Source: Armatimonadetes bacterium 13_1_40CM_64_14
GTDB lineage: Bacteria; Sysuimicrobiota; Sysuimicrobiia; Sysuimicrobiales; Kaftiobacteriaceae
Direction: 5' to 3'
Length of the DNA: 64,000 nucleotides
Assembly (NCBI GenBank): GCA_001917855.1
Contig: MNEU01000005.1
Coordinates: 813-64,812, forward strand
The notes beneath the pieces are model-generated. The model was not told the origin of the DNA and searched no databases. It saw only the letters and a list, made by a program, of their open reading frames with translations. Both the position numbers and the translations under genes were made by a program. Shown piece after piece: positions 1 through 64,000 of this stretch (positions within the stretch are counted from its first letter, which is position 1; the number at the start of each line of letters is the position of its first letter).

Positions 1-779
1 AGCGCGACGGCACGGTGTCCGTGTATGGTTTTCGAATCCCGTTTACCGCGCGCCCGCAGGCCTGGTTGTCCAGTCGCCAACAGGCGGTCCTGTGCTACCG
101 GCGGGGCAAGTTCATCCTGCATCAGGTAGTGGAGGTGGACGTCCCGGCTCCTGTCCCCGTGCAGGAGTACCTGGGCTGCGACCTGGGGACGGTGAACCTC
201 CTTACAGACAGCGAAACGGAGGCCTACAGCGGTCAGGCCGTGGAAGAAAAACGGCGGATTTACGTTCACCGGCGAGCGCGTCTGCAGAAGCGGGGCACGC
301 GGGCGGCCCGCCGGAAACTCAGAGCACTATCCGGACGCCAGCGGCGATACCAGCGGGATGTCAACCATGGGATCGCCAAACGGGTTGTGGCCAAGGCGCA
401 ACGGCTCTGTTGTGGCATCGCCCTGGAAGACCTCCGGGGCATCCGCGACAGGATAAAGGCCAGGCGCCGGCAGCGGGCCCGATTGCACAACTGGGCGTTC
501 GGACAACTACGGCAGTTCATTGTCTACAAGGCCGCGAAAGCCGGGGTCCCGGTCGTCTTCGTAGATCCAGCCAACACGAGTCGCACCTGCCCGGTCTGTG
601 GTCATGTGGACAAGCGGAACCGTCGTTCGCAAGCAGAATTCAGCTGTCGTCGGTGCGGGCACGCTGGGCCGGCCGACGTCATCGCGGCACGGAACGTACG
701 TGCCTGGGCGCATGGCGATGCGCCGATGGTCGCGTCCGCAAGGGCAGCGACAAGTCCCTACCCAACGTCGAGGGGATAA
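1..779 (+). CDS. tnpB: IS200/IS605-family TnpB (OrfB) RNA-guided endonuclease; 5' end cut by window edge
   Basis: RuvC-like motifs (GCDLG, IALEDL, DVIAARN) and CPVCG...CRRCG zinc finger. About 95% identical to the full-length copy at 27811..28893. Confidence 0.9.
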   Translation, partial: RDGTVSVYGFRIPFTARPQAWLSSRQQAVLCYRRGKFILHQVVEVDVPAPVPVQEYLGCDLGTVNLLTDSETEAYSGQAVEEKRRIYVHRRARLQKRGTRAARRKLRALSGRQRRYQRDVNHGIAKRVVAKAQRLCCGIALEDLRGIRDRIKARRRQRARLHNWAFGQLRQFIVYKAAKAGVPVVFVDPANTSRTCPVCGHVDKRNRRSQAEFSCRRCGHAGPADVIAARNVRAWAHGDAPMVASARAATSPYPTSRG

Positions 780-784
780 TCGCC
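1..784 (+). mobile_element. IS1341-like TnpB-only element, copy 1 (partial). The right end is at about 784, roughly 5 nt past the tnpB stop
   Basis: Similarity to copy 2 ends at ...gataatcgcc (784), after which the flanks diverge. No tnpA is present. Confidence 0.65.
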
Positions 785-785
785 G

Positions 786-1457
786 TTGATGTCGTACTCC
801 GGCCTCACCTTTGCGAACCTCCAGCCGTTCGATCCACGTCCAGTTCCGATCATCCGGGCGATAGGGGAGGACTCGCAGCTACCACGGCGCGCCATCGAGG
901 CGCTGCGGCGGGGACAGGCGATCGTGTTTCCCACCGACACCGTCTATGGTCTGGGATGCCGCATCGACGACGAAGACGCCGTCCGGCGCATCTACGCAAT
1001 CAAAGGCCGGCCGCTCACCGAACCACTTCCGGTGTTGCTGGCCGATCCCATTCAGGTGCAGACCTACACACGTGGCGTGAACGCGGCGGCGCAACGCCTC
1101 ATTAGCCGTTTTTGGCCGGGGGCTCTGACGCTAGTGTTTCTTCGGTCCGATCGCATCCCGCCGGCCGTGGCGGGGGGCGGGGAAACGGTAGGATTACGGG
1201 TCCCGGCCCATCCCATTCCGCGCGCGCTTGCGCGCGCCATGCTGACACCCATCGTTGGCACCAGTGCGAACTCCCACGGCATGCCTGCGCCCGTCACCGC
1301 GCAGCTGGCCGTGTGGGACCTGGGCGACCGGGTGGACCTCGTCCTGGATGGCGGCCGTGCGACGCTCGGGCGGGAGTCGACGGTGGTCGATGTGACCGGT
1401 ACTATTCCCCGCCTCGTTCGCCAAGGAGCGATCCCCGCCGGAGAATTGGGCCTGTGA
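786..1457 (+). CDS. tsaC: L-threonylcarbamoyladenylate synthase, TsaC/YrdC family
   Basis: YrdC-domain motifs (FPTDTVYGLGC, GPLTLV, GTSANSHG). The start abuts the IS right end, so the true start is uncertain. Confidence 0.75.
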   Translation: MMSYSGLTFANLQPFDPRPVPIIRAIGEDSQLPRRAIEALRRGQAIVFPTDTVYGLGCRIDDEDAVRRIYAIKGRPLTEPLPVLLADPIQVQTYTRGVNAAAQRLISRFWPGALTLVFLRSDRIPPAVAGGGETVGLRVPAHPIPRALARAMLTPIVGTSANSHGMPAPVTAQLAVWDLGDRVDLVLDGGRATLGRESTVVDVTGTIPRLVRQGAIPAGELGL

Positions 1458-1461
1458 GCCG

Positions 1462-1959
1462 ATGAAGATTGCGATCGCGAGCGACCATGCCGGGTTCAGC
1501 TTGAAAGAGGACGTCAAGCAACTGCTCCGGGAGCTGGGACACGAGGTGCGGGATTTCGGCGCCCACTCCGAAGAGCCGGTGGACTACCCCGATTTCGTGG
1601 TGCAGGCGGCGGATGCGGTGCGGCGAGCGGAGTGCGTGCGCGCCATCGTGCTCGGCGGGTCCGGCAATGGCGAGGCGATGGTCGCGAACAAGGTGCCAGG
1701 AATCCGGTGCGCGCTGTGCCATGATGTGACGACGGCCCGCCTGGCCCGCGCCCACAATGATGCGAACGTACTCGCCCTCGGTCAGCGCATCACGGGGAGC
1801 GAAGTCGCCAAAGACATCGTCCGAATGTGGCTCGACACTCCTTTTGAGGGAGGGCGCCACCAGCGGCGAGTGGACAAGATCGCGGCCGTGGAAGCCAGGG
1901 TGGCCGGACGACCCGCGCCGGCGCGCGGCGGAACGCACAAGACCCGACGAGGGGGATGA
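1462..1959 (+). CDS. rpiB: ribose-5-phosphate isomerase B
   Basis: RpiB/LacAB signature: [12 protein letters not shown]...GGSGNGE...[10 protein letters not shown]. Confidence 0.85.
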
Positions 1960-1967
1960 GCGACATG

Positions 1968-2654
1968 AGCAAAGGGCCGGCGTCCCGCGCCGGGGGGCAA
2001 ACACGAGGCGGTGGCGCCGCGGCGACTGGGAAGCTCTACGTGTTCGACCACCCGCTGATTCTGCACAAACTGACGATCCTTCGCGACAAGCGCACGGGCC
2101 ACAAAGAGTTCCGGGAGCTGGTCGAGGAGCTGGCCATGCTCATGGCGTTTGAGGTCACACGCAGCCACCCGACCCGGGAGATCGAGGTCGAGACCCCGCT
2201 GGCACGGACGAAAGGCCGCAGTATTGCCGGACGGGAGATCGCGGTCATCCCGATCCTGCGCGCTGGCTTGGCGATGGAAGTGGGGATCACGCGATTGATT
2301 CCCACCGCTCGCGTCGGGCATGTCGGCATCTACCGGGACCCCGAGAGCCTGGAACCTGTCACCTACTACTCGAAGCTCCCGGTGGATATCGCGGAGCGCG
2401 AGGCGATGATCGTGGACCCGATGCTCGCGACCGGGGGATCCATCGTCGCCTGCATCGACGCTCTCAAGCAGCGGGGATGCAAGACGATCAAGGTGATGAC
2501 CATCATTTCGGCGCCCGAGGGGATCAAGAAGGTGCACGAAGCCCATCCGGATATTGAAATCTACACCGCCGCCGTGGATAGTCACCTCAACGACCACGGC
2601 TACATCGTCCCCGGGCTCGGCGATGCAGGCGACCGGTTGTTCGGAACAAAGTAG
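1968..2654 (+). CDS. upp: uracil phosphoribosyltransferase
   Basis: [14 protein letters not shown], PRTase motif [12 protein letters not shown]-terminal [13 protein letters not shown]. Start chosen at the ATG with an upstream GAGGGGG. Confidence 0.9.
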
Positions 2655-2774
2655 CGGAGGGCGATTGACAGCGCCATCGGTTCTTATGAACCGGAAGACG
2701 GCAAGGCGGAGGAACGCCGGGGAACCCGCGATGCCTGTGCAGCGGCGGGGCCAGAGCCGGTGGGCGTCCTCCCC

Positions 2775-3236
2775 ATGAGCAGGCCGTCGTGGGACGCCTA
2801 TTTCATGCGCATGGCGCATCTCGCCTCAACGCGCTCGACGTGCGTCCGCCGCAAAGTCGGCGCGGTGATGGTCAAAGACCGCATGGTCCTCACGACCGGG
2901 TATAACGATACCCCTCGGGGGGTGCGCAATTGCGGTGACGGGGGATGTGCGCGCTGTGCGGGAGACGCACCTTCGGGCACCGGCCACGACACGTGTCTGT
3001 GCATTCACGCCGAAATGAACTGCGTCATTCAGGCAGCCTACCATGGTGTCTCGGTGGTAGGCGGGACGCTGTACTGCACGTATCTCCCGTGTCTGACGTG
3101 CGCGAAAATTCTGCTCAACGTCGGGATCAAGCGGATTGTTTTTGAAGGCGACTACCCGGACCCGCTATCGTTAGACCTCCTCACGACTGCAGACGTCGAC
3201 TTGGTCCGCTACGCCGAAGAGAGTGTCCGCACCTAG
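2775..3236 (+). CDS. dCMP deaminase (ComEB/CMP-dCMP deaminase zinc-binding family)
   Basis: HAEMN...PCLTCA zinc-binding motifs; about 153 aa. Confidence 0.8.
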   Translation: MSRPSWDAYFMRMAHLASTRSTCVRRKVGAVMVKDRMVLTTGYNDTPRGVRNCGDGGCARCAGDAPSGTGHDTCLCIHAEMNCVIQAAYHGVSVVGGTLYCTYLPCLTCAKILLNVGIKRIVFEGDYPDPLSLDLLTTADVDLVRYAEESVRT

Positions 3237-3295
3237 GCGTTCAGGCCTGGATGCGCGCGCGGCGTGCACCGAATCCGCGCATTTCCCGTTTCCTG

Positions 3296-3347
3296 TAGGT
3301 GTGCTATAATCCCCTTCGGCTTTCGGCCGGATGGTAGCCGGCTTTTT
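3296..3347 (+). promoter_or_regulatory. extended -10 promoter-like element (tgcTATAAT) followed by a GC hairpin (ggccgg...ccggc) and a T5 tract in the rplY leader
   Basis: TGnTATAAT at 3302-3310. Hairpin plus TTTTT at about 3324-3347, directly upstream of the rplY RBS GGAG. Confidence 0.35.
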
Positions 3348-3361
3348 CGTTTGGAGACGTC

Positions 3362-4177
3362 ATGGAACGGGTCACCCTAGAAGCAAAAACGCGCGAGGGC
3401 TTAGGCAAGAACCAGGTCCGCAGACTCCGCCACGACGGGCGAATTCCCGGGATTGTGTACGGACGTGGGCGCGAGCCGCTGCCCGTCGCCGTCGACGCCA
3501 AGGCACTGGGGGCCGTCCTGCATACCCAAGCCGGGCGGAACGTGCTCATCGATTTGGCCATTGGCAACGGAGACCGCCGCGCCGAAACGGTCATGGTGAA
3601 GGAACTCCAGCGCGACATCTTCCGACGCGACATCACCCACGTCGACTTCTACGCCATCGATCTCACCCGCCCCCTCGAAGCCTCAGTCCCCATCACCTTC
3701 ATCGGGCAGGCGGCGGGGATCGCCGACGGGGGCGTTTTTGAGGTGCACCTCCGTGAGGTTGTCGTGAAGTGTCTGCCCACGCAGATTCCGGACCACATCG
3801 AGATGAACATCAACGCGTTGGGGGTGGGCGACGCGATTCACGTTCGAGACCTTGTCCTCCCGGCAGAGGCCACGGTCGTGACCCCTCCGGAGGAAGTCGT
3901 CGCGACGGTTGTGGTTCCGAAGGTGGTGGAGGAAGTGACGACGGCGGCGGCACCCGCAGAGGCGGGAGCCCCCGCAGCAGCAGGGGCGCCTGAAGCTACG
4001 GCGGAAGCGAAGCCGGCCGAAGCCAAGCCTGCGGCGGTCAAGTCTGCCGCGTCGCCCGAGAAGGCGGAGAAGGCGAAGCCGGAGGCATCAGGGGCCAAGG
4101 CGAAGTCAGAGGCAGGGCCGAAAGCGAAGCCAGACGCAGGGGCGAAGGCAAAACCAGAGACAGGCTCAAAGGCATAG
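3362..4177 (+). CDS. rplY: 50S ribosomal protein L25/general stress protein Ctc, with a long Ala/Lys/Pro/Glu-rich C-terminal tail
   Basis: N-terminal Ctc/L25 fold (GKNQVRRLRHDGRIPGIVYG...). The last ~90 aa are low-complexity AKAKPE repeats. Confidence 0.85.
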   Translation: MERVTLEAKTREGLGKNQVRRLRHDGRIPGIVYGRGREPLPVAVDAKALGAVLHTQAGRNVLIDLAIGNGDRRAETVMVKELQRDIFRRDITHVDFYAIDLTRPLEASVPITFIGQAAGIADGGVFEVHLREVVVKCLPTQIPDHIEMNINALGVGDAIHVRDLVLPAEATVVTPPEEVVATVVVPKVVEEVTTAAAPAEAGAPAAAGAPEATAEAKPAEAKPAAVKSAASPEKAEKAKPEASGAKAKSEAGPKAKPDAGAKAKPETGSKA

Positions 4178-4277
4178 GCTGCCAGCCGTCTGGGGCAGCA
4201 GGCAGGATGCAGAAGGCAGCGATGACGCTGTCTGGTGCGATCTGCCTGCTGCTTCGTGCTGACTGGGGACCGTGCTG

Positions 4278-4898
4278 ATGAAACTCGTCGTCGGTCTCGG
4301 AAATCCCGATCGCCGCTATCGACGGACCCGCCACAATGTGGGATGGGACGTCATCGATAGGCTGGCGCGTCGGTGGGAGGTGACGGTGGACCAGGAAGAC
4401 GGGTGGGCCCGGGTGGGGAGCGCGAAGGTCGGCCGTCACCGCATCCTCCTGGCCAAACCGCAGACCTACGTGAACCGCAGCGGAGTGGCGGTCGCGGATC
4501 TGCTCCGACGGCACCGGGTGAAGATTGAAGACCTGCTGGTGGTCGCGGACGATCTCGACCTGTCGTTGGGGCGGCTGCGCCTCCGCGGGAGGGGCAGCCC
4601 CGGCGGACACAACGGCCTGCGGTCCATCATTGACGCCCTCGGTCGCGACGACTTTCCGCGATTGCGCGTGGGGATCGGTCGGCCTCCCTCCGGCGTCGAT
4701 CCTGCCGAATTTGTGCTCACGCCTTTTCGCGAAGACGAAGACGCCGCGATGCGAGCCGCGCTCGACCGTGCCGCGGACGCCGTCGAGACCGCCCTCCGCG
4801 AGGGGCTGCAAGCGGCCATGAACCGTTTCAACACCCGGGGGCCTGCGAACGCGGGCCCCGACAAGGCCGCCCGGCGCGTGTCACCCTCTGGCTCCTGA
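4278..4898 (+). CDS. pth: peptidyl-tRNA hydrolase
   Basis: MKLVVGLGNPD...RHNVG...YVNRSG. Conserved rplY-pth linkage. Confidence 0.9.
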   Translation: MKLVVGLGNPDRRYRRTRHNVGWDVIDRLARRWEVTVDQEDGWARVGSAKVGRHRILLAKPQTYVNRSGVAVADLLRRHRVKIEDLLVVADDLDLSLGRLRLRGRGSPGGHNGLRSIIDALGRDDFPRLRVGIGRPPSGVDPAEFVLTPFREDEDAAMRAALDRAADAVETALREGLQAAMNRFNTRGPANAGPDKAARRVSPSGS

Positions 4899-4975
4899 TA
4901 CGGGGACTCATATAATAATGAAGTGAGATTGCGCCACGCGGTAGGTCCGCGACGGCAGATTAGACTGGAGGAGCG

Positions 4976-7321
4976 ATGAGCGAGGCATCCTCGACACTCC
5001 CGCAGTTTGGCCCCTTAGAGACGACGTTGCTGTGGATCGTGCTGCTCAGCAGCGTCGTCGCTCTCGTCTATGGTTTCTATTTGCGTTCCCTGGTGAACGG
5101 CCGCGATCCGGGGCCGCCGTCGATGACCGCCGTGGCCGCTGCAATCCAGGAAGGGGCCATGGCGTACTTGTGGCGGCAGCTCCGGACGATGTTGGTGGTC
5201 ATCGTCGTGGTGACGGTCGGACTGTACTTGCTCTACCGCCCAATTTACGCTGACCACCCCGTGCTGGCCATCGGGATTGCTGTGGCGTTTCTGCTCGGCT
5301 GTTTCGCCTCCTATGGCGCGGGGTTTGTCGGCATGACCTCCGCCGTCCGTGGCAACGTGCGCACGGCGAATGCGGCACGGCGCAGCTATCCGGAGGCGCT
5401 GCACATCGCTTTTCAGGCCGGTACGGTCTCCGGAATGTTCACAGTCGGGCTAGGGCTGCTTGGTGCCACGATCATGTTCATGCTGTTCCGCGAAAACGCG
5501 ATGCGGGTGCTGGTAGGCTTTGGTTTCGGGGGATCGCTCGTAGCCGCGTTCATGCGGGTGGGCGGGGGCATTTACACCAAGGCCGCCGATGTCGGAGCGG
5601 ACCTGGTGGGGAAGGTCGAAGTAGGCATTCCGGAAGATGATCCGCGCAACGCCGCCGTCATTGCCGACAACGTGGGCGACAACGTGGGAGATTGCGCCGG
5701 GATGGCCGCGGACGTGTTTGAAAGTTATGAGGTGACGCTGGTCGCCGCCATTATCCTGGGTGCCGCGACGCTTCTCGACCCGGCCTTCGTCGCTCGCTAC
5801 GGCGGGGCGGTCGGCGCCGGGGCTTTCGCGCTCAAGCTGGTGATCTTCCCACTGCTCGTCCGGGCCATCGGCGTCTTCGCCTCGATGATCGGCACCTGGG
5901 CCGTTCGCGGTCGGGATGAAGAACTCACCGATCCGATGCGGCCTATTAACGTGGGCTTTTGGACCGCGGCGATCGCTTCGGTCATCGGCTTTGGCCTCGT
6001 TAATGTGTTCTACCTGCGCGATCCCGCCACCGGCGCGCCGGACTTTCGATTCTTCTTCGCCACACTGACTGGGATACTACTGGCGGTCGTGATCGCGTGG
6101 CTCACCGAGCAGTTCACGCATCCGGATCGTGGTCCCGTCACGGAGATCGCGTATGCGACCAAGACGGGGGCTGCTACCATGCTGCTCACGGGCCTCGGCA
6201 CGGGGCTGGAGAGCACCGTGTGGGCTATCCTTGCCATCGCCGTGACGCTGGGGGTTTCCTACGCCATCTTTGGCGGATCCGTCGCGCTGGCCGCCTACGG
6301 GATCGCCCTGACCGGCTTGGGTCTCCTGACGACCACCGGGTTCATCCTCGCGATGGACACATTTGGACCGATCGTGGACAATGCCAACGGGATTTTTGAA
6401 ATGTCTGGCGTGGAACGCGGGACGTCTCAAGCGGGGCGTATCGTGGCCCGGCTCGACCAGATCGGCAACACCACCAAGGCGCTGACCAAGGGCTTTGCCA
6501 TCGCCACGGCCGTCATCGCCGCCATTGCGTTGTTCCGGTCCTTCATCGATGAGGCGCGTCTGTTCGCCACTGTGCAGGAGCTCGCTTCCGCCGGGGCGCA
6601 GCAGGCCGGGGCAATGCTCTCGCGCATTGGTATCCAGGTCAACCTGCCTCTTGTGTTCATCGGGTTACTCCTCGGGGGCGCGGTGCCGTTTCTGGTGTCC
6701 GCGTTTCTGATTCGTGCCGTTGGCCGGTCGGCGTTTTTGGTGGTGGAGGAAGTGCGCCGGCAGTTCCGGGAGATTCCCGGCCTGCTCGAAGGCCGTGCCC
6801 GGCCCGACTACTCTCGCTGTGTCGACATCGTCACACGCGCCGCGCAGCGCGAGCTCCTCGGTCCAGGGATCATCGCCATCAGCGTACCTATCCTCGTGGG
6901 TTTTGCCTTAGGTGCCGCGCCGCTCGGAGCGTACTTGGCCGGGGCAATTCTGACCGCGCAACTGCTGGCGGTGTTCATGGCCAATACGGGCGGGGCGTGG
7001 GACAACGCGAAGAAGAAGATTGAAGACGGCTACCTCGGTGGAAAGGGAACAGACGCCCACAAGGCCGCGGTCATCGGCGACACGGTAGGCGACCCCCTTA
7101 AGGATACCGCCGGCCCGGCACTCAACCCGGTGATCAAGGTGATGAACCTCGTGGCGATTCTGATCGCCCCGGTTGTCATCCGGCCATTGCCTGATGCCGT
7201 GCGGTTCACCGTCATCGGGGTGGCACTGGTGCTAGTGGTGACCGCGGTGACCATAAGTCGGCGAACAACCATTCCAGTGGACGCGTCCCTGCCTGACACT
7301 GCACAAGTGGCGAAGCACTAA
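4976..7321 (+). CDS. hppA: membrane-bound proton/sodium-translocating pyrophosphatase
   Basis: 781 aa and multi-TM. Contains GGIYTKAADVGADLVGKVE and DNVGDNVGDCAGMAADVFESY motifs. Upstream TATAAT and GGAGG. Confidence 0.9.
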   Translation: MSEASSTLPQFGPLETTLLWIVLLSSVVALVYGFYLRSLVNGRDPGPPSMTAVAAAIQEGAMAYLWRQLRTMLVVIVVVTVGLYLLYRPIYADHPVLAIGIAVAFLLGCFASYGAGFVGMTSAVRGNVRTANAARRSYPEALHIAFQAGTVSGMFTVGLGLLGATIMFMLFRENAMRVLVGFGFGGSLVAAFMRVGGGIYTKAADVGADLVGKVEVGIPEDDPRNAAVIADNVGDNVGDCAGMAADVFESYEVTLVAAIILGAATLLDPAFVARYGGAVGAGAFALKLVIFPLLVRAIGVFASMIGTWAVRGRDEELTDPMRPINVGFWTAAIASVIGFGLVNVFYLRDPATGAPDFRFFFATLTGILLAVVIAWLTEQFTHPDRGPVTEIAYATKTGAATMLLTGLGTGLESTVWAILAIAVTLGVSYAIFGGSVALAAYGIALTGLGLLTTTGFILAMDTFGPIVDNANGIFEMSGVERGTSQAGRIVARLDQIGNTTKALTKGFAIATAVIAAIALFRSFIDEARLFATVQELASAGAQQAGAMLSRIGIQVNLPLVFIGLLLGGAVPFLVSAFLIRAVGRSAFLVVEEVRRQFREIPGLLEGRARPDYSRCVDIVTRAAQRELLGPGIIAISVPILVGFALGAAPLGAYLAGAILTAQLLAVFMANTGGAWDNAKKKIEDGYLGGKGTDAHKAAVIGDTVGDPLKDTAGPALNPVIKVMNLVAILIAPVVIRPLPDAVRFTVIGVALVLVVTAVTISRRTTIPVDASLPDTAQVAKH

Positions 7322-7346
7322 CCCTGCGACGGACACCGAACCGGTT

Positions 7347-8825
7347 TTAGGGAGCTGCCCACGACGGGATTTTCGCTGACCGGTCGGACTCCGGGGGGCG
7401 CCGGAGCACGACGAGCGCGGACGCGACCATCCGCTCAAAGCCGTCAGACGGCGCATTGACGATCCGGCCGCCGACGACCATTGTTGCGGAGCCGCCGCCA
7501 TCCAAATTCATGGCATCCTGGGCTCCCAAGCTAACCATCAGGTCGCCCATCTCTGGCAAGGTCATCCCCGGATTCTGACGACTTCCCCCGTCAACCGTCA
7601 CCAGCAGCAGTTTGCCCAACGCGGTGATGCCGACTGCCGTGCGCGCCGCCCGCCGCCAGGTCAGCGGCGACGAGAACGATTCCCACGCGAACGGGACGAA
7701 CGCCCGGCCGCTCTTGACGAGCCGGGGGCCTCCTCCCAACGCATTAATCATGTGGAGGTCCGGATCGAGATCGAGCGAGAGGGCCAGGCGCTGCCCAGGG
7801 TGCAGGCGCGCCAGAAACTCGGTATCCCCCTCGCTGGCGGTGAGCACGTATCCGTCCCGCGGGATGAGGATGCGTCCGGAGGGCACACGTTCCACGATGT
7901 CGCGCCGCACGACGGCGCCCAACGCGACGGGCGGGGTCAGGGGCCCGTACTGCGGCATGAAGACTGTTACCCCTCCGGGTTGGGGGAGGCTGTTCACCCC
8001 AGTGATGGGAGCCCACTGATCCTTCTGCGAGTAGATGCGTCCGGCAAATTGGAAGTCTCGAATCAGCGGCGGTCCCGCTTGCGGGAATGCCAGCACGGAG
8101 CGCCGAGGAAGCGGGAGGGACACGAGCTCGCCATTGATGACTACCAGCCCTAACGGCATGGCCGGACCGCCGAAGTAGCCGCCGTTCACAGCCGCAACCG
8201 CTTCGTGCCGTGTGGCTATCGTACTGGTCGTTTCCGTCCCGGAGACCATGTCGACAGCCAGGACAGGCCGGATCTCGAGTTCCGGATCTTCGGGATTGAT
8301 GCGCAGCAGGTGCACCCCGGTGGTGCCCGCCCGGGTGTGGGCTCGGAGCGTTTCGTACGCCACGCTTGAAGGCAAGGGAGCAGTTGCCAGCGCCGGAGGA
8401 ATGATGACCACGGTCACCGTCGCCGGGTCTGTGGTCACGTAGGTCTTGTACCGGGCCGGCCGGCGGAGGTCGATCCGGATGCGGGCCACGTCTGGGGTCA
8501 GTTGGTTGACGCGGACTCCCTGGACGTACGGATGCACCATCGTCTGCGATTGCCACTCGATCAGGTGAGCCTGCCAGAGGTCCACCAAGATACTGGTGGG
8601 CGAGGCCATCGTGCGGTAGGTAACCGGCGCGTCTAGGCGGATGATAACTTTGCCAATTTGAGCATCCGCCTCCCAGGTAATGGTCGTAACGCGGGCTGTC
8701 CTAACCTCCGCGGCGGGCAGAGGAGCCGCGCTTGCCATGAGAGCGCCGACAAGCGTCGGCAAGACGGCGCGTTGGACTGTGGTGAGGCTGCAGCTCATCC
8801 GACCCGGACACGTCCTCTGCTCCAA
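7347..8825 (-). CDS. secreted phosphodiester glycosidase family protein (NAGPA/DUF2233-like) with an N-terminal AMIN domain
   Basis: Signal-peptide-like N-terminus. AMIN-like segment (ITWEADAQIGKVIIRLDAPV...ILVDL). C-terminal ...AMNLDGGGSAT motif. Start uncertain. Confidence 0.5.
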   Translation of the reverse strand: MEQRTCPGRMSCSLTTVQRAVLPTLVGALMASAAPLPAAEVRTARVTTITWEADAQIGKVIIRLDAPVTYRTMASPTSILVDLWQAHLIEWQSQTMVHPYVQGVRVNQLTPDVARIRIDLRRPARYKTYVTTDPATVTVVIIPPALATAPLPSSVAYETLRAHTRAGTTGVHLLRINPEDPELEIRPVLAVDMVSGTETTSTIATRHEAVAAVNGGYFGGPAMPLGLVVINGELVSLPLPRRSVLAFPQAGPPLIRDFQFAGRIYSQKDQWAPITGVNSLPQPGGVTVFMPQYGPLTPPVALGAVVRRDIVERVPSGRILIPRDGYVLTASEGDTEFLARLHPGQRLALSLDLDPDLHMINALGGGPRLVKSGRAFVPFAWESFSSPLTWRRAARTAVGITALGKLLLVTVDGGSRQNPGMTLPEMGDLMVSLGAQDAMNLDGGGSATMVVGGRIVNAPSDGFERMVASALVVLRRPPESDRSAKIPSWAAP

Positions 8826-8940
8826 GCTGCACCCCCCGCGGGGGGCCGAGAAGTATCTGGGCCCGGGTCAGGGGGGTGCGCTGCGTGATCTCGCCCTTAC
8901 CATGCCCTGGTCGGACTAGAGCCAGTCTAAATAGGTCGGG

Positions 8941-8976
8941 GAAAAGAAAAGCGTCCCGGCCCACAAGCCAGGACGC
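8941..8976 (-). terminator. minus-strand intrinsic terminator-like hairpin (agcgtcc...ggacgct) followed by a U-tract
   Basis: The minus strand reads ...agcgtcctggcttgtgggccgggacgcttttcttttc. It lies between the IS481-like element and the glycosidase gene. Confidence 0.4.
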
Positions 8977-9137
8977 TGGGTGTTAGGCACAGACGGCAAG
9001 CCGTCTTACCCGAACAACAATCCTATCTGGTGGGCCGGGACCGGACTACACATCGTCGGCCTCACCTCCTTCCGTTTTCGCCATCTTCTGATGGCTAAAT
9101 CACGGTGAGCGTAGCATGGGGTCTGCGAGAGTGTCAA

Positions 9138-9151
9138 GGGTACTGTGGTTG
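9138..9151. repeat. left copy of the 14-bp direct repeat GGGTACTGTGGTTG (candidate target-site duplication)
   Basis: Identical 14-mer at 10670..10683, immediately outside the IS inverted repeats. Confidence 0.45.
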
Positions 9152-10669
9152 TATTGTGGTTCGCCAGTGAAAATGTCCGCCCCGTTGCCAGGCGAATGGG
9201 GGAGGCATGATCACCTTGACGCACCGTGCCGAACAGTGTCTGAAAGTCCTCTATGCCCTCGACCGTCGCGAACTGCTGATGGCCGAGGCCGCCGAACTCC
9301 TGGGACGATCGGTGCGCCAGGTCCGCCGCCTGCGCGCAGCTCTGCAGACCCGGGGCCTGGCCGCTCTCGTCCATGGGAATCACGGGCGTCCCCCCGTCAA
9401 CCGCATCCCGAACAACATCCGGGCCCGTGTCGTGCGCCTCGCCCGCAAGCTCTACGCCGGCCTCAACGATCATCACTTCCACGAGCTCCTGGTCGAGCGC
9501 GAAGGACTGGCCCTCTCCCGGCCCTCCATCCGCCGCATCCTGCGTGCGGCAGGCCTGCCGAGCCCGCGGCGTCGTCGCCCTCCGCGCCACCGCCGCCGTC
9601 GTCAGCGGATGCCTCACGCCGGCCTCCTCGTCCAGCTCGACGGGAGCACCCACGCCTGGCTCGACCAGCGCGGTCCGCGCCGCACCCTGATCGCGGCCAT
9701 CGATGATGCGATCGGTGAGGTCCTCGCCGCCGCGTTTCGCGAAGAGGAAGATGCCCACGGCTACGTCCAGGTCTGGCACACCCTCGCACATACGAAAGGC
9801 ATCCCGATCGCAGTCTACAGTGATCGCCACGGCATCTTCCACCGCAACAAGACCATACGCCTGACCCTCGAGGAGCAACTGGTGGGGGAACCCGCATCCA
9901 CGCAGGTCGCCCGGGCCCTGGCCGAACTCGCCATCCACTGGATCCCTGCTCAGAGCCCGCAGGCGAAGGGGCGCATCGAGCGGCTCTTTGGGACCTTCCG
10001 GGATCGCCTGCGGGCCGAACTGCGTCTCGCTCGCGTCGTCGACCGCGCGGCGGCCACTGCCTTCCTTCAAGGCTTCCTGCGACGCTACAATGCACGCTTC
10101 GCGCACCCGCCGACGCATCCGACCTCCGCCTATCGTCCCTGGCCCACGGGCCTCGATCCGCACACCATCTTCTGCTTCAAGTACCGGCGCACCGTGCGCA
10201 ACGACCACACGGTCCCCCTCGGCGCCGAACAGATCCAGCTCCTGCCCGATCCCCGACAGCGGGGCTATGCGAACGCGGTGGTCGAGGTCCCCGAACGTCT
10301 CGACGGGCGCATCGCGGTCTTCTACCAGGGGACACGTATCCCGTGCCGGCCACTTCCCCCCACACCATCGACCGCTCGCGTCCGCGCGCGCAGAAACCCG
10401 CGCATGCATCTGCCCCCCACCGACGCGCCGCGCATCCATTGGAGGAGGGGGAGTGTGGGTGCTCCCCCATCCCGCCCAACGCGTCCTGGGGCACTGACAA
10501 GACCAAACGAGCAACATCTGATGCTCATCGCCGAATCGAGCGGGATGGAGCCCGGGACCTGATCATCCATGGAGGCATCTGCCGGTGGGCAAGACGAAAT
10601 CCCCATCGCCAGGTGCGAGAGGACAAAATCGCTGACCTCTTAATCGGACAGAATCACTGACCCATCACA
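9152..10669 (+). mobile_element. IS481/ISNCY-like insertion sequence with about 24-bp imperfect inverted repeats starting TGTG
   Basis: Left IR tgtggttcgccagtgaaaatgtcc. Right-end reverse complement tgtgatgggtcagtgattctgtcc. A single DDE transposase ORF. Flanked by a 14-bp direct repeat. Confidence 0.6.
9207..10562 (+). CDS. DDE-type integrase-core transposase (IS481/ISNCY-like)
   Basis: N-terminal HTH (...LVHGNHGRPPVNRIP). DDE residues in LVQLDGSTHAW, IAVYSDRHGIF and SPQAKGRIERLFGT. Confidence 0.8.
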   Translation: MITLTHRAEQCLKVLYALDRRELLMAEAAELLGRSVRQVRRLRAALQTRGLAALVHGNHGRPPVNRIPNNIRARVVRLARKLYAGLNDHHFHELLVEREGLALSRPSIRRILRAAGLPSPRRRRPPRHRRRRQRMPHAGLLVQLDGSTHAWLDQRGPRRTLIAAIDDAIGEVLAAAFREEEDAHGYVQVWHTLAHTKGIPIAVYSDRHGIFHRNKTIRLTLEEQLVGEPASTQVARALAELAIHWIPAQSPQAKGRIERLFGTFRDRLRAELRLARVVDRAAATAFLQGFLRRYNARFAHPPTHPTSAYRPWPTGLDPHTIFCFKYRRTVRNDHTVPLGAEQIQLLPDPRQRGYANAVVEVPERLDGRIAVFYQGTRIPCRPLPPTPSTARVRARRNPRMHLPPTDAPRIHWRRGSVGAPPSRPTRPGALTRPNEQHLMLIAESSGMEPGT

Positions 10670-10683
10670 GGGTACTGTGGTTG
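10670..10683. repeat. right copy of the 14-bp direct repeat GGGTACTGTGGTTG
   Basis: See the left copy at 9138..9151. Confidence 0.45.
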
Positions 10684-10709
10684 AATCGTCGAACCTCCTC
10701 GCAGATCCC

Positions 10710-12140
10710 ATGCGCGTTCCTCGAATCGTTGTAGCCGGTACGCACAGTGGAGCCGGCAAGACCACGGTCACGCTTGGTCTGCTGCGCGCGCTCCAGCGGC
10801 GCGGCATGATTGTGCAGCCGTTTAAGGTGGGCCCCGATTTTATCGATCCCGGGTGGCAGACCGCCGCCGTCACGACCCCGGAACAGCCGGGCCGCCGCGC
10901 ACGCAATCTCGATACATGGTTGCTTCCCCCTGCGACTGTCGTCGAACTGTTTGCGCGCGACGCGGACGGAGCCGATGTGGCGGTGATTGAAGGCATGATG
11001 GGTCTGTACGACGGCGTGGATGGGCGGAGTGAGGCGGGTTCGAGCGCGGAGGTCGCCAAGCTCCTGCGCGCGCCGGTAGTGTTGGTTCTCGATGCGGCGG
11101 GATCGGTCCGTAGTGCCGCAGCGGTCGCCCTGGGGTTTGTGAGTTTTGATCCCGAGGTCACGCTTGCCGGGGTAATCGCCAACCGCGTCGGCGGACGCCG
11201 CCACGAGCAGTGGCTGCACGATGCGTTACACACTGCCGGAGTAACATTGTTAGGGGTTCTCCCGTGGGATGATCGTCTGAAGCTTCCCGAGCGACACCTC
11301 GGATTGGTGCCGGCCGCAGAGCACTCCGCCCTGGAGGCCATTGACGCGTTGGGGGATGCGGTGGAAGAGCACGTCGACGTCGCGGCGCTGGTGCGTGCCG
11401 CCCGGCTGGCCCTGCCCCTAGTGGTCCCCGGCCCTCAGATCTTTCCCCCGATGCCGGTCGCTCAGCAGGTCGCCCTAGGCGTGGCGCGCGACGAAGCCTT
11501 TTCGTTCTACTATGAGGATGCACTGGACCTATTGGAGTCGCGCGGCGCGCGCATCGTCCCCTTCAGCCCGTTGCATGATCGCGACCTGCCCCCCGTGCAC
11601 GGCTTGTACCTAGGAGGGGGATTTCCCGAAATCTACGCGGGGATGCTCGCCGAGAATGTACGCCTCCGGGGGCAGGTGAAAGAGGCAGTGGCCTCGGGGA
11701 TGCCGGTGTACGCAGAGTGCGGCGGCATGATGTACTTGGCGCAGACGCTGGTGGACGCGGCTGGGCGGGAACATCCCATGGTCGGGGTTCTCCCCATCGT
11801 CACCCGGATGCAGCCGCGCCTGGCGGCGCTGGGGTACGTCACTCTGACGGCGACAACTGATACGGTGTTGCTGCGCAAAGGAGAAACGGTCCGGGGCCAC
11901 GAGTTCCACTTTTCCACGATAACCCCCCTTCGCCCCGTGGAGTTTGGCTTAGCCTCGGAGGGCGGGCGCGGGCTCGCAGACGGGAAAGATGGTATTTGCA
12001 CGTCGACCGTGCTCGCGTCGTATGCGCATGTGCACTTTGCGTCTCATCCGGAAATGGCCGAACGATTTGTGGACGCCTGCAAGAATTACAAAGGGCAGAC
12101 CTGGGCGGCGGGAACCGCGGTCAAGCAGCCGGCGCGTTAG
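10710..12140 (+). CDS. cbiA: cobyrinate a,c-diamide synthase (CbiA/CobB family: ATPase plus glutamine amidotransferase domains)
   Basis: MRVPRIVVAGTHSGAGKTTVTLGL... and a C-terminal GATase with ...AECGGMMYL. The start is taken as the ATG 27 nt past the IS direct repeat. Confidence 0.75.
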   Translation: MRVPRIVVAGTHSGAGKTTVTLGLLRALQRRGMIVQPFKVGPDFIDPGWQTAAVTTPEQPGRRARNLDTWLLPPATVVELFARDADGADVAVIEGMMGLYDGVDGRSEAGSSAEVAKLLRAPVVLVLDAAGSVRSAAAVALGFVSFDPEVTLAGVIANRVGGRRHEQWLHDALHTAGVTLLGVLPWDDRLKLPERHLGLVPAAEHSALEAIDALGDAVEEHVDVAALVRAARLALPLVVPGPQIFPPMPVAQQVALGVARDEAFSFYYEDALDLLESRGARIVPFSPLHDRDLPPVHGLYLGGGFPEIYAGMLAENVRLRGQVKEAVASGMPVYAECGGMMYLAQTLVDAAGREHPMVGVLPIVTRMQPRLAALGYVTLTATTDTVLLRKGETVRGHEFHFSTITPLRPVEFGLASEGGRGLADGKDGICTSTVLASYAHVHFASHPEMAERFVDACKNYKGQTWAAGTAVKQPAR

Positions 12141-12181
12141 ACAGTGCGCGGCCGGGATCGTGAGGGGAGGATTGGTGAGGA

Positions 12182-12466
12182 GTGGCCAAGATCAGCGACG
12201 CTGAGGTCCGCACTCGCCTGAAGGAGCTGCCCGGATGGGAGGCGACGCCGGCCGGGATCCGCAAGACCTTCACGCGGCGCGACTTTAAAGATGCGATGCG
12301 ATTCGTCAACGCGGTGGCGGAGTTGGCCGAGGAGGCCAATCATCACCCCGACATCCTGCTGTTCGGGTGGAATAAGGTGACCTTCACACTTATGACCCAT
12401 AGCGAGAAAGCAATCACGGAGAAAGACCTCGCGCTCGCGGGCCGGATCGAACATGCCGCGCACTGA
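12182..12466 (+). CDS. phhB: 4a-hydroxytetrahydrobiopterin dehydratase (pterin-4a-carbinolamine dehydratase)
   Basis: ELPGWE..., ...EEANHHPDI..., WNKVTFTLMTHS signature. Confidence 0.8.
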   Translation: MAKISDAEVRTRLKELPGWEATPAGIRKTFTRRDFKDAMRFVNAVAELAEEANHHPDILLFGWNKVTFTLMTHSEKAITEKDLALAGRIEHAAH

Positions 12467-12523
12467 GACGGCGGATTCGTAGATCGGGGACTCTCTTCGC
12501 CTACTGAGGGTGGGAGACTTAAG

Positions 12524-12853
12524 CTAGACCGGGTAGCCCATGCTTTGCAAGGCGAGACGCCCATCATCGGAGAGGCGCTCGGGAGACCACGGCGGACTCC
12601 ACACAAAGTCGGTCTTGACGTGTTCTGCGCCGATGGACATGAGTTTGTTTTCGATCTCTCCCGCGATCGCCGGACCGACGGGACACCCGACCGCCGTCAG
12701 CGTCATCTTGATGGCGACGTCATACCCCGAGATCTGAAGGTCGTAGATGAGCCCCAGGTCCCAGATGTTCACCGGGATCTCCGGGTCGTAGATGGCGCGT
12801 AGCATCTCAATAACCTGCTCGCGAGCCAGTGCATCGCCCTCACTGAGTGTGCT
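12524..12853 (-). CDS. Fe-S cluster assembly/maturation protein, SufT/DUF59 (MIP18) family
   Basis: LRAIYDPEIPVNIWDLGLIY...VAIKMTLTAVGCP motif. Start taken as the MSTLSEG methionine. Confidence 0.7.
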   Translation of the reverse strand, partial: STLSEGDALAREQVIEMLRAIYDPEIPVNIWDLGLIYDLQISGYDVAIKMTLTAVGCPVGPAIAGEIENKLMSIGAEHVKTDFVWSPPWSPERLSDDGRLALQSMGYPV

Positions 12854-13008
12854 CATAGCGGATTGATTGTAGCAACCCCCCAAGAGGCGGTCAAATTCCA
12901 GGGGTGAGAGGCAGCACCGCGAGTACTTCAAGATTTCCGATCCGCCCCCCGGCCCAGCTCACTAGGAAGGATGGGTCGATGCGCGGTGGTCGCGAGGGTG
13001 CTTGCCGG

Positions 13009-13155
13009 CTACGACGGACTCGGTTCGCGCTCGCTGGTTTTCTCGGTTGGCGCGTCTGGGGCGGGGGGAGTAAGCCGCTGCACTTCCCGATCAATCACGT
13101 CCCGGGGCGTCCAGGTACCGACCCACAACGCCATTGGGTCTTTGTGCTCGTCCAT
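13009..13155 (-). CDS. candidate small protein (48 aa) with a strong Shine-Dalgarno sequence
   Basis: Minus strand has cGGAGGGacacATG. The product MDEHKDPMALWVGTWTPRDVIDREVQRL... has a protein-like composition. No homologue recognised. Confidence 0.25.
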   Translation of the reverse strand: MDEHKDPMALWVGTWTPRDVIDREVQRLTPPAPDAPTEKTSEREPSPS

Positions 13156-13163
13156 GTGTCCCT

Positions 13164-13200
13164 CCGAAAACGCAAAACGCCTCCGCGCATCGCGGAGGCG
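13164..13200 (-). terminator. hairpin cgcctccgcg-atgc-gcggaggcg plus UUUUGCGUUUU on the minus strand (terminator or leader attenuator)
   Basis: Perfect 9-bp stem and U-tract. Sits between a consensus promoter and the small ORF's RBS. Confidence 0.45.
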
Positions 13201-13234
13201 TCGTGGCCTCTCTTCGAAGACTGATTGCACTGTC

Positions 13235-13262
13235 ATCATAGCATGGGAGGGGTCTCTGTCAA
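13235..13262 (-). promoter_or_regulatory. near-consensus sigma-A-type promoter on the minus strand (TTGACA-16-TATGAT)
   Basis: The minus strand reads cTTGACAgagacccctcccatgcTATGATgac. The region is lower in GC. Confidence 0.45.
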
Positions 13263-13422
13263 GATTTTGTACTGCCTCAGTAATTCCTGTGGAGCCGCAG
13301 CTCTAGTCAGGGTGTCTCGGATCTATCTGAGGCAGCGCAGATTTGAGGGGGAGAGGAAGACTCCGCAGCCGTCCACGATGGAGAAAGGTCGGTCCCGGAC
13401 TGTTCCATCCTGCGGGCGAGTC

Positions 13423-14532
13423 CTAGGCCCCGAAGGTGGCCTGTTTCACGGTGTACTTCTCGATGCGGTCGAGCTTCACTGTCACCCCTAAGCCGACAGA
13501 GGTCGGCACGCTGACGGTTCCGTCGCTGTTCAGGGCCACCGGCGGGTCGATGAGGTCTTCGTGATAATAGCGATCGCTAGCCGAAAGGTCGCTGGGGAGC
13601 CGAAAGTTGGGCAAAGACGCCAGGGCCAGGTTGGCGGCCCGGCCAATGCCGGTCTCCAAGAGCCCCCCGCACCATACCGGAATGCCATGCTGTTGGCAGA
13701 TGTCATGGGTGGCGATGGCCGCCCCCAACCCGCCCAGGCGCGCCGCCTTGATATTGATCACCCGGCAACTGCCCAACTGGATGGCTTTGCGCGCATCATC
13801 GGGGCCGACAATAGACTCATCTAGACACAGGGGGGTACGCAGCTGCGCTTGCAGCGCGGCGTGGTCGACGATGTCGTCTTCGCCTAGCGGCTGTTCGATG
13901 AGCAGTAAGTCAAGCGCGTCTATCTCGCGAAAGATGCCCGCCTGCGCCAGCGTGTACGCAGAATTGGCATCGACCTGCAGCCGGATGGGTCCGAACGCCC
14001 GACGCACCTCGCGCGTGACTTGGACATCCCATCCCGGTTTGATCTTGATCTTGACGCGTCGGTACCCCCGGCGAAGAAAATCGCTAATGCGTTGCAAAAG
14101 CGCATCGATCGATGGTTCGATCCCGAGGCTCACACCGACCTCGACAGAGGTTTTGGTGCCGCCCAGTACCCGTGCTAACGATGTCGCCTGGAACTTGCTG
14201 GACAGGTCCCACAGCGCCGCCTCCACTCCCGCCTTGGCCATGTGATGCCGTCTCAACCGCCGGACTAACGGCGGGAAGTCGCGGGGGTGAGCGATCTCCT
14301 GGCCGACAACCGCGGGGAGAATGAACTGCTCCAGGATGTGCCAGGCGGTGCCCGTGGTTTCTTCGTTGTACAGCGGCGCGGTCTCGACGGGAACCTCCCC
14401 CCATCCCTCCTGCCCGTCCGCGGTCAGCCGCACGAGCAGGCACGAGTGGCTCTCTTGCCGCCCAAAACTGGTCTCAAATGGGAAAATCAGAGGCAGGTTG
14501 ACCTGCCGCACTTCGGCGCGGCGGATTCTCAC
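13423..14532 (-). CDS. enolase-superfamily MR/MLE enzyme, o-succinylbenzoate synthase/N-succinylamino-acid racemase (MenC/NSAR)-like
   Basis: KIKIKPG, DANSAY and LIEQPL motifs typical of the OSBS/NSAR subgroup. Confidence 0.7.
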   Translation of the reverse strand: MRIRRAEVRQVNLPLIFPFETSFGRQESHSCLLVRLTADGQEGWGEVPVETAPLYNEETTGTAWHILEQFILPAVVGQEIAHPRDFPPLVRRLRRHHMAKAGVEAALWDLSSKFQATSLARVLGGTKTSVEVGVSLGIEPSIDALLQRISDFLRRGYRRVKIKIKPGWDVQVTREVRRAFGPIRLQVDANSAYTLAQAGIFREIDALDLLLIEQPLGEDDIVDHAALQAQLRTPLCLDESIVGPDDARKAIQLGSCRVINIKAARLGGLGAAIATHDICQQHGIPVWCGGLLETGIGRAANLALASLPNFRLPSDLSASDRYYHEDLIDPPVALNSDGTVSVPTSVGLGVTVKLDRIEKYTVKQATFGA

Positions 14533-15374
14533 CCCGATGCTCCTTCCCCCGCCTGGCGTTCCAGGATGTAGGAGCCTGCAGCGGCGCTCTGCGGGCCCAC
14601 GAAGTCAATGGCGCGGTAGCCGCGATGGAAGTAGTGTACGAAGACCTGGCGCGAGGCCCGCCGCCAAGCCAGGGCGATGTCGGGGTGAGTTGTCTTCAGT
14701 TCCCCGATGGCGGTGGGAATATCAATCCGAATGACTGGTCCGGCGAGGTCCAGCGCCGGGGCCTCGGGCATGACAATCTTCCCTCGGGTAATCCCGCGCA
14801 ACGCTGGGGGGACCGTGGGCCACGACCGCGGCACTGCCGTCTCGGTCAGCGCGGCGTCCACCCGGGGGTCGCGTAACCACCAGTCGACCTCCAATCGATC
14901 GCTCGGAAGCCCGCGGTTGATCTCGTCAGGCATCTCCCCGTAGTAATCCGCATAGTAGCGGTGGGCGGTGGCCCCCAACTTGCGGAGGTTAAAGGCCGCA
15001 TTCAGGCTTTGCAAGGGGTCGAAGGTCCACATCATCCAGTCCAACCCTTGGTCCAGCGCCGCTTGGCGCTGGGCGCCCTTGAGCAGGAATCCGATGTGGT
15101 GATTCTGGAATCCGGGCCGCACTCCCGCCATGTGGGAGTAGAAGAAGAGTTTGCCCGCACGCATCCCGACCCATCCGTAGCAGAATCCCAGCAGTGCTCC
15201 CGTGTGATCGAATGCGCCGAGCACATTGCCTCCGGCGGCTACGGCCGCGAGGAGTTGGTGCACGGGCACGATCTCGCGATCGCGCATCCCCCACACGTCT
15301 CGTTGCAGATCTTCGATCCCGCGCAGTCCACCGGCGTCGGTGATGCGACGGATGTTGGGCGCCGTCATCGTCAC
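14529..15374 (-). CDS. GNAT-fold acyltransferase-like protein. Its stop overlaps the MenC/NSAR-like start
   Basis: 281 aa. An N-terminal acetyltransferase-like core (assignment weak), with a 4-nt overlap to the downstream gene. Confidence 0.45.
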   Translation of the reverse strand: MTMTAPNIRRITDAGGLRGIEDLQRDVWGMRDREIVPVHQLLAAVAAGGNVLGAFDHTGALLGFCYGWVGMRAGKLFFYSHMAGVRPGFQNHHIGFLLKGAQRQAALDQGLDWMMWTFDPLQSLNAAFNLRKLGATAHRYYADYYGEMPDEINRGLPSDRLEVDWWLRDPRVDAALTETAVPRSWPTVPPALRGITRGKIVMPEAPALDLAGPVIRIDIPTAIGELKTTHPDIALAWRRASRQVFVHYFHRGYRAIDFVGPQSAAAGSYILERQAGEGASG

Positions 15375-15434
15375 TCACTGTACCAAAATTTTTTCGCGCG
15401 AAGCAGGAAAACAGCAGATCGATGTCGCATTGCA

Positions 15435-17033
15435 TCAATCCAAACGAACCCTCGCATCCGGTGCGATGCGGGCGGTGTACCTCAGTGGGCACCCGTGCGC
15501 TGGGCCAGTCAACAGCGTGCGATCACGAGCGCAGCGGCGCGAGCGTTGTGACGCTCCGCGCGAAATGCGCGAAGGGAGGTTCCCCGTGGCAAAGAAGAAG
15601 GCCAAGAAGAAGAGATAGAAGGACGATCGCGAGCCTCGGCTCGCGCGCGGCGACGGGGATTCCTCTCGTCGCCGCGTTTCTTTTTCGGCGGGATGAGGAC
15701 TCAGACCCACGGGTGAGGGGAACGCGGGCGCGTGGAGCGCCCGCCATGCCGGTGGCAGTGCCGCCAGTCGCCCGCGGCAGCGCTGGCGGATCGCGTCGAG
15801 CGAATCCAGCCGGAGGGTCCGGCCGCGGGCCATGACCTGCACGAGCAAAGGCGTCATCCCCTCCGGTCGCGGTTCATTGCGCAGCCCGATCGTGTCGGCG
15901 AGGGCGCTGCTGTCAGTCTGCGTGCGCCACACCTGCTTGCGGCCGGGGAGAGTCGCCTTGCCGGTGGACAACTTGATCTTGGGTCCGGCGGCGTCTTCGA
16001 CGAGTTTGTAGACGCCGCCCAGACTCGGCGCATCCTCGGAGGTTCCCATCCGGGTGCCGACTCCGAAGGCGTTCACGACGGCGCCGTGCGCCAGCAGGTC
16101 GGCAATGCGGTACTCGTCCAGGTCACTGGACAGCAGAATCTGGACCTCCGTCAGCCCCGCAGCATCAAAAATCCCCCGCACCCGACGGCTGAGGGCCGCC
16201 AAGTCCTCCAGGGTCTCGTAACTGTCAATCCGCACTCCCCGCAGCCGCTGGCCGCGCGCAGCCATCTCGCGAGCCACGGTGACGGCGTGATGGGCCCCCT
16301 GAATGGTGTCATACGTGTCAATCAGAAAGGTGGCATTGTGGGGGAAGTCGTGGGCAAAGGCCCGGAATGCCGTCAGTTCGTCGCTGAATGACATGATGTA
16401 CGAATGGGCCATGGTGCCGTAGACGGGGATGCCGTAGTGCATCCCTGCGAGAACATTGGATGTGCCAACGCACCCCGCCACGTATGAGGCTCGCGCGACC
16501 TTCAAGGCTGCGTCGGTCGCATGATCGCGGCGCGGCGAAAAGTCGACCACCCCGCGGTCGGTGGCCGCCAGGACGACCCGCGCAGCCTTAGAGGCGATCA
16601 TCACCTGGAAGCTCAGCACATTCAGAAGGAACGTTTCCACGAGCTGCGCTTCGATTCGGGGGGCGGTGACCTCCACGAGCGGCTCCATGGCGAAGACCAG
16701 CTCGCCTTCCGGGATCGCCCATACCTCTCCACTGAAGCGGAAGGTGCGCAAGTAAGTGAGGAACTCCTCGCTGAACATGCGGAGCCCCGCCAAATAGCCG
16801 ATCTGGTCCTGGTCAAACCGGAGGTGTTCTAAGTAGTACAGCACTGACTCCAGCCCGGCATTGACTAGGAAGGACCGGTTGGCAGGGAGCCCACGGATGA
16901 ACAAATCAAACGTCGCAGGTTCGTTCATGCCCTGGCGGAGGTAGCTGTCGATCATCACCAGCTCATACAGGTCCGTCATCAGCCCCATATTCTGCGGGGT
17001 TACAAAACCGAAGGAGGGGTAGGGTTCACTCAT
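15435..17033 (-). CDS. pncB: nicotinate phosphoribosyltransferase. The C-terminal ~90 aa are a low-complexity extension
   Basis: NAPRTase family motifs (YELVMIDSY, GTMAHSYIMSF, FGVGTRM, GGVYKLV). At 532 aa the ORF is longer than typical family members. Confidence 0.85.
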   Translation of the reverse strand: MSEPYPSFGFVTPQNMGLMTDLYELVMIDSYLRQGMNEPATFDLFIRGLPANRSFLVNAGLESVLYYLEHLRFDQDQIGYLAGLRMFSEEFLTYLRTFRFSGEVWAIPEGELVFAMEPLVEVTAPRIEAQLVETFLLNVLSFQVMIASKAARVVLAATDRGVVDFSPRRDHATDAALKVARASYVAGCVGTSNVLAGMHYGIPVYGTMAHSYIMSFSDELTAFRAFAHDFPHNATFLIDTYDTIQGAHHAVTVAREMAARGQRLRGVRIDSYETLEDLAALSRRVRGIFDAAGLTEVQILLSSDLDEYRIADLLAHGAVVNAFGVGTRMGTSEDAPSLGGVYKLVEDAAGPKIKLSTGKATLPGRKQVWRTQTDSSALADTIGLRNEPRPEGMTPLLVQVMARGRTLRLDSLDAIRQRCRGRLAALPPAWRALHAPAFPSPVGLSPHPAEKETRRREESPSPRASRGSRSSFYLFFLAFFFATGNLPSRISRGASQRSRRCARDRTLLTGPAHGCPLRYTARIAPDARVRLD

Positions 17034-17136
17034 CTGCGTTTGCAGGGAAGGCGGTGCAACGTCCCCATGATCGGCCGGCGCCGCGGCAGCGTCAAGTTCA
17101 GCGTGTGGTCTCCTCGGGGGGCCAGTCCGACCTGCC

Positions 17137-18309
17137 TCATTGCGACGGGCTCAGTGGTCCTGTGGCGATGACGGCAATGCGGTGCTCGACGTCGGAGGGT
17201 AGGAGGTGGATCCCCGCCGGGAAGGCTGCATGGTGCTGGACCATGAACTCGATTCCCGCCAGCATCAGTGCCGAGGTGAGATCGAAAGCGTCCAAGGGGT
17301 CGCCGAATCCGGCGGCTAAATTCAACATTGCGCCCTTTGCTAGCAGGTAGACGGTCCTCCCTTCGACCGCGACCTCCTCGATTGCCGGGCGAACCTCGCG
17401 CGTCGGGTACCGTCGCAGGGCAGGGATGTCGATCTCAAGATTGGAGTGGCCCGCATTCGCGAGGATGCACCCGTCGGCAAGGTGCGGGAAGTCGTCTGCG
17501 CCGAGGACGCGGTCGCACCCCGTGGCCGTGACGACAACGCCGGCACGCGCGAGGCCTTCCCGCATCGAGACGGGTTCGCCCCCTTGCTGACGGGCCAGCA
17601 CGAGGCGAACGGGGTCGATGTCACAGACCATGACCCGGGCGCCGAGCAGCCGTGCGTACTCGGCGATCCCCTGTCCGACCAGCCCATATCCGATCACTAG
17701 GACCCTCCGCGCGTACAACGTGAGCGCCGTGACGTTGATGAAAGTGTGCCATACCATCAGGCCCACGAGATAGCGGTTGTGCAGCCCTTGTTTCAGTGTC
17801 AGGCCGTCCCAGTTGAACACGGGGACGGGGAGCCGGAGAGCCTGCAGCCGGAGGATGCCGCTACCCGTGGCCTCCATCCCGGCCCGGAGCGTCTGGCGGG
17901 ATGTCGATCCGTCGCGGACGACCGCCGCGAGGAGCTCGCCTCCCATCTCGCTCACGAATTCGCACTCGTGCGACAACGCCCACCGAAAGCCCTCCTGACG
18001 TTCAGCCTCGGTCATCCCCGCCCAGGCGTACACCTTGGCGCCGCGCGCGGCCATCAACGCCGCCACGCCATCGCGCGTCGTGTGAGGGTTGCAGCCCAGG
18101 ACGACGACTTGGGCTCCCGCCTGGACGAGCGCCTCGACCACGGGGACCATCTTGATGTCCAGGTGGACGTTCAAACCGAGGCGGCGGCCGCGCAGCGTCG
18201 TGCGGGAAAGATCGGCTGCCACGCGTCGTGTGAGAGGGATGTAGCGCTGCAGCCAGGGGAGGTCTGCTTCAGCCGCAGCGGCGGCAGACGGGTCTTTGAT
18301 GCGTGTCAT
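17137..18309 (-). CDS. adenosylhomocysteinase-family NAD-binding protein (short form)
   Basis: Rossmann motif VIGYGLVGQGIA. 390 aa, shorter than classical AhcY. Confidence 0.5.
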   Translation of the reverse strand: MTRIKDPSAAAAAEADLPWLQRYIPLTRRVAADLSRTTLRGRRLGLNVHLDIKMVPVVEALVQAGAQVVVLGCNPHTTRDGVAALMAARGAKVYAWAGMTEAERQEGFRWALSHECEFVSEMGGELLAAVVRDGSTSRQTLRAGMEATGSGILRLQALRLPVPVFNWDGLTLKQGLHNRYLVGLMVWHTFINVTALTLYARRVLVIGYGLVGQGIAEYARLLGARVMVCDIDPVRLVLARQQGGEPVSMREGLARAGVVVTATGCDRVLGADDFPHLADGCILANAGHSNLEIDIPALRRYPTREVRPAIEEVAVEGRTVYLLAKGAMLNLAAGFGDPLDAFDLTSALMLAGIEFMVQHHAAFPAGIHLLPSDVEHRIAVIATGPLSPSQ

Positions 18310-18537
18310 CGAGGACGTGAGACCTTAGAGGACTGGCTGTGTGTTCGCGTGGCGGTGAACGGCTCCTGCTCCACGCGGTGGACCTCACCGCGCTTCTGCT
18401 ATAATGGCCTGCGAACTGAGTCGTTTCAACGTGGGTACGAGGACGCGGTGCCGCATCTTGCCGGGCTGTCCGCGCAGGCGGGTCAGTGAGATGCTTTGCG
18501 GGTCACGGCGCCTTGTCACCCAACATGGAGGTGTCTA

Positions 18538-19014
18538 ATGGGAGTCGACGTTGGCCAGCGTGTCCCCGATGTCACTTTGGTGAACGCTGAGCGCAAGGCG
18601 GTGAAGCTCTCAGAACTCCTGGGGAAGCCGACCGTGCTGGTCTTCTTCCCGGGTGCATTCACCAGTGTCTGCACCAAGGAGTTGTGTACGTTCCGCGACA
18701 GCATGGCGAAGTTTAACGACCTGAAGGCCCAGGTGCTGGCTATCAGCGTCGACAGTCCCTTTGCGCAGAAGGTCTTTGCCGAGCAGCAACGGCTCAACTT
18801 CCCGCTGCTGAGCGACTACAACCGGGAGGCGGTGCGGAAGTTTGGGATTGAGGATCCCAACTTCGCAGGCGGCGCGTTGCCCGGCGTAGCGAAGCGCGCG
18901 GTGTTTGGCGTGGACAAGACCGGCACGGTGAAATATAAGTGGGTCTCGGACAACCCCGGCATCGAACCCAATTACCAGGAAGTCGAAGCCGCCGTGCGCA
19001 AGCTCGCGGCGTAA
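18538..19014 (+). CDS. peroxiredoxin, AhpC/TSA (Bcp/PrxQ-like) family
   Basis: LVFFPGAFTSVCTKE catalytic Cys motif. Confidence 0.8.
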   Translation: MGVDVGQRVPDVTLVNAERKAVKLSELLGKPTVLVFFPGAFTSVCTKELCTFRDSMAKFNDLKAQVLAISVDSPFAQKVFAEQQRLNFPLLSDYNREAVRKFGIEDPNFAGGALPGVAKRAVFGVDKTGTVKYKWVSDNPGIEPNYQEVEAAVRKLAA

Positions 19015-19030
19015 CACCTCCCGTCCCGGG

Positions 19031-20110
19031 TCAGCCGGTGGACGGAGGTGGGGAAGAGGTCTCCGGGGTCGCGGCGGCCGATTTCGCTAACCCTGAGACG
19101 CGGACGCCCACCAGCCGGACCGCGCGGTCGAGCGTAAACCGGTCCAGTAACGCGATCGCCATGTGGCGGATCGTCTCAGGGTCGTCCGTCGACTGCTCGA
19201 GCGTCTGGGCGCGAGTGTGAGTTTGGAAGTCGTGGTAGCGAATTTTCAGAGTGATTGTCCGTCCCCGATAACCCTCCCCGCGCAGTTCGCCTACGACATC
19301 GTCTGCCAACTCGCGGATTGTCTCCACAATTTTGTCCCGGCGGCGCACGTCAGACTGATACGTCGTTTCCCGGCTGAGGGACTTCGGCTCCCAGTCCGTG
19401 ACGACCGGGCTGTCGTCTTCTCCGCGGCAGACATGATACAAGGACTCCCCCCACCGCGGTCCCAGCAGATCCTGCAGAGCCTCTAGCGACACGCGTTCCA
19501 AGTCCCCCACGGTGCGTACGCCGAGGGCGGCTTCCAGGCGGGCGCCGGTCTTGGGTCCGATCCCCCAGAGCACCGTCGCGGGCAGATCGCGCAGCATCTG
19601 CGGCGCCGTTTCTGCGGTGATTTCGGTGACAGCATTCGGTTTGTGGAGACCTGAGGCAATCTTGGCGAGCAGCTTGTTGGGGCCGATGCCAATCGAGGCA
19701 GTCAGCCCGGTTTGCGCGGTAATGGCGCCCCGGATCGTCTCGGCCAGCGCGCGCGGGGGTTCAGGGCGCGCGCTGACATCGAGAAAGGCCTCGTCTAATG
19801 AGAGCGGCTCGACTAGCGGAGTGTAGGAGCGGAGAATCGCCATAATCCGGCGTGAGGACGCGACGTAGGCGTCGAAGTCCACCGGCAGGAAAATGGCCTT
19901 GGGGCATTTCCGATACGCGACGCGCAGTGGCATCGCGGAGTGAATCCCATACGCCCGGGCTTCATAGGACGCCGTCGACACCACGCCGCGGCTGTGGGGA
20001 TTCCCCGACCCTCCAACGACGACCGGCTTGCCACGGAGGTGGGGTCGGCGCAGTTGTTCGATTGCCGCAAAGAAGGCGTCCATGTCCACGTGGAAGATCC
20101 GGCGGGTCAT
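19031..20110 (-). CDS. dinB: DNA polymerase IV (Y-family)
   Basis: IFHVDMDAFFAAIE, SYEAR..GI and the rest of the DinB architecture. Confidence 0.9.
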   Translation of the reverse strand: MTRRIFHVDMDAFFAAIEQLRRPHLRGKPVVVGGSGNPHSRGVVSTASYEARAYGIHSAMPLRVAYRKCPKAIFLPVDFDAYVASSRRIMAILRSYTPLVEPLSLDEAFLDVSARPEPPRALAETIRGAITAQTGLTASIGIGPNKLLAKIASGLHKPNAVTEITAETAPQMLRDLPATVLWGIGPKTGARLEAALGVRTVGDLERVSLEALQDLLGPRWGESLYHVCRGEDDSPVVTDWEPKSLSRETTYQSDVRRRDKIVETIRELADDVVGELRGEGYRGRTITLKIRYHDFQTHTRAQTLEQSTDDPETIRHMAIALLDRFTLDRAVRLVGVRVSGLAKSAAATPETSSPPPSTG

Positions 20111-20949
20111 CGTCGCCCTGCGCCTCGGTGGGGGAGACGGTGGGCGATCGCGTCCACGTGGGCGAGGGTGACCTCCCCATCGATGGCTACGCGGTCCACT
20201 GTCCCAGCGAGCGCCCGCTCCGCGTTCGCCACCATCGGCGGCGGCCAGTCAAACAGCCGAGCGATCTGGGAGACCGGAATCGCGCCTGTTGTCTGAAGGT
20301 AGCGCGCCAAGATGTGCGCGGCCGCGTGCGGGCCAGTGATCCGGTCGGCGACGCGAATGCTCTGGGGGAGCCAGCGGTCAAAGGTGTCCCAGATGAAGCT
20401 GTAAGTCCCCCCTTCGCTTTCGGCCACTTTGCCAATGAGAAGGTGGCTCTGCAGGTCGGCCAGCGCGCGGTGAAACGCTGCGCCGACCCCGCGACGGGTC
20501 ACGAACTGCCTGCGCAGGGTCCACGTCGAGCAGGTCCCATGCTTTCGCAGATAGTCGTAAATGTCTTTGGCCAGCAGGCTCAGACGGCCTTCCCGGTATG
20601 CCTGGAGGTGGTCGTCTCGTGCGCCCACGTTTCCAGTGAGCGCGTAGAAGTAGGGGATGTAGCCGAGCGAAATATAGGTCGGCTTGCGGCGGAGGACCTT
20701 TCCATAGAAGAGCTTCTTGTCGGTGGCGAGGTCATCTTTCCATTGCCAGGCCCACTCCCACTTGCGGTCAATGCTCCGGGTCGCGAGGACATCGAACAGC
20801 CCGGGCAGACCACCCGGCCCGCCGGTGAAGGCATAGCAGAATCCGACGTGATCGACAAAGGCCAGGGCTGCGCTCTTGGTGCGCACACGGTGGGCGGCCA
20901 GAAGCGCGGCGCGGTACCGGGTTACGTCTTGCCAGGAGAGGCTCGCCAT
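20107..20949 (-). CDS. hypothetical protein translationally coupled downstream of dinB (possible winged-helix/AlkZ-like protein; weak)
   Basis: ATGA overlap with dinB. 280 aa with a protein-like composition. No confident family call. Confidence 0.45.
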   Translation of the reverse strand: MASLSWQDVTRYRAALLAAHRVRTKSAALAFVDHVGFCYAFTGGPGGLPGLFDVLATRSIDRKWEWAWQWKDDLATDKKLFYGKVLRRKPTYISLGYIPYFYALTGNVGARDDHLQAYREGRLSLLAKDIYDYLRKHGTCSTWTLRRQFVTRRGVGAAFHRALADLQSHLLIGKVAESEGGTYSFIWDTFDRWLPQSIRVADRITGPHAAAHILARYLQTTGAIPVSQIARLFDWPPPMVANAERALAGTVDRVAIDGEVTLAHVDAIAHRLPHRGAGRR

Positions 20950-21152
20950 CAGACTTGGGGGTTTCCGTTCGTCCTGTTCGACATCGGCCCCCTGCGGGGG
21001 GAGCGTAAGAATCCCCCCGGTGCACGGGGATGATTGCGTCCTGCCCGGTCGTTAATGCAGGGGACAGGCGAGCGGCGCTCCGCGATGTGAGCCGAGCCGT
21101 CGGGAGCATGCCACGAGGGGAACGTTTGCCAGGAGGCGAATCGCACCGAGCG

Positions 21153-22514
21153 ACTATGTCAACACTACGCATCCACACGCTGGATAATGGCCTAACGATC
21201 CTGCTCCAGGAATCGCACACGGTGCCTATTGCCACCTTTTGGGTTTGGTACCGGGTGGGGAGTCGCAACGAAATGCCAGGGACGACCGGCATCTCCCACT
21301 GGGTGGAGCATATGTTGTTCAAAGGCACTCCCACCCATCCCAAAGGTACTCTGACCCGGTACATTGACCGGCTCGGTGGCCGGTGGAACGCCTTCACATG
21401 GAAGGACTACACGGCCTACCATGAGGTGCTCCCCCCCGAACTCCTCGATGTGGCCATCCGCCTGGAAGCCGATCGCATGGCCCACACCATTATGGATCCC
21501 TCGGAGGTGGACAGCGAACGGACTGTGATCATCTCCGAGCGCGAGGGTAGTGAGAATCATCCGTCCTATTTGCTGCGAGAAGAGGTTGATGCCATTGCGC
21601 ACAAGGTCCACCCGTACCGCATCCCGGTAATCGGGTGGAAGGATGACCTGCGCGTGATCACGCGCGATGACCTGTTCCACCACTATCGTACGTTCTACCA
21701 CCCCCAGAATGCCATCGCTGTGGCCATCGGTGCGTTCGAGGCAGACGCCATGCTGGAGGCGATCACGCGGGCGTTTGGCGAAGTGCCGCCCGGCCCACCG
21801 GTGCCGCCTATGCGCGTGCGGGAGCCAGAGCAAGAAGGCGAACGGCGGGTCGTTCTGCAGCGGCCCGGGGGCGCGACGAGCTACCTCCACATCGCCTATC
21901 ACGTGCCCGCCGCGACGCACCCGGATCTTGCCGCTTTGCTCGTGACTGACGGGCTGCTGTCCGGGTTCAAGGGCATCCTGCCGTTCGACCAGGCGGGGGG
22001 CGGTCGCAGTTCTCGATTGTACCGTGCCCTCGTGGACACTCGGCTCGCCACGGACGTAAGTTCCTCGATGACTCCCAGCGCAGACCCGACCCTGTTCCGG
22101 GTCGCGGCCACCGTCCGCGTGGGTGGCGAGGTGGGGATGGTCGAGGAGCGGATTCTCACCGAGGTGGACCGGTTGACGCGCGAGCCGGTGGGGGCAGACG
22201 AACTGGCGAAGGTGAAAAAGCAGGCGAAGGCCCAACTCATTTTCAGCCGCGACGGGGTCTTCCGCCTCGCCATGGGGCTGGGCGCGTTCGCCGTCGTCGA
22301 CGAACCTGCCGCGTTCGAGTCCCTGGTGAGCCGGATCGAGCGCGTGACCGTCGATGACGTGGTGCGTGTGGCTGCGACGTATCTAACTGAGCGCACCCGC
22401 ACGGTCGGAACGTACCTCCCTGTGCTTGGCGCCACGGTGTCTGCATCCCAGGCGGCAGTGCGTCCGGAGGTGTTTTTCATGCAGACTCCACGGGCCGGGA
22501 GGGTGCGTCCATGA
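21153..22514 (+). CDS. M16-family zinc peptidase (pitrilysin-like, HxxEH)
   Basis: Inverted zincin motif GISHWVEHMLFKGT. Confidence 0.8.
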   Translation, partial: TMSTLRIHTLDNGLTILLQESHTVPIATFWVWYRVGSRNEMPGTTGISHWVEHMLFKGTPTHPKGTLTRYIDRLGGRWNAFTWKDYTAYHEVLPPELLDVAIRLEADRMAHTIMDPSEVDSERTVIISEREGSENHPSYLLREEVDAIAHKVHPYRIPVIGWKDDLRVITRDDLFHHYRTFYHPQNAIAVAIGAFEADAMLEAITRAFGEVPPGPPVPPMRVREPEQEGERRVVLQRPGGATSYLHIAYHVPAATHPDLAALLVTDGLLSGFKGILPFDQAGGGRSSRLYRALVDTRLATDVSSSMTPSADPTLFRVAATVRVGGEVGMVEERILTEVDRLTREPVGADELAKVKKQAKAQLIFSRDGVFRLAMGLGAFAVVDEPAAFESLVSRIERVTVDDVVRVAATYLTERTRTVGTYLPVLGATVSASQAAVRPEVFFMQTPRAGRVRP

Positions 22515-23794
22515 CGCGGGCAGCCGTCCAGGCCGCGCTGATCACGCCTGAGACCGTGACCCGGTCTGAGCTCCACAACGGGCTTGTGGTGCTTGTGAAG
22601 GAGATGCGCGAGACTGGGTTGGTCTCCGTCCAGGGGTATGTGAAAGCGGGCGCAATGTTCGACGGACCACGCAGCGGCCTCGCCCGGTTTGTCGCCGCGA
22701 TGTTGCAACGGGGTACTCGCCGTTACGGTGCGGGCGAACTGGCTGAGATTCTGGACGGAATGGGCGCCAACCTGGGGATCCGGGCGGATATGGAGACCAT
22801 TACGCTGAGCCTACGCATGCTCGCAGAAGATACTGCCACGGCTCTGGGCCTGTTCGGGGAAGTCCTGACGCGTCCCACCTTCCCAGCAGACGAAACAGAG
22901 AAAGTTCGGGGTGAGCTCCTAACTTCCGTGCGCGTGGGAAAGCAGGACACCCGACAGATGGCGGAGCGGACGTTTCGAAATCTGCTGTACCCCGAGGCGC
23001 ATCCCTACCGAAACCTGCCCGACGGGGAGGAATCGGTTGTGGCCTCGGTGGCACGTGACGATCTGCAGGCGTTCCACCGCACACACTACCGTCCCGAGGC
23101 GACCCTGCTCGCGGTCGTCGGTGACGTGTCCACTGACGAGCTCCTCGGCAAGCTCGCGCAGGTCTTTGCCTCCTGGCCGCGCGGCGGTGTGTGGGCGCTC
23201 CCGCCTGTTCCCTCTCTGCCGGCGCTGGTCGAGCCGCGGCGAGGAGAATCCCGCATGCCTGGCAAGGTGCAGTCCGACATTGTCCTCGGTGCCTCGGGCA
23301 TACCGCGTAGCGCCCCCGACTACTATGACATCATGATCGCCAATCTCATCCTGGGGCAACTGGGGATGATGGGCCGGTTGGGGGATCGGGTCCGCGAACG
23401 GCAGGGGATGGCCTACTATGCGTTCAGCGAGTTGCGGGCCGGCTTGCTGGCCGGCCCGTGGTTGGTGCGTGCCGGGGTTAATCCGGCGAACGAGTCGGCG
23501 GCTTTGGACGGCGTCCTCGCGGAGATTCGCCGCTTCCAGCAGGACGGGCCCTCAGATGAAGAGGTGGCGGATGCGCGCGACAAACTGGTCGGGTCCCTGG
23601 CCGTCCGGCTGGAAACGCAAGCCGGTGTGGCGCAGATGATGGCTGACATAGAGCTCTATGACCTCGGATTGGATTACTTAGTGCGGTATCCGCAGCTGAT
23701 TCGCGGAGTTGGAAAGGACGCGATCGTTGAGGCAGCCCGAAGGTTCCCCGCCGCAGCGTACTGCCTGGCCATTGCCGGTCCGCCCGCAGCCTGA
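22511..23794 (+). CDS. M16-family peptidase, non-catalytic partner subunit
   Basis: M16 fold without HxxEH. 4-nt overlap with the upstream M16 gene. Confidence 0.75.
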   Translation: MTRAAVQAALITPETVTRSELHNGLVVLVKEMRETGLVSVQGYVKAGAMFDGPRSGLARFVAAMLQRGTRRYGAGELAEILDGMGANLGIRADMETITLSLRMLAEDTATALGLFGEVLTRPTFPADETEKVRGELLTSVRVGKQDTRQMAERTFRNLLYPEAHPYRNLPDGEESVVASVARDDLQAFHRTHYRPEATLLAVVGDVSTDELLGKLAQVFASWPRGGVWALPPVPSLPALVEPRRGESRMPGKVQSDIVLGASGIPRSAPDYYDIMIANLILGQLGMMGRLGDRVRERQGMAYYAFSELRAGLLAGPWLVRAGVNPANESAALDGVLAEIRRFQQDGPSDEEVADARDKLVGSLAVRLETQAGVAQMMADIELYDLGLDYLVRYPQLIRGVGKDAIVEAARRFPAAAYCLAIAGPPAA

Positions 23795-24441
23795 TGCCTG
23801 AGCGGTCCTCACTCCGGGTGGCTATCATCGGGGGGTCGGGCCATCTCGGACTCGGCCTGGCGCGGCGTCTGCACGGGGCGGGAGTCGAAGTGATGGTAGG
23901 ATCGCGAGATGCTGCGCGCGCGCAAGCAGCCGCCCAGTCGATTGGCCTGCCTTCCGATGCCGGACGCCTGAATGTGGAGGCCGCGCGCTGGGCTGCGGTG
24001 ATCGTCGTGACCGTTCCCTACGACGCGCACCGACAAATCTTGGAAAGCATTGCCCCCGTGGTGTCGGACAAGGTCATCGTGGACACCACGGTTCGCCTGG
24101 GCCGTTCGGGTGAGCGCGCCACACCGGTCCATGGGTCGGCGGCGGAGGAAGCCCGCGAGCTCCTGCCAACCGCGCGCATCGTGGCGGGGTTTCACACAGT
24201 CAGCGCGGCGATGCTGGCGGATCCCGCCCAGAGACCTCACGGACACGTGCTGCTCTGTGGGGATGATCCCAGCGCCAAGGAGCGTGTGGCAGAGATGGTC
24301 CGCTTACTCGGGATGCGCGCCGTCGATACCGGGAAATTAGGCCAGGCCGGGATCCTTGAGTCATTGGCCGGACTTCTGTTAGCCATCAATCGCCGCTACA
24401 AGCGGCGTGACCTCGGGATCGAGGTTGCAGGGTTGGACTGA
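23794..24441 (+). CDS. npdG: NADPH-dependent F420 reductase (FNO/NpdG family)
   Basis: N-terminal Rossmann motif VAIIGGSGHLGLGLA. The ~215-aa FNO-like size and layout. Confidence 0.65.
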   Translation: MPERSSLRVAIIGGSGHLGLGLARRLHGAGVEVMVGSRDAARAQAAAQSIGLPSDAGRLNVEAARWAAVIVVTVPYDAHRQILESIAPVVSDKVIVDTTVRLGRSGERATPVHGSAAEEARELLPTARIVAGFHTVSAAMLADPAQRPHGHVLLCGDDPSAKERVAEMVRLLGMRAVDTGKLGQAGILESLAGLLLAINRRYKRRDLGIEVAGLD

Positions 24442-24524
24442 TCGGCTCGCTGCTCCGAACGTAGACAGATCGTGGACCCGTTGGCATCAGCCTCTTATGT
24501 TGTATTCTGTGAATCGTCTGTGAG

Positions 24525-25298
24525 GTGTCGGGCGTGCGCCTGCGAACCTTGACCGCCTGGGCTCCTGAGGGATGCCCCGATATCCGCCCGGGAATGGATC
24601 TGTCCCGGGTGATCCTCGACTTGGTTCGCCGCAACAATCTCACCCCAGAGGACCTGGATGTGTTTGTCATTGCACACAAAGTTGTTTCTAAATCAGAAGG
24701 CAGCGTCGTTAACCTAGATGAGGTGACTCCCACTTCCCGTGGGGAGGCCCTGGCCGAGGAGACGGGCAAAGACCCGCGACTGTGCCAGGTGATCTTGAAC
24801 GAGTCGCGGGCGATCCTCCGGGTGCGCCCGGGACTGATCATCGCCGAGCACCGACTGGGGTTCATCTGCGCCAACGCGGGCGTCGATCACAGTAACGTCG
24901 GATTGGGCCCGCAATGGGTCGCGACCCTGCCGGCCGACCCCGACCGATCAGCCCAGGCCATCCGGCGCGCGCTCGAAGAGGCCCTCGGCGTGCGCGTGGC
25001 GGTGATCATCAACGACAGCCACGGACGCGCGTTTCGCGAGGGCGCGGTGGGGGTCGCGCTCGGTAGCGCGGGTCTGGCTCCTCTTTACAGCTACATCGGC
25101 AAGGAAGACCTGTATGGCTATGTCCTCCAGACCTCGGTAGAGGCTCTGGCCGACGAGCTTGCGTCCGCAGCGAGTCTGTTGCAAGGCCAGGCTGCCGAAG
25201 GGACGCCCGTGATCCTGATCCGCGGCGCGCGGGTGGAAATTGATGCGGGTGGCGCGAAGCCCTTGCTACGGGATCCCGCGAGAGACCTCTTTCGCTAG
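24525..25298 (+). CDS. cofE: coenzyme F420-0:L-glutamate ligase
   Basis: CofE signature: IAHKVVSKSEG, ANAGVDHSN, INDSHGRAFREG and ADELASAA. Confidence 0.75.
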   Translation: MSGVRLRTLTAWAPEGCPDIRPGMDLSRVILDLVRRNNLTPEDLDVFVIAHKVVSKSEGSVVNLDEVTPTSRGEALAEETGKDPRLCQVILNESRAILRVRPGLIIAEHRLGFICANAGVDHSNVGLGPQWVATLPADPDRSAQAIRRALEEALGVRVAVIINDSHGRAFREGAVGVALGSAGLAPLYSYIGKEDLYGYVLQTSVEALADELASAASLLQGQAAEGTPVILIRGARVEIDAGGAKPLLRDPARDLFR

Positions 25299-25328
25299 AC
25301 GCCGGATTCGGACCCTGAGGAGACCTAC

Positions 25329-26459
25329 ATGGCAATGAAGATCAAGACCGTCAAGTGTCGGATGTTTAGCGGCACACTCGACCGCCCCATCCACTTCGGG
25401 ATTGGGGCGTTTCCGGCATTCACGGCCACGTTGGTGGAAGTGACCACCGACGATGGTCTGGTGGGGATGGGGGAGTGCATTGTCCGCAAGGCCCCGCACG
25501 TCACCAAGGCTGTCGTTGACCAGATGTTCGCGCCGTTCCTCGTCGGACGCGACCCGCGGGATGCGGAAGGCCTCTGGGATGAGATGTTCCAGCAACTTCG
25601 AGGCTGGGGGCACTATCGAGGATTTGTCTTTGAGGCGATCAGCGGCATCGATACTGCTCTGTGGGACATCGTCGCCAAAGCCGCGGGCCAGCCCGTGTAC
25701 AAGGTCTTAGGGGGAGCCGGTCGGTCCCGCGTCCCCTGCTATGCGTCGTCTGTCTACTTTGCCGATGTCCCGGAGATGGTGGCGCAGGCCACCGACCAAG
25801 TGCGTCGCGGCCACACGGCACTGAAGGTGAAGATCGGCCGGTCCGCACAAATGGGCGGGCGTCGTATGGATGTGACCTCGATTCAGGCCATCCGTGAGGC
25901 GGTGGGTCCCGGCATCGACATCATGCTGGATGTCAACAGCGCCTATGACGCCGCGACGGCCATCAAGGTCGGGCGCCAATTGGAGGCTTCCGATATCACG
26001 TGGATTGAAGAGCCGGTGCCGCCGGATGACCTGGATGGGTATCAGCGCGTACGGACGGGGCAGAGCATCCCGATTGCCGCCGGCGAAAGCGAGTTCGGTG
26101 TCTTTGGCTTCCGCGAGCTCATCAAGCGCGGAGCGATCGATATCCTCCAGCCGGATGTCGCGCGGGTTGGGGGGTTTACGGGCGCCCGACGCGTCGGTGC
26201 GCTCGTGCATGCGCATAATCTACGGTACGCTCCGCACACCGGGTTTTCGGCGGGGGTTTCGCACCTCGCAGCGTTGCATGTTGCCGCAAGCGTTCCCAAC
26301 TTGATGACCTACGAGTATTTCTTCGCGCCCAACCCGCTCCGGGATTTGTTCGTCGAGCCGTTTCCCGAACCTAAGGGTGGGATGGTGGATGTCCCGCAGA
26401 AGCCCGGGCTAGGCTTGGCCCTTGACGAGAAGGTTCTGCGTAAGTTTGAGGTCTCGTAG
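25329..26459 (+). CDS. mandelate racemase/muconate lactonizing enzyme family (enolase superfamily) dehydratase
   Basis: KVKIG..., DVNSAYD, IEEP and other MR/MLE metal ligands. 376 aa. Confidence 0.75.
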   Translation: MAMKIKTVKCRMFSGTLDRPIHFGIGAFPAFTATLVEVTTDDGLVGMGECIVRKAPHVTKAVVDQMFAPFLVGRDPRDAEGLWDEMFQQLRGWGHYRGFVFEAISGIDTALWDIVAKAAGQPVYKVLGGAGRSRVPCYASSVYFADVPEMVAQATDQVRRGHTALKVKIGRSAQMGGRRMDVTSIQAIREAVGPGIDIMLDVNSAYDAATAIKVGRQLEASDITWIEEPVPPDDLDGYQRVRTGQSIPIAAGESEFGVFGFRELIKRGAIDILQPDVARVGGFTGARRVGALVHAHNLRYAPHTGFSAGVSHLAALHVAASVPNLMTYEYFFAPNPLRDLFVEPFPEPKGGMVDVPQKPGLGLALDEKVLRKFEVS

Positions 26460-26543
26460 GCCTCAGAACGTGGCCGCTCTCGGGTATTCTCGCGCGCCCC
26501 GGCCCGGATGGGCGGGCCGAATCTCCCCCGAACGGATTGATCA

Positions 26544-27518
26544 ATGCCGGCAAATCTAACCCCCCAGTACCTCGAAGCTGACCGCAAGTTTAAGGCGGCC
26601 ACGACGCTCCAGGACAAGCTCGCGGCGCTGGAAGAGATGCTGGCCACCATCCCCAAGCACAAGGGAACGGACAGGATGCAGGGCGACCTCAAACGTCGCA
26701 TCGCCAAGCTGCGCGACCAGATGCAGCGCCAGAAGAAGAGCGGCGGCCGGGGGCGGCCCTTCTTCCATGTCGAGCGGGAAGGGGCGGGCCAAGTGGTCCT
26801 CGTCGGTCCGCCCAATGCTGGCAAGTCAGCGTTGTTGCGGGCGCTAACCAATGCGCAGCCGGAGATCGCCGCCTACCCGTTTACGACACGCGCTCCGCTA
26901 CCGGGCATGATGGCGTATGAGAACGTGCAGGTGCAACTCGTCGATCTGCCCCCGATTACCCCGGATGCCACTGAGGGCTGGCTCTACGGCATCATCCGCA
27001 CCGCCGACGCCGCGGCGCTAGTGGTGGACCTGGCGACCGATGACGTCCTCTCCCAGACGGAGCGGGTCCAGGCCCTGCTCGACCAGGCGAAGCTCGCCCT
27101 CGTCGGCACCCCCACGGCACCGCACCACAAGCGTGCCCTCGCGGTCGCCAACAAACTCGACGCCCCCGGAGCACCAGAGCGCCTGGCTCTCATGCGCGAT
27201 TTCCTTCGCGAGACGCTCCCTCTCTATGCGGTCTCCGCCACGCATGGGACGGGTCTAGAGGCGCTGCGGCGTGCATTCTTTGAATTGCTGGGAGTCGTCC
27301 GCGTTTATAGCAAACCCCCGGGTCGCAAGGTCGACACGTCCACGCCGTTTATCCTCAAGCGCGGTTCGACGGTGATGCAGGCCGCCCAGGCCATCCACAA
27401 AGACTTCGTCGCCAAACTAAAGTTCGCGCGCTTGTGGGGGAAAGACGAATACCAGGGACAAATGGTCGGGCGCGACCACGTTCTCGAGGATGGAGACGTT
27501 ATCGAACTCCACGCCTAG
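26544..27518 (+). CDS. Obg/DRG-family GTPase with a C-terminal TGS domain
   Basis: P-loop GPPNAGKS. TGS-like C-terminus (VYSKPPG...DGDVIELH). Confidence 0.75.
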   Translation: MPANLTPQYLEADRKFKAATTLQDKLAALEEMLATIPKHKGTDRMQGDLKRRIAKLRDQMQRQKKSGGRGRPFFHVEREGAGQVVLVGPPNAGKSALLRALTNAQPEIAAYPFTTRAPLPGMMAYENVQVQLVDLPPITPDATEGWLYGIIRTADAAALVVDLATDDVLSQTERVQALLDQAKLALVGTPTAPHHKRALAVANKLDAPGAPERLALMRDFLRETLPLYAVSATHGTGLEALRRAFFELLGVVRVYSKPPGRKVDTSTPFILKRGSTVMQAAQAIHKDFVAKLKFARLWGKDEYQGQMVGRDHVLEDGDVIELHA

Positions 27519-27539
27519 AGGTGCGTGGGGCGGCGGACA

Positions 27540-27790
27540 CCGGTACGCGGGTGTGTCCCCGTACGCGGTCGCGTCGTCTACCGGGGTGCTGGTTTCCAGA
27601 GGTAGACTTCGCAGCCTTGGGGGTCCTTGAACGCGGCCCACCAACCGTATTCGGAGACCTCGGTCTTTGGAGTGACGATCTTCCCCCGCGCAGCCTTGAT
27701 TTCGGCGAGTTAGGCGTCGATGACGGTGACGTCAAGGTACGTCCTCACCGAGGATTTGGCCGGTAGCGTCTTCGCTTTGTAGATAGCCGC
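27540..27790 (-). pseudogene. VOC/glyoxalase-family gene remnant. It is interrupted by TnpB element copy 2 and carries an internal frameshift
   Basis: The minus strand encodes ...YLDVTVIDA* and then, in another frame, LAEIKAARGKIVTPKTEVSEYGWWAAFKDPQGCEVYLWKP*. The N-terminal part is missing at the IS right end. Confidence 0.45.
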
Positions 27791-28990
27791 CGGGACCAGA
27801 GCAGAGGCGATTATCCCCTCGACGTAGGGTGGGGACTTGTCGCTGCCCTTGCGGACGCGACCATCGGCGCATCGCCACGCGCCCAGGCACGCACGTTCCG
27901 TGCCGCGATGACGTCGGCCGGCTCCTCATGCCCGCACCGACGACAGCTGAATGCTGCTTGCGAGCGGCGGTTCCGCTTGTCCACATGACCACAGACCGGG
28001 CAGGTGCGACTCGTGTTGGCCGGATCCACGAAGACGACCGGTATCCCGGCTTTCGCGGCCTTGTAGACAATGAACTGCCGCAGTTGTCCGAACGCCCAGT
28101 TGTGCAGTCGGGCCCGCTGGCGGCGCCTGGCCTTTATCCTGTCGCGGATGCCCCGGAGGTCTTCCAGGGCGATACCGCAGCAGAGCCGTTGCGCCTTGGC
28201 CACTACCCGTTTGGCGATCCTGTGGTTGACATCCCGCTGGTATCGCCCTTGCCGTCCGGAGATTTGCCTGAGCTTGCGCCGCGCCGCCCGCGTGCCCCGC
28301 TTCTGCAGGCGAGCGCGCCGGTGGACGTAGATCCGCCGTTTTTCTTCCACCGCCTGACCGCTGTAGGCCTCCGCCTCGCTGTCCGTGAGCAGGTTCACCG
28401 TCCCCAGGTCGCAGCCCAGGTAATCCTGCACGGGGGCGGGGGGCGGGACGTCCACCTCCACCACCTGATGCAGGATGAACTTGCCCCGCCGATAGCACAG
28501 CACCGCCTGATGGCGACTGGACAACCAGGCCTGCGGGCGGGCGGTAAACGGGATCCGAAAGCCATACATCGACACCGTGCCGTCGCGCTTGTACCGATGC
28601 TTGTAGATGGGGATCGCCCCGCGTCGCCGAAAGGTGGCTTGGTGCTGTCGGCGCTGTTTGTTGCGGTACGCGTAGGCGACCTTGCGGATGACCACGACAG
28701 TTGCTGCCGCGGGGATCTGAAACCGCTCCCGTACCTCCCGATAGGCGCGGCGCTGGAGAGGCAACCAGTGCCAGAGGCGTTCTCGGAACGCGACGCCGGA
28801 CAGCCAGTTCGCCGCGGCATTGAACCGCTCGAGCCAGGCGATCAGCTGGGCGGGGTCAGGCGGGTGCAGACGGACGGTCTCAACATGATCCATCAGTATA
28901 TCAGCAGTATAATACTTTACGCGTCACGTGGCAACTACCTACGTCGCCAAAGCAGATATTCTTGCTTCATGTCTTTATGGACGACCCCGT
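27786..28990 (-). mobile_element. IS1341-like TnpB-only element, copy 2 (complete). It has an AT-richer left end and no tnpA
   Basis: Full-length tnpB. Similarity to copy 1 stops about 5 nt past the stop codon. The lower-GC 28894-28990 segment is the presumed left end, and its boundary is approximate. Confidence 0.6.
27811..28893 (-). CDS. tnpB: IS200/IS605-family TnpB (OrfB), full length
   Basis: 360 aa. RuvC-I/II/III motifs and a zinc finger. Paralogue of the copy at 1..779. Confidence 0.9.
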   Translation of the reverse strand: MDHVETVRLHPPDPAQLIAWLERFNAAANWLSGVAFRERLWHWLPLQRRAYREVRERFQIPAAATVVVIRKVAYAYRNKQRRQHQATFRRRGAIPIYKHRYKRDGTVSMYGFRIPFTARPQAWLSSRHQAVLCYRRGKFILHQVVEVDVPPPAPVQDYLGCDLGTVNLLTDSEAEAYSGQAVEEKRRIYVHRRARLQKRGTRAARRKLRQISGRQGRYQRDVNHRIAKRVVAKAQRLCCGIALEDLRGIRDRIKARRRQRARLHNWAFGQLRQFIVYKAAKAGIPVVFVDPANTSRTCPVCGHVDKRNRRSQAAFSCRRCGHEEPADVIAARNVRAWARGDAPMVASARAATSPHPTSRG

Positions 28991-29110
28991 GTATCGGCGA
29001 TCTCCTCCCTCAGTGCGGACTACCACGGGTTCATGCCCGAGGAGTCGAACCCTCTTTAACCGGTAGGCAGGCCGACCCATTCGGTCGAAGTAGTCGACCT
29101 AGGAGGCGGG

Positions 29111-29794
29111 ATGACCATGACGGTGCAACTGTGGCGGGCAGTGCTGGCGGAGGCCGTTGGGACGTTCACGCTGATCTTCATCGGTGCCGGATCCATTATT
29201 GCCGACCAGATGAGTGGTGGCCGGTTGGGACTTGTGGGCATCGCCCTGGCCCACGGGCTTGCGATCGCCACGATGGTCGCAGCCGCGGGCCACGTCTCCG
29301 GGGGCCACTTCAACCCTGCGGTGACCGCGGGGTTTGTTCTCGTCCGGCGACTCCCGCTGCGGCAGGGGGTCGCGTACGGGATTGCCCAGCTCGTCGGTGG
29401 TTCTGTAGGAGCGTTCTTGCTGACCGCGTCGTTTCCGGAGGCTGCCCGCCGCGCGGTGCACCTCGGCACACCCGCTCTAGGAAACGCGGTGCCCCCGGGG
29501 ACGGGCATCGTCATCGAGGCGGTCCTGACCTTCTTGCTCGTCTTCGTCATCTTCGGGACTGCCGTGGACACCCGAGGGCCGCGCACCATTGCCGGGATGA
29601 TGATCGGCCTGGTCATTGCGATGGACATCTTGGCAGGCGGCGTGCTCACCGGGGCGGCGATGAACCCTGCGCGCGCGTTTGGGCCGGCGCTGTTCTCAGG
29701 GTTCTGGCAAAATCAGCTCGTGTACTGGATCGGGCCGCTCTTGGGCGGGACAGCGGCGGCACTCCTGTATGAGGCGGCGCTGATACGCCCGTAG
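29111..29794 (+). CDS. aqpZ: aquaporin/MIP-family channel
   Basis: Two NPA boxes (HFNPAVT, MNPARA) and six TM segments. Confidence 0.85.
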   Translation: MTMTVQLWRAVLAEAVGTFTLIFIGAGSIIADQMSGGRLGLVGIALAHGLAIATMVAAAGHVSGGHFNPAVTAGFVLVRRLPLRQGVAYGIAQLVGGSVGAFLLTASFPEAARRAVHLGTPALGNAVPPGTGIVIEAVLTFLLVFVIFGTAVDTRGPRTIAGMMIGLVIAMDILAGGVLTGAAMNPARAFGPALFSGFWQNQLVYWIGPLLGGTAAALLYEAALIRP

Positions 29795-29886
29795 GGCGCG
29801 ACTTGCGCCTTTTTCGTTGCGGGTACGCCTTCAGGCAGCAGATGGCAGGATTTCGCGACGTGGCAGTCGGCGAGGGAGGGCACACC

Positions 29887-30546
29887 ATGAAGCTCACGTA
29901 TTACGGGCACTCGTGTTTTGTGCTGGAGGCGGACGGCACATCGATCCTCATCGATCCGTTCAACGCGGAGGTCGGCTATCCGCTTCCTACCGTTTCCCCG
30001 GCGGCGGTGGTCGTGTCGCATGAGCACCAGGACCACAATAACGTCCAGGCCGCTGCCGGGACACCGAAGGTGATCCGGGGCTTGCGCGAAGGAGGCAAGG
30101 AGTGGGCAGAGGTGCGCGAGCGCGTGGGCCCTGTGGCGCTCACGACGGTGCATGTCTACCATGACGACGCCCGCGGCGCCAAGCGGGGCAAGAATGCCAT
30201 GTTTATCTTTGATGTGGAAGGTTTGCGCATTGTCCACGCGGGCGACCTCGCTCATGCGTTGTCCCCCGAGCACATTGCGGCCGTTGACCACGTCGACGTG
30301 CTGATGATTCCTATTGGAGGCCACTTTACGATCGGGTCGCAGGAGGCGGAAGCCGTCATTGGCCAGGTGAAGCCGCGAATCACAATCCCGATGCACTATA
30401 AGACAAGCGTGAATGCGGACTGGCCGATTGGGACGGTGGAGGATTTCATCCGGGGCAAGCCGCGTGTCAAGCGCCTGAGTAAGAACGCGACCATCACGAA
30501 GGCCGCGCTCCCCGCCGAGGCGGAGATCTGGGTGTTGCAGGTCTGA
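29887..30546 (+). CDS. metal-dependent hydrolase, MBL fold (UPF0173-like)
   Basis: MKLTYYGHSCF..., SHEHQDH and HAGD motifs. Confidence 0.7.
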   Translation: MKLTYYGHSCFVLEADGTSILIDPFNAEVGYPLPTVSPAAVVVSHEHQDHNNVQAAAGTPKVIRGLREGGKEWAEVRERVGPVALTTVHVYHDDARGAKRGKNAMFIFDVEGLRIVHAGDLAHALSPEHIAAVDHVDVLMIPIGGHFTIGSQEAEAVIGQVKPRITIPMHYKTSVNADWPIGTVEDFIRGKPRVKRLSKNATITKAALPAEAEIWVLQV

Positions 30547-30596
30547 GGAGTCTGCGGCGATCAGGCTGCGCCCATGGGGGCGCGGGCGCAGCCTGA

Positions 30597-32150
30597 TCAC
30601 ATAGTGTTCGAAGTCCCCGCGAGGTAGGTGAGCAGAGTCCGCACGCCGTAGCCCGTCCCGCCGGTGGGCACGTAAGGGTTGGTGCCTTCCTCTTTATCCA
30701 GAAACGCCGTCGGTGCAATGTCGAGGTGGGCCCACGGCCGCCCATCGACAAACTCCCGCATGAAGATGGCCCCTTTTTGGGCCCCCCCAAACCGGGATCC
30801 CGAGTTGCGGAGATCAGCGATGGGGCTGCGCATGTTGTCCAGGAATTCTTCATACAGTGGTAGTTCCCAGAGCCGCTCTCCAGCCTGCTGCGCCGCGGCC
30901 AGGAGACGCTGGATCAGGGGTGGGTCGTTGCCCATGACCGCGGCGGCCAGGTAGCCGAAGGCCACCAGGGCCGAGCCGGTGAGCGTGGCGAGATCGATGA
31001 TCTCGTCGGGGCGTTGCTGCGCCGCGTAGGCCAGAGCGTCCGCCAAAATGACGCGGCCTTCGGCATCGGTATTGTTGATCTCGACCGTCTTCCCATTCAT
31101 CGCGCGTACGATGTCCCCGGGTTTCACGGCGTGGCCACTAGGGAGGTTCTCCACGGCTGCCACAACACCCAGGACCCGCACCGGCGCCCCCAGGGCAGGC
31201 AGGGCCTGGAGCGTCGCCAGCACCGCGGCACCGCCGGCCATGTCCGACTTCATCCACTCGAGATCCTGCGTTTTGAGGTTGATGCCCCCGCTGTCGTAGC
31301 ACACGCCTTTGCCGACCAGGGCGATGGTCTGGCGGGCCTTGGCAGGAGAATACTCCACGACGATCAGCCGCGGCGGTTGGTCACTCCCCAGGCCGATGGC
31401 GAGCAAGGCCTCCATGCCGAGTGCCTTCATCGCGTTGACGTCCAAGACGGAGCACTTCAGCCCCACCTTGCGCGCGGTTTCGGTCGCGATCTCCGCGAGC
31501 CGCACCGGTGGAAGATGATTGGGGGGCTCGTTGACGAGGTCGCGGGCAAACACAGTGGCGTCGGCAAACAGCCGGCCACGACTCACTCCCGCCTCCATCA
31601 GTTTTTGCTGCGCGGGGTCGGCGGCTAACAGGGTGACGTGGGCCACGTGCCCGACCTCATCGCGTTTGTAGCGGAGGAACCGGTACGCGCCGAGGATGGC
31701 CCCCTCCACGCGGGCCTGCGTCGCCTCCTCTGGGCCAAGACTCGGAATCAGGGCAGGCGCGATTCCAACGCGAGCGGCGTGCACCCGCGCCGCCTGTCGG
31801 ACGACGGTCGCCGCAGCCCGGCGCACGTGGTCGAGCGACAGCGAGCTCTTGGAGCCCAAGCCGACCGCGATGATCTTGCGGGCGGGAATGCGTCCGTGCG
31901 TGTGGACGACGAGCGTGCTCCCTAATTTACCGTCGAACTTTTCCTCCGCCAGCACAGTGGAAAGCAGGCCCCCCAGCGCCTTGTCGACGCGGGCGGCCGC
32001 CCCGTCGAGCGCCGGACTGTCGGCGGCGATGCCCACGCCCAGCGCATCGCACGCCAAGGCTTCGGGGGCGTCTAGCGAAACGGCAAACTCCACGGCTACA
32101 CTCTCCTCAGTGGGAAAGCTGGGGTGGGCAATCGGAACATTGTGCTGCAT
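30597..32150 (-). CDS. pepA: leucyl aminopeptidase (M17)
   Basis: NTDAEGRVILADAL, plus GKGVCYDSGG and other M17 motifs. Confidence 0.9.
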   Translation of the reverse strand: MQHNVPIAHPSFPTEESVAVEFAVSLDAPEALACDALGVGIAADSPALDGAAARVDKALGGLLSTVLAEEKFDGKLGSTLVVHTHGRIPARKIIAVGLGSKSSLSLDHVRRAAATVVRQAARVHAARVGIAPALIPSLGPEEATQARVEGAILGAYRFLRYKRDEVGHVAHVTLLAADPAQQKLMEAGVSRGRLFADATVFARDLVNEPPNHLPPVRLAEIATETARKVGLKCSVLDVNAMKALGMEALLAIGLGSDQPPRLIVVEYSPAKARQTIALVGKGVCYDSGGINLKTQDLEWMKSDMAGGAAVLATLQALPALGAPVRVLGVVAAVENLPSGHAVKPGDIVRAMNGKTVEINNTDAEGRVILADALAYAAQQRPDEIIDLATLTGSALVAFGYLAAAVMGNDPPLIQRLLAAAQQAGERLWELPLYEEFLDNMRSPIADLRNSGSRFGGAQKGAIFMREFVDGRPWAHLDIAPTAFLDKEEGTNPYVPTGGTGYGVRTLLTYLAGTSNTM

Positions 32151-32180
32151 CGGCGATCGACCGATGCCGCGCCTTGGACG

Positions 32181-33155
32181 TCAGGCCCCCCGCGTCATGT
32201 CCTTTTGAAGTTGTTCTCCAACTCCGATCTGTATGGCGCGATCGTAGGCGAGTTTCATCGTGGCCACGTCTTCGGCTGCAATGCCCTGTGATTCGAACAG
32301 GGTGATCTGCTCCGCCGACGTGCGGCCCGCGGCCTCGGCCACGACAATTGAGCCCAGCTCGACGATCCGATCCCACGAGCCCCGCCCCCCCTGGACGGCC
32401 GCAATGAGATCTCCGGATTCCTGTTGGGCCTGCTCTAGATCGTCGACGACGATGCGGTCGCTGCGCGCCACGGCCTCGCCGTCGAGTTCGCGCCGGGTGG
32501 CGGCATTCGATCCAATCGCGTTGATGTGCACGCCCGGTGCCACCCACTCCCCGAGCAGGACCGGATCTTTGGCCGTCGTCGCTGTCACAATGATATCGAC
32601 CGCATCGACCGCGTCGCGGGCGCTGTCGACGGCCACGACCTCCCCGCCCAGCTCCTCCACCATCTCGTCCGCGAAAGCCTCCCGGTGCGCGGCCGTCCGA
32701 CTGTAGCATTTCACCAAGGCGATCGGCCGGACCCGGCTAATGGCAATCACTTGAGTGCGCGCTTGCTTTCCAGTGCCGAGCACGCCGAGTGCTCCAGCAT
32801 CCGCCCGCGCGAGATACTTAGTGGCCACCGCGCTTGCCGCGCCCGTCCGCAATTGGCCTAACAGATCGACCTCCATCATCGCCAGCAGTTCGCCGGTGTC
32901 GACGCTGTAGAGCATTCCGAGGAAGCGCGCCCCGCCGCTCGTGCTCGTGTACGCCTTCAACCCCATGGCACCCAGTGGTGGAAGGGCCGCCGACATCACG
33001 TGCAGGACCGTTCCGGTCGTGGTGGTCGACCGCTGGCGGGGGCGGTTGACGCCCTTGTGCTGTCCGAGATGGCGGAAGGCGTCTTCGACGGCGCGGATGA
33101 CGTCGTCCATCTTCAAAACGCGCGCCACGTCGGCTTCGCGGAGCAGCAGGGGCAT
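32181..33155 (-). CDS. ornithine cyclodeaminase/mu-crystallin family protein
   Basis: OCD-family layout with a Rossmann GVLGTGKQA motif. Start chosen at MPLLLREADV. Confidence 0.75.
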   Translation of the reverse strand: MPLLLREADVARVLKMDDVIRAVEDAFRHLGQHKGVNRPRQRSTTTTGTVLHVMSAALPPLGAMGLKAYTSTSGGARFLGMLYSVDTGELLAMMEVDLLGQLRTGAASAVATKYLARADAGALGVLGTGKQARTQVIAISRVRPIALVKCYSRTAAHREAFADEMVEELGGEVVAVDSARDAVDAVDIIVTATTAKDPVLLGEWVAPGVHINAIGSNAATRRELDGEAVARSDRIVVDDLEQAQQESGDLIAAVQGGRGSWDRIVELGSIVVAEAAGRTSAEQITLFESQGIAAEDVATMKLAYDRAIQIGVGEQLQKDMTRGA

Positions 33156-33238
33156 GGCCACACAATTCTCGGCGCGGCGAAGTGCTCCTCTCAGCACCCA
33201 GGGACTGGTCCTCGAACGCGCAACAGTCTAGACAAGGA

Positions 33239-34462
33239 ATGCGACGCATGAGGATCGATGAGAGCTGGTATCGAAAGCCCCCGGGTGTCCCGGAACACAC
33301 GTCCGCGGGCGGGGTCGTGGTACGTCCTGGCGACGCCCAGCTCTTTGTCGCCCTGATCCGTGAGGGGGGTCAACCAGGATACGTGCTCCCCAAAGGCCAC
33401 GTCGAGCCGGGCGAGTCCCTCGACGAGGCGGCGGCGCGCGAAGTCTCCGAGGAGGCGGGGTTGGCCGGGTTGACCACGCTCGGCGAGATTGCGGTGCGAG
33501 AGCGCCTCAATCTCAAGAAGACCTCTTGGAAGCGGACGCATTACTTCCTGTATGTCGCAGGCCCGGGGAGCAGTGTGCAGGGGCTGGCCGAGTGGTTCTC
33601 CCTCGACGCCCTGCCACCGATGTTTTGGCCCGAGCAGCGCGAGTTGCTGGAGGCGTGCCGATCCCAGATTGCTGTCCTGGTCGCCCAGTCCCTCCAGGCA
33701 GGCCGCGATCCGCGCAAGGAGGCTACACAGCGTCAGTTCGGACAACGTGCTCGCGCCTATGCCCACAGTGCCAGCCATCGGCACGACACGGATCTTGATC
33801 TGTTAGTGGAACACCTGAAGCCGACTTCGTCCGACTGTCTACTTGACGTTGCGACCGGAACCGGATTTACGGCCGTTGCCTTCGGCCCGCTTGTGCGTTC
33901 CGTCGTCGGGGTGGACCTGACGTGGGAGATGCTGCAAGAAGCCGAGGCCCTCCGCTCCGGTCGCGACCGCATCAGGTGGGCCGTCGCTGATGCGGACGCG
34001 TTACCGTTTGCGGATGCGACGTTCACTGCGGTGACCTGCCGGCGCGCCGCACACCACTTCGTCCACCTGGAGCACGCGATTCGAGAAATGCTGCGCGTGC
34101 TGGCCGTCGGCGGCCGGATCGGCCTGGTGGATCAGGTGCTCCCGGACGACGAACCGGGCGGAACGCTGATGGAATCGATGGAGATCTTGAGAGATCCCAG
34201 TCATGTGCGGGCGCTTCCCGCCAGCCGCTGGCAGGCGCTATTGGCGAGGGCGGGAGTCGCGCTCTCACTCATGCAGACTGTGGAACGGCGTCTGGCCGTC
34301 TCGGAGTGGCTGGAGCTGGCGGGCACCGATCTCGCCCGCCGCGACGCGATCGAGGCGGCGCTTCGGCGTGCGTCCCCGCAGGCTCGGGAGCAGATCGGAT
34401 ACGCGGCGACGCAGAATCCAACATTCCTGAAGCGATGGGTTATTCTCGTGGGGACGAAATGA
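33239..34462 (+). CDS. NUDIX hydrolase fused to a class I SAM-dependent methyltransferase
   Basis: NUDIX box GHVEPGESLDEAAAREVSEEAGL in the N-terminal third. Methyltransf_11-like LLDVATGTGF...LAVGGRIGLVDQV in the C-terminal half. Confidence 0.65.
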   Translation: MRRMRIDESWYRKPPGVPEHTSAGGVVVRPGDAQLFVALIREGGQPGYVLPKGHVEPGESLDEAAAREVSEEAGLAGLTTLGEIAVRERLNLKKTSWKRTHYFLYVAGPGSSVQGLAEWFSLDALPPMFWPEQRELLEACRSQIAVLVAQSLQAGRDPRKEATQRQFGQRARAYAHSASHRHDTDLDLLVEHLKPTSSDCLLDVATGTGFTAVAFGPLVRSVVGVDLTWEMLQEAEALRSGRDRIRWAVADADALPFADATFTAVTCRRAAHHFVHLEHAIREMLRVLAVGGRIGLVDQVLPDDEPGGTLMESMEILRDPSHVRALPASRWQALLARAGVALSLMQTVERRLAVSEWLELAGTDLARRDAIEAALRRASPQAREQIGYAATQNPTFLKRWVILVGTK

Positions 34463-34530
34463 GCGAAGCAGGGAGCACAGACCCCCCGCGCCGCTGTCTC
34501 GGGGACGCTGAGGTTCTCGCGCTCTCCGTG

Positions 34531-35379
34531 TTACGTGAGGACCGTGTCCACAAGGTCCTGGCGTGCCTTCAGGGCTGGAGAGGGGATGTCGGCGTAGGCC
34601 TTCCACGCGTCCCAGATCCGGTCGCGTAGCGCAGGCGCAATGTCCAAGTGGAGCGCGGGCTCCGTCCAGGGGGCGACGTTAACTTCTAGCGCCAGCTGGT
34701 CACAGAAGTCTAAGCAAGCCTCGAGGTAGGCGATGGCCCTCGCGCCATCGACGGGGCCCGCCGAAAACTTCTGCCCCGCCCGATCCTCGAAGGCGGCGAT
34801 AAGCACCCTGGTCATCCCGGCGAGCGCGGCCAAGGCGCGGACCGTGGCCCAACGCGCTTGGATATTGTGAGCGGCCTGTGCTGCCGACCAGGACGCGCTC
34901 TGGGTGACCCACCGTTCCACCGCTGCGAGGCAGCGTTGCGCGGCACGCGCCACGGCGATATCGCCGTCGTCCCGGACGCGCATCAGGATGGCCACGACAC
35001 CATCCCTCACTTTGCCGTGCTGCGCCGGCGTCGCGATGCGCGGCATCACCACCGTATCTGCAATCAACCCGTCGACGACCAATTCGATGGTCCCCCGGCT
35101 GGCGTACCGGTCGCTACGGGTAACCGTCTGGGCGATCAACTTCGTGCGGAGAGCCGGGGCCAGAGTGTGAATTGCTTCCAGCACAATGCGCAGTGGCACG
35201 TATGCTAATACAGCCCACACCAGCAGGGCGAAGAACCAGCGCTGCAGGCCTGCGCCTGAGGCGGCCATCGTCGCTAGCGTCACGATGTAACCGACGACGC
35301 AGATCACCCCCAGCGCCCGGGCAGTCGTCTGTCGGGACACCACGGTGGTCAGCGTGCTGAGGAGACGGCGGAAGGTCAT
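34531..35379 (-). CDS. hypothetical membrane-anchored protein
   Basis: Two N-terminal TM helices. No recognisable family. Confidence 0.4.
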   Translation of the reverse strand: MTFRRLLSTLTTVVSRQTTARALGVICVVGYIVTLATMAASGAGLQRWFFALLVWAVLAYVPLRIVLEAIHTLAPALRTKLIAQTVTRSDRYASRGTIELVVDGLIADTVVMPRIATPAQHGKVRDGVVAILMRVRDDGDIAVARAAQRCLAAVERWVTQSASWSAAQAAHNIQARWATVRALAALAGMTRVLIAAFEDRAGQKFSAGPVDGARAIAYLEACLDFCDQLALEVNVAPWTEPALHLDIAPALRDRIWDAWKAYADIPSPALKARQDLVDTVLT

Positions 35380-35489
35380 CTAATCGGCCGATTCTTGGCA
35401 GTGGTAGGTTTGGCATCGTCCCTCGCGTCTCCTTGAAGGGAGCATGTTCGTGAATGTGTTGTGACACATCCGGTGTACCTACCAAGGAG

Positions 35490-36056
35490 ATGCAGAGGTG
35501 GTGGGGTGCTGGGATTCTCGTGGCGGCAGGGCTCTCTTTCCTGCCGATTGGCTCTTTCGTCCTCGATCCTGCGACCAGTCAGGTGGAATTCTTCGTGCCC
35601 GATAATCGCGGTGGGTTTACCGGGGTCGCCCGCACCGTCCAGACGACGGCCGCTATCCGGGAACGAGAGGGCACGTTTACAGCGGATGTAGACGCCCATA
35701 TCGACGCGCGCAGCATAACTACCGGGTCGGGGTTGCGAGACGCCCAGATGCACCGCGACTTTCTGGTGAGTGACCAGTACCCTGTGATGGCGTTCCAGGG
35801 CACCGCGGTCCCGACCGGCTCGCTCGCGGCCCTCTCGTTTCCGGCGCGCGTGACCGGCCAGCTGACGATCAAGGGAATGACCCACGACGTGGAGTTTCCC
35901 GTGCGCGTCATCGCCCTTCAAGACAACTACCTGGTAAACGGAAAGTTCACCCTGCGCATGACAGATTTCGGGATTCCGATTCCGCGGTTCTTCATCTTCG
36001 CGGCCTCTGACCCCGTCGTGGTGACAATGCGGCTGCGGTTTACCAGCTCTCCGTAA
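35490..36056 (+). CDS. YceI-family periplasmic polyisoprenoid-binding protein
   Basis: Signal peptide. YceI-like ...SQVEFFV...FTGV...L.IKGMTHDVEFPV. Confidence 0.75.
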   Translation: MQRWWGAGILVAAGLSFLPIGSFVLDPATSQVEFFVPDNRGGFTGVARTVQTTAAIREREGTFTADVDAHIDARSITTGSGLRDAQMHRDFLVSDQYPVMAFQGTAVPTGSLAALSFPARVTGQLTIKGMTHDVEFPVRVIALQDNYLVNGKFTLRMTDFGIPIPRFFIFAASDPVVVTMRLRFTSSP

Positions 36057-36184
36057 CACCTGCCGGTCACTCCCGGTTTCCCTGTTCGCACGTGGGCCGG
36101 AAGGCAGTCGCCTCGCCCCGTCGAACCCTGGGAAACGAATCCCGCCGACTGCAAATCTGAGCGAGACCCTCAAGCGGGCCGGAG

Positions 36185-37555
36185 GTGGCGTGGGTGGGCG
36201 CACTGGACTACGCGCGGCAGCACCGCGCGCGATTTGTGGACGAACTCAAGGCGTTGCTGCGCATTCCGAGCATCAGCACCCTGCCCGACCACCGCAACGA
36301 CATCCTCCAGGCGGCCGACTGGCTCCTCGCCCATCTGCGCGAACTGGGCATGACCGCCGAACTCATCCCTCTTAACGGCGGCCACCCGATGGTCTATGCG
36401 CAGTGGATGCAGGCCCCGAATCGGCCCACGGTCCTCTTCTACGGGCACTATGACGTGCAGCCGGTCGACCCGTTGGCAGAGTGGACCTCCCCACCATTCG
36501 AGCCCACCCAGCGCGGCGAAGACCTCTTCGCCCGCGGCGCGCGCGACGATAAAGGACAGATTTTCGCCATCCTCAAGGCCCTCGAGGCGTACCTGAAAGA
36601 CGCGGGCCGGCTACCCCTCAACGTCAAGGTGCTGATCGAAGGAGAAGAGGAGATCGGCAGTCCCGGAATTTCCCGCTGGATGGACCGGCATGCGCGCAAA
36701 CTCGCCTGCAATATGGCGTGGGTGTCTGACGGGCCTATGTACGCCCGCGACCAGCCGAGCATCCTCACCGGCCTGCGCGGGTTGCTCTACACCGAAGTGG
36801 AAGTCCGCGGGCCTGCGCACGACCTGCACTCGGGAATCTATGGCGGTGCCGTTCCCAATCCGGTCAATGCGGTCGCCACGATCATCGCGGGGCTCAAGGA
36901 CCGCCGGGGTCGCGTGACGGTCCCGCGGTTCTACGCATCGGTCAGGGATCCGTCTCCTGAGGAAAAAGCCTCGTGGGAACGCCTGCCGTTCCGCGAGGAG
37001 GAGTTCATGCGCGAGACCGGCAGCACCGCCGCACCGGGCGAGGAGGGTTTTAGCATCCTCGAGCGCCGGTGGTCCCGGCCTACCCTTGATGCGCATGGGA
37101 TTGCTGGGGGATGGACGGGGGAGGGGTCGAAAACCGTGATCCCCGCCAAGGTCGTTGCCAAAATTAGCATGCGGCTGGTCCCCGACCAGAGGGCGAAGAC
37201 CGTGCTCCGGGCGTTTGAGAAGAAGGTCAAGCAGCTGGCCCCGCCCGGAATCGAAGTGGAGGTCCGGGAATTGGCTGGGGGCGACCCCGTCCTCGTGATG
37301 CCGACGGTGGCGCCGATTCAAGCGGCGGCACGGGTCGCCCGGGCGGTCTGGGGCGCCGATCCTGTGTACGTCCGGGAAGGAGGCAGTATCCCGCCCGTCA
37401 CCAAGTTCGACCGGTTGTTGAAGGTTCCCACGGTGCTGTTTGGCTTCGGCCTGCCCGATGACAACACGCACGGGCCGAATGAAAAGTTTCACCTCCCCAA
37501 CTTCCACCGAGGCATCGAGACGGTTATCCAGTGGGTGGAACAGGTCGCCGGCTGA
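36185..37555 (+). CDS. M20-family dipeptidase/metallohydrolase
   Basis: HYDVQP, ARGARDDKG and GEEEIGS motifs. Confidence 0.75.
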   Translation: MAWVGALDYARQHRARFVDELKALLRIPSISTLPDHRNDILQAADWLLAHLRELGMTAELIPLNGGHPMVYAQWMQAPNRPTVLFYGHYDVQPVDPLAEWTSPPFEPTQRGEDLFARGARDDKGQIFAILKALEAYLKDAGRLPLNVKVLIEGEEEIGSPGISRWMDRHARKLACNMAWVSDGPMYARDQPSILTGLRGLLYTEVEVRGPAHDLHSGIYGGAVPNPVNAVATIIAGLKDRRGRVTVPRFYASVRDPSPEEKASWERLPFREEEFMRETGSTAAPGEEGFSILERRWSRPTLDAHGIAGGWTGEGSKTVIPAKVVAKISMRLVPDQRAKTVLRAFEKKVKQLAPPGIEVEVRELAGGDPVLVMPTVAPIQAAARVARAVWGADPVYVREGGSIPPVTKFDRLLKVPTVLFGFGLPDDNTHGPNEKFHLPNFHRGIETVIQWVEQVAG

Positions 37556-37601
37556 ACCCAGCGCGCGATCGCTTGGAGCTGAGGGCAGGGAGGCCATCGC
37601 G

Positions 37602-38573
37602 ATGCCGTCGATCCACCAGACGCAACTCGAGATGGTGCAGCTTGTGCTGCCCGGGCACGCAAACGTGCGAGGGACCCTCTACGGCGGGCGGATGATGGAT
37701 TGGATCACCACGGCGGCGACGATGGCGGCAATGCGCCTTGCCCGCGGGCCGGTTGTCTTAGGAGCCATGGACGACCTAGACTTTCTCAGTCCTGTCCGCG
37801 TAGGGGACATGGTTACGCTCCGGGCGCAGGTCGAGTACGTCGGCCGCGCTTCGTTAGAGGTCGGCGTCGATGTGGACGCTGAGAACCCCCGGCAAGAAGG
37901 CCAGCGCCGGGCGACCTCCGCGCACGTGGCGATGGTCGCCGTTGACGATACGGGCCGGTCCCGGCCCGTCGGCGTCCATATCACCCCGGCCGACCGCGCC
38001 GAGGAGATCCTGGTTGACGCGGCGCAGAAGAGGAAGGCCGAGCGTGCCAAACGCTTGGCCGACCGTCCCTCAGGGCCCGCCGAGGAGGAGGAGACGGCAG
38101 GACTGACCCACACCTTGGAAATGTCGCGCCTGGTCTCTCCCGACGATGCCGTCCTCGGGACACTGATGTTCGCCGGCCGGTTGATGATGCACCTGGATGA
38201 AGTGGCTTCGTTGCTTGCCCTTCGCTTCTGCCGATGTCCCATCGTGACGGCGTCGATCGACGCGCTAGCGTTCTTCGCGCCCATCCGCGTAGGGGAAATC
38301 GTGGCCTACCAGGCGGGCCTGAACTCCGTGGGACGGACGTCGATGGAGATCGGAGTGAGGGTACTCGCCGAGAACCCTCTCACAGGCGTCCGCCGCCATA
38401 CGGTCACCGCCTTCCTCACGATGGTGCACGTAGATGCGCAAGGGCGGCCCCAGCCCGTCCCGCCATACCACCCCACCACGGAAGCGGAACGACGCCGCTG
38501 GGAAGCCGCGGGGCGTCGGCGGGAGCTGCGGGTACTCCGGCATTCGCGCCTGCGTGGGGAAGAGTCCCCGTGA
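37602..38573 (+). CDS. acyl-CoA thioesterase with tandem hotdog domains
   Basis: Two repeats of the LVLPGHANVRGTLYGG / LVSPDDAVLGTLMFAG hotdog pattern. RBS GAGGGCAGGGAGG. Confidence 0.7.
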   Translation: MPSIHQTQLEMVQLVLPGHANVRGTLYGGRMMDWITTAATMAAMRLARGPVVLGAMDDLDFLSPVRVGDMVTLRAQVEYVGRASLEVGVDVDAENPRQEGQRRATSAHVAMVAVDDTGRSRPVGVHITPADRAEEILVDAAQKRKAERAKRLADRPSGPAEEEETAGLTHTLEMSRLVSPDDAVLGTLMFAGRLMMHLDEVASLLALRFCRCPIVTASIDALAFFAPIRVGEIVAYQAGLNSVGRTSMEIGVRVLAENPLTGVRRHTVTAFLTMVHVDAQGRPQPVPPYHPTTEAERRRWEAAGRRRELRVLRHSRLRGEESP

Positions 38574-38619
38574 CGGGCCGGGGTGTACCTCCGGTCGGCA
38601 CCCGGGCCCCGCACGGCGG

Positions 38620-39249
38620 ATGACGCAGTCGCTGGTCGACCTCCTGCTGCATCTCGACCGCCACCTCGATTTGCTCTTCGCGCAGGTAGGCATATGGACT
38701 TACGCGGTGGTCTTCGTGATCGTATTCGCCGAGACCGGGTTGGTTGTGACCCCCTTTCTTCCAGGCGACTCATTGCTGTTCGCGACGGGTGCCCTAGCTG
38801 CCCGCGGCCTCATTGCCCCGATCTTCCTGGGGGCGCTCCTGTCGGCAGCAGCCATCGCGGGCGACACCGTGAACTACTGGATCGGACAGGCGGCCGGCCC
38901 GTGGGTGTTTCGCCGAGAGCGTTCGCGCTTCTTCAAACGCGAGTATTTGGATCGGACCCAGCGATTCTTTGAGCAGTATGGGAGTCTGACCATCGTGCTC
39001 GCCCGCTTTGTGCCAATCGTGCGGACCTTCGCGCCGTTTGTGGCCGGGGTCGGGCGCATGGTCTACGGGCGGTTTCTGCTCTACAATGTGCTCGGTGGCA
39101 TCGTCTGGGTGACTGTGTTCGTGGCACTGGGGTATTACTTCGGTAATCTTCCCGCCGTGCGCGAACACTTCACCCTCGCGATCGGTGTCGTGATTGTTCT
39201 GTCCGGCGTGCCGCTTCTCGTGGAGCTGTGGCGCCACCGGCGACGGTAA
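38620..39249 (+). CDS. DedA/SNARE-associated family membrane protein
   Basis: FAETGLVVTPFLPGDSLLF signature and multiple TM segments. Confidence 0.8.
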   Translation: MTQSLVDLLLHLDRHLDLLFAQVGIWTYAVVFVIVFAETGLVVTPFLPGDSLLFATGALAARGLIAPIFLGALLSAAAIAGDTVNYWIGQAAGPWVFRRERSRFFKREYLDRTQRFFEQYGSLTIVLARFVPIVRTFAPFVAGVGRMVYGRFLLYNVLGGIVWVTVFVALGYYFGNLPAVREHFTLAIGVVIVLSGVPLLVELWRHRRR

Positions 39250-39378
39250 TCAGCGCGCGAGATATTTGGCGGAAAGCAGGGGTGGCGCACGCCGTTGCGA
39301 ATGTGTTGGAGGGTGCGGCGCTCACGGTGATAACGGCCCGTCGCGCCGGAACGCGGGAAAGACCCGAAGGAGGTGGGG

Positions 39379-39885
39379 ATGGACACCATCGGGCACCACT
39401 ATATCGCCGAAGCATCCGGGTGTACGTCCGGTGTCATCGGGAAGATCGAGGCGGTGGAGCGGATCCTGGTCCGCGCCGCGGAAATTGCAGGTGTCCATGT
39501 GTGGTCCACTTCATTTCACCGGTTCAACCCCAGCGGGGTGTCAGGTGTCATCGTCATCTCCGAGTCCCACATGTCCGTGCACACGTGGCCCGAAGTCGGC
39601 TACGCGGCGCTGGACATTTTCACTTGCGGCGATTCTGCTAAGCCCCAGAAGGCGCTGCAGTGGGCGCTGAGAGAGTTCGGGGCCACTAATGTCCACATCA
39701 CTGAGGTCACGCGCGGCTTGGAGGAAGGCGACAAGGTCTTCTTCCACAGCATTGTGACGTGGGAGGAAGAACTGTTACGCCGCGCCGTGAACGGACAAAA
39801 GGCCCCCGGTCGTCGTCCCGCGCCGCGGCGTGCCGCGGAGGTCGGGACGGGACGGCGTCGCCTGCCCGCTCCCCCCGAAGCCTAG
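39379..39885 (+). CDS. speH: S-adenosylmethionine decarboxylase proenzyme (class 1b)
   Basis: Self-processing site VIVISESHMSVHTWPE. Confidence 0.85.
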   Translation: MDTIGHHYIAEASGCTSGVIGKIEAVERILVRAAEIAGVHVWSTSFHRFNPSGVSGVIVISESHMSVHTWPEVGYAALDIFTCGDSAKPQKALQWALREFGATNVHITEVTRGLEEGDKVFFHSIVTWEEELLRRAVNGQKAPGRRPAPRRAAEVGTGRRRLPAPPEA

Positions 39886-39965
39886 GGCGCGCGCGACTCC
39901 CCGCGCCTGTGCGTCCTTTCAGCTCTGCCCAGAGCGTGTCGGGGCCATAGCCTCAACTCACGCGT

Positions 39966-42884
39966 ATGCCGGCCAATCCTACCGAAGTCGAGCGGGCGCT
40001 CAAAGCGTCGGTCGCAGGCGAAGTTCGCTTCGACCCGACCTCCCGAGCGCTCTACAGCACTGACGCCAGCATCTACCAGATTCTCCCGCTGGGCGTCGTC
40101 ATTCCCCGCGATGACAACGATATCGCCGCCACCCTGCGAATTGCCGCGGATGCGGGGACTCCGATCTTGCCCCGCGGAGCGGGGACCAGCCTGGCAGGGC
40201 AAGCCATCGGGCGGGCAATCATCGTGGATTGTTCCAAGTACATGTCCCGGATCGTGGAACTCGACGCGGCCCGCCCGCAGGCCCGGGTCCAGCCGGGGGT
40301 GGTGCAAGACGATCTCAATCAGGCCGCCCGGTCCCACGGACTTCGGCTGGGCCCAGACACGGCGACCAGCAACCGGGCGACCCTGGGGGGGATGATCGGC
40401 AACAACTCCTGTGGGGCGCGCTCCATCGTGTATGGGAAGATGATGGACCACGTGCAGGAACTGCGGGTGATGCTCATCGACGGGACCGAGTTGCACCTGC
40501 GCCGGCCCGGTCCCGGGCGACCTCCCGCGGGCGCATCAGGCCGGGAGGATGTGATCCGCCGGAGTGTGGCGGCGATCGTGGAGCGCAATCGCGAGGAAAT
40601 CGAGCGGCGATTTCCTCGCTTGCTGCGTCGCGTCAGCGGCTACAACCTCGATGCGCTGGTCCGCGACCCTGCTGACTTGATCAACCTGCTCGTAGGGTCC
40701 GAAGGCACGCTGGGCATCGTGACGGAGGCCACCGTCGCGCTCGTCCCCCAGCCGGCCAGCACCGTGCTCGCGGTCGTCCACTTTGCCGACCTTTTTGCGG
40801 CGTTGGATGCCGTGCCGCTGATCTTGTCCTTCACTCCGTCGGCGGTCGAGTTGCTCGACCGCATGTTGCTGGAGATGACCCGCGCCCAGCTCGAATACGC
40901 CCGGCGCCTGACCTTTGTGCAGGGCGATCCGGACGCCCTGCTGCTCGTGGAGTTCTCCGGGGCGACGCCCTCCGAGCTGGCCGATCGCCTCGCAGCGATG
41001 GAGCGGGCGCTGCGTGCGGCAGGCGTCGACGGGGCGGTTGTGCGCGCGACGTCGGGGGCGGACCAAGACAACATTTGGCGGGTGCGCAAGGCCGGGCAAG
41101 GACTCCTGCAAGGGGTGAAGGGGGACGCCAAGCCGATCGCTTTTGTGGAAGACACGGCCGTCTCCCCCCAGCGCTTGGCAGCGTACATGCGGCGGTTCAA
41201 GGCCCTGCTGGACACCCAGGGGGTGCGGGCGGCTTTCTACGCGCATGCGAGTGTAGGGTGTCTCCACGTCCGGCCGTTGATTGATCTCAAGCGCCAGCCC
41301 GACATCGAGAAGATGAAAGCCATCGCCGAGGCCGTGGGCGAGTTAGTCATCGAGTTTGAGGGCACCATGAGCGGCGAGCACGGCGACGGCTTGGTCCGGT
41401 CGTGGTTCGTGGAGCGCTTCTTCGGCTCTCAAGTGTATAGTGCGTTTCAGCAGATCAAGACGCTGTTCGATCCGCCCGGTCTGATGAACCCCGGCAAGAT
41501 TGTCAACGGTCCGCCGATGGATCAATCGCTGCGGTACGGGTCGCAATATCGCACCCAGCCCATTGCGACGGTCTTCGACTGGTCCAAAGACGGTGGCTTC
41601 GGACGGTCGGTGGAGTTGTGCAGCGGGCTCGGCGCGTGCCGCAAGACCTCTGAAGGGACGATGTGCCCGTCGTACATGGTGACGCGCGAAGAGGAGCACT
41701 CCACTCGAGGGCGCGCGAATCTCTTGCGTGCCATGTTGTCTGGGGTCCTCCCCAGGCAAGAGGTGACGGGCACGCGCTTGTACGAGGCGCTGGACCTGTG
41801 CCTGGAGTGCAAAGGGTGCAAGGCGGAGTGCCCGGCCAACGTCGACATGGCTAAACTGAAGTATGAATTCTTGGCCCAGTACTACCGGGCCCATGGAGTT
41901 CCTCTGCGAGCCTGGTTATTTGGACACTACCGCATGCTGAACGACTGGGGATCCCGGGCGGCGCCGTTCTCCACGGCACTCGCCCAATCCCGCCCGGCCC
42001 GCTGGGTGCTGGATCGGCTGGTGGGTATCGACCGCCGACGTCCGCTGCCGCCTTTCGCGCGTCCGAATTTTCTGCGGTGGTGGAACGCGCACCGGCAGGC
42101 GCGCGCACGTTTGAGCTCCCCATACGCCCGTGCAGGCTCCCGCGGCCCGGTTGCCCTCTTTGCCGACACGTTCATGATCTACAACTACCCGCAGGTCGGT
42201 CGCGCGGCAGTGGAAGTATTGGAGCACCTGGGCTATGACGTCGAACTGGCCCCGCCGGTCTGCTGCGGGCGGACGCTGATTAGCAAAGGACTCCTTCCCC
42301 AAGCGCAAGCGGCAGCGCGCCGGAACGTGGACGCGTTACTGCCCATCGCCTCTCGAGGCGTGCCCATCGTGGGGTGCGAACCGAGCTGCCTGCTCACGTT
42401 TCGCGACGAGGTGCCGGACCTGGTCCCGGGTGATCCTGCACAGACCCTGGCGCGCGGCGTCTTCCTGATCGAAGAGTTTCTCGCGAGCGAACACCGCCGC
42501 GCGCCGCTACCGCTTGCCGGTGGGGGTGGTCGTCACGTCCTGGTCCACGGTCACTGTCACGAGAAGGCGCTAGCGGGGGTGGCGCCCCTGCAGCAGGTTC
42601 TGACCGCCGCAGGGTACACCGTGGAGATGGTCGATGCCGGCTGCTGCGGGATGGCCGGGTCATTTGGGTTTGAGAAGGAGCACTACGAGATTTCGATGGC
42701 CATCGGGGAGCGTCGACTCTTACCCGCCGTCAGGCGGGTGGCTCCCGACGCGGTCGTGGCCGCGACGGGTGTGTCGTGCCGACAACAGATCGCGCATGGC
42801 AGCGGGCGGCGCGCCCTGCATCTCGTGGAACTGCTCCAGCCTGCGGCGCCCTACGTGGGGAAGCACGCCGCGACGGTGAGCTGA
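39966..42884 (+). CDS. FAD-binding plus Fe-S (CCG-domain) fused oxidoreductase, YdiJ-like. Putative D-2-hydroxyacid dehydrogenase
   Basis: N-terminal FAD_binding_4 and FAD-oxidase C domains. A 4Fe-4S CxxCxxC...CP motif. Two C-terminal cysteine-rich CCG repeats. 972 aa. Confidence 0.8.
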   Translation: MPANPTEVERALKASVAGEVRFDPTSRALYSTDASIYQILPLGVVIPRDDNDIAATLRIAADAGTPILPRGAGTSLAGQAIGRAIIVDCSKYMSRIVELDAARPQARVQPGVVQDDLNQAARSHGLRLGPDTATSNRATLGGMIGNNSCGARSIVYGKMMDHVQELRVMLIDGTELHLRRPGPGRPPAGASGREDVIRRSVAAIVERNREEIERRFPRLLRRVSGYNLDALVRDPADLINLLVGSEGTLGIVTEATVALVPQPASTVLAVVHFADLFAALDAVPLILSFTPSAVELLDRMLLEMTRAQLEYARRLTFVQGDPDALLLVEFSGATPSELADRLAAMERALRAAGVDGAVVRATSGADQDNIWRVRKAGQGLLQGVKGDAKPIAFVEDTAVSPQRLAAYMRRFKALLDTQGVRAAFYAHASVGCLHVRPLIDLKRQPDIEKMKAIAEAVGELVIEFEGTMSGEHGDGLVRSWFVERFFGSQVYSAFQQIKTLFDPPGLMNPGKIVNGPPMDQSLRYGSQYRTQPIATVFDWSKDGGFGRSVELCSGLGACRKTSEGTMCPSYMVTREEEHSTRGRANLLRAMLSGVLPRQEVTGTRLYEALDLCLECKGCKAECPANVDMAKLKYEFLAQYYRAHGVPLRAWLFGHYRMLNDWGSRAAPFSTALAQSRPARWVLDRLVGIDRRRPLPPFARPNFLRWWNAHRQARARLSSPYARAGSRGPVALFADTFMIYNYPQVGRAAVEVLEHLGYDVELAPPVCCGRTLISKGLLPQAQAAARRNVDALLPIASRGVPIVGCEPSCLLTFRDEVPDLVPGDPAQTLARGVFLIEEFLASEHRRAPLPLAGGGGRHVLVHGHCHEKALAGVAPLQQVLTAAGYTVEMVDAGCCGMAGSFGFEKEHYEISMAIGERRLLPAVRRVAPDAVVAATGVSCRQQIAHGSGRRALHLVELLQPAAPYVGKHAATVS

Positions 42885-42928
42885 CGTTGCCCGACGGGCT
42901 CGACGCACCCCCCCAGCACGCCGGGTCG

Positions 42929-44131
42929 ATGGCGGGGCAGGAGCCTGTGCGGGTATCGCCGCGTGCGGGCGATGTTAACCTGCCGTTGTTGGTGTCCGCC
43001 TCGGCAGTTCATTTTCTCAATGACTTTTACATTGCGTTCTTGTCCCCATTGCTTCCCTTGGTCGTCGCAAATTTCCACCTCTCCCTCGCGCTGGCCGGTC
43101 TGCTCGCGACTATCCTGAACACCTCGGCGGCGATGCTGCAACCGGGATTTGGGGCGTTGGCTGACCATTTCCGACGCAGGGTGTTCGTCAGGGTGGGACC
43201 GGTTCTGGCGGTCACGGGGATGGGACTCATGGGGCTGGCCCCGTCATATGGTGTGCTCATCATGCTGCTTGCCCTAGCTGGGTCGGGGACCGCGGCGTTT
43301 CATCCTCAGGGGGCGTCGACTGCCGGGGAGGCCAGCGGACGTCGAAAGGGCGCGGGCCTCTCGCTGTTTGTCGCAGGAGGAGAGCTCGGCTACGCCCTGG
43401 GGCCGTTGGTCATCGCGGCGATTGTGACTTGGCGCGGACTCGATGCCACCTGGATGGCCGCCTTGCCTGGGGTCATCGCCTGCGTGCTGCTCTGGCCGGC
43501 TTTTCCCCCGGCTGGTGCGCTCCCGTCACGGTCTGGGACCACGAGCTTGCGCGGAGACTTGGGCGCAGCTTTTCATCCGCTGCTCGTTCTATGGCTCGTC
43601 GTGTTCCTGCGGAGCGTGATCATCACCTCGTACCACACGTTCCTTCCCCTCCTGGTCACGCAGCGGGGCGGGGCGCTCGTGGCGGGCGGGCTGGCCGTGT
43701 TTCTCTTCGGCGGGATCGGCGCAATTGGCGGGATTTGCGGGGGGATGCTCTCGGAGCGCATCGGTCGGAAGCGTGTGCTGGTGCTGTCGTTCATCATCAC
43801 CGCGCCGCTGCTCGTCGCGTTCGTGCGAAGCCCGACGCCGTGGTCGTACGTCTTCCTCGCCCTGGGTGGAATCGTCGTCTACCTGTCGGCTGCGGTGACG
43901 ATCGTCATGGCGCAGGAGCTGCTCCCTCATCGGGTCGGGGTCGCGAGCAGCATCGTGATGGGCGTCGCGTGGGGGACGGCAGGGCTCACCCTGACCGGGG
44001 TGGGTGCGCTGGCCGATAGAGTCGGGCTGGGGAATGCCCTGATGCTGGTGTTGTTGCTCTTCGTTCCAGCGCTCATCGCGGCGCGAGCGCTTCCGCAATC
44101 ACTGGATGCCGCCGTTGAACACTCCGGCTAA
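42929..44131 (+). CDS. MFS transporter
   Basis: About 12 predicted TM segments. MFS-like layout. Confidence 0.7.
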   Translation: MAGQEPVRVSPRAGDVNLPLLVSASAVHFLNDFYIAFLSPLLPLVVANFHLSLALAGLLATILNTSAAMLQPGFGALADHFRRRVFVRVGPVLAVTGMGLMGLAPSYGVLIMLLALAGSGTAAFHPQGASTAGEASGRRKGAGLSLFVAGGELGYALGPLVIAAIVTWRGLDATWMAALPGVIACVLLWPAFPPAGALPSRSGTTSLRGDLGAAFHPLLVLWLVVFLRSVIITSYHTFLPLLVTQRGGALVAGGLAVFLFGGIGAIGGICGGMLSERIGRKRVLVLSFIITAPLLVAFVRSPTPWSYVFLALGGIVVYLSAAVTIVMAQELLPHRVGVASSIVMGVAWGTAGLTLTGVGALADRVGLGNALMLVLLLFVPALIAARALPQSLDAAVEHSG

Positions 44132-44175
44132 TGTCTGCGAGCGTAAAGTAAGGCGAGGGACGTCTGCGTCGGGTG

Positions 44176-44520
44176 CTAGGCCTCGGGCTCGAATAGCTCG
44201 ATGACATTTCCGTCCGGATCCGCCAGTTGGGCGAGACGCCCGGCCTCCACGGTGCGAGGGGGGATGAGGACTTTCGCTCCCCGTCTCTTCGCGTCGTTGA
44301 AGACGACTTCGAGATCCGCCACCTGAAATGTGATCTGGGTCGTCCCTGTCCCGGCGGCCTGCCCGCGGGGTTTGACCGCAAGGGTCACGCCTTCAGTGCG
44401 GAACTCAGCCGACTTGTCCGACTTGGTGATCACAGGGAGTCCAAGCACGTAGGAGTAGAAATTGACCGCCTTCTTCATGTCCGACACCAGCATGGAAACC
44501 TGCGTTAACTGGTCAAGCAT
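44176..44520 (-). CDS. VOC-family (glyoxalase/bleomycin-resistance) protein
   Basis: ...ADPDGNVIELFE C-terminal VOC motif. Confidence 0.7.
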   Translation of the reverse strand: MLDQLTQVSMLVSDMKKAVNFYSYVLGLPVITKSDKSAEFRTEGVTLAVKPRGQAAGTGTTQITFQVADLEVVFNDAKRRGAKVLIPPRTVEAGRLAQLADPDGNVIELFEPEA

Positions 44521-44783
44521 CGCGACGTCCGGCTCACCTCCGCGTCGAACCAGATTCCTTCTTCACTCCACACGCACCCGTCCGCGTTATCGGTGGCTGC
44601 CAAAATAGGTCCCTACGACGATCGATTCGCCTAGTGCATACGTACCCGCAGTGCGAGTGTTTCCACCCCTCCCTCGTGCCTCCTGCGACAAGCCCTGGAG
44701 GGATGTGGCCGAGGGATCGCACGTGAGCCAAAGGGGCGGTTCGGCAACCGGGAGCCTCCAGTCCGCAGAACAAACCTGGACCA

Positions 44784-45029
44784 TCAGTCGGTGACGACCC
44801 GCTGCACCAACGACAGCAACAGAATGGCGATCCACGGCGAGAAATCCAGCCCGGCGATTGGCGGGATAATGCGGCGGATGGGGTCGAGGATGGGCGCAGT
44901 GACCCGGTAGACGAACCGCACGGCTGGGTGAGATAAGTCGACGCCGGGGATCCAGCTCAAGACGACGCGCGCGATAAGGAGCACGTACAAGACTTGAAAC
45001 ACTACCCGTACTGCCGCAAGGGGATTCAC
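44784..45029 (-). CDS. YggT-family membrane protein
   Basis: 81 aa and two TM segments, with a YggT-like ...LLIARVVLSWIP... motif. Confidence 0.75.
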   Translation of the reverse strand: MNPLAAVRVVFQVLYVLLIARVVLSWIPGVDLSHPAVRFVYRVTAPILDPIRRIIPPIAGLDFSPWIAILLLSLVQRVVTD

Positions 45030-45094
45030 GACGCTCTCGTTAATCTGGCCGTCCGCCCGAACTTCTATTCGACTCGCGCGTTAGCGAGTTCCTG

Positions 45095-45137
45095 TGTAAA
45101 GAAAAGACCCGGTCGGGGTAAATCCCGACCGGGTCTT
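45095..45137 (-). terminator. intrinsic terminator for cspA: 13-bp perfect stem agacccggtcggg / cccgaccgggtct followed by a U-tract
   Basis: On the minus strand ...agacccggtcgggatttaccccgaccgggtcttttcttta sits right after the cspA stop. Confidence 0.65.
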
Positions 45138-45158
45138 GTGCGTCGGCAGTGCTCTGGT

Positions 45159-45358
45159 TTACAGCGGGACGACGTTCGCAGCCTGCGGACCCTTTTTCCC
45201 ATCGACCACGTCAAACTGGACCTGCTGGCCTTCCTGCAGGGAGCGAAACCCGTCCTGCTGGATAGCGCTGTAGTGGACGAACACGTCCTTGCCACCCTCC
45301 ACAGAGATGAAGCCGTAGCCCTTCTCCGCGTTGAACCACTTAACCGTGCCAGTAACCA
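45159..45358 (-). CDS. cspA: cold-shock protein (CspA family)
   Basis: [18 protein letters not shown]...VFVHYSAI. 66 aa. Long AT-richer 5' leader. Confidence 0.9.
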
Positions 45359-45718
45359 TTGCGGCCTTGCTCCTTTCGTGCATTGTACAGGCTAGCGTCA
45401 CATCCGTGCCGTAGCTGCCTCGCCGAGCGTAGCACTTGGGGGGGCCTGGTGTCAACATGCGGGCAAAGATCAGAGCAATCCGTGAAAAATAAACGGTCAC
45501 GACCGCGGAGTGTGTTGAGGCGAGCAATAACCCGATTCATCTTTAGGGTGTGTCTACCGTCATCCTGCGCTGACTCACCCCGGAGATTAGGCAATCTGTG
45601 GCGCGCGGTCGACGCGTCGTACGTCCCACGCGTCGTAAGGGCCAAGACGACATTTTTCCACTGGAGAACCAGGGAGAACATTTTTCCTTTGCGATTAGGA
45701 CAAGGCCGACACTGTCCC

Positions 45719-45747
45719 TTGACTTGCGAGAAGCTGCATGATATACA
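45719..45747 (+). promoter_or_regulatory. promoter-like TTGACT-17-TATACA (with upstream TG) driving the S-box leader
   Basis: cccTTGACTtgcgagaagctgcatgaTATACAct lies about 20 nt upstream of the riboswitch P1 stem. Confidence 0.4.
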
Positions 45748-45765
45748 CTGAAGAAAATTGCATAC

Positions 45766-45910
45766 GTGCTCTTATCAAGAGTGGGTGAGGGACGGGCCCG
45801 ATGATCCCCGGCAGCCTGTGCGGCACGCCGTCACGCCCGTGCGTGATGTGACCGATGTGTCGTCGCAAGGTGCCAACTCCTACGGAACCAATTCCGAGAG
45901 ATAAGAGGGA
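45766..45910 (+). ncRNA. SAM-I (S-box) riboswitch aptamer
   Basis: Near-consensus cuCUUAUCAAGAGuGGgGGAGGGAcgGGCCCGAUGAucCCCGGCAgCC ... GGUGCCAAcUCCuacgG ... GAGAUAAGAG. P1 strands 45768-45778 / 45899-45908. Confidence 0.85.
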
Positions 45911-45914
45911 CCGG

Positions 45915-45950
45915 TACCCCTCCAATAGGAATTGGGAGGGGATTTTTTGT
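45915..45950 (+). terminator. S-box expression-platform terminator (ccccucc...ggagggg plus U6)
   Basis: tacccctccaataggaattgggaggggattttttg lies immediately before the thrB ATG at 45956. Confidence 0.7.
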
Positions 45951-45955
45951 TGGTT

Positions 45956-46849
45956 ATGGTAACCGTCCGCGTCCCGGCTACAATTGCGAATCTCGGACCA
46001 GCCTTCGACACAGTAGGCGTCGCGGTGACCGTCTACAACACGGTGCATCTCACCCTGGCAGCCTCAGCACATGTGCAGGTGCAGGGATATGGTCAGGGGA
46101 GCGTGCCAGAGGATTCATCCAACCTGGTCTATCGTGCGGCGGCGGAAGTTACTACCCGGGCGGGACGCACGAGTGCCTTTGCGCTGCGGTGTCATAACGA
46201 CATTCCGCCCGGCCGTGGACTGGGAAGCAGCGCCGCGGCCGTGGTCGGCGGCGCGGTCGCGGCCAACGAGGTTCTCGGTCGCCCGCTCAACCAGGAGGAC
46301 CTGTTGGATTTGACCTGGCAGATGGAAGGACACGCGGATAACGCTGCCCCGGCGCTGCTGGGGGGTGTGGTCCTGGCCGATGTGAGCGATGGCGCCGTAC
46401 GGTGGACGCGGATCGTGCCGACCTGGGATGTTGCGCTGGTCGTCGCCGTGCCGGAATTCTGCGTCGCCACCGACCGCGCGCGGGCGGCGCTGCCGCTTCG
46501 CGTGCCCTTGACCGATGCGGTGACCAACATCAGCCACACCGCGTGGCTGGTGACGGCGATGTTGACAGGACGCCCCGACCTTTTGACCACCGCGATGGAT
46601 GACCGACTGCATCAGCCGTATCGCCGGAGCTTGGTGCCGGGGATGGAGGAGGTGTTCGCTGCCGCCCGCGCGGCCGGCGCGTATGGGGCCGCGTTGTGCG
46701 GGAGCGGACCGTCGGTGCTGGCCGTAGTTCCGGCCGCGAAAGCCGACCGCGTCGGCCAGTCCATGGTGGCAACGTTTGCGGGGCACGGACACGCGGCGAG
46801 CTACATCCGCGTCAACATCGACGAGCACGGGGCGACGCTTATCCCCTGA
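45956..46849 (+). CDS. thrB: homoserine kinase (GHMP family)
   Basis: PATIANLGPAFD and GRGLGSSAAAVVGG GHMP motifs. Confidence 0.85.
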   Translation: MVTVRVPATIANLGPAFDTVGVAVTVYNTVHLTLAASAHVQVQGYGQGSVPEDSSNLVYRAAAEVTTRAGRTSAFALRCHNDIPPGRGLGSSAAAVVGGAVAANEVLGRPLNQEDLLDLTWQMEGHADNAAPALLGGVVLADVSDGAVRWTRIVPTWDVALVVAVPEFCVATDRARAALPLRVPLTDAVTNISHTAWLVTAMLTGRPDLLTTAMDDRLHQPYRRSLVPGMEEVFAAARAAGAYGAALCGSGPSVLAVVPAAKADRVGQSMVATFAGHGHAASYIRVNIDEHGATLIP

Positions 46850-46915
46850 AGCGATCCCCCTTCCGGAGGACGCGCGGGGAATGAAAGAGTGACGTGATCA
46901 ATGTGAGGCCGGATA

Positions 46916-48178
46916 ATGTTCGAAGCCAGATTCCCATCGGGGGAGACCATGCCTGAACAGCAATTGCGGTGTCGGGAGTGTAGCGCCATGTACGCGGCGG
47001 GGCCGCGCTATGTATGTGAACAGTGCTTTGGGCCCCTTGAGGTTGTCTACGACTATGCCGCGCTCGCCCGCCAGCCGCTGCGGCAGATAATCGAGACGAG
47101 CGTGCCGTCCATGTGGCGGTATGAGCCTCTGCTGCCCGTGCGCCGGGTGCCCGAGATCGATCTGGAGCCTGGCTATACCCCGTTACTGCCTGCGGGCCGG
47201 CTAGGGCGGACGTTGGGGCTGCGTCGCTTGTTTATCAAGAACGATAGCGTCAATCCCACGTGGTCGTTTAAAGATCGGGTCGTCGGCGTGGCGATGTCTG
47301 CGGCCCGTTCGTTCGGCTACGACGTCGTCGCCTGTGCCTCGACTGGGAACCTCGCTAACGCGGTGGCCGCGCACGCCGGTCGGGCGGGCATGCGGGCCTG
47401 TGTCTTTATTCCCAAGGGGCTGGAACGGGGAAAGGTCCTGGCGACGGCTGCGTACGGGGCCACTTTAGTGGAAGTAGACGGAACCTACGACGAGGTTAAC
47501 CGGCTGTGCGCGGAGATCGCCGAAGAGCACCGCTGGGCATTCGTCAACGTCAACCTGCGGCCCTACTATTCAGAAGGTGGGAAGACGCTCGGGTTCGAGG
47601 TCGCTGAACAGCTCGGCTGGCGGGCGCCCGATCACGTCGTGGTGCCTATCGCGTCGGGCAGTCTCCTCGTCAAGATCCACAAGGGTCTGACCGAGCTGCA
47701 AGCTGTCGGGCTGCTCGAGAGTGTGCCAACGCACGTCCATGGCGCCCAGCCGGCCGGGTGCGCGCCGGTGGCGACGGCGTTTGCTGAAGGGACTTCAGAT
47801 ATTCGGCCCGTCATCCCCAACACGCTCGCACGCTCGCTGGCCATTGGTACCCCTGCAGATGGCCGGTACGTGCTCCGCGTGGCTCGGCAAACGGGGGGCG
47901 CGATCGTGGCCGTGACGGATGACGAGATGGTCGCCAGCATCCAACTCCTTGCGGAGACGGAAGGGGTCTTTACGGAGACGGCCGGGGGTGTCACCATCGC
48001 GGCGTTGCGCGCATTGGCCGCCCGCGGAGCCTTCGGGGAGGACGACATCGTCGTCGCCTACATCACGGGGCAGGGGTTCAAGACCCTCGAGGCCGTCGCG
48101 GATGCGACGCGTCCTCCGATTGCCATCCGGGCGACGCTGAAGGACTTCGAGCGCAATGTCCTCGAGTTGGTAGCCTGA
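46916..48178 (+). CDS. threonine synthase-family PLP enzyme with an N-terminal Cys4 zinc ribbon. Candidate O-phosphohomoserine sulfhydrylase (MetM-like)
   Basis: PLP lysine motif NPTWSFKDR. CRECS...CEQC ribbon. Placed between thrB and a MoaD-like gene, behind a SAM riboswitch. Confidence 0.75.
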   Translation: MFEARFPSGETMPEQQLRCRECSAMYAAGPRYVCEQCFGPLEVVYDYAALARQPLRQIIETSVPSMWRYEPLLPVRRVPEIDLEPGYTPLLPAGRLGRTLGLRRLFIKNDSVNPTWSFKDRVVGVAMSAARSFGYDVVACASTGNLANAVAAHAGRAGMRACVFIPKGLERGKVLATAAYGATLVEVDGTYDEVNRLCAEIAEEHRWAFVNVNLRPYYSEGGKTLGFEVAEQLGWRAPDHVVVPIASGSLLVKIHKGLTELQAVGLLESVPTHVHGAQPAGCAPVATAFAEGTSDIRPVIPNTLARSLAIGTPADGRYVLRVARQTGGAIVAVTDDEMVASIQLLAETEGVFTETAGGVTIAALRALAARGAFGEDDIVVAYITGQGFKTLEAVADATRPPIAIRATLKDFERNVLELVA

Positions 48179-48206
48179 GGCCAGGCGGGGGACGGGGAGG
48201 ATCGGA

Positions 48207-48503
48207 ATGCCGACCGTGCGAATTCCGGCGCCGCTGCGAAAGCTGACCGGAGATCAACGCGTGGTGCAGGCCAGCGGGGCCACGCTCGCGGATTTGGTGA
48301 CAGATCTGGAGCGGCGTTTCCCAGGGATTAAAGGACGCATCATGAGTGCAGATGGCCAGGTCCACAGTTTTGTGAACATCTTCGTCGACGACCAGGATGT
48401 GCGGTTCTTGCAGGGGCTCGCCACCCCGCTGCGGGAGGAAGCGGAAATCGCCATCATCCCCGCGATGGCGGGCGGGATGGATCCAGTCCGGCCCCGGAGG
48501 TGA
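48207..48503 (+). CDS. MoaD/ThiS-family sulfur-carrier protein. Its Gly-Gly is followed by an 8-aa C-terminal extension (MetO/CysO-like)
   Basis: Beta-grasp-like ...EIAIIPAMAGG|MDPVRPRR. 98 aa. 28-nt gap after the thrC-like gene. Confidence 0.65.
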   Translation: MPTVRIPAPLRKLTGDQRVVQASGATLADLVTDLERRFPGIKGRIMSADGQVHSFVNIFVDDQDVRFLQGLATPLREEAEIAIIPAMAGGMDPVRPRR

Positions 48504-48831
48504 AGTGCTGAGGCTGCTGCTGCCCGAACACGCTGCGTGAAATTTTCACGCGTGCATGCCAGCCCCTTGTCGGTCTTCGGTCGCCGAGGAATACCTCCAG
48601 CTGTTGGTAGACCATCATCAACGTCTCACCGCCCCGCGAGGCGGCAGCTCCTTTCTGCGCACACTTACGCGCTGGGTGTAAGGTGATCCACCGGGCCGGG
48701 AGTCCCCGCCTGGATAGGCTGCGGCTTCTCCGTATGGCGAAACGCGGCCAAGGGGAGCCCACCATCATGGGTGTACCGCGTCTGGGAGGGAGGAGCTAGA
48801 GGCAAGACCGGTAAGTCCACCAGGGGCGCTG

Positions 48832-49347
48832 ATGACCGTGCGACGCAGGGTGATCCGTGTGGCGGTTGTGGTGGCGGTCATTGTGCTTGCCGCCTGGTGG
48901 TTGCTGCGTCCAGCTCGGGGCAGGGTTTCGGTGTACTTTGTGCGTGCCGAGGGCGCCCGCAGCACTTTGCAGGACGTTCCGCGCACGGTCGGGGAGCGGG
49001 GAGCGGAGGCCGTGTTGGCCGCAGCGATCCGCGAGTTGCTCGCGGGCCCCTCTGCGCAGGAACGAACTTCCGGCCTGACGACGGCGATTCCCGCAGGGAC
49101 CAAGTTACGCAGTCTGCGTATCGACAAAGCGATTGTGCTGCTCGATCTCAGCAGCGAGATCGAGTCGGGAGGCGGGAGCGCGATCATGCTGGCCCGGTTT
49201 TGGCAGCTCGTCTACACCGCAACCCAATTTCCTCAGGCGCCCCAGGTACGGATCCTCATAGACGGCGTGGCCAAGTCGGCCCTGGGGGGAGAAGGGGTGT
49301 TGATCGACCGGCCGGTGAGTCGGCCAGCCGCTCTCCCCGAGTTCTAG
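48832..49347 (+). CDS. GerMN-domain protein (membrane-anchored)
   Basis: N-terminal TM segment. GerMN-like VYFV..., AAIRELLAGP, TAIPAGTKL and DGVAKS...GEG motifs. Confidence 0.65.
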   Translation: MTVRRRVIRVAVVVAVIVLAAWWLLRPARGRVSVYFVRAEGARSTLQDVPRTVGERGAEAVLAAAIRELLAGPSAQERTSGLTTAIPAGTKLRSLRIDKAIVLLDLSSEIESGGGSAIMLARFWQLVYTATQFPQAPQVRILIDGVAKSALGGEGVLIDRPVSRPAALPEF

Positions 49348-49402
49348 CCGAGAGGGGGTTGTTGGTTGGTAACGGTCGACACAGCGCAGGAAAAGAAAAG
49401 TT

Positions 49403-50560
49403 TTGTCAGGAAGTTCTCTTAGGAAGTCCTGTGGGGGAGTTGTCGAGTCCGTCGTGCCCAGTGAAGTTTTCGCCGAAGACATCGAGGCCCTGCTCGAACG
49501 CCTAGATGGCGTCAGCTCCGCCCGCGTCGTGGCCAACGACGCGGGCGAGATCGCGTCCATTTACGTGACGGCCGCCACCACAAGCGAGGAGCCGGTGGTG
49601 CGGCGGATGATTGCCTCCGCCCTCATGTCCCGCTATTCTCTCGCCGTCGACGGGTGGCGCATTCGCATCGCTCGCTTGCAGACCGAGGCTCCCGTGCGCA
49701 CATGGCGTCCCCGGCGCGTGGATGAATCGCTGTCGGGGACGGCCGTCCAGGCGCTAGTGGAACTGGAACCGGTGCACGCGGAGGGCGGGACCCTGGTCGG
49801 TCGCGCCCGATCCTTGCCTGACCGCACCAACCGTCTGCGCGGCTTGGTCTTGGCCACGCTCGACGCTCTGAAGTCTGTCTTGAATGCCGAAGAACGCCGG
49901 GGCGCACTGGAGTCGATCGCCATGCAGCCGCTTGCGGGGCGCGACACAGTGGTGGTCGCCGTTTCCATCGGGTCACCGACGGGCGCCAAACTGTGTGTAG
50001 GATCGGCGGTGGTCGAAGGGAGCGAAGCCGACGCAGTCATCGCGGCAACGCTCGATGCTGTAGGAAAGCGCGGCGTGAAACCGCAACAACGGGGGTGGGG
50101 AATGAAGGATCGTCGTGATGAGCTGGAATCGATGCGGGCACACTACCGACGCCTTCGGGAGCCCCAGCGACAAATGCCGGAGCTCGCGCCCGAAGACGAC
50201 GGAGCCAATAGCGGGGCCGACGACGCAGTACCCGACCAGGCGCAAATTCGACCTGAGCGGCCGGGCGGTGCCGCCATGGCAAGCGGGGCACGGCCTGATG
50301 CGGAGGCGCGGACCGATCAGCCAGCCGCGCGGTCTGCGCAGCGCAGTTCTATGGAAGACGAGTACCTGCGCAGCCTCGTCTCCACGAGCACGCCCGTGCA
50401 CATCCGGTGCCGCGACGGGTACGAGATCCCCGAGGCGGTTATCAAGGATGTCGGGACGTACTCGGTCCTGGTAGAAAGCGACACCGGCCGGGAGCTCGTC
50501 TTTAAGCACGGCATCCTCTCGATCCGTCCGCTGCGGGCTGTGAACCACCTGAGATCCTAA
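49403..50560 (+). CDS. hfq: Hfq (Sm-fold) domain protein with a ~250-aa N-terminal extension and a low-complexity linker. The Hfq domain is roughly 50352..50560
   Basis: The C-terminal 69 aa (MEDEYLRSLVSTSTPVHIRCRDGYEIPEAVIKDVGTYSVLVESDTGRELVFKHGILSI) match the Hfq Sm1/Sm2 pattern (YKHAI). The upstream in-frame region has a protein-like composition. Start is an alternative codon or uncertain. Confidence 0.55.
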   Translation: MSGSSLRKSCGGVVESVVPSEVFAEDIEALLERLDGVSSARVVANDAGEIASIYVTAATTSEEPVVRRMIASALMSRYSLAVDGWRIRIARLQTEAPVRTWRPRRVDESLSGTAVQALVELEPVHAEGGTLVGRARSLPDRTNRLRGLVLATLDALKSVLNAEERRGALESIAMQPLAGRDTVVVAVSIGSPTGAKLCVGSAVVEGSEADAVIAATLDAVGKRGVKPQQRGWGMKDRRDELESMRAHYRRLREPQRQMPELAPEDDGANSGADDAVPDQAQIRPERPGGAAMASGARPDAEARTDQPAARSAQRSSMEDEYLRSLVSTSTPVHIRCRDGYEIPEAVIKDVGTYSVLVESDTGRELVFKHGILSIRPLRAVNHLRS

Positions 50561-50582
50561 CCCCCGGCCCGGCGGCTACACC

Positions 50583-50633
50583 ACGAGGGAACACGGAAAG
50601 CGGGAGCTGGAGCGTCCGTATCCGTGTTCCCTC
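50583..50633 (+). other. 13-bp perfect inverted repeat (cgagggaacacgg / ccgtgttccctcg) 22 nt after the hfq-like stop. Candidate U-less terminator or structured RNA
   Basis: Seen directly in the sequence. The loop is 25 nt and no U-tract follows. Confidence 0.35.
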
Positions 50634-50940
50634 GCGGGTTAGGGCTGACGCGTCCGATCCATAGCAACTGCAGGGTCAGCTGGTCTGTGACTCCAGCGCA
50701 CGGTGTACCACCCCCTATTTTGCGGGTCTCTCGCGGGCATAGCGGTGACATCATCGAGCCACGCTTCGTGCGTCCCCGCCTTGATCGCCGCGCCGGCGAC
50801 CTAGGGCACGACACTGGGGGATTTACCCGTCGAAAGCGGGGGGGCCTTCGTTGTGAGCGAGATGTCGCGGGCTCAGGACGCACGGTCGATGAAGAGGAGG
50901 GTCCCCCCAAAGCGCGGAATGTCTACCGAGGTTTCCCATC

Positions 50941-51507
50941 GTGGGCGAGTCAGCGAACACTCGCAGCAAAGCAACCGCGAGGCCTGAGGGATCGCAGCAG
51001 CACTCGTCTGCCATTCCGCTGCGTCTGGACTATGTCTCGGCCGACGACGGAAAGTTCCGGGAGTGGCTCCGGCGATACCGCGAGGAGGTCGCCGGCGAGC
51101 CGCCCACGGATGAGTGGCTGGACGCATACCTCAAACACATCTTCACCGAGCAGAGCAAGAACCGACATATCTGGTGGGCCGTGTCGGAGGACCGCAAGGT
51201 GGGTTTCGTCGTCGCCGTACTGACTCCGCAGTCCACCGATCGGCAGCGCATGCAGGGGATGGTGGCCGAGTTTTTCGTGTACCCCGAGTTCCGTCGCGAG
51301 GGATACGGACAGAGGATGGCCGAGACAGTGATCGCGTTTCTGCATTCCCGGGGATGCCATGACGTGCACACTTCCGTTCCCGCCGGCAACGTTCGGGCGG
51401 TCCGGTTCTGGCAGGCCTGCAGTTTCCAGATCTCCCGCTACCTGCTAGTCCACCGGCCAGGCGTGAAGCCCGACGACGAAGACGAGGAAGACGAAGAAGA
51501 ACTCTAG
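50941..51507 (+). CDS. GNAT-family N-acetyltransferase with an acidic C-terminal tail
   Basis: GNAT core (...FFVYPEFRREGYGQRMAE...). C-terminal DDEDEEDEEEL. Confidence 0.65.
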   Translation: MGESANTRSKATARPEGSQQHSSAIPLRLDYVSADDGKFREWLRRYREEVAGEPPTDEWLDAYLKHIFTEQSKNRHIWWAVSEDRKVGFVVAVLTPQSTDRQRMQGMVAEFFVYPEFRREGYGQRMAETVIAFLHSRGCHDVHTSVPAGNVRAVRFWQACSFQISRYLLVHRPGVKPDDEDEEDEEEL

Positions 51508-51727
51508 TCTCGCACACGGCGAGCTGGCGACCGTGTCGTCCGTGTCGCGCGTTGCAGGCGTGTCTGTGTGCGTGGTCCGGCCTCGACGACCCCCTCTACT
51601 GTCCTCGGCGCTCACCGCGGGGAAATCGCGTAACGCGTGATGCGCACCTACCGTGAGTTCGGCTTGTATACAATGGATGCATACCGAGGCGCGCGCAGGC
51701 TTTGGGGAGTCGACCGAGGCGAACGTC

Positions 51728-53383
51728 ATGGCTACCGGCAAACGCGACCGCGATCCTGATCACCAGGCGAAAAACGCTCATCCGCCGAAAGGGGCGCAGG
51801 CTCCGAAGGCCGTGTCTACCCCCGACCGCATCGAAATTCGCAACGTCTACACCCCCGCTGACGCACCGGTGGACTACTCAGGAGACGTGGGATTTCCGGG
51901 TCAGTACCCGTTTACCCGCGGGATCTATCCCACGATGTATCGAGGGCGGTTATGGACGATGCGGCAATACGCTGGCTATGGCGCGGCGGAGGAGTCCAAC
52001 CGGCGGTTCCGCTACCTGCTGAGCCAAGGCCAGACCGGTTTGTCCGTCGCCTTCGACCTGCCGACGCAGATGGGGTACGATTCCGACCATCCGATGGCGG
52101 AGGCCGAAATCGGGAAGGTGGGAGTGGCCATCGACACCCTCGCCGACATGGAGGCGCTGTTCGATGGCCTGCCGTTGGCCCAGGTGACGACCTCCATGAC
52201 CATCAACGCCACGGCGTCGATCCTGCTGGCCATGTATATCGCCACGGCGGAGCGGCAGGGAGTGCCGCCTGCTGCGCTGGATGGCACGACGCAGAACGAC
52301 ATCCTCAAAGAGTACATCGCGCGGGGGACGTACATCTTCCCTCCCACGCCGTCGCTGCGCCTCGTGACCGACATGTTTGCGTACTGCGCCGAGCACCTCC
52401 CGAAGTGGATCCCGATTTCCATCAGCGGATACCACATCCGCGAAGCAGGCGCAACCGCCGTGCAAGAAGTCGCGTTCACGTTGGCCAACGGGATCGCGTA
52501 TCTGCAGGCCGCCGCGAACGCGGGGCTGGATGTCGATCGCATCGCCCCCCGAGTGTCGTTTTTCTTCGCGGCCCAGATGAACGTGCTGGAGGAGGTCGCC
52601 AAATTCCGGGCGGCCCGCCGGCTGTGGGCGCGCATTACCCGAGAACGCTTTCACGCCCAGGACCCCAAGGCGTGGGTGCTGCGGTTTCACACGCAGACGG
52701 CCGGCGCCGCGCTGACCGCCCAGCAACCCGACAACAACGTCGTCCGGGTGACCCTTCAGGCGCTGGCAGCGGTCTTGGGGGGGACACAGTCGTTGCACAC
52801 CAACGCCAAAGACGAGGCCCTTGCGCTGCCGACTGATGCCTCGGCCCTGCTGGCGCTGCGTACGCAGCAGATCCTGGCATATGAGACCGGGGTCGCCGAT
52901 ACCGTCGACCCCCTGGCGGGATCGTACTACGTCGAGGCGCTGACGCAGCAGATCGAACAACAATCAGACGCGCTGATCCGGCAGATCGGGGATGCGGGGG
53001 GGATGGTGCGGGCGCTAGAGGCGGGGATCATTCAGCGGCACATTGCCGAATCCGCCTACCGCGAGGCGACCCGGATCGAAACCGGTGAACAGATTGTCGT
53101 GGGAGTGAACCAGTTCCAAGGAGACGCGGCGGTTCCTCCGCCCCTCTTGCGGATGCCCTCCGACATCGTGCCGCGGCAGAAGGCGCGGCTCGCCCGCGTG
53201 CGGAGCGAGCGCAGCGGGGACGAGGTGCAGCGAGCGCTGATGCGGTTACGTCGGGCGGCCGGCGGGTCGGAGAACCTGATGCCCCACATCCTCGAGGCGG
53301 TAAAGGCCTATGCGACCCTTGGCGAGATCTGCGACACCCTGCGCGCCGTCTTTGGTGTGCACAAACCCGCTGCGGTAGTGTGA
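51728..53383 (+). CDS. methylmalonyl-CoA mutase-family catalytic (TIM-barrel) subunit, lacking the B12-binding domain
   Basis: [30 protein letters not shown] and the rest of the MCM N-terminal domain. About 550 aa without a C-terminal cobalamin domain. Confidence 0.85.
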
Positions 53384-53386
53384 TCC

Positions 53387-54322
53387 GTGCACGCGCTGGT
53401 CTCTGAGGCATTGGCCGGGTCGGCGCAGGCGGTCGCACGGCTCATCTCTCTGGTGGAAGCCGGGGATCCCGACGGAGCGGTCGTGCTGCGCGAGTTGCAC
53501 CCTCGGACAGGCCGGGCGTATGTCATCGGGGTGACGGGCCCGCCAGGGGCGGGGAAGAGCACGCTGGTGGACGCCTCCACCGGGGTGTTGCGCAAGCAAG
53601 GGAGGACGGTCGCCGTCGTCGCCGTTGATCCGACCAGCCCCTTCACGGGCGGCGCGCTCCTGGGCGACCGCATCCGGATGCAAGATCACGCCACCGATCC
53701 CGGTGTGTTCATCCGGAGTATGGCCACGCGCGGCAGCCTGGGCGGGTTGGCCCCTGCAACCGCAGATGCGGTCCGCATTCTTGACGCAACAGGCTACGAA
53801 TGCATTTTCATCGAGACGGTCGGCACCGGCCAGGCAGAGGTGGATGTGGTGAGCGTGGCCGATACCGTCGCCATCGTGCTCGTGCCGGGGATGGGCGACA
53901 CCGTGCAGACTATGAAGGCGGGCATCATGGAGATCGGTGAGGTTTTCGTTGTGAACAAGGCTGATCAGGGCGATCCCGACCGCACCGCGGCAGAGATCCG
54001 GATGATGCTGCAGCTGAATCCGCACCCCACGGGGTGGACAGTGCCGGTCGTCAAAACAGTCGCAACGTCGGGGCAGGGGATCGAGGAGGCGCTGGCGGCG
54101 ATCGACGCCCACCACCGGTACTTGTCTGCCGATGGGTCATTAGAGCGCCGACGCAAGGCACGCCGGCGCGAGGAGATCCTTCGGATCGTGGAGGCCCGGA
54201 CGCGGATGCGTGCGCGGGAGCTGGCCCACCGCAGCGGACGTCTGGAACAACTGGCCGATCGTGTCCATGCCGGAGAGATTGATCCCTACGCCGCGGCGGA
54301 GGAGCTCCTCAAGCAGGCATGA
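53387..54322 (+). CDS. meaB: methylmalonyl-CoA mutase-associated GTPase MeaB/ArgK
   Basis: VIGVTGPPGAGKSTLVDA P-loop and ...VVNKAD. Confidence 0.85.
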   Translation: MHALVSEALAGSAQAVARLISLVEAGDPDGAVVLRELHPRTGRAYVIGVTGPPGAGKSTLVDASTGVLRKQGRTVAVVAVDPTSPFTGGALLGDRIRMQDHATDPGVFIRSMATRGSLGGLAPATADAVRILDATGYECIFIETVGTGQAEVDVVSVADTVAIVLVPGMGDTVQTMKAGIMEIGEVFVVNKADQGDPDRTAAEIRMMLQLNPHPTGWTVPVVKTVATSGQGIEEALAAIDAHHRYLSADGSLERRRKARRREEILRIVEARTRMRARELAHRSGRLEQLADRVHAGEIDPYAAAEELLKQA

Positions 54323-54711
54323 TCTGTGACCACCTCGGAATCGCGGTGCGTGATCTCGCCGAGGCGGCCCGCCTGTACACGAGCGCCTTCGGCTTGCAGG
54401 TGACGGAACGGTATACCCTCCCAGGGGAGGGGGTCCGGATTGCCTTCCTGCCGTCCGGAGCGATTGATCTTGAACTCCTCGAACCGATCGATGACGGCGG
54501 AAGTGTAGCAAAGTTTCTGGCCACCCGAGGCCCCGGGCTCCACCACATCGCCTTTCGAGTTCCCGACATCGAGGCAGCCCTCGTGCGGGCGACCGCCGCC
54601 GGCTGCACCATCGTCGCTCCCGGTCCCCACCCGGGGGCCCGCGGGCACCTCATCGCCTTCCTGCATCCCGCCACTAGCGGTGGGGTCCTCATCGAATTCG
54701 TGCAACGCTGA
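54319..54711 (+). CDS. methylmalonyl-CoA epimerase (VOC family)
   Basis: MICDHLGIAV...GPGLHHIAFRVPDI...LIEF. 4-nt overlap with meaB. Confidence 0.8.
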   Translation: MICDHLGIAVRDLAEAARLYTSAFGLQVTERYTLPGEGVRIAFLPSGAIDLELLEPIDDGGSVAKFLATRGPGLHHIAFRVPDIEAALVRATAAGCTIVAPGPHPGARGHLIAFLHPATSGGVLIEFVQR

Positions 54712-54865
54712 CCTACTAGGCGCTTGCGCGAGGGCCGAGCCGTCCGGTATAATCGCACAGCCACCAGGACGTAGATCCCTTTTTTCCTCTGTCCCTTCTG
54801 TACCGCCCGTCGCATGGGTCGTGCTGTCCTGCGCCATCGTTCGGTCGACCCCTGACGTGTCGGTG

Positions 54866-55609
54866 ATGAAACGGAGCGAAATTGTGACAACCATCGCTAT
54901 CCACTCTCCTCTCAGGCCGAGCAGCAACGGTGGGATCAGTGCGCTCATCGTGAGCATGGGTCTCGTGGTCGTTTTAGGGGCTGCCATCTGTCACGTCAGC
55001 ACCGCCACACACACTCTGGCAGGCGCGGGCGTGACCCCACGGCCGTCGGCTAACCTCTCCGAATATCGGTTCGTGACCCTGGGGCAGCGGCTACCCCTGG
55101 GCCTCCGCGCCTCCCCGACTCTCTCCACCCCGCGGGGTTTGCGGCGAGTCTTTCAGCCCCGTCGGATAGTGCTGATAGAGCGGCTATATCGCGTCACCGC
55201 TGTCGACGGTGTCAGCGTGCGTCAGACGCTGATCGGAGAACGGTCCATGCGCACACCTCTAGATCAGCTCGCTCACCTGGGGACGTGGGTCCAGACGGCC
55301 TCCCGCGGACTGTTTGCAGGGTACGAGTATCTGGACATGGTGGCCACTGCCTACGCTCCGCATTGCTGCCAGGGCGTGGGGGAGATTACGGCGACCGGGA
55401 CGAAGGCGGGTCCCGGCGTGGTGGCCGTGGACCCGGCGGTGATCCCGCTCGGCAGCCATGTGTACGTCGAGGGGTACGGTCACGCGATTGCGGGTGATAT
55501 CGGCGGGGCGATCAAGGGCCGCCGGATTGATCTGGGGTTCCCCACAAAGGACGCCGCGCTGCAGTACGGGGTCCAGCGCGTTAGAGTTTATCTCCTCACG
55601 CCTAATTAG
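54866..55609 (+). CDS. 3D (MltA-like barrel) domain-containing cell-wall protein
   Basis: C-terminal VVAVDPAVIPLGSHVYVEGYGHAIAGDIGGAIKGRRIDLGF 3D-domain motif. N-terminal TM segment. Confidence 0.65.
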   Translation: MKRSEIVTTIAIHSPLRPSSNGGISALIVSMGLVVVLGAAICHVSTATHTLAGAGVTPRPSANLSEYRFVTLGQRLPLGLRASPTLSTPRGLRRVFQPRRIVLIERLYRVTAVDGVSVRQTLIGERSMRTPLDQLAHLGTWVQTASRGLFAGYEYLDMVATAYAPHCCQGVGEITATGTKAGPGVVAVDPAVIPLGSHVYVEGYGHAIAGDIGGAIKGRRIDLGFPTKDAALQYGVQRVRVYLLTPN

Positions 55610-55667
55610 CCGCTCACACGGGGCGCTCAGGTCCCGGGCGGGACCGTCGAGCCGAGATCCTGTTAGG

Positions 55668-56597
55668 ATGATGATGATGCCATCTGACGGAGTTGACGCT
55701 GTCGTCACGCCGGGCGGCACCGCCCGTGTTCTGCGGACGTTGGGGGTGCGCCCGCGTAAACGTTGGGGGCAACATTTCCTTGTCGATGCGCACGCTTTGA
55801 CGCAGATTCTGTCCGCTGCAGATCTGTCGATGCATGACACCGTCTTGGAAGTCGGCGCCGGATTGGGGACGCTGACTACTGCTCTGGCCCCGCGCGTGCG
55901 GCGTGTGATTGCCGTGGAGGTGGACGAGACCTTGGTGCCGTCCTTGCGGTCCGCGGTCGCCCCGTGGGGCAACGTGCAGGTCATCTGTGCTGACATCATG
56001 ACACTGGATCGCACCGCGCTGTTTGCGGGGGACGACAGTCCTCGGAAGGTCGTAGCCAACCTGCCTTACAACCTAGCCTCGGCTCTGATCGTCGCGTTGC
56101 TGGAGCAACCGTTGGGGCTCCGACGGCTCGTGGTGACCGTCCAGCGCGAGGTGGCCTCCCGTATGGCGGCGCGTCCCGCGACGTCTGAGTACGGGGTCTT
56201 GTCGATCGCTGTGCAGTATCGCGCCGATGTGTCGGTTGTGGAGTATCTGCCGGCGTCAGCGTTTTTCCCTGCTCCTGAGGTGGAGTCGGCGGTGGTGCGG
56301 TTGGATGTGCGGGCGCAGCCAGCCTGTGTGGTCCACGACGAAACTCTGTTCTTCCGGGTCGTGCGCGCGGCCTTCAGTCAGCGTCGGAAGACGATCCGTA
56401 ACGCCCTGGCTGGCGGGGTCCCGATGCCTGCGGCTGACGCGGCGGAGGCCTGCCAGCGCGCGGGGATCGCGCCGATGCGGCGCGGGGAGACGCTCGACCT
56501 GGCAGAATTTGCCGCTCTCACAGAAACGGTGGCCCCGATGCTGTCCGGTCCAAAGGAAGGCCCGCAGGGCCGCGGAAGGCGTCGCGCGCGACCATGA
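55668..56597 (+). CDS. rsmA: 16S rRNA (adenine1518/1519-N6)-dimethyltransferase
   Basis: GQHFLVD, VLEVGAGLGTLT and ANLPYN motifs. Confidence 0.85.
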   Translation: MMMMPSDGVDAVVTPGGTARVLRTLGVRPRKRWGQHFLVDAHALTQILSAADLSMHDTVLEVGAGLGTLTTALAPRVRRVIAVEVDETLVPSLRSAVAPWGNVQVICADIMTLDRTALFAGDDSPRKVVANLPYNLASALIVALLEQPLGLRRLVVTVQREVASRMAARPATSEYGVLSIAVQYRADVSVVEYLPASAFFPAPEVESAVVRLDVRAQPACVVHDETLFFRVVRAAFSQRRKTIRNALAGGVPMPAADAAEACQRAGIAPMRRGETLDLAEFAALTETVAPMLSGPKEGPQGRGRRRARP

Positions 56598-57823
56598 CTG
56601 AAGCGTGGCAGCCTCCCTATTCCGCCAGTGCCCGGGTGATGACGCGTTCGCTCATCCGGGAAATGCTCAAGCTTACTCGCCGGGCCGGGATCATTTCGTT
56701 CGCCGGGGGCCTCCCTGATCCGGCGACCTTTCCTGTCGGCGAACTTAAGACCATCACCGCGCGACTGCTGGACCAGGAGGCCCACTTGGTTCTACAGTAT
56801 GGCCCCACCGAGGGGGACGCCCGCCTTCGGGATGCGCTGGCGCAGTGGATGGCGAAGGACGGCATTAAGATCCCTCCCCAGCGGGTGCTCATCACGTTGG
56901 GTTCACAGCAGGGGCTGGATCTCGTCGGGCGCATCTTCCTCGATCCCGGCGATCTGGTGGTTGTTGAACTACCGTCGTACATGGCTGCGCTGCAGGTCTT
57001 CCGCGGGTATCGCGCCGAGATGATCGGCGTCCCGCTCGATGAGGACGGCATGCGCACCGACATACTGGAGCGGACGTTAGCGGATCTGGCGCGCAAGGGG
57101 AGGCGTCCGAAGTTCCTGTACGTGGTTCCCGATTTTCAGAATCCGTCGGGTCTGACGCTGTCCCACGAGCGCCGGCAGCGGGTGCTCGATATCGCGCGGG
57201 AGTACCAGGTGCTGGTCGTCGAGGACAACCCGTATCGGGAGCTCCGGTTTGAGGGGACCGCGCCGCCCCCTTTGGCGGCGTTGGATCGCGACGGCGTGGT
57301 GATCTACCTGTCCACGTTCAGCAAAACCCTCTGCCCAGGCCTGCGCATCGCCTGGTTGGCGGCGTCGGATGAGATCATTCGCCAGTGTGTAATCGCGAAG
57401 CAGGCGATGGATCTTTGCTGCCCGGCTCTAACGCAGGCCATTGCCGCAGACTTCTGTGCGAGCGGACTCATCTACAGCCGGGTTCCCCAGATCGTTGAGC
57501 TGTACCGCCGCAAGCGAGATGTCATCCTCACCGCGCTGGCACGCGAGATGCCGGATGGCGTCACGTGGTCGCATCCTCAGGGCGGGCTGTTTTTGTGGGT
57601 GACGCTCCCCCAAGGGATGGATACCGAAACGCTCCTGCCCGCAGCGGTGGAGGAAGAACGTGTGGCCTATGTCCCGGGCGTGGGCTTCCACGCCGACGGT
57701 AGCGGCCGCACCACCATGCGGCTAAACTTCTCTTTTCCATCGGAAGCCGATATCGAAGAGGGAATCCGCAGGCTGGCCCGCCTTGTTCGCAAGCACTTGC
57801 CGTCAGTGGTCAAGGCCTCGTGA
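56594..57823 (+). CDS. PLP-dependent aminotransferase (class I/II; LysN/MocR-domain-like)
   Basis: ...YLSTFSKTLCPGLRIAW PLP-lysine region. ATGA overlap with rsmA. Confidence 0.75.
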   Translation: MTEAWQPPYSASARVMTRSLIREMLKLTRRAGIISFAGGLPDPATFPVGELKTITARLLDQEAHLVLQYGPTEGDARLRDALAQWMAKDGIKIPPQRVLITLGSQQGLDLVGRIFLDPGDLVVVELPSYMAALQVFRGYRAEMIGVPLDEDGMRTDILERTLADLARKGRRPKFLYVVPDFQNPSGLTLSHERRQRVLDIAREYQVLVVEDNPYRELRFEGTAPPPLAALDRDGVVIYLSTFSKTLCPGLRIAWLAASDEIIRQCVIAKQAMDLCCPALTQAIAADFCASGLIYSRVPQIVELYRRKRDVILTALAREMPDGVTWSHPQGGLFLWVTLPQGMDTETLLPAAVEEERVAYVPGVGFHADGSGRTTMRLNFSFPSEADIEEGIRRLARLVRKHLPSVVKAS

Positions 57824-59179
57824 CCGGAGTACGGTCGGCTGCCCCGCAGGGGGCGACGCCACGAGTGCCGCCGTAGGCGGCACCGGCCCTGACACCCTTA
57901 CTGAGTAGAAAGGTTTCAGGTCTGGCGCCACGACGACGGTGATGTCGGCACCGCGACCCGGGGCGTAGGTGACCCTCTGTTGTCCCAACAGGTCAGCGAG
58001 GGCCCGCGCCACCTCCGGGCGCCCGCGGCGACTGATGACCGTGGTCGCCGTTGCGGGCTGCGGGGCCGTGTCGATCCGCACGATGCGGAATCCCAGTCGT
58101 TCCAGCCGGGTGGCGGTGAGCCGGGCGAGTCCCGGGACCCCGCTGCCGTTGAGGACTTCCACCGCGGCTGACGAGAGCGTGCGGACGTCCATCCCCACAA
58201 ACAGATCGGCGACCATGCGCTGCATCTGAGCCTCATCCAAGGCGACATACACCGGCCCGGCTTCGCCGGGCAGCGTGGCGGTGTGGACCTCGTCCGCACT
58301 CCGGCGCATGACGAACAGGGCTAGCGTGAGAAGGTTGGCGGCGCTGAGGTTTGTTTGCGTGTTCTTCCTGAACGCTTGCACCAGGCGCGGGGCCGACAGC
58401 ACAGTGGCGGGAGACTTCAGTCTATGGAAGATCGCCCGCAACACCTTTTGCTGCCGCTGTACCCGGCCGAGATCGCCCTCGCTATCGGAGCGGAACCGGA
58501 TGTATTGTCCAATCTGATCCCCCGAAAACACCTGGCGTCCCTTCTTGAGATTGATGTGCAAGTCCGCCCAGGTGTCGGTATACTGCATGTCCTTCTCGAC
58601 GTCGATCTCGATCCCGCCCAAGGCATCCACGATGCGGGCAAACGAGGCTGCGCCCAGCTTCACGTAGTAGGGTACCGGCACACCCAGCAGGTTCTCGACT
58701 GTCTGGATTGTGAGACGAGGCCCGCCGATCGCATACGCGGTGTTGATCTTTTGGGCGGGGACTCCGGGGATCTGCGCGTACGAGTCGCGCGGGATGGACA
58801 CCGCGTTAATGCGCCGCTGTCGGGGGTCAAAACTGACCAGCATCAACGTGTCCGACCGGGAGTACGGCAACACCCGCCGGCGTTCGTCCATGGTGGAATC
58901 GATACCAATGAGGAGGACGTTGACGCGCCGCTGGAGGCGTAACGGCCAGCCGAACGGACGCAGGGCGGCAGGGGGGGTGAGCGCGCTGGTCGTGCTCGTA
59001 AACGCTTTGCCGTGCGTTGTGAAGTACAGAGCAACCCCGACGGCCGCGCCGATCAAAAGCATCGGACAGGCAATCCACGGCCAGCGCGGGGGGACGTCCC
59101 AAATGCGCGGCGTCGTGCGCCGCCGAGTCGCCCCAGGCCGTTCAGGGCCGGCTGTTGGGGGTTCGCCTTGCAGGTTCAT
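57803..59179 (-). CDS. LCP (LytR-CpsA-Psr) family cell-envelope phosphotransferase with a LytR_C domain
   Basis: N-terminal TM segment. LCP core (...VLLIGIDS...RSDTLMLVSF...NAVSIPRDSY). Confidence 0.75.
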   Translation of the reverse strand: MNLQGEPPTAGPERPGATRRRTTPRIWDVPPRWPWIACPMLLIGAAVGVALYFTTHGKAFTSTTSALTPPAALRPFGWPLRLQRRVNVLLIGIDSTMDERRRVLPYSRSDTLMLVSFDPRQRRINAVSIPRDSYAQIPGVPAQKINTAYAIGGPRLTIQTVENLLGVPVPYYVKLGAASFARIVDALGGIEIDVEKDMQYTDTWADLHINLKKGRQVFSGDQIGQYIRFRSDSEGDLGRVQRQQKVLRAIFHRLKSPATVLSAPRLVQAFRKNTQTNLSAANLLTLALFVMRRSADEVHTATLPGEAGPVYVALDEAQMQRMVADLFVGMDVRTLSSAAVEVLNGSGVPGLARLTATRLERLGFRIVRIDTAPQPATATTVISRRGRPEVARALADLLGQQRVTYAPGRGADITVVVAPDLKPFYSVRVSGPVPPTAALVASPPAGQPTVLRSRGLDH

Positions 59180-59424
59180 CGTCTCTGGGTCTAGGGGGAT
59201 GACTCCCCCAGGCTACCGAAACGGTACCCATCATACGCTTCGTCAAGACATGGGGCAACGTGGGGATCCCCCCCGGCGGATGTGACGTTCGCCCGCAAGG
59301 AGTTTGGCCAGCGCGTACCTAACCATAGATATGGATTCCACGTGACGTCGAGAGTCGTATCCCTCATCCCTAGTCCCGCGACCACATCCTCACCATTAGA
59401 TCGCCCTGCGGAGGTGCACCCGCC

Positions 59425-60333
59425 ATGCCTGTAGAGGTGGGCAAGCCGGTGGAGGGAGGAAAGCCGGTGAAGGAGCTCCGTCTCAACGCCTACGCGAAAG
59501 TGAATTTGACCCTGAATGTCTTGGGGGAGCGCCCCGACGGCTATCACGAAATTGAATCCGTGATGCATACCATCGCGCTGCATGATTCGCTCACGCTGCG
59601 CGAGGCCGGCGCGGGGGTAGAGGTCATCGCGCATGGCAACGAGGTCCCGAGCGACCATCGCAACCTCGTAGCGCGCGCCGCAGCGCTCCTGCGAGAAACC
59701 TTCGGCGTGGAGCGCAATGTCCAGATCGAGCTCACCAAAAGCGTCCCCGTGGCCGCCGGGTTAGGCGGCGGCAGCTCGGACGCGGCCGTGACGTTGCTCG
59801 GGCTGGCCCAGATGTGGAAGCTTCGCGTCGACGGTCGGGATCTTCTGGCGCTCGCCGGGAAATTGGGATCGGATATCCCCTTTTTCCTGGAAGGTGGAGC
59901 GGCGATTGCCCGCGGGCGGGGGGAACGGCTGACCCTTCTGCCGCCGTTGCCGACGACATGGATGGTTCTGGCCCGGCCCCGCGTGGCTGTCTCGACCGAG
60001 TGGGCTTACCGACAGTTCAACCCAATGGTGGTCAGCTCGCGCCCGGACTCCGTTGCGATGGGTACAGCGATCAAGCGGGAAGACGTCCGCGAGGTAGGCC
60101 GGCTGCTCGCCAATGTGTTTGAGCCCCTGATCTACTCCGTGCACCCGGGCGTGGCCGACCTGAAGGCGCGTCTGCTGCGAGGGGAATGCTATGGGGCGGG
60201 TCTGAGCGGGACAGGCCCCACGGTCTTCGGGCTTATGGCTAATGAAGCAGCTGCGCGCAAAGTCGCCGCCGATCTCCAAGCTCTTCCCGATGTGGATGTG
60301 CAGGTGACGCGCACGTTTGCAGAGATGCGGTAA
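59425..60333 (+). CDS. ispE: 4-diphosphocytidyl-2-C-methyl-D-erythritol kinase
   Basis: AKVNLTL, PVAAGLGGGSSDAA GHMP motifs. The start may be a few codons downstream. Confidence 0.85.
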   Translation: MPVEVGKPVEGGKPVKELRLNAYAKVNLTLNVLGERPDGYHEIESVMHTIALHDSLTLREAGAGVEVIAHGNEVPSDHRNLVARAAALLRETFGVERNVQIELTKSVPVAAGLGGGSSDAAVTLLGLAQMWKLRVDGRDLLALAGKLGSDIPFFLEGGAAIARGRGERLTLLPPLPTTWMVLARPRVAVSTEWAYRQFNPMVVSSRPDSVAMGTAIKREDVREVGRLLANVFEPLIYSVHPGVADLKARLLRGECYGAGLSGTGPTVFGLMANEAAARKVAADLQALPDVDVQVTRTFAEMR

Positions 60334-60448
60334 GGGGTCACGGGTCGTCCCGCGCTTGTCCAGTGGAAGTGATCCCTGTCCGTCTTCTAGAGAATCGTCA
60401 TGCGCCCCGGCGCAGGCGTGCAGGAAATCCAATAGGAGGTGACGTGGC

Positions 60449-60841
60449 TTGAGTTATCTTGCTGTCATCGTGGCCGCAATTGCGCAATTTTTCCTCGGAT
60501 TCCTCTGGTACGGTCCTCTCTTTGGCAAGACATGGAGGTCGCTGATGGGGGTGAATCAGCAATCCATGAGCGGCGGGGGGATGGGAAAGACCCTCGTCTG
60601 GAGCTTCATTGGCTCCTTGGTGACGGCGGCGGTGCTCCGCAAACTCGCAACCATGGTTGGGACCCATTCGCTGGGTGGTGGGGTCGCGCTCGGAGCCATG
60701 GTCTGGCTGGGGTTCATTGCCACGGTCACATTAGCCAGCGTCCTCTACGAAAAACGGTCGGTGAATCTCTACGTCCTCAATAACGGATACCAGCTTGTCT
60801 CGCTGGTCGTCATGGGCGCAATCGTGGCGGCGTGGCGCTGA
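60449..60841 (+). CDS. DUF1761-family membrane protein
   Basis: 130 aa and 4 TM segments. ...FLWYGPLFGK.W motif. Confidence 0.6.
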   Translation: MSYLAVIVAAIAQFFLGFLWYGPLFGKTWRSLMGVNQQSMSGGGMGKTLVWSFIGSLVTAAVLRKLATMVGTHSLGGGVALGAMVWLGFIATVTLASVLYEKRSVNLYVLNNGYQLVSLVVMGAIVAAWR

Positions 60842-60903
60842 CATAGCCCAGCCGTAGGCGCCGTGACACACACCTTCTCTACCCCGGCAGCGTTGCGCTG
60901 CCA

Positions 60904-61686
60904 TTGGCTGTAACTTCTTCTCCTAGCGTGGTTGATGCTATCGTACTGGCGGGAGGCGGCCCCGAGCCGGGGCTGCCTCCCGGCGTCCCCAACAAAGGGT
61001 TTGTGGCAGTGGCAGGCCACCCCCTGGTGGCGTACGTCGTGGCCGCACTGCAGCGTGCCCGAGGGATCGGCCGGATCGCGGTCGTTGGGCCGCCCGCGCT
61101 GCAGACGGTACTGCCCAGCGGACTGCTCCTGGTCGCTGAGGCCGGCGGCATCATGGACAACGTCGTACAAGCCACGCGTGCCCTCGGGAACAGTGGATCG
61201 GTTCTTGTCGCCGCATCCGACGTGCCGCTGCTGACCGGCGAGGTCGTAGAGGAGTTCTTGACTGCCTGTGCCCGGCAGCCCTCCGATTTTCACTATGCTG
61301 TCGTCCCCAAGGCCGCGATGGATCAGCAGTTTCCCACCGCCCAGAAGACCTACGTGACTCTGACGGACGGAACGTTCTGCGGCGGGAACCTGATGCTGTT
61401 CAATCCCCGCGTAGTGGACCGGGTACAGCCGTTTGTGGAGCGCGTGATCGCCGCCCGCAAGAAACCCTGGCTCATGGCGCAGCTGTTCGGCTGGGCAACT
61501 GTCATGAAGATGATCTCCCACCAGCTCAGCATCGCTGATCTCGTGACGCGGGTGACGGAGGTCGTCGGAATTAGTGTGCAGCCGGTGATCATTCCGCGAC
61601 CAGAGGTCGCGCTGGATGTCGACGTGGGCAAACCGGACAACCTGGAGTTAATTCGCCACGCCCTGGAACAGCGAGGTCGGCCCTAA
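60904..61686 (+). CDS. nucleotidyltransferase-family protein (MobA-like NTP-transferase fold)
   Basis: AIVLAGGG...G.PNKG...VAG.PL N-terminal NTP-transferase signature. Confidence 0.55.
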   Translation: MAVTSSPSVVDAIVLAGGGPEPGLPPGVPNKGFVAVAGHPLVAYVVAALQRARGIGRIAVVGPPALQTVLPSGLLLVAEAGGIMDNVVQATRALGNSGSVLVAASDVPLLTGEVVEEFLTACARQPSDFHYAVVPKAAMDQQFPTAQKTYVTLTDGTFCGGNLMLFNPRVVDRVQPFVERVIAARKKPWLMAQLFGWATVMKMISHQLSIADLVTRVTEVVGISVQPVIIPRPEVALDVDVGKPDNLELIRHALEQRGRP

Positions 61687-61723
61687 GCCGCCACGCGCTG
61701 TGTCTGCCCGGCCGGGAGGTCTG

Positions 61724-62554
61724 ATGCCCGAGCGAACGCATAGCGGCCGTCTCCGCCGCGGCGAGCGGATGGTTGTGATGGCTTACCACCTGCTGAACGC
61801 CCCGTACCGGCTGTTCTCGTTGGGCACGTTCGTCGAACTCCTCAGCGCGGCAAAGTCGACGGTGAGCGAAGACCTCAGCTTCGTGCGCCAAGCGTTTGAC
61901 CGATTTCAGCTGGGGAAGGTGGAAACGTTAGCCGGTGCCGCGGGAGGTGTGCGGTACCTGCCCATCCCGGGGAAGGAGCGCATGCGTAGCCTTGTGGAGG
62001 AACTCTGCCAACGGCTGCGCGATCCCACCCGCCTACTGCCCGGAGGGTTTCTCTACACTAGCGACCTTAGCTCCACGCCGCGCTACGCGACTGCACTCGG
62101 CGAAGCCCTGGCCGGCCTGTTTGGTGAGAATCGGCCGGACGTGGTTCTCACGGTAGAGGTGAAGGGAATCCCGTTGGCCCTGATGACGGCGCGCGCGTTC
62201 GACGTCCCGCTGGTCACGATTCGCCGCGGCGCGCATGTCACTGAGGGGCCGGCGGTGAGTGTCAACTACGTGTCGGGGTCCTCGAAGACCGTCCAATCGA
62301 TGACGCTGCCGCTACGCGCCGTCATGCCCGGATCCAAGGTCTTGTTTATTGATGACTTCCTCCGAGCGGGCGGCACGGCCCGTGGGGTGCACGACCTGAT
62401 GCGCGAGTTTCGCGCCGAGGTCATCGGCATTGGCGTCTTTATCGAAACCACGGCACCGCGCCAGAAGATGATCGACCGTTATGTGTCCCTCATCGAGTTT
62501 GGAGGCGTCAACGATCGCGGAGAGATTCTCGTCTCTCCGAGCCGCTGGTTATGA
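61724..62554 (+). CDS. purR: pur operon repressor (Bacillus-type PurR with a PRTase domain)
   Basis: Aligns along its length with B. subtilis PurR (...VEVKGIPLA..., VSINYVSGSS, VLFIDDFLRAGGT). RBS GGGAGG 5 nt before the ATG. Confidence 0.85.
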   Translation: MPERTHSGRLRRGERMVVMAYHLLNAPYRLFSLGTFVELLSAAKSTVSEDLSFVRQAFDRFQLGKVETLAGAAGGVRYLPIPGKERMRSLVEELCQRLRDPTRLLPGGFLYTSDLSSTPRYATALGEALAGLFGENRPDVVLTVEVKGIPLALMTARAFDVPLVTIRRGAHVTEGPAVSVNYVSGSSKTVQSMTLPLRAVMPGSKVLFIDDFLRAGGTARGVHDLMREFRAEVIGIGVFIETTAPRQKMIDRYVSLIEFGGVNDRGEILVSPSRWL

Positions 62555-62762
62555 TCAGCGGAGGGGTTTTATCGCAGGGTCCCCCAGGCAAAGCCGGAAC
62601 GGCCTCCTCGGCATCGATCGGCGAGGATACGGAAGGGCCTAGCCGGACGGGGCGCTGAGGTTCTGGGACGGCCCTGAACCTTAAGGAAACGCGGGGGCGA
62701 CGTCTGTGTGGCGACGCTCCCGTCGCGCCCGAGTAGTGGACAAAGGCACGGGGCCTCGGACA

Positions 62763-62788
62763 TAATGAGTGAGTACTCATTCATTATA
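62763..62788. promoter_or_regulatory. 26-bp near-perfect palindrome ATAATGAGTGAGTACTCATTCATTAT, candidate TetR-family operator overlapping a -10-like CATAAT
   Basis: One mismatched pair, centre GTAC. Lies 14 nt upstream of the tetR ATG. Confidence 0.55.
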
Positions 62789-62801
62789 GAGCGGAGCGCC
62801 G

Positions 62802-63494
62802 ATGCCGCGCGTGAGTCCCGCTGCCAAGGTTCGCCTGGAGGATACTCGCCGGTCGCAGATCCTGGCCGCTGCCGCACTGATCTTTGCCCGCAAGGGTTTC
62901 GACCGGGCGACGATCGCCGACATTGCCCAGGCGGCCGGGCTGGCTGAAGGCAGTATCTACAACTACTTCCGCAGCAAAGACGAGCTACTCGCCCACCTCC
63001 CTCGCCAGCTGGCGCAACCCGTACTCACGACGTTGCTCGACCGCCTCCCCTTGCCGGCGTCCGCGGAGGAGATGGAAGCGTTTCTCCTTCAGCTTGGGAC
63101 CGCGTTCGTTGCACGCGTGCGGACACACGCGCGGTTGTTTAAAGTCTTCTTTTCGGCCCTCCCACACCTCAGCCCATCCGCACGCGCCACCTATCTGCAA
63201 CTGGTGCAGATCCACGCCGCTGCCAGGCTCGAGCGCATGTTGCGCGACGGTGTCCGTGCCGGCTACCTCCGTAAAGATCTCAACCCGGCGATCGCCGCCC
63301 GGGTGTTTCCGGGGATGCTGTTCATCTTTCTGATGGTCCAAGAAGTGCTGGTCGGGCGACGGATGGTTCCTTACGAGTACGATGTGATCGTCCCGGAAGT
63401 GGTCCAGCTGTTTCTCTATGGGTCCGCGTCGCGACCGCGCGCGACCCGACGACCGGCCGGTCTCCGGGCCCAAGGGAGGCACAGACTCACGTGA
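62802..63494 (+). CDS. TetR/AcrR-family transcriptional regulator
   Basis: N-terminal HTH ...RSQILAAAALIFARKGFDRATIADIAQAAGLAEGSIYNYF. Confidence 0.8.
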   Translation: MPRVSPAAKVRLEDTRRSQILAAAALIFARKGFDRATIADIAQAAGLAEGSIYNYFRSKDELLAHLPRQLAQPVLTTLLDRLPLPASAEEMEAFLLQLGTAFVARVRTHARLFKVFFSALPHLSPSARATYLQLVQIHAAARLERMLRDGVRAGYLRKDLNPAIAARVFPGMLFIFLMVQEVLVGRRMVPYEYDVIVPEVVQLFLYGSASRPRATRRPAGLRAQGRHRLT

Positions 63495-64000
63495 GAAACT
63501 GGCGATCGATGCTGGGGATGGTGCTTCTTGTGGTGGAGTTGATCACTTTTATCGCGCCGGCGTCCGCCCAGGCGCAGCCCACAGCGCTCACGCAAACCCA
63601 GGCGTTGACCATAGCGCTGCAGCAAAACCCGCAATTGCGCGTCGCGGCCTTTGAGGTCCTGGTGGCGCGGGCGCAGCTGGCCCAGGCTCGAGCCGGAACA
63701 GCAGTCCAGGCGTCGGTCCAGGGGAGCTACACGCGCACGCAGGATGGAGTCGTGACGACGATTCCGGTGTCGCAGCAGCCTACAGGGGGGCCCCCCATAG
63801 TGGGGTATCTCATCATCCCCGCCGCCTCATCAAATATCTACGACGCGCGCTTTGTCCTCCAATACCCCTTGTACTCGGGGGGGCGCATCGAGGCACAAGT
63901 CGCGATGGCTGAGGCTAACCTGCGGGGTGCGGACGCCACGTTTGAGCGAGTCAAGCAGCAGATCGTCTTCGGCGTGCGGCAGGCGTATTTCTCCTTGTTG
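63491..64000 (+). CDS. TolC-family outer-membrane efflux protein (N-terminal part; runs off the window)
   Basis: Signal peptide, then TolC-like ...LTQTQALTIALQQNPQLRVAAFEV...AQA. 4-nt overlap with tetR. Confidence 0.7.
   Translation, partial: MRNWRSMLGMVLLVVELITFIAPASAQAQPTALTQTQALTIALQQNPQLRVAAFEVLVARAQLAQARAGTAVQASVQGSYTRTQDGVVTTIPVSQQPTGGPPIVGYLIIPAASSNIYDARFVLQYPLYSGGRIEAQVAMAEANLRGADATFERVKQQIVFGVRQAYFSLL

Follow-up and report, generated by a model that had tools for sequence, protein, structure and literature searches.

The window analysed here is a 64-kb stretch of DNA from Armatimonadetes bacterium 13_1_40CM_64_14, and its sole long repeat is one inverted pair, 1-795 against 27795-28589, that is 92 % complementary. 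The pair consists of two TnpB-only elements in opposite orientation with their right ends pointing toward each other, as had been predicted from the sequence alone. The predicted identity of about 95 % was a little high. Copy 1 (1-784, plus strand) is truncated by the window edge and represents the 3' 784 nt of an element of 1156 nt, the left end of which lies 371 nt left of window position 1. The full-length copy was seen at 4274-5429 of L068, a contig of a public metagenome assembly (ENA) with 14 mismatches to the window over 11,959 nt. Copy 2 (27806-28948, minus strand) is 1143 nt long; its predicted limits, 27786-28990, were about 20-40 nt off. Over the 784 nt the copies differ by 61 mismatches, the longest exact run being 53 nt, and the full elements are 90.5 % identical in nucleotides and share 335 of 360 amino acids. 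The 27 kb between them hold mostly housekeeping genes, as originally listed: rpiB, upp, pth and the genes for L25, H+-PPase, CbiA, NAPRTase, IMS/DinB and the F420 ligase CofE. An ISNCY-family transposase gene (9207-10562) is also located in this block, and its repeats are unrelated to the ends of the TnpB elements.

The only gene of these elements is tnpB. Both copies encode a TnpB protein with the Pfam domains OrfB_IS605 and Cas12f1-like_TNB (NCBIfam guided_TnpB, 158 bits, above the cut-off). The copy 2 gene (27811-28893, minus strand) is intact and encodes 360 aa, and that of copy 1 ends with TAA at 777-779. Copy 2 TnpB has the RuvC residues D162 (GCDLG), E243 (ALEDL) and D327 (PADVIAARN) and the zinc finger C298/C301/C317/C320. 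The protein aligns to Cas12f and TnpB structures, the best-matching solved structures being Cas12f-type. Judged by these motifs, it is apparently an active RNA-guided nuclease. Directly upstream of the tnpB ATG, within the left end of copy 2, there is a promoter-like site, TTGCCA-17-TATACT (28906-28934, minus strand), the single match in 27700-29120 (0.3 expected).

Similarity of the two copies ends with GGGGATAA followed by TCGCC, i.e. with the stop codon plus 5 nt, at window position 784 in copy 1 and 27806 in copy 2. The identical boundary, 5 nt past the tnpB stop, was found in approximately 18 other independent copies and was exact in every related copy recovered, so that the predicted end of similarity held and did not extend well past this point. 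The 13-mer at the boundary occurs twice in the window, both times at these ends.

The omega-RNA scaffold consists of the last ~140 nt of the tnpB ORF plus 5 nt (642-784, plus strand, in copy 1; 27806-27951, minus strand, in copy 2). In copy 1 it comprises a P1 hairpin (707-724), a P2 helix (729-733 with 747-751), a P3 hairpin (756-775) and a tail (776-784), and the P1 loop (714-719) pairs with 779-784 in a pseudoknot. The corresponding parts of copy 2 are P1 at 27883-27866, P2 at 27861-27857 with 27843-27839, P3 at 27834-27815 and the pseudoknot at 27876-27871 with 27811-27806. P1-P3 and the pseudoknot formed with the terminal 6 nt show covariation in an alignment of 36 sequences, in which 96.5 % of cells were paired (95 % in the pseudoknot helix, 32-50 % in slid controls) and double changes occurred in 14 of 20 pairs. 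The covariation score was 0.453, compared to 0.134 ± 0.013 for shuffled alignments, none of 500 reaching 0.453. RNAalifold independently recovered P1-P3, and synonymous diversity dropped from ~0.2-0.3 to 0.04-0.08 across the last 45 codons (from about codon 316). These three lines of evidence bear out the prediction of a scaffold inside the tnpB 3' coding region. The single-sequence fold was as stable as its shuffles (z = 0.10), and no Rfam family matched.

The structured scaffold thus ends at the element boundary. With the final 6 nt of the element taken up by the pseudoknot, the guide would be supplied by the DNA adjoining the right end. By analogy with the working of TnpB systems, the predicted guide of copy 1 is GTTGATGTCGTACTCC (785-800, plus strand), probably 16 nt in length and starting directly past the pseudoknot tail. 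That of copy 2 is TCTGCTCTGGTCCCGG (27805 to about 27790, minus strand), which shares its start with the right duplication described below. The flanks had been proposed as guides before, with copy 2 starting at 27785, which requires a 20-nt shift. In ISDra2-type elements the omega-RNA is likewise derived from the tnpB 3' end and the right end, has a 3'-tail pseudoknot and uses the flank as guide. The scaffold described here differs in that the ORF includes nearly all of it, the tnpB stop being 5 nt from the scaffold end, and in its tail, which is ATCGCC compared to TTGAC or ATGAC in IS605-like relatives.

Two related families, A and B, have terminal inverted repeats of 23-24 bp that include a non-palindromic tail. 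The left end of family A, GGCAATTATCCCCTTGACGTAGG, is the reverse complement of its right end, CCTACGTCGAGGGGATAATCGCC; the ends of family B (~60 % amino acid identity) are GAAGATTATTCACTTGACGCA and TGCGTCAAGTGAATAATCGCC. Since the ends of the two families differ in matching fashion, the repeats covary between families, and one copy (L072) has a perfect 23/23 repeat, both ends of which show a private C at the corresponding position. The right repeat of copy 1 (CCAACGTCGAGGGGATAATCGCC, 762-784, plus strand) matches the left end in L068, GGCAATTATCCCCTTTGACGTAGG, as its reverse complement; P3, the stop codon and the pseudoknot tail all overlap with this right repeat. In copy 2 the right repeat is at 27828-27806 (minus strand), and global alignment with copy 1 showed that the left repeat is a remnant, GGC and GACGTAGG with 13 nt deleted between them (28938-28948, minus strand). 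The right repeat doubles as the 3' hairpin and tail of the omega-RNA and contains the stop codon, and the left end, CCCC...CCCC, forms no hairpin of its own. The family B element amounts to approximately the ORF plus 13 and 5 nt. The promoter-like site is kept among family A copies.

Direct repeats of 8 bp abut the ends in 14 independent insertions, matching at 8/8 positions in seven, 7/8 in six and 6/8 in one. In an anchored test, a match of at least 7/8 was obtained for 7 of 12 cognate pairs and 1 of 132 non-cognate pairs. Five copies (L002, L003, L023, L028 and L044) had no duplication. The right duplication of copy 1, GTTGATGT (785-792, plus strand), includes the sua5 start codon (789-791), and its left counterpart in L068 is GTCGATGT. 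The empty site in L070 and L071, whose Sua5 is 94 % identical, reads CTAGTA, a single GACGATGT and TCTACTCC. Copy 2 has TCTGCTCT on the right (27805-27798, minus strand) and TCTGCTTT on the left (28949-28956, minus strand), with TA ahead at 28958-28957. Its empty site, GAATA, a single TCTGCTGT and GGTCTCC, lies in L088-L093 within an intact glyoxalase/VOC gene (117 aa), precisely where copy 2 is inserted in the window. The empty sites in close relatives prove the 8-bp duplication for both window copies.

The VOC gene was split by copy 2, as originally proposed. The C-terminal remnant (27578-27805, minus strand) is identical at 62 of 72 positions to an intact protein (P0241, 117 aa, PF00903) and is interrupted by an in-frame TAA and lacks ~21 nt. 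The N-terminal piece on the left-end side (28949-28994, minus strand), aligned to the intact gene of L088/L093, has ATA in place of the start codon and a 69-nt deletion. The window copies are two separate insertions, in the prmC-sua5 spacer and in the VOC gene, and they are old, since the two arms of each duplication now differ by one base and both halves of the VOC gene show decay.

Ahead of the left duplication, TA was found in 10 of the 14 insertions and A at position -1 in 13 of 14, and the right side did not mirror this. TA alone is conserved there, compared to the fixed 4-5-nt target motif of IS200/IS605 elements. It may represent the TAM. A DDE enzyme would not usually show an asymmetric target preference of this kind.

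Taken together, we consider it likely that both copies are non-autonomous DNA transposons of ~1.15 kb with tnpB as their sole gene, compact TnpB/omega-RNA elements bounded by inverted repeats, flanked by 8-bp duplications, mobilised in trans and capable of homing. Based on the 23-24-bp inverted repeats and the 8-bp duplications, mobilisation by a DDE-type transposase acting in trans is most likely. Inverted terminal repeats are also found in prokaryotic TnpB branches that are associated with DDE transposases, and solo TnpBs sharing the ends of the DDE-associated ones are apparently mobilised in trans (Altae-Tran et al. 2023, PMC10691335). The DDE families reported with prokaryotic TnpB are ISL2, IS630 and IS1031 (PMC13565253). 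The elements described here share with these a tnpB close to one end of an element that is bounded by inverted repeats and flanked by target-site duplications. They differ in having no DDE gene in or near any copy examined, in the 8-bp duplication, and in the superposition of right repeat, RNA 3' hairpin with pseudoknot tail, and stop codon. Duplications of ISL2, IS630 and IS1031 in ISfinder are 2-3 bp rather than 8 bp, which is a point against the explanation favoured here. Duplications of 8 bp are known from an IS4-type element of Ectocarpus virus (PMC3627910). TnpB homologues (Fanzor) also occur as passengers in eukaryotic and viral transposons with inverted repeats and duplications, many of them non-autonomous (Bao and Jurka 2013, PMC3627910), from which the present elements differ in their bacterial host, the 360-aa Cas12f-type protein and a far more compact structure. 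No transposase gene was present within 2.5-10 kb of any of the ~75 loci examined, in agreement with the earlier remark that neither copy has a tnpA, and no further sequence with these inverted repeats was found in the ~400 kb examined. As no partner with matching repeats was found, the proposed transposase is hypothetical.

It is unlikely that the copies are relics, decaying or domesticated (for example as a TnpB-derived regulator), that no longer have any activity of their own. The damaged left end of copy 2 and the age of both insertions would fit such relics. However, the ORFs of both copies are intact with catalytic residues kept, the RNA structure is conserved through compensatory changes, and amino acid diversity is below synonymous diversity over most of the family A gene. 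There are also many independent insertions, with perfect repeats and duplications in L072, L085 and L086.

An autonomous element, in which TnpB alone or with the omega-RNA recognises the inverted repeats and inserts, is very unlikely. TnpB and DDE enzymes share an RNase H-like fold, and 23 nt at the omega-RNA 3' end could mark the left end, to whose top strand they are complementary. The hairpin and tail of the RNA themselves make up the right repeat, the repeats covary with the RNA, and the family B element is little more than its ORF. The family is also widespread and multi-copy, its ~75 loci in several phyla having no other transposase nearby; however, a nearby partner is routinely absent for non-autonomous elements. 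TnpB cleaves 15-21 nt from the TAM, a position that would not yield a duplication starting directly after TA. Moreover, TnpB is dispensable for transposition in IS608, ISDra2 and IS607 and has not been demonstrated to catalyse it (cited in PMC3627910).

We give very little credence to the pair being one unit, either a composite transposon of 29 kb with the housekeeping block as cargo or an inversion switch that has already flipped this block. The two inverted copies share exact runs of up to 53 nt. Mosaics exist elsewhere, such as L027, which has an L001-type 5' end and an L004-type 3' end with matching flanks, and all four flank combinations occur in family D, but mosaics could be assembly chimeras. 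Against a composite transposon, which was rejected, a matching duplication flanks each copy separately (GTCGATGT/GTTGATGT and TCTGCTTT/TCTGCTCT) rather than the unit as a whole, and the left repeat of copy 2, which would be an outer end of the unit, is damaged by its 13-nt deletion. A comparison of synteny had been suggested to detect inversion of the block. Both flanks of each copy were collinear with element-free relatives, and with matching duplications and the ancestral flanks retained at both copies, the 27-kb block has not inverted. The window copies have not recombined with each other, although inversion is possible in principle.

The original assignment to the IS1341 group of IS200/IS605, in which a Y1 TnpA in trans transfers a single strand 3' of a short motif and both ends have subterminal hairpins on the same strand, was not upheld and is the least credible reading: the single tnpB, the 3' omega-RNA abutting the right boundary, the lack of a cis transposase, the conserved dinucleotide 5' of insertions, and relatives of ~40 % identity (L009-L015, L049-L061) with IS605-like asymmetric ends (left hairpin GGAGG-CCCC..GGGG-AGGAA, right end TTGAC or ATGAC) resemble that group, but the 23-24-bp inverted repeats with their non-palindromic tail, the 8-bp duplications in 14 insertions, proven by two empty sites, and the hairpin-less left end contradict single-strand peel-and-paste, IS200/IS605 elements being defined as lacking inverted repeats and duplications (PMC13565253, PMC3627910, PMC3119063), and no Y1 (HUH) tnpA was present within 2.5-10 kb of the ~75 loci. 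IS607 membership was rejected for the same two features, since IS607 uses a serine recombinase and has neither (PMC13565253; PMC3627910).

For the trans-mobilised transposon that we favour, an autonomous element with matching ends would supply in trans a transposase making 8-bp staggered cuts, which would move the element as double-stranded DNA by cut-and-paste or by copying. Copies of the element's own insertion site (TA, the 8 duplicated bases and the downstream bases) that lack the element would then be cleaved by TnpB with its omega-RNA, and recombinational repair would copy the element back, leading to its retention or spread. In MITEs and other non-autonomous inverted-repeat elements a trans-acting transposase similarly recognises terminal repeats common to both partners and determines how long the duplication is. 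Unlike these, the element described here carries a functional-looking gene and its own guide RNA, which would provide it with a mechanism of retention or homing.

The only long repeat in the window is an inverted pair (1–795 and 27795–28589, 92 % complementary), both arms of which encode TnpB (Pfam OrfB_IS605 and Cas12f1-like_TNB; NCBIfam guided_TnpB), and the existence of the pair is thereby confirmed. In pairwise alignment the similarity ends at GGGGATAA|TCGCC, i.e. at the stop codon plus 5 nt, at window positions 784 and 27806. The original prediction had the similarity stop about 5 nt past the stop codon, which holds, and took the guides from the flanks, which also holds. However, the limits it gave for copy 2 (27786–28990) are about 20 and 40 nt off and the guide of this copy was misplaced by 20 nt, as the end is really at 27806. 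Copy 1 (1–784, + strand) is cut by the window edge, and its missing 5' part was supplied by L068, a contig of a public metagenome assembly (ENA) with 14 mismatches to the window in 11,959 positions; the full element is 1156 nt long. Copy 2 (27806–28948, − strand) is 1143 nt long, with its tnpB ORF at 27811–28893 (−, 360 aa). The two copies share 90.5 % nucleotide identity and 335 of 360 amino acids, and both ORFs in the window are intact.

Scans of one-genome-per-species contigs and metagenomes gave 66 related loci, and later look-ups added more. Family A comprises about 18 independent insertions with proteins 83–93 % identical to those of the window copies, family B (loci L006, L007, L044 and L046) is about 60 % identical, and the remaining related loci are 37–58 % identical. 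The right end falls at the same base in all family A copies, with unrelated flank beyond. The close copies are from soil-bacterial genomes named Armatimonadetes, Acidobacteriota-type or unclassified. Damage is seen in some family A copies. L001 lacks 1 nt of the GGGG in the terminal RNA hairpin P3 and L030 has tail mutations; either change removes the stop codon, so that the ORF runs into the flank. The ORF of L023 has an early stop. Family D (L074–L083, protein P0198, 56 % identical) has the ends GGAAATTGTTCACTTAACGAAGCGAA and GTTCGCTTGGTTCGTCAAGTGAATAATTCC, a stop codon 39 nt before the right end, and phage- or plasmid-like contexts (DnaB, many small ORFs). Its two left and two right flanks were seen in all four combinations, which may be assembly chimeras, and two copies occur on one scaffold.

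The family A element begins with GGCAATTATCCCCTTGACGTAGG, 66–69 nt upstream of the ATG, followed by a promoter-like TTGCC(C/A)-17-TATACT. This left terminus and the right terminus CCTACGTCGAGGGGATAATCGCC are reverse complements, with matches at about 22 of 24 positions. The family B ends, GAAGATTATTCACTTGACGCA and TGCGTCAAGTGAATAATCGCC, are unlike those of family A, yet they are mutually complementary, and the TTG start codon of this family sits inside the left repeat. In the family A copy at L072 the repeat is perfect (23/23) and a private substitution is found in both ends. Since the repeat takes in the non-palindromic 9-nt tail and the left end folds into no hairpin, these are true terminal inverted repeats and not the same-strand hairpins of IS200/IS605. 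Relatives of about 40 % identity have IS605-like asymmetric ends.

After the left repeat, family A elements (e.g. L068 4287–4344) carry TTGACGTAGG, a homologue of the TTG ACG CAC G start of family B, though with a stop codon in it. Next come about 50 additional nt, which include the promoter-like site and a tandem duplication, ATATACTGATG-ATATACTGATG, from which the new ATG comes; a step in how the 5' end evolved can be seen here. Left-repeat-like sequence is also present at most about 10 nt beyond the element in the right flanks of L085 (AAGAAATT|ATCCCCTTGATGCG), L017, L002, L003 and L047. Such elements may have landed beside what is left of older copies, or repeat-like targets may be favoured.

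In 14 insertions the 8 bases abutting the left repeat recur directly beyond the right end. The match is 8/8 at L001 (TTTCATCC), L007 (TCTTGAGC), L072 (CTAAGCAA), L085 (AAGAAATT), L086 (TCATCCCA), L033 (TACCTCCA) and L004 (GTCTCTAG), 7/8 in window copy 1 (left GTCGATGT, right GTTGATGT), window copy 2 (left TCTGCTTT, right TCTGCTCT), L034, L006, L030 and L084, and 6/8 at L026. When the 8-mers were anchored at the ends, a match of at least 7/8 was found for 7 of 12 cognate pairs, compared to 1 of 132 non-cognate pairs and 13 of 324 8-mers at other offsets. In unanchored local alignment of the left region with the right flank, cognate and non-cognate pairs could not be told apart, and no duplication was found in five copies (L002, L003, L023, L028 and L044). 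Alignment with copy 1 showed a 13-nt loss in the left repeat of copy 2, GGC[ AATTATCCCCTTT ]GACGTAGG. Based on alignment, copy 2, L033 and L004 are canonical insertions with later deletions in the left repeat; a 5'-truncated, one-ended or retro-type insertion was rejected for these three, which have a direct repeat inside the left end.

Empty sites in relatives established the element limits and the 8-bp duplication for both window copies. On contigs L070 and L071, with Sua5 94 % identical to that of the window, prmC is followed by 48 nt and then sua5, with no element, and the site reads ...GGAACTAGTA GACGATGT TCTACTCCGG..., while the occupied locus of copy 1 reads ...GGAACTATTA GTCGATGT [element] GTTGATGT CGTACTCCGG.... 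The prmC-sua5 site of L073 (Sua5 75 % identical) is likewise empty. For copy 2, six contigs (L088–L093) carry MIP, an intact 117-aa VOC/glyoxalase gene, a GTPase, an MR_MLE enzyme and cofE in the gene order of the window, minus the element; their empty site is ...GAGAATA TCTGCTGT GGTCTCC... and the occupied one ...AAGAATA TCTGCTTT [element] TCTGCTCT GGTCCC.... The homologues and these empty sites bear out the earlier claim that copy 2 split a VOC-family gene. Both remnants are decayed: the C-terminal one (27578–27805) has an in-frame TAA and lacks about 21 nt, and the N-terminal one (28949–28994) has lost 69 nt and its start codon. A Pfam search of the 75-aa remnant gave no match.

On contig L072 of a related genome (549–2955; NCBI JBFONC010002236.1), whose Sua5 is 77 % identical, a family A element has inserted independently into the prmC-sua5 spacer; it is oriented as in the window, lies 2 nt upstream of the site there and has a perfect duplication, CTAAGCAA. 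With nearly the same site hit twice and no element there in lineages whose Sua5 is 94 % or 75 % identical, the data suggest that the spacer is a preferred target. An IS110-family element (DEDD_Tnp_IS110 and Transposase_20) at about 1612–2865 of L072 lies inside tnpB, just 5' of the RNA hairpin P1, and splits tnpB and the omega-RNA scaffold alike. In the window, copy 1 is oriented like the surrounding prfA-prmC-sua5-rpiB-upp gene string. The sua5 start codon is inside its right duplication and predicted guide (window 785–792; L068 5430–5437), 5 nt past the element, and sua5 expression is now probably dependent on transcription through copy 1.

The original prediction also held that the pair could invert the 27-kb block between them. 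Inversion by recombination would leave mismatched duplications in each copy and swapped flanks. Both copies keep matching duplications, and the flanks on either side of each are collinear with those of element-free relatives; thus the block is not inverted. Exact runs of up to 53 nt are shared by the visible arms, so recombination between the copies could still occur. A composite transposon is unlikely, given two independent insertions and a damaged outer repeat in copy 2. Mosaics occur in metagenomes: L027 is of L001 type for about 700 nt and then of L004 type, with the left flank of L001 and the right flank of L004, and L017 is similar; both may stem from genuine recombination between copies or from chimeric assembly.

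For the omega-RNA, 36 elements from all families were aligned over their last 170 nt and the structure was specified as four helices: the P1 hairpin, a pseudoknot of the P1 loop with the last 6 nt, the long-range stem P2 and the terminal hairpin P3. In this alignment 96.5 % of the cells are paired, with changes on both sides in 14 of 20 pairs, whereas just 32–50 % pair in the slid-partner control. The covariation score was 0.453, compared to 0.134 ± 0.013 for shuffles (0 of 500 reached 0.453). The pseudoknot occurs as GGCGAT/ATCGCC, GTCAAC/GTTGAC, GTCAT/ATGAC and GGCAAT/ATTGTC, and RNAalifold recovered P1–P3 unaided, with 13 of 18 pairs compensatory. Synonymous diversity among 11 family A ORFs is 0.13–0.39 along the gene, 0.08 in codons 316–330 and 0.04 in codons 331–345, and the drop from codon 316 puts the scaffold's 5' edge some 140 nt ahead of the stop. 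Covariation and the diversity drop both support the predicted embedding of the omega-RNA in the 3' end of tnpB. The single-sequence fold was no more stable than shuffles (z = 0.10), and the case for the structure rests on covariation. Rfam gave no match at the element at gathering or permissive thresholds; its only match in the window at gathering score was a SAM riboswitch (RF00162, 77.6 bits) at 45769–45907 (+). The stop codon is before, inside or after P3 in relatives and within the 3' tail in family A. Overlap of omega-RNA and tnpB coding sequence is already known (PMC10691335), and family A is an extreme case of it.

The protein has the motifs GCDLG, ALEDL and PADVIAARN and two CxxC pairs, and its best-matching solved structures are Cas12f-type proteins (E = 4e-25). 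A TA is found directly 5' of the left duplication in 10 of the 14 insertions, and an A at −1 in 13; the surrounding DNA is G+C-rich and the motif has no right-side counterpart. The TAM of a guide-matching target must be located at its 5' side. Because the TA in the empty site is directly 5' of the sequence matching the predicted guide, we infer that it is part of a candidate TAM, or a target preference guaranteeing one.

The best-supported reading is that the element is non-autonomous and depends on a transposase with 8-bp staggered cuts. DDE-linked prokaryotic TnpB branches have inverted terminal repeats, and solo TnpBs with ends like theirs are apparently mobilised in trans (PMC10691335). 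The DDE families named to date with prokaryotic TnpB are ISL2, IS630 and IS1031 (PMC13565253). No transposase was found beside any copy, including recurrent flank ORFs and ±10 kb round three more copies, and no other sequence with these repeats in about 400 kb searched; plasmid records held no partner transposase, their best TnpB being 42 % identical. ISL2, IS630 and IS1031 make duplications of 2–3 bp, compared to 8 bp here. The block itself contains an ISNCY-family IS (9114–10713) with a transposase ORF at 9207–10562 (+; NCBIfam NF033594 at 359 bits), 16-nt inverted repeats (9114–9129 and 10698–10713) and a 15-nt direct repeat, AGGGTACTGTGGTTG, flanking the ORF. Its transposase was ruled out as the partner, as the TnpB element has different, unrelated repeats.

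The 3' 23 nt of the omega-RNA are complementary to the left end. In an autonomous reading, TnpB with its omega-RNA would recognise the inverted repeats and drive insertion with an 8-bp duplication next to TA, with no separate transposase; this would be RNA-assisted transposition by TnpB, and we consider it very improbable. The IS1341-like (IS200/IS605) family and mechanism first assigned to the elements are contradicted by the inverted repeats and 8-bp duplications, and IS607 was rejected likewise: neither IS200/IS605 nor IS607 has such features, and TnpB-only elements have been described as having neither (PMC13565253, PMC3627910, PMC3119063). A reading as domesticated or decaying relics was rejected in view of the intact ORFs, their catalytic residues and the compensatory changes in the RNA.

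TnpB-only elements are usually filed under IS200/IS605 and presumed to be single-strand movers without repeats or duplications. The present analysis shows that a widespread soil-bacterial TnpB-only lineage has switched to inverted-repeat, duplication-making transposition, and the lineage has kept an active-looking nuclease along with its guide RNA. In these elements, which carry tnpB alone between inverted repeats and duplicate their target, the right end combines three functions: putative transposase-binding repeat, RNA 3' hairpin with pseudoknot, and stop codon all fall on the same 23 nt. The analysis also yields a defined 360-aa nuclease, its scaffold of roughly 145 nt and a short candidate TAM. 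Both window copies go back to old insertions that arose independently, and the 27-kb block between them has its ancestral orientation.

Follow-up and report, generated by a model that had tools for sequence, protein, structure and literature searches.

A SAM-I riboswitch heads a thrB, metM-like and metO-like operon and points to SAM-repressed homocysteine synthesis from O-phosphohomoserine in an uncultured soil bacterium

In the 64-kb stretch of DNA analysed here (the window), a SAM-I riboswitch with its own transcription terminator stands directly in front of three genes, which encode a homoserine kinase (thrB), an enzyme of the threonine synthase (ThrC) family and a small sulfur carrier (Table 1). 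We think it probable, at roughly 0.8, that this is a SAM-repressed operon that takes homoserine to homocysteine via O-phosphohomoserine, a counterpart of the MetM/MetO system of S. albulus, with which it was matched by description. In S. albulus, according to papers that cite the original work, homocysteine is produced from O-phosphohomoserine by MetM, MetO, Mec and MoeZ, and a SAM riboswitch is followed by metM and then metO (PMC12172450; 10.1101/2024.10.14.618325; Hasebe et al. 2024, Appl Environ Microbiol 90:e01247-24). A preliminary description of the locus had named this route together with its control by SAM, and the published account bears this out for S. albulus.

Table 1. Features of the riboswitch-controlled operon (positions within the window)
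Feature	Position	Strand	Basis
Promoter-like TTGACT, 17-nt spacer, TATACA	45719..45747	+	Read by eye; weak evidence
SAM-I (S-box) riboswitch aptamer	45769..45907	+	Rfam RF00162, full model
Antiterminator, 45888-45895 with 45928-45935, enclosing 45905-45909 with 45918-45922	45888..45935	+	MFE leader fold
Intrinsic terminator, hairpin 45917-45941 then U6	45917..45948	+	Folding
thrB, homoserine kinase	45956..46849	+	TIGR00191; GHMP kinase N and C domains
metM-like gene, ThrC-family PLP enzyme with N-terminal Cys4 zinc ribbon	46916..48178	+	PF00291, TIGR00260, clade
metO-like gene, CysO/ThiS-type sulfur carrier, 98 aa	48207..48503	+	PF02597, E 3e-17

The aptamer is the sole Rfam hit across the window. 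It spans model positions 1-108 of RF00162 and scores 77.6 bits (E 1.6e-16), 33 bits above the gathering score of 44.4 bits, with a 42-nt insertion in stem P3. A near-consensus S-box had been proposed at 45766-45910, with a search using the Rfam SAM covariance model as the check, and that search confirms it within the limits given in Table 1. Compensatory changes support its four-way junction helices: in an alignment of 27 aptamers located in front of metM or thrB-metM, 92.9% of cells pair and 10 of the 22 pairs vary on both sides, figures from a covariation model that left out P4 (which is aligned within the Rfam match). None of 500 shuffles matched this degree of pairing together with ten such pairs, and in slid controls of the alignment only 33-47% of cells paired. 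Upstream of the aptamer, a promoter scan made no call at the promoter-like sequence, the -10 hexamer of which ends in A.

Between aptamer and thrB the leader can adopt two competing structures. One is the terminator hairpin, CCCCUCCAAU/AGGA/AUUGGGAGGGG, which is followed by six U residues (45943-45948); the 51-nt stretch 45905-45955 has a folding energy of -16.3 kcal/mol. A consensus terminator scan misses this hairpin owing to a one-base bulge, and it is folding that demonstrates it. The earlier statement that the aptamer has a terminator of its own with thrB directly after it thus stands. The 3' arm of the hairpin, GGGAGGGG, likely doubles as the thrB ribosome-binding site. The other structure, an antiterminator, is present in the minimum free energy fold of the leader (-14.3 kcal/mol) and shares bases with the terminator. 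Because it takes up the 3' strand of P4 and that of P1, the antiterminator is incompatible with the SAM-bound aptamer. Terminator and antiterminator both share bases with these two strands, and the alternative folds of the platform depend on aptamer closure. An aptamer was found in five relatives; relative L005 has none. A homologous terminator hairpin is likewise kept in five (L003 and L088-L091), with four or five U after it in L088-L091 and no such U-run in L003.

The first gene is a homoserine kinase by both models applied (TIGR00191, 257.8 bits against a cut-off of 168.25; NF002288, 207.9 bits against 194), with TTG codons at 45932 and 45947 as alternative starts. No second thrB or thrC was found within the window; a further GHMP kinase, at 59425-60333, was considered as a second homoserine kinase and turned out to be IspE. 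Among the loci seen, thrB lies within the SAM-controlled unit only in this Armatimonadota/ANGP1-like lineage, where in L090, L091 and L003, all relatives, it directly adjoins metM or overlaps with it. Its place within the operon, and the overlap with metM in part of the relatives, lend independent genomic support to O-phosphohomoserine as the substrate of the next enzyme, and co-transcription of the kinase points the same way, if circumstantially.

The second reading frame is 420 aa long, most homologues measuring 409-410 aa, and the true start may be the ATG at 46949. Its product, a ThrC-homologous PLP enzyme of fold-type II, matches PF00291 (PALP) at 250 bits and exceeds the cut-off of the thrC equivalog model TIGR00260 (276 against 167 bits) while remaining below that of NF006050 (286.7 against 303 bits). 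A CxxC-11-CxxC motif occupies residues 19-37, and its four cysteines are kept in 84, 84, 85 and 85 of 85 relatives; the motif SFKDR with the catalytic lysine K119 is invariant. An AlphaFold model (pLDDT 91) has the ThrC fold, with residues 1-11 disordered. All of this agrees with the initial view of the protein as a threonine synthase paralogue with an N-terminal Cys4 ribbon. An NCBI record holds a 100% identical protein, the same three genes occur on independent assemblies (one ENA contig and one JGI contig), and every public record seen for these proteins carries the annotation 'threonine synthase'. MetM is reported to be frequently misannotated in just this way (PMC12172450; 10.1101/2024.10.14.618325; GapMind 2026), so that these two models do not tell MetM from ThrC. 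Metabolic reconstructions of such genomes will therefore err, either by recording a gap in methionine synthesis or by counting threonine synthase twice.

Phylogeny, which the preliminary description had proposed as a way to decide the matter, places the protein outside the canonical threonine synthases and within a carrier-linked clade. In a neighbour-joining tree with 500 bootstraps, in which canonical ThrC was represented by Aquifex, Bacillus, Thermus and Mycobacterium plus two paralogues, the clade is split from canonical ThrC, paralogues included, in 500/500 replicates (100%), and our protein groups with riboswitch-linked actinomycete proteins (Nonomuraea, Micromonosporaceae) in 460/500 (92%). 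Cyanobacterial proteins also belong to the clade. Identity is 51-59% to clade members outside the protein's own lineage (only about 50% to the Nonomuraea protein) as against 34-38% to bacterial canonical ThrC. All 21 clade-signature residues, each of which differs from canonical ThrC, are carried by our protein; they include L146 in place of T88 and Y218 in place of R160 of T. thermophilus ThrC, two residues that presumably touch the phosphate of the substrate. A canonical thrC is present alongside the metM-like gene in genomes L013 and L037. A Microcystis homologue is reported to be 51.6% identical to MetM (PMC12172450). As for Streptomyces MetM itself, all sequences retrieved in a protein search with the Nonomuraea homologue as query came from Nonomuraea and other Streptosporangiales, and tblastn on plasmids yielded no Streptomyces MetM; its only hits were a wrongly labelled chromosome of Nonomuraea and thrC genes from archaea or rhizobia.

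The third gene follows after 28 nt and encodes a carrier of the MoaD/ThiS type, as first described. Among solved structures, CysO of M. tuberculosis comes closest (3dwg_C, E 4.8e-21), and bacterial MoaD was rejected as its identity, since the protein scores 17.5 bits on TIGR01682, where the cut-off is 66. The protein ends in ...PAMAGG plus an eight-residue tail, MDPVRPRR, so that the Gly-Gly would be exposed only after proteolysis; 59 of 81 carrier homologues terminate exactly at GG, and the C-terminal ...PA[VMI]AGG is strictly conserved. Within the window, phmmer found no E1, a motif scan for a JAMM peptidase gave only two hits, both judged spurious, and neither metE nor metH is among the annotated reading frames. 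The neighbours of the operon are housekeeping genes and form no biosynthetic cluster. In four other loci a ThiF-family E1 gene lies directly 3' of metO, and cyanobacterial loci have a separate second ThiS/MoaD-family gene upstream.

How general is this arrangement? Scanning 80 genomes from other phyla with an eight-sequence alignment, we find metM-like and metO-like genes adjacent in about 75, from Chloroflexota, Actinomycetota, Cyanobacteria, Nitrospinota and Aquificaceae, and no adjacent carrier gene in the remaining five loci. In 21 of the 80, all of them Chloroflexota or Actinomycetota, metM is immediately preceded by a SAM-I aptamer; Nonomuraea gerenzanensis, found separately, has the same layout of SAM-I, metM and metO. 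The survey thus shows the enzyme-carrier pair to be widespread in Chloroflexota, Actinomycetota, Cyanobacteria and Nitrospinota, while SAM-I control, within this set of 80, occurs in Chloroflexota and Actinomycetota alone. In three of four folded actinobacterial loci the distance between the end of the aptamer and the start codon is 13-23 nt, whereas the platform in the window is a transcription terminator. Together with clade membership, adjacency to the carrier and the riboswitch at these other loci support the SAM-regulated homocysteine reading with which the analysis began. The wider proposal that the operon is the organism's methionine entry point goes further than a 64-kb window allows.

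On this reading the operon would work as follows, where the response to SAM, the substrate, the sulfur donor and the processing of the tail are taken from homology, gene context and the published Streptomyces pathway. When SAM is scarce, the leader would form the antiterminator and thrB, metM and metO would be transcribed. When SAM is plentiful, P1 and P4 would be locked and the antiterminator blocked, so that the terminator forms and transcription halts before thrB; the terminator would also sequester the thrB ribosome-binding site. ThrB would phosphorylate homoserine, and the MetM-like PLP enzyme would then exchange the gamma-phosphate for sulfur from the C-terminal thiocarboxylate of the MetO-like carrier. 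To supply that thiocarboxylate, the eight-residue tail would have to be removed from the carrier to expose Gly-Gly, followed by E1-type adenylation and sulfuration, with the tail-processing enzyme and the E1 presumably encoded elsewhere in the genome. Homocysteine would finally be released and methylated to methionine.

Several other scenarios might explain parts of this pattern. Imagine an ordinary thrB-thrC threonine operon, or a ThrC-like enzyme that makes both threonine and homocysteine with SAM gating the two. Such an operon would explain why the enzyme clears the TIGR00260 cut-off, why its predicted fold resembles that of threonine synthases and why the window has no second thrB or thrC; moreover, a cyanobacterial homologue was reported to be mainly a (weak) threonine synthase and a threonine deaminase in vitro (PMC12172450). 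However, the invariable separation from canonical ThrC, the 21 deviating residues (the T88 and R160 positions among them) and the coexistence of canonical thrC with a metM-like gene in two genomes all argue against it, and neither SAM control nor a dedicated sulfur carrier serves threonine synthesis. We consider this explanation improbable. A related concern is that, if thrB were the only homoserine kinase, repression by SAM would also lower the supply of threonine precursor, which counts against the homocysteine reading, as do the TIGR00260 score and the threonine synthase labels, the failure to find partner enzymes in the window, the relative without an aptamer and the in vitro data on the cyanobacterial homologue. 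That the riboswitch-run thrB is indeed the only homoserine kinase and the MetM-like protein the only ThrC-family enzyme, so that one SAM-sensing RNA gates methionine and threonine alike, seems unlikely to us; it would imply that the enzyme is bifunctional or that threonine is produced by another route.

Doubts can also be raised about the sulfur donor and the product. The enzyme might use free sulfide, in the manner of O-acetylhomoserine sulfhydrylase, with the carrier dispensable or employed in another pathway, as the lack of E1 and JAMM genes in the window and the five loci without an adjacent carrier gene could suggest; Na2S was tried as a sulfur source in the Microcystis study (PMC12172450). 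Yet the carrier directly follows the enzyme in about 75 of 80 genomes from five phyla, its C-terminus is strictly conserved, E1 genes adjoin four loci, and the published pathway names MetO-thiocarboxylate as the donor (10.1101/2024.10.14.618325), so that we give sulfide little credence. Less likely still is another thiol product, for instance cysteine from O-phosphoserine as with CysM/CysO, or a specialised metabolite. The carrier admittedly resembles CysO, a protein of cysteine synthesis, most closely, and the enzyme has a weak similarity to cysteate synthase, but at 59.6 bits this falls far under the cut-off of 324.9. The enzyme belongs to the ThrC rather than the CysK/CysM family, its gene shares a transcript with that of a homoserine kinase, the regulator responds to SAM, in which the methionine branch ends, and the surroundings are those of housekeeping genes. 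Finally, the small protein might serve molybdopterin synthesis as MoaD, or thiamine synthesis as ThiS, and lie beside a ThrC-like gene by chance. It does belong to the Pfam family ThiS, and models for SAMP1 and archaeal MoaD match below their cut-offs; nevertheless, adjacency conserved across phyla cannot be chance, the bacterial MoaD model fails, moaE, thiG and thiF are absent nearby, and cyanobacterial loci have a separate second ThiS/MoaD-family gene. We regard this last scenario as barely credible.

Returning to the homocysteine reading, the operon, judged by its sequence, matches the known MetM/MetO pathway and would extend a pathway known only since 2024 to uncultured soil bacteria of a lineage that goes by the label Armatimonadota or ANGP1. 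As S. albulus is described in the citing papers, both systems have an upstream SAM riboswitch, a ThrC-homologous PLP enzyme with a ThiS/MoaD-type carrier gene directly after it, and the database label threonine synthase. What sets the window apart from S. albulus is thrB at the head of the riboswitch-controlled unit, the eight-residue tail of the carrier, and the host itself, an uncultured Armatimonadota/ANGP1-like soil bacterium.

Other known systems resemble the operon in part. In CysM/CysO, a protein thiocarboxylate attacks a phosphorylated amino acid and a JAMM hydrolase releases the product; M. tuberculosis CysM/CysO/Mec+ (PDB 3DWG) includes a clear homologue of our carrier with the same ...AGG end. 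However, CysM is a CysK-family enzyme that uses O-phosphoserine, whereas the enzyme in the window is of the ThrC family, has a zinc ribbon and probably uses O-phosphohomoserine, and CysM/CysO is not known to have a riboswitch. Wolinella succinogenes HcyS/HcyD/HcyF/MetY, as reportedly described by Krishnamoorthy and Begley in 2011, draws homocysteine sulfur from a protein thiocarboxylate, and the C-terminal extension of its carrier is said to be cut off by a JAMM peptidase. A thiocarboxylate donor (putative in our case) and a carrier with a C-terminal extension are thus common to both, but the Wolinella system reportedly relies on O-acetylhomoserine and the fold-type I sulfhydrylase MetY; no ThrC-type enzyme is reported to take part in it, and O-phosphohomoserine is not its substrate by that account. 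Canonical thrB-thrC operons share the gene order, the fold and the SFKDR lysine motif, and differ in sequence (34-38% identity, no extra zinc ribbon, none of the 21 clade-specific substitutions) as well as in lacking SAM control and a neighbouring sulfur carrier gene. In plants, O-phosphohomoserine is shared by cystathionine gamma-synthase, on the way to methionine, and threonine synthase, which SAM activates. There, as proposed here, O-phosphohomoserine is the precursor of methionine and threonine and SAM sets its partition; the plant target of SAM is a protein under allosteric control, that in our operon would be an RNA, and the sulfur chemistry differs too.

The preliminary description had read a SAM-I aptamer, a terminator, a homoserine kinase gene (thrB), a threonine synthase (ThrC)-like gene and, 28 nt on, a sulfur carrier gene as one operon, and Rfam, folding and domain matches recovered every one of these elements where it had been placed (see table). 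The aptamer clears the gathering score of the Rfam SAM model and is the sole RNA family that Rfam matched across the whole 64-kb window. After the terminator hairpin come six U (45943-45948); a consensus terminator scan of the window did not call the hairpin because of a one-base bulge. Its 3' arm, GGGAGGGG, probably doubles as the thrB ribosome-binding site. The full leader, folded to its energy minimum, adopts a competing structure that pairs 45888-45895 with 45928-45935 and encloses a second pairing (45905-45909/45918-45922), using the 3' strands of aptamer P4 and P1 along with part of both terminator arms. This structure behaves as expected of an antiterminator, and the terminator and antiterminator folds are mutually exclusive. 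Note also that the aptamer carries a 42-nt insertion within its P3 stem, a region (45812-45865) that folds as an extended hairpin. Large P3 insertions recur in two relatives from the window's own lineage (L088, 2820-2961; L089, 2791-2949) and in a further locus, L010 (1777-1975); members with such insertions have aptamers of 139-199 nt in total, compared with 102-110 nt in others.

Features of the operon and its surroundings, on window coordinates unless a locus is named
Feature	Coordinates	Strand	Evidence
Promoter-like TTGACT-17-TATACA	45719-45747	+	seen by eye; not called by scan
SAM-I (S-box) aptamer, complete	45769-45907	+	Rfam 77.6 bits, gathering score 44.4, E 1.6e-16
Terminator hairpin CCCCUCCAAU/AGGA/AUUGGGAGGGG	45917-45941	+	folding; ten bases 3' of aptamer
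thrB	45956-46849	+	TIGR00191 257.8 bits, cut-off 168
ThrC-family PLP enzyme gene	46916-48178	+	PF00291 250 bits; TIGR00260 276 bits
ThiS/MoaD-type carrier gene, 98 aa	48207-48503	+	PF02597, E 3e-17
Tailed carriers, own lineage	L088 5337-5687; L089 5274-5582; L090 5263-5574; L091 5312-5602; L005 11244-11528		
Adenosylhomocysteinase-like gene	17137-18309	-	NF004005 275.1, cut-off 275
IS605 OrfB / TnpB-type gene	27811-28893	-	Pfam OrfB_IS605 and Cas12f1-like_TNB on matching ENA contig
SAM decarboxylase gene	39373-39885	+	TIGR03330, 132 bits
Germane-domain protein gene	48832-49347	+	
Gene for ~370-385-aa protein, C-terminal Hfq-like domain	49403-50560	+	

The enzyme, which bears a CxxC-11-CxxC motif at residues 19-37, is 100% identical to an NCBI protein named 'threonine synthase [Armatimonadetes bacterium 13_1_40CM_64_14]', and all three genes are also present on one ENA contig and one JGI contig. 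Translation may start at 46949 rather than at 46916, since homologues are mostly 409-410 aa long, residues 1-11 are disordered in the model, and GGGGGAG stands just 5' of ATG 46949. A 436-aa database entry (P0027) combines ThiS and PALP domains, and 79% of its length matches the window enzyme at 100% identity; either an error of gene calling or a fused variant could explain it.

Is this enzyme a threonine synthase? We collected 80 loci encoding relatives from one-genome-per-species bacterial assemblies (Chloroflexota, Acidimicrobiia and other Actinomycetota, Cyanobacteria, Nitrospinota, one Manganitrophaceae MAG and one Aquificaceae MAG), and in about 75 of them a carrier homologue lies directly 3' on the same strand. 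In a neighbour-joining tree (409-column alignment, 500 bootstraps), the carrier-linked proteins, the window enzyme included, form one clade (460/500) that stands apart from the solved threonine synthases of Aquifex, Bacillus, Thermus and Mycobacterium in 500/500 replicates, and the canonical thrC paralogues of two of the loci (L013 and L037) fall outside it equally consistently (500/500). The window enzyme is 51-59% identical to clade members beyond its own lineage, compared with 34-38% to bacterial canonical ThrC, and it carries the clade residue at all 21 alignment positions where at least 95% of 85 clade members share a residue unlike the ThrC consensus. These changes, given from Thermus thermophilus ThrC to the window enzyme, include T88 to L146, N157 to R215, R160 to Y218 and N188-A189 to S247-G248; we take T88 and R160 of Thermus ThrC to contact the substrate phosphate. 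The zinc-ribbon cysteines are kept in 84, 84, 85 and 85 of the 85 members, and the AlphaFold model (pLDDT 91) has a three-stranded N-terminal ribbon; its structural matches are threonine synthases only, with no solved structure within the clade. Family models separate the two groups poorly: TIGR00260 ('thrC') fails to tell them apart, and the second ThrC model, NF006050, scores the window enzyme narrowly below its cut-off (286.7 vs 303). The clade itself is separate from canonical ThrC.

The linkage of the enzyme gene to the carrier and to SAM-I holds across phyla. A covariance model built from six aptamers was run against all 80 loci. In 21, all from Chloroflexota or Actinomycetota, it placed a SAM-I aptamer immediately 5' of the enzyme gene and on its coding strand, and it found no upstream aptamer in the Cyanobacteria or Nitrospinota loci of the set; re-tested aptamers pass Rfam's own thresholds. 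Across 27 aptamers of enzyme-gene context, 92.9% of base-pair cells hold standard pairs and 10 of 22 base pairs show compensatory changes, values matched by 0 of 500 shuffles. Separately from the 80-locus set, searching a collection of plasmids with tblastn added Nonomuraea gerenzanensis, where an aptamer (7852-7993, 68.7 bits) precedes an enzyme gene (50% identity to the window enzyme) and a 91-aa ThiS-family gene. The record in question (NZ_LT559118.1), an 11.85-Mb 'plasmid I' that is evidently a chromosome, holds four ThrC-family matches.

The position of thrB is a feature of the window's lineage, in which it always comes first, ahead of the enzyme and carrier genes; in the 80-locus set, drawn from other lineages, it adjoins the enzyme gene only in L013. 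The aptamer lies 5' of thrB in the window, L003 and L088-L091, the terminator hairpin and U-run recur in L088-L091, and thrB and the enzyme gene overlap or abut in L003, L090 and L091. One relative, L005, has no SAM-I aptamer ahead of its thrB-metM-metO genes even with filters off (8897-9046). Its enzyme is 68% identical to that of the window, and a small divergent gene for an AsnC-type ligand-binding domain lies 148 nt upstream. The Chloroflexi locus L013 (2564-7542) runs canonical thrC, thrB, aptamer-like match, metM-like gene, metO-like gene and T-box leader (104 bits); the aptamer-like match between thrB and the enzyme gene is sub-threshold in our covariance model (30.8 bits) and unreported by Rfam.

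Among solved structures the carrier most resembles Mycobacterium tuberculosis CysO (3dwg_C, E 4.8e-21), which serves as thiocarboxylate carrier in CysM-dependent cysteine synthesis, followed by the ThiS/MoaD-family protein 4n6e_B; a bacterial MoaD identity was rejected (17.5 bits vs a cut-off of 66). A gene for a ThiF-family E1 comes immediately 3' of the carrier gene at four other loci (for example L052, 1904-2710), consistent with a carrier that is adenylated and thiocarboxylated. The window carrier ends in IIPAMAGG followed by eight residues, MDPVRPRR (48474-48503). Carrier tails after Gly-Gly in its lineage measure 0, 0, 4, 6, 8, 12, 13 and 26 residues; the carriers of L003 and L007 stop at GG, like most carriers of other phyla, and beyond the lineage Gly-Gly is the carrier end in 59 of 81. 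Tails so variable in length and sequence suggest a pro-peptide cut off by a peptidase not encoded in the window. In nine Dehalococcoidia loci (L012, 8287-8556, and eight others) the metM-like and metO-like genes flank a gene for a 90-aa protein with a NIL domain (PF09383), the domain that MetN, a methionine transporter, has at its C-terminus.

For Streptomyces albulus, GapMind 2026 (bioRxiv 10.1101/2024.10.14.618325, citing Hasebe et al. 2024) describes a thiocarboxylate-based route that leads to homocysteine from O-phosphohomoserine and comprises MetO, Mec, MoeZ and MetM. PMC12172450, citing the same study, places a SAM riboswitch upstream of S. albulus metM and reports cyanobacterial homologues that adjoin a metO-like gene. 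By these accounts, S. albulus, the actinomycete loci and the window have the riboswitch, enzyme and carrier layout in common. The window enzyme is a putative orthologue of characterised MetM, judging by the clade it shares with actinomycete proteins and by their identical riboswitch, enzyme and carrier layout. With this match, a carrier closest to CysO and SAM-I linkage in 21 of 80 loci, we judge the methionine-route reading correct and put at about 80% the probability that the operon is a SAM-repressed homoserine-to-homocysteine unit. SAM binding by the leader would cause termination; the enzyme would use O-phosphohomoserine as substrate and MetO thiocarboxylate as sulfur donor, after a JAMM peptidase had removed the carrier tail and an E1 encoded elsewhere had activated the carrier. 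Because pathway and SAM control were published earlier, the locus adds to an already described route; the operon layout is lineage-specific.

How would O-phosphohomoserine be supplied for threonine when SAM is high? The kinase could be duplicated (another ThrB, HomK or ThrH), termination could be leaky, or the enzyme could act as threonine synthase as well as homocysteine synthase. We regard the dual-function enzyme as unlikely, although a Microcystis homologue is reported to show weak threonine synthase and deaminase activity (PMC12172450). Among the annotated ORFs of the 64-kb window we found no second homoserine kinase, canonical thrC, metX/metY/metB or E1; the other GHMP kinase (59425-60333), considered as a second homoserine kinase, is IspE.

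Elsewhere in the window, the adenosylhomocysteinase-like and SAM decarboxylase genes are without a riboswitch, and in relatives the latter is found in synteny with the operon. The Germane-domain and Hfq-like-domain genes lie 3' of the operon, and this pair is kept downstream in all relatives examined.

Follow-up and report, generated by a model that had tools for sequence, protein, structure and literature searches.

A predicted folded N-terminal module tethered to Hfq in the phylum Sysuimicrobiota (CSP1-3)

Hfq is the model bacterial RNA chaperone and, as far as is known, it varies in its C-terminal tails and surface residues. The canonical protein is a small single domain of about 70-110 aa, with a C-terminal tail at most, and the question raised by the present locus is whether an Hfq (Sm) domain found at the C-terminal end of a long open reading frame is part of a real fusion protein or a short hfq read as part of that frame. 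The sequence-only reading of the window (the whole stretch of 64,000 nucleotides that was analysed) had claimed a 385-aa ORF at 49403-50560, and this frame is indeed present on the + strand when counted mechanically from TTG 49403. Its start was then revised. On sequence grounds, translation most likely begins at GTG 49454, because the N-termini of the homologues begin M/V-P-S-E-V-F and the public gene calls hold the 368-aa product only. Indeed, the homologues align at M/V-PSEVFAED and the 17 extra residues from TTG 49403 are unconserved; the gene calls of public assemblies match the 368-aa product exactly, and no 385-aa form was on record when looked up among them.

49454..50560, + strand: the fused gene, coding for 368 aa from GTG 49454 to a TAA stop
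49433..49439, + strand: possible Shine-Dalgarno sequence GGGGGAG, read from the sequence, 14 nt upstream of GTG 49454, which is a long spacing

The observations on related genomes establish that this gene encodes a single conserved 368-aa polypeptide and that the fusion is real. It is kept in 221 full-length homologous protein clusters, at 93-100% coverage and with identity down to 40%, as well as at 55 species-level genome loci, and the comparison of genomes that had been proposed as a check found the N-terminal ~300 residues conserved and fused in every full-length homologue found. These homologues come from MAGs that bear the name Sysuimicrobiota/CSP1-3 or a loose label, namely Armatimonadota, Bacillota or 'bacterium'. 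No stand-alone short form of hfq occurs among the homologues of the fused protein, the shorter matches being contig-end cuts or fragments only. When the N-terminal part was compared with that of the related locus L001, substitutions amounted to 0.01 at second and 0.20 at third codon positions, a third-position excess like that in the Hfq part. GC3, which had also been suggested as a check, is even along the ORF, and its value of 0.74 is similar to that of the neighbouring genes. Together with a confidently predicted fold and with stand-alone homologues of the N-terminal part, these findings bear out the proposal that a large N-terminal domain is truly fused to Hfq.

Long C-terminal Hfq extensions are known in Acinetobacter and Moraxella, and tandem-Hfq proteins (NCBIfam NF010691) have also been described. 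A large N-terminal domain had been expected to be unusual, and the literature searched contained no description of this architecture and nothing relevant on N-terminally extended or LeuA-fused Hfq; in two CSP1-3 genome papers Hfq is unmentioned, and so it is in the supplements of PMC11604079, a paper that describes 112 CSP1-3 MAGs. The public annotation labels, 'RNA chaperone Hfq' or 'hypothetical protein', currently hide the fused architecture.

The full-length AlphaFold2 model (pLDDT 81, pTM 0.49) presents, in this order, a ferredoxin-like domain, two beta-beta-beta-alpha units, a helix, an acidic disordered linker and the Hfq core, and its pTM fits modules that are tethered, not packed together. 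The N-terminal region modelled alone reached a pLDDT of 87 and a pTM of 0.74. As judged from the alignments and these models, the Hfq of Sysuimicrobiota (CSP1-3) carries a folded N-terminal module of ~210 residues on a long flexible tether, with the following parts.

49454..49681, + strand: domain D1 (residues 1-76), alpha-beta-beta-alpha-beta, ferredoxin-like; AlphaFold2 block with pLDDT about 78-95
49703..49891, + strand: domain D2 (residues 84-146), first beta-beta-beta-alpha unit plus a short extra helix; AlphaFold2, hhalign and Foldseek
49898..50074, + strand: domain D3 (residues 149-207), second beta-beta-beta-alpha unit; AlphaFold2, hhalign and Foldseek
50099..50161, + strand: conserved basic helix DRRDELESMRAHYRRLRE (residues 216-236); AlphaFold2 helix at 216-235
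50162..50350, + strand: disordered linker (residues 237-299), net acidic and Pro/Ala-rich; AlphaFold2 pLDDT about 44-56
50246..50272, + strand: linear motif I-R-P-E-R-P-G-G-A (residues 265-273) within the linker, from the alignment of 106 sequences
50351..50533, + strand: Hfq (Sm) core (residues 300-360), made up of five strands after an N-terminal helix; Pfam, NCBIfam and PDB profile matches, AlphaFold2 and Foldseek

The Hfq fold had been called unmistakable, which stands at the level of the family and of the structure and not at that of the single sequence. The Pfam profile PF17209 does match the C-terminus of the window protein (E 7e-6, aa 319-380 of the 385-aa ORF), with 26.0 bits, just under the gathering cut-off of 27, and the NCBIfam Hfq score of 24 bits is far below the equivalog cut-offs of 61.7-95 bits. 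However, PF17209 is matched by 106/106 aligned family members at E <= 1 (best E 1.5e-8), with a precomputed match in most homologues, and the full-length family profile retrieves from the PDB nothing but Hfq chains, the best being T. maritima 4y91 (E 2.4e-7). In the AlphaFold2 model the core comprises a helix at 300-311 and five strands at 314-359 (pLDDT 94-96), and Foldseek aligned the model to >45 Hfq chains at TM 0.75-0.92. The core bears the family signature HIRCRDGYEI and, as had been noticed from the letters, the FKHGI variant of the Sm2 motif. With canonical Hfq (T. maritima 4y91, B. subtilis 3hsb, E. coli 1hk9) it shares 21-31% identity, the Sm fold (TM 0.8-0.9) and [YF]KH[AG]I, as well as Asp9, an aromatic residue at 42, Lys56 and His57. 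Unlike canonical Hfq, the Sm core is here the C-terminal part of 368 aa, preceded by ~300 extra residues, and the gene is not beside miaA or hflX, as E. coli hfq is.

Within the N-terminal module, D1 belongs to the most conserved parts of the protein, its mean identity to the window protein (70%) being equal to that of the helix and of the Hfq core. It is acidic (mean pI 4.8), and its Foldseek matches, to zinc-transporter C-terminal domains and ring-building motifs, are weak. In D2 and D3 AlphaFold2 places strands at 84-120 followed by a helix at 124-138, and strands at 149-186 followed by a helix at 191-204/207. These are the two related ~50-aa segments suspected from the sequence, and their relationship is real: the profiles of residues 82-147 and 148-208 align in hhalign with a P of 9e-7 and a probability of 91%, indicating an internal duplication. 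A search of PDB sequences with the profile of the N-terminal module returned nothing real, the best match, to uL22 (E 0.11), being judged spurious, and NCBIfam holds no model for it.

The LeuA-type domain is an allosteric dimerisation domain that follows the HMGL-like synthase on its C-terminal side; the pathway end product (Leu or Ile) is bound where two such domains meet in the dimer. Comparison of the predicted structure, together with sequence matches of relatives, indicates that D2-D3 share the fold of this domain of LeuA and citramalate synthase. In Foldseek D2-D3 matched M. tuberculosis LeuA (3hps, 3fig, 1sr9) at E 1e-5 and the regulatory domain of L. interrogans citramalate synthase (3f6h) over 124 columns, with a TM of 0.56 and an rmsd of 4.0 A. 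Among the stand-alone relatives of the module, 22/123 match Pfam PF08502 (LeuA_dimer), with a best E of 1e-7; the two matches inspected are weak (11.7 and 15.2 bits against a gathering cut-off of 24.9), and they span nearly the whole model in the register of D2-D3 (88-208 in P0140, 86-208 in P0149). None of the 106 fused proteins, the window protein included, matches PF08502 at E <= 1, and hhalign of the module profile with E. coli-type LeuA gave the correct register at non-significant P values of 0.02-0.08, the targets being E. coli LeuA itself (P 0.024) and a profile that is too narrow, built from 84 LeuA C-termini of mainly gammaproteobacterial origin (P 0.077). An HMM made from the latter failed to pick out the Pfam-positive stand-alone members. 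Because of these results on the fused members and in hhalign, the link to LeuA rests on structure and transitive homology. Two tandem beta-beta-beta-alpha units are common to both (PF08502; PDB 1sr9, 3fig, 3f6h). However, the fused protein is devoid of the HMGL-like synthase catalytic domain, and a 76-residue ferredoxin-like domain precedes the unit.

The stand-alone relatives came from a phmmer search with the N-terminal module against 1.84 billion representatives, which gave 449 hits, mostly of 205-230 aa, covering residues ~8-206. They share 25-36% identity with the module (E 1e-18 to 1e-8) in single stretches that cover nearly the whole target, are annotated as hypothetical in Clostridia, Carboxydocella, Coriobacteriia and Actinomycetota MAGs, and have no Pfam or NCBIfam model of their own. 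D66, V102, G116, A134, A138, G183, A198, L200 and A202 are shared in the joint alignment of fused and stand-alone forms. From these alignments the module is established as homologous, over all three subdomains, to an uncharacterised stand-alone family of ~215 aa from other Gram-positive lineages, whose members (e.g., P0136, P0274, P0374) have the same three-part layout and are devoid of the helix, the linker and the Hfq domain. Some conserved residues differ between fused and stand-alone forms, such as His37 against Tyr37, or PKQ-VRD against RR-V-SALMS.

The gene settings also differ. The stand-alone gene (X) lies in the order (csp)-hpf-X-HD_5-HD_5-DUF5317-secA, where HD_5 is of the HD-GYP type, and this hpf/HD_5/secA setting was found for stand-alone forms only. 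In the window and at the 55 related loci, GerM is encoded upstream, and GNAT, mutase or carboxyltransferase downstream. The neighbours of the fused gene encode GerM, ThiS, a ThrC-like enzyme, GNAT and methylmalonyl-CoA mutase, a neighbourhood that gives no RNA-related hint. Two features follow the gene.

50561..50940, no strand assigned: spacer of 380 bp before the GNAT acetyltransferase gene, non-coding and lineage-specific
50584..50634, + strand: hairpin 24 nt past the stop, its 14-bp stem (50584-50597 paired to 50621-50634) perfect and enclosing a small inner stem; no T tract

The 380-bp spacer is as first described, and it is taken as non-coding because single-base indels among three close relatives argue against coding; in distant relatives a carboxyltransferase-like gene or a GNAT gene starts directly after the stop. 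The strong hairpin is also there, although its perfect stem measures 14 bp and not the 13 bp that had been counted. Its energy in the window is -41.7 kcal/mol (z -6.8), compared with -27.1 kcal/mol (z -3.8) at L001 and a non-significant z of -1.2 at L002; a terminator scan that required a T run did not detect it, and a promoter scan found none. It is probably a terminator or a 3'-end stabiliser specific to the lineage. The overall fold of the spacer is unremarkable (z -1.35), Rfam has no match in or near it, and the thought that a conserved RNA element might accompany hfq was dropped, given that the spacer is not unusually structured and the hairpin is unconserved in L002. Over the whole window, Rfam returned a single match, a SAM riboswitch.

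The segment between the module and the Hfq core has conserved parts of its own. The basic helix (mean pI 9.2), with D219, R220 and E225 nearly invariant, is absent from the region matched in the stand-alone relatives, which ends near residue 206. Composition statistics on the 106 sequences confirmed the D/E/A/P-rich nature attributed to the linker, whose length ranges across them from 48 to 132 aa. Inside it, the family motif IRPERxGGA holds R266 and P267 in 106/106 sequences, E268 in 104, R269 in 102, G271 in 104, G272 in 105 and A273 in 100, and the pattern RP[EQD]xxGG occurs in 103/106. In the AlphaFold2 monomer this motif docks nowhere.

What a ring formed by such a protein might do can be approached through a residue map of the Hfq core, made against E. 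coli, T. maritima and B. subtilis Hfq and given here in E. coli numbering. In the proximal uridine pocket Lys56 and His57 are invariant (106/106), Tyr42 is kept in 104/106 sequences and Asp9 in 105/106, and the position of E. coli Gln8 is Glu in 103/106. The rim positions 16/17/19 are V/M/I, A/T/S and G (V/A/G in the window), so that the arginine patch is absent, and on the distal face Tyr25 is replaced by Arg (103/106) and Val27 by Arg (105/106), with further changes of Lys31 to Glu and of Gln52 to Glu. The mean net charge of the core is about -2, against about +3 to +4, counted from the sequences, for the E. coli and T. maritima cores. RNA binding may be weak or lost because the core is acidic and Gln8 has become Glu. 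The distal aromatic residue at 25 and the basic rim patch serve A-rich RNA binding and annealing; Gram-positive Hfq, too, has a weak rim patch, so that this feature is not universal to the family.

All these observations could be integrated by assuming that Hfq forms a ring and that dimerising modules, working as sensors or adaptors, regulate or target its binding of RNA. As a full explanation that includes the fused architecture, we regard this as probable on the strength of the alignments and models. Against it count the net acidic core with Glu at position 8, the lack of PF08502 matches among the fused members, the non-significant alignments to E. coli-type LeuA, the gene neighbourhood and the undocked motif. 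According to this proposal, the Sm cores would form the usual hexameric ring, the proximal face of which would bind U-rich RNA 3' ends, and the ring would not be a classical three-surface matchmaker of sRNA and mRNA. Six N-terminal modules would be tethered around each ring and would pair through their LeuA-like dimerisation surfaces, so that each ring would hold three dimers or be bridged to other rings. As a regulatory or adaptor unit, these modules would sense a small molecule or dock a partner, and their state would be transmitted by the acidic linker with its invariant motif, which would either cover the ring's basic residues or leave them exposed. Such gating by the linker would be analogous to the autoregulation of E. 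coli Hfq by its acidic, disordered C-terminal domain (PMC5606850). In both proteins the Sm core is joined to a disordered stretch of net acidic character, which could occupy basic surfaces in competition with RNA; in the present protein, however, the appendage is N-terminal and includes an invariant nine-residue motif and a folded 207-residue module. A second analogy, and only that, is offered by eukaryotic Lsm11, an Sm-domain protein with an N-terminal extension of ~170 aa, through which FLASH and processing factors are brought to the U7 snRNP (PMC3710366). It differs in being a eukaryotic member of a hetero-heptamer, with an extension unrelated in sequence and without a LeuA-like fold.

The alternative that survives best, unlikely as we judge it, is that the Sm ring is a mere oligomerisation scaffold, in which the N-terminal module does the work, made hexavalent, and the Hfq domain no longer acts on RNA. 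The net acidic core, the Glu at position 8 and the loss of the rim arginines and of the distal Tyr25 would all fit this, as would the existence of the module alone in hundreds of other genomes, and cyanobacterial Hfq, which works through protein partners and no longer has canonical residues for binding RNA, provides a precedent. However, a scaffold need not keep the residues of the uridine pocket that the map found invariant or nearly so, and the new arginines at 25 and 27 would suit contact with nucleic acid.

A regulated or targeted ring must also be weighed against the possibility that the beta-beta-beta-alpha units are dsRBD-like, making the protein a multi-site RNA binder that combines duplex RNA binding with Hfq. 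Foldseek does list the tandem dsRBD proteins DCL3, TARBP2, MLE and Loquacious (E 3e-4 to 3e-2), and in our own reading the G-x-A-x-G stretch followed by an Ala-rich helix recalls the beta3-alpha2 region of a dsRBD. What makes this improbable is that D2 is neutral and D1 and D3, with a pI of 4.8-4.9, acidic, that the first dsRBD helix and the lysine-rich helix start are missing, that over the aligned columns the dsRBD matches deviate by an rmsd of 12-46 A and the regulatory domain of citramalate synthase by 4.0 A, and that the sequence matches go to LeuA_dimer and none to dsRBD.

Still further down in likelihood is the production of a short canonical Hfq next to the long protein, either through translation that starts internally at ATG 50351 or through cleavage of the linker, with the short form doing the Hfq work. 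The internal codon, first placed at 50352 and actually spanning 50351-50353, does lie exactly where a canonical Hfq would begin, and the linker, being disordered in the models, would be accessible to proteases. Yet, among 43 relatives, this codon is ATG in 23 and GTG in 4, and in the remaining 16 it is a non-start codon (GTT, GTC, GTA, CTC, CTG, CTT, TTT, ACG, CAA, CAG or GGC); an SD-like core precedes it in 2/43. The initial remark that no obvious ribosome-binding site stands before it proved correct, there being no SD-like sequence before ATG 50351 in the window and no conserved ribosome-binding site across the relatives. Since canonical Hfq carries a hydrophobic L or I at this position, the internal Met is explained without a function as a start. 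Finally, a short hfq merely swallowed by a long ORF that high GC alone keeps open is hardly credible: a GC of ~65% does yield many long spurious ORFs within the window, and the single-sequence Pfam match spans the last 62 residues only, but this alternative is refuted by protein-level conservation along the whole length (down to 40% identity), by the codon-position substitution pattern and the confident AlphaFold2 fold of the N-terminal part, by its stand-alone homologues and by the lack of a conserved internal start.

Sysuimicrobiota (CSP1-3) is a widespread, uncultured phylum of deep soils and hot springs, and the module tethered to its Hfq across the phylum has, as predicted, the fold of an amino-acid-sensing allosteric domain. 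If this module controls the ring, the protein would be a naturally occurring Hfq under the control of a ligand or partner, and it could serve as a ready-made design for engineering one. The fusion also serves as a 'Rosetta stone', since it ties an orphan family of ~215 aa, encoded beside the gene for a ribosome hibernation factor, to RNA or translation biology. A more specific version of the regulated ring, which we put forward only tentatively, is a metabolite- or partner-gated RNA chaperone, whose LeuA-type module would sense an amino acid or a nucleotide messenger, or dock a component of translation or hibernation, and would switch the ring between a closed and an RNA-accessible state through dimerisation and the IRPERxGGA tether. 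Were this true, it would provide a first function for the orphan hpf-secA family of Clostridia and Coriobacteriia, and the metabolic state of a whole phylum would be linked directly to Hfq-dependent RNA control.

The open reading frame at 49403..50560 of the forward strand, which reaches 385 aa when read from its earliest possible start (TTG), ends in a domain that the sequence-only reading had called an unmistakable Hfq. For the single sequence this was slightly too strong: the Pfam Hfq model (PF17209) matches the C-terminal 62 residues with an E-value of 7e-6 but scores 26.0 bits, one bit below its curated cut-off of 27, and the NCBIfam Hfq equivalogs match the protein weakly. At the level of family and structure, however, Pfam, PDB profile and AlphaFold2 superposition agree that an Hfq domain lies at this C-terminus. 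PF17209 is matched by all 106 aligned relatives (best E 1.5e-8), a family profile picks out 35 Hfq or Hfq-like PDB sequences, led by T. maritima 4y91 (E 2.4e-7) and, at 8e-6, B. subtilis 3ahu/3hsb, and dozens of Hfq crystal structures fit the modelled Sm core (pLDDT 94-96) at TM 0.75-0.92 and 21-31% identity. The homologues are labelled in databases as "RNA chaperone Hfq", "sRNA-binding regulator protein Hfq" or hypothetical.

The ORF is a true fusion, one of the two readings first offered, since the N-terminal part stays joined to Hfq in 221 homologues (from a search of 5.8 billion proteins; nearly all of 353-436 aa, with 93-100% query coverage and identity down to 40%) and at 55 loci carrying the same fused frame in a scan of one genome per species. 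The N-termini of the aligned homologues meet at M/V-P-S/R-E-V-F-A-E, which places the start at GTG 49454 and gives a product of 368 aa; exactly this product is found among the gene calls of public assemblies, where none corresponds to 385 aa. When the N-terminal 207 codons were compared with relatives at 92% to 55% protein identity, the differences fell mainly at third positions, as they did in the Hfq part, with rates at positions 1/2/3 of 0.05, 0.01 and 0.20 against the related locus L001, and of 0.18, 0.14 and 0.56 against another, L004. GC3 is even across the ORF and similar to that of the adjacent genes. The internal ATG, which lies at 50351-50353 and not, as had been given, at 50352, indeed has no ribosome-binding site ahead of it in the window. 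Its codon is ATG in 23 of 43 relatives, GTG in 4 and unable to start translation in 16, and 2 of the 43 have an SD-like core upstream of it. Because canonical Hfq carries Leu or Ile at this position, the Met merely fills a hydrophobic position in the helix. The notion of a short hfq inside a GC-driven ORF is thus refuted by the full-length homologues, the codon-position pattern, GC3 and the unconserved internal start. Separately, two distant representatives of the family, P0134 (458 aa) and P0137 (329 aa), are near-identical over their N-terminal ~220 residues, after which P0137 runs into an unrelated Arg/Pro-rich tail without an Hfq core; it is probably a metagenome-assembly frameshift, not a natural Hfq-less variant.

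A full-length AlphaFold2 model, obtained with a 106-sequence alignment (mean pLDDT 81, pTM 0.49), divides the protein as follows.

Predicted domain anatomy of the fused protein (AlphaFold2)
Residues 1-76: subdomain D1, alpha-beta-beta-alpha-beta
Residues 84-146: subdomain D2, three strands, a helix and a short extra helix
Residues 149-207: subdomain D3, three strands and a helix
Residues 216-235: helix
Residues 236-299: disordered segment, pLDDT about 44-56
Residues 300-359: Sm core

A second model, of residues 1-236 only, reached pLDDT 87 and pTM 0.74, and this higher pTM shows that D1-D3 form one compact module (the N-module). For the full-length protein, the low pTM agrees with an N-module that would be tethered to the Sm core and not packed on it. 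The two related segments noticed earlier are D2 and D3, which make up a duplicated pair (hhalign probability 91%, P 9e-7). D3 is followed by a basic helix that is conserved (mean pI 9.2) and then by a linker of 48-132 residues across the family, which is net acidic (mean 14 acidic vs 9 basic residues) and Pro- and Ala-rich, as its first description had it. Within this linker lies a near-invariant nine-residue motif, I-R-P-E-R-x-G-G-A, with R and P in 106/106 members and the pattern RP[EQD]xxGG in 103/106. Such strict conservation in an otherwise variable and disordered stretch suggests a putative binding site, be it for RNA or a partner, or for the ring or the N-module; in the AlphaFold2 monomer model the motif is docked nowhere.

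The core residues of the 106 family members were mapped to E. coli numbering. Asp9 is kept in 105, and Phe at 55, Lys56 and His57 in all of them, while the aromatic at position 42 is Tyr in 104, as in T. maritima Hfq. In contrast, E. coli Gln8, near the pocket, is replaced by Glu in 103 members, the rim arginines 16/17/19 by V/M/I, A/T/S and G, and the distal face by Tyr25->Arg (103), Val27->Arg (105), Asn28->Asp, Ile30->Tyr and Glu in place of both Lys31 and Gln52, producing the signature HIRCRDGYEI with an invariant Cys. The net charge of the core averages about -2, compared with about +3 to +4, counted from the sequences, in E. coli and T. maritima. From this pattern of kept and changed residues, the proximal 3'-U pocket looks largely preserved, and the other two RNA surfaces of the proteobacterial Hfq paradigm are not. 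The acidic core and the Gln8 to Glu change would also suit the main rival explanation, namely that the ring is a mere hexamerisation scaffold for the N-module; however, the invariant Lys-His pair, the retained pocket Tyr and the new conserved arginines argue against it, and we regard it as rather unlikely.

The N-module has no name in Pfam or NCBIfam by profile search. A phmmer search with residues 1-236, as a full scan of 1.84 billion cluster representatives, gave 449 matches, a few dozen of which are fused proteins of 375-458 aa or their fragments. The remainder, ~205-230 aa long, align with residues ~8-206 over a single continuous span (25-36% identity, E 1e-18 to 1e-8); these stand-alone homologues come from MAGs of Clostridia, Carboxydocella, other Firmicutes, Coriobacteriia and Actinomycetota, where they are annotated as "hypothetical protein". 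Three observations relate D2-D3 to the allosteric (dimerisation) domain of 2-isopropylmalate and citramalate synthases. In Foldseek, the single structure-search method on which the fold assignment rests, the top match is M. tuberculosis LeuA (3hps, 3fig, 1sr9; E 1e-5, 160-172 columns), and L. interrogans citramalate synthase, represented by its regulatory domain in isolation (3f6h), aligns over 124 columns (rmsd 4.0, target TM 0.56). Secondly, the Pfam LeuA_dimer model (PF08502) is matched by 22 of 123 stand-alone relatives (best E 1e-7), and the matches inspected run from model position 18 to 129 of 131 and over protein residues 86-208, exactly D2-D3. Lastly, the two units of the LeuA domain are mutual duplicates, as D2 and D3 are. 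Against this link, none of the 106 fused relatives reaches PF08502 in the Pfam search, and profile comparison of the N-module with E. coli-type LeuA gave the correct register without significance. D1 has weak ferredoxin-like matches only (zinc-transporter C-terminal domains, ring-building motifs, HMA, TonB_C). Foldseek also matched tandem dsRBD proteins (E 3e-4 to 3e-2), which would make the N-module RNA-binding, but the very large rmsd, the acidity of D1 and D3 (pI 4.8-4.9) and the about neutral D2 (pI 6.8) render a dsRBD unlikely.

The stand-alone homologues were read in their genomes at the following loci.

Loci of stand-alone N-module homologues
L056: 6001-6654
L057 and L058: 6001-6663
L059: 5001-5657
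L060: 5001-5660
L061: 1416-2060

Five distinct settings were read. Four show the order (csp)-hpf-X-HD_5-HD_5-DUF5317-secA, where X is the homologue and csp a cold-shock protein gene; the fifth is HSP20-X-secA. The hosts of the hpf-X-secA order are Firmicutes and Actinomycetota/Coriobacteriia MAGs and Carboxydocella. From this setting, X may be connected with ribosome hibernation or with HD-GYP-type nucleotide signalling; with gaps of 200-340 nt on both sides, X may or may not be co-transcribed with its neighbours.

All 55 fused loci are MAGs. Their labels include Armatimonadota/Armatimonadetes (with the name-giving CSP1-3 genome), "Bacillati bacterium ANGP1", some Bacillota/Firmicutes, and Candidatus Fervidifonticultor, Calidihabitans and Geohabitans; Fervidifonticultor belongs, in the NCBI taxonomy, to the phylum Candidatus Sysuimicrobiota, and the CSP1-3 paper names all three genera as Sysuimicrobiota MAGs (PMC11604079). 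Gene order around the fused hfq is kept within the clade, and in the window it includes the following features.

Features around the fused hfq
45769-45907, + strand: SAM riboswitch (RF00162, 77.6 bits), ahead of three co-oriented genes
45932-46849, + strand: GHMP kinase, homoserine-kinase-like, after the riboswitch
46916-48178, + strand: ThrC-like PLP enzyme with a Cys-rich N-terminal stretch, same block
48207-48503, + strand: ThiS-family sulfur-carrier protein, same block
48832-49347, + strand: GerM (Germane, PF10646), hydrophobic segment at the N-terminus, ends 106 nt ahead of the fused hfq
51653-53383, + strand: methylmalonyl-CoA mutase, downstream cluster
53387-54322, + strand: MeaB GTPase, downstream cluster
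54319-54711, + strand: Glyoxalase_4 protein, downstream cluster

The block at 45769-48503 looks like a SAM-controlled methionine/homocysteine route via a protein thiocarboxylate and O-phosphohomoserine, and we take it to recall the MetM/MetO system. It is kept upstream of the fused hfq in 23-36 of the 55 loci (kinase 23, ThrC-like enzyme 30, ThiS 36), and GerM is found at 46; the latter may reflect either an operon or clade-wide synteny alone. Downstream, a GNAT gene is found in 38 and the mutase in 37 of the loci, also with MeaB, and the Glyoxalase_4 protein is presumably methylmalonyl-CoA epimerase. Farther out in the family, the hfq stop is followed at once by a carboxyltransferase-like gene, whose product resembles, at its N-terminus, a propionyl-CoA carboxylase beta or carboxyltransferase subunit. 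Together with the mutase, MeaB and Glyoxalase_4 genes, it indicates that the fused hfq borders a propionate/methylmalonyl-CoA block clade-wide. None of these neighbours is RNA-related, and the arrangement differs from the E. coli order miaA-hfq-hflX.

The 380-bp spacer and strong hairpin reported downstream of the gene are both present. The hairpin (50584-50634; -41.7 kcal/mol, z -6.8) is weaker in L001 (z -3.8) and not significant in the related locus L002 (z -1.2), and is read as a terminator or 3'-end stabiliser specific to this lineage. No Rfam family matches the spacer, its structure as a whole is not unusual in a fold test, and it carries single-base indels among three close relatives and is missing from more distant ones; it is not part of the fused-Hfq finding. 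Its best-conserved part among the three is the end at 50880-50940 (~60 nt before GNAT), where GAAGAGGAGGG lies ~40 nt ahead of the GNAT start GTG 50941, too distant for a normal ribosome-binding site, and a 22-codon ORF from ATG 50919 overlaps that start in a different frame.

In the literature searched, no description was found of a folded N-terminal domain or a LeuA-type module on an Hfq protein, and two CSP1-3 genome papers (including PMC11604079) do not mention Hfq. The architecture, conservation, homologies and residue pattern are established here. As to mechanism, the Sm cores would assemble as a hexamer binding U-rich 3' ends on its proximal face, and the N-modules would pair via their LeuA-like unit, forming three pairs on each ring or bridging one ring to another. 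The N-modules may serve as a sensor or an adaptor, and for the adaptor role the N-terminal extension of Lsm11, which recruits partners to the U7 snRNP (PMC3710366), offers a distant analogy. The acidic linker and its invariant motif would couple the N-module to the ring, possibly by the linker masking the conserved arginines; the model for this is E. coli Hfq, reported to be autoregulated by its acidic C-terminal tail (PMC5606850). The fused protein is an Hfq family member by its fold and core motif, both known, and what is new in it is the architecture and the altered RNA surfaces.
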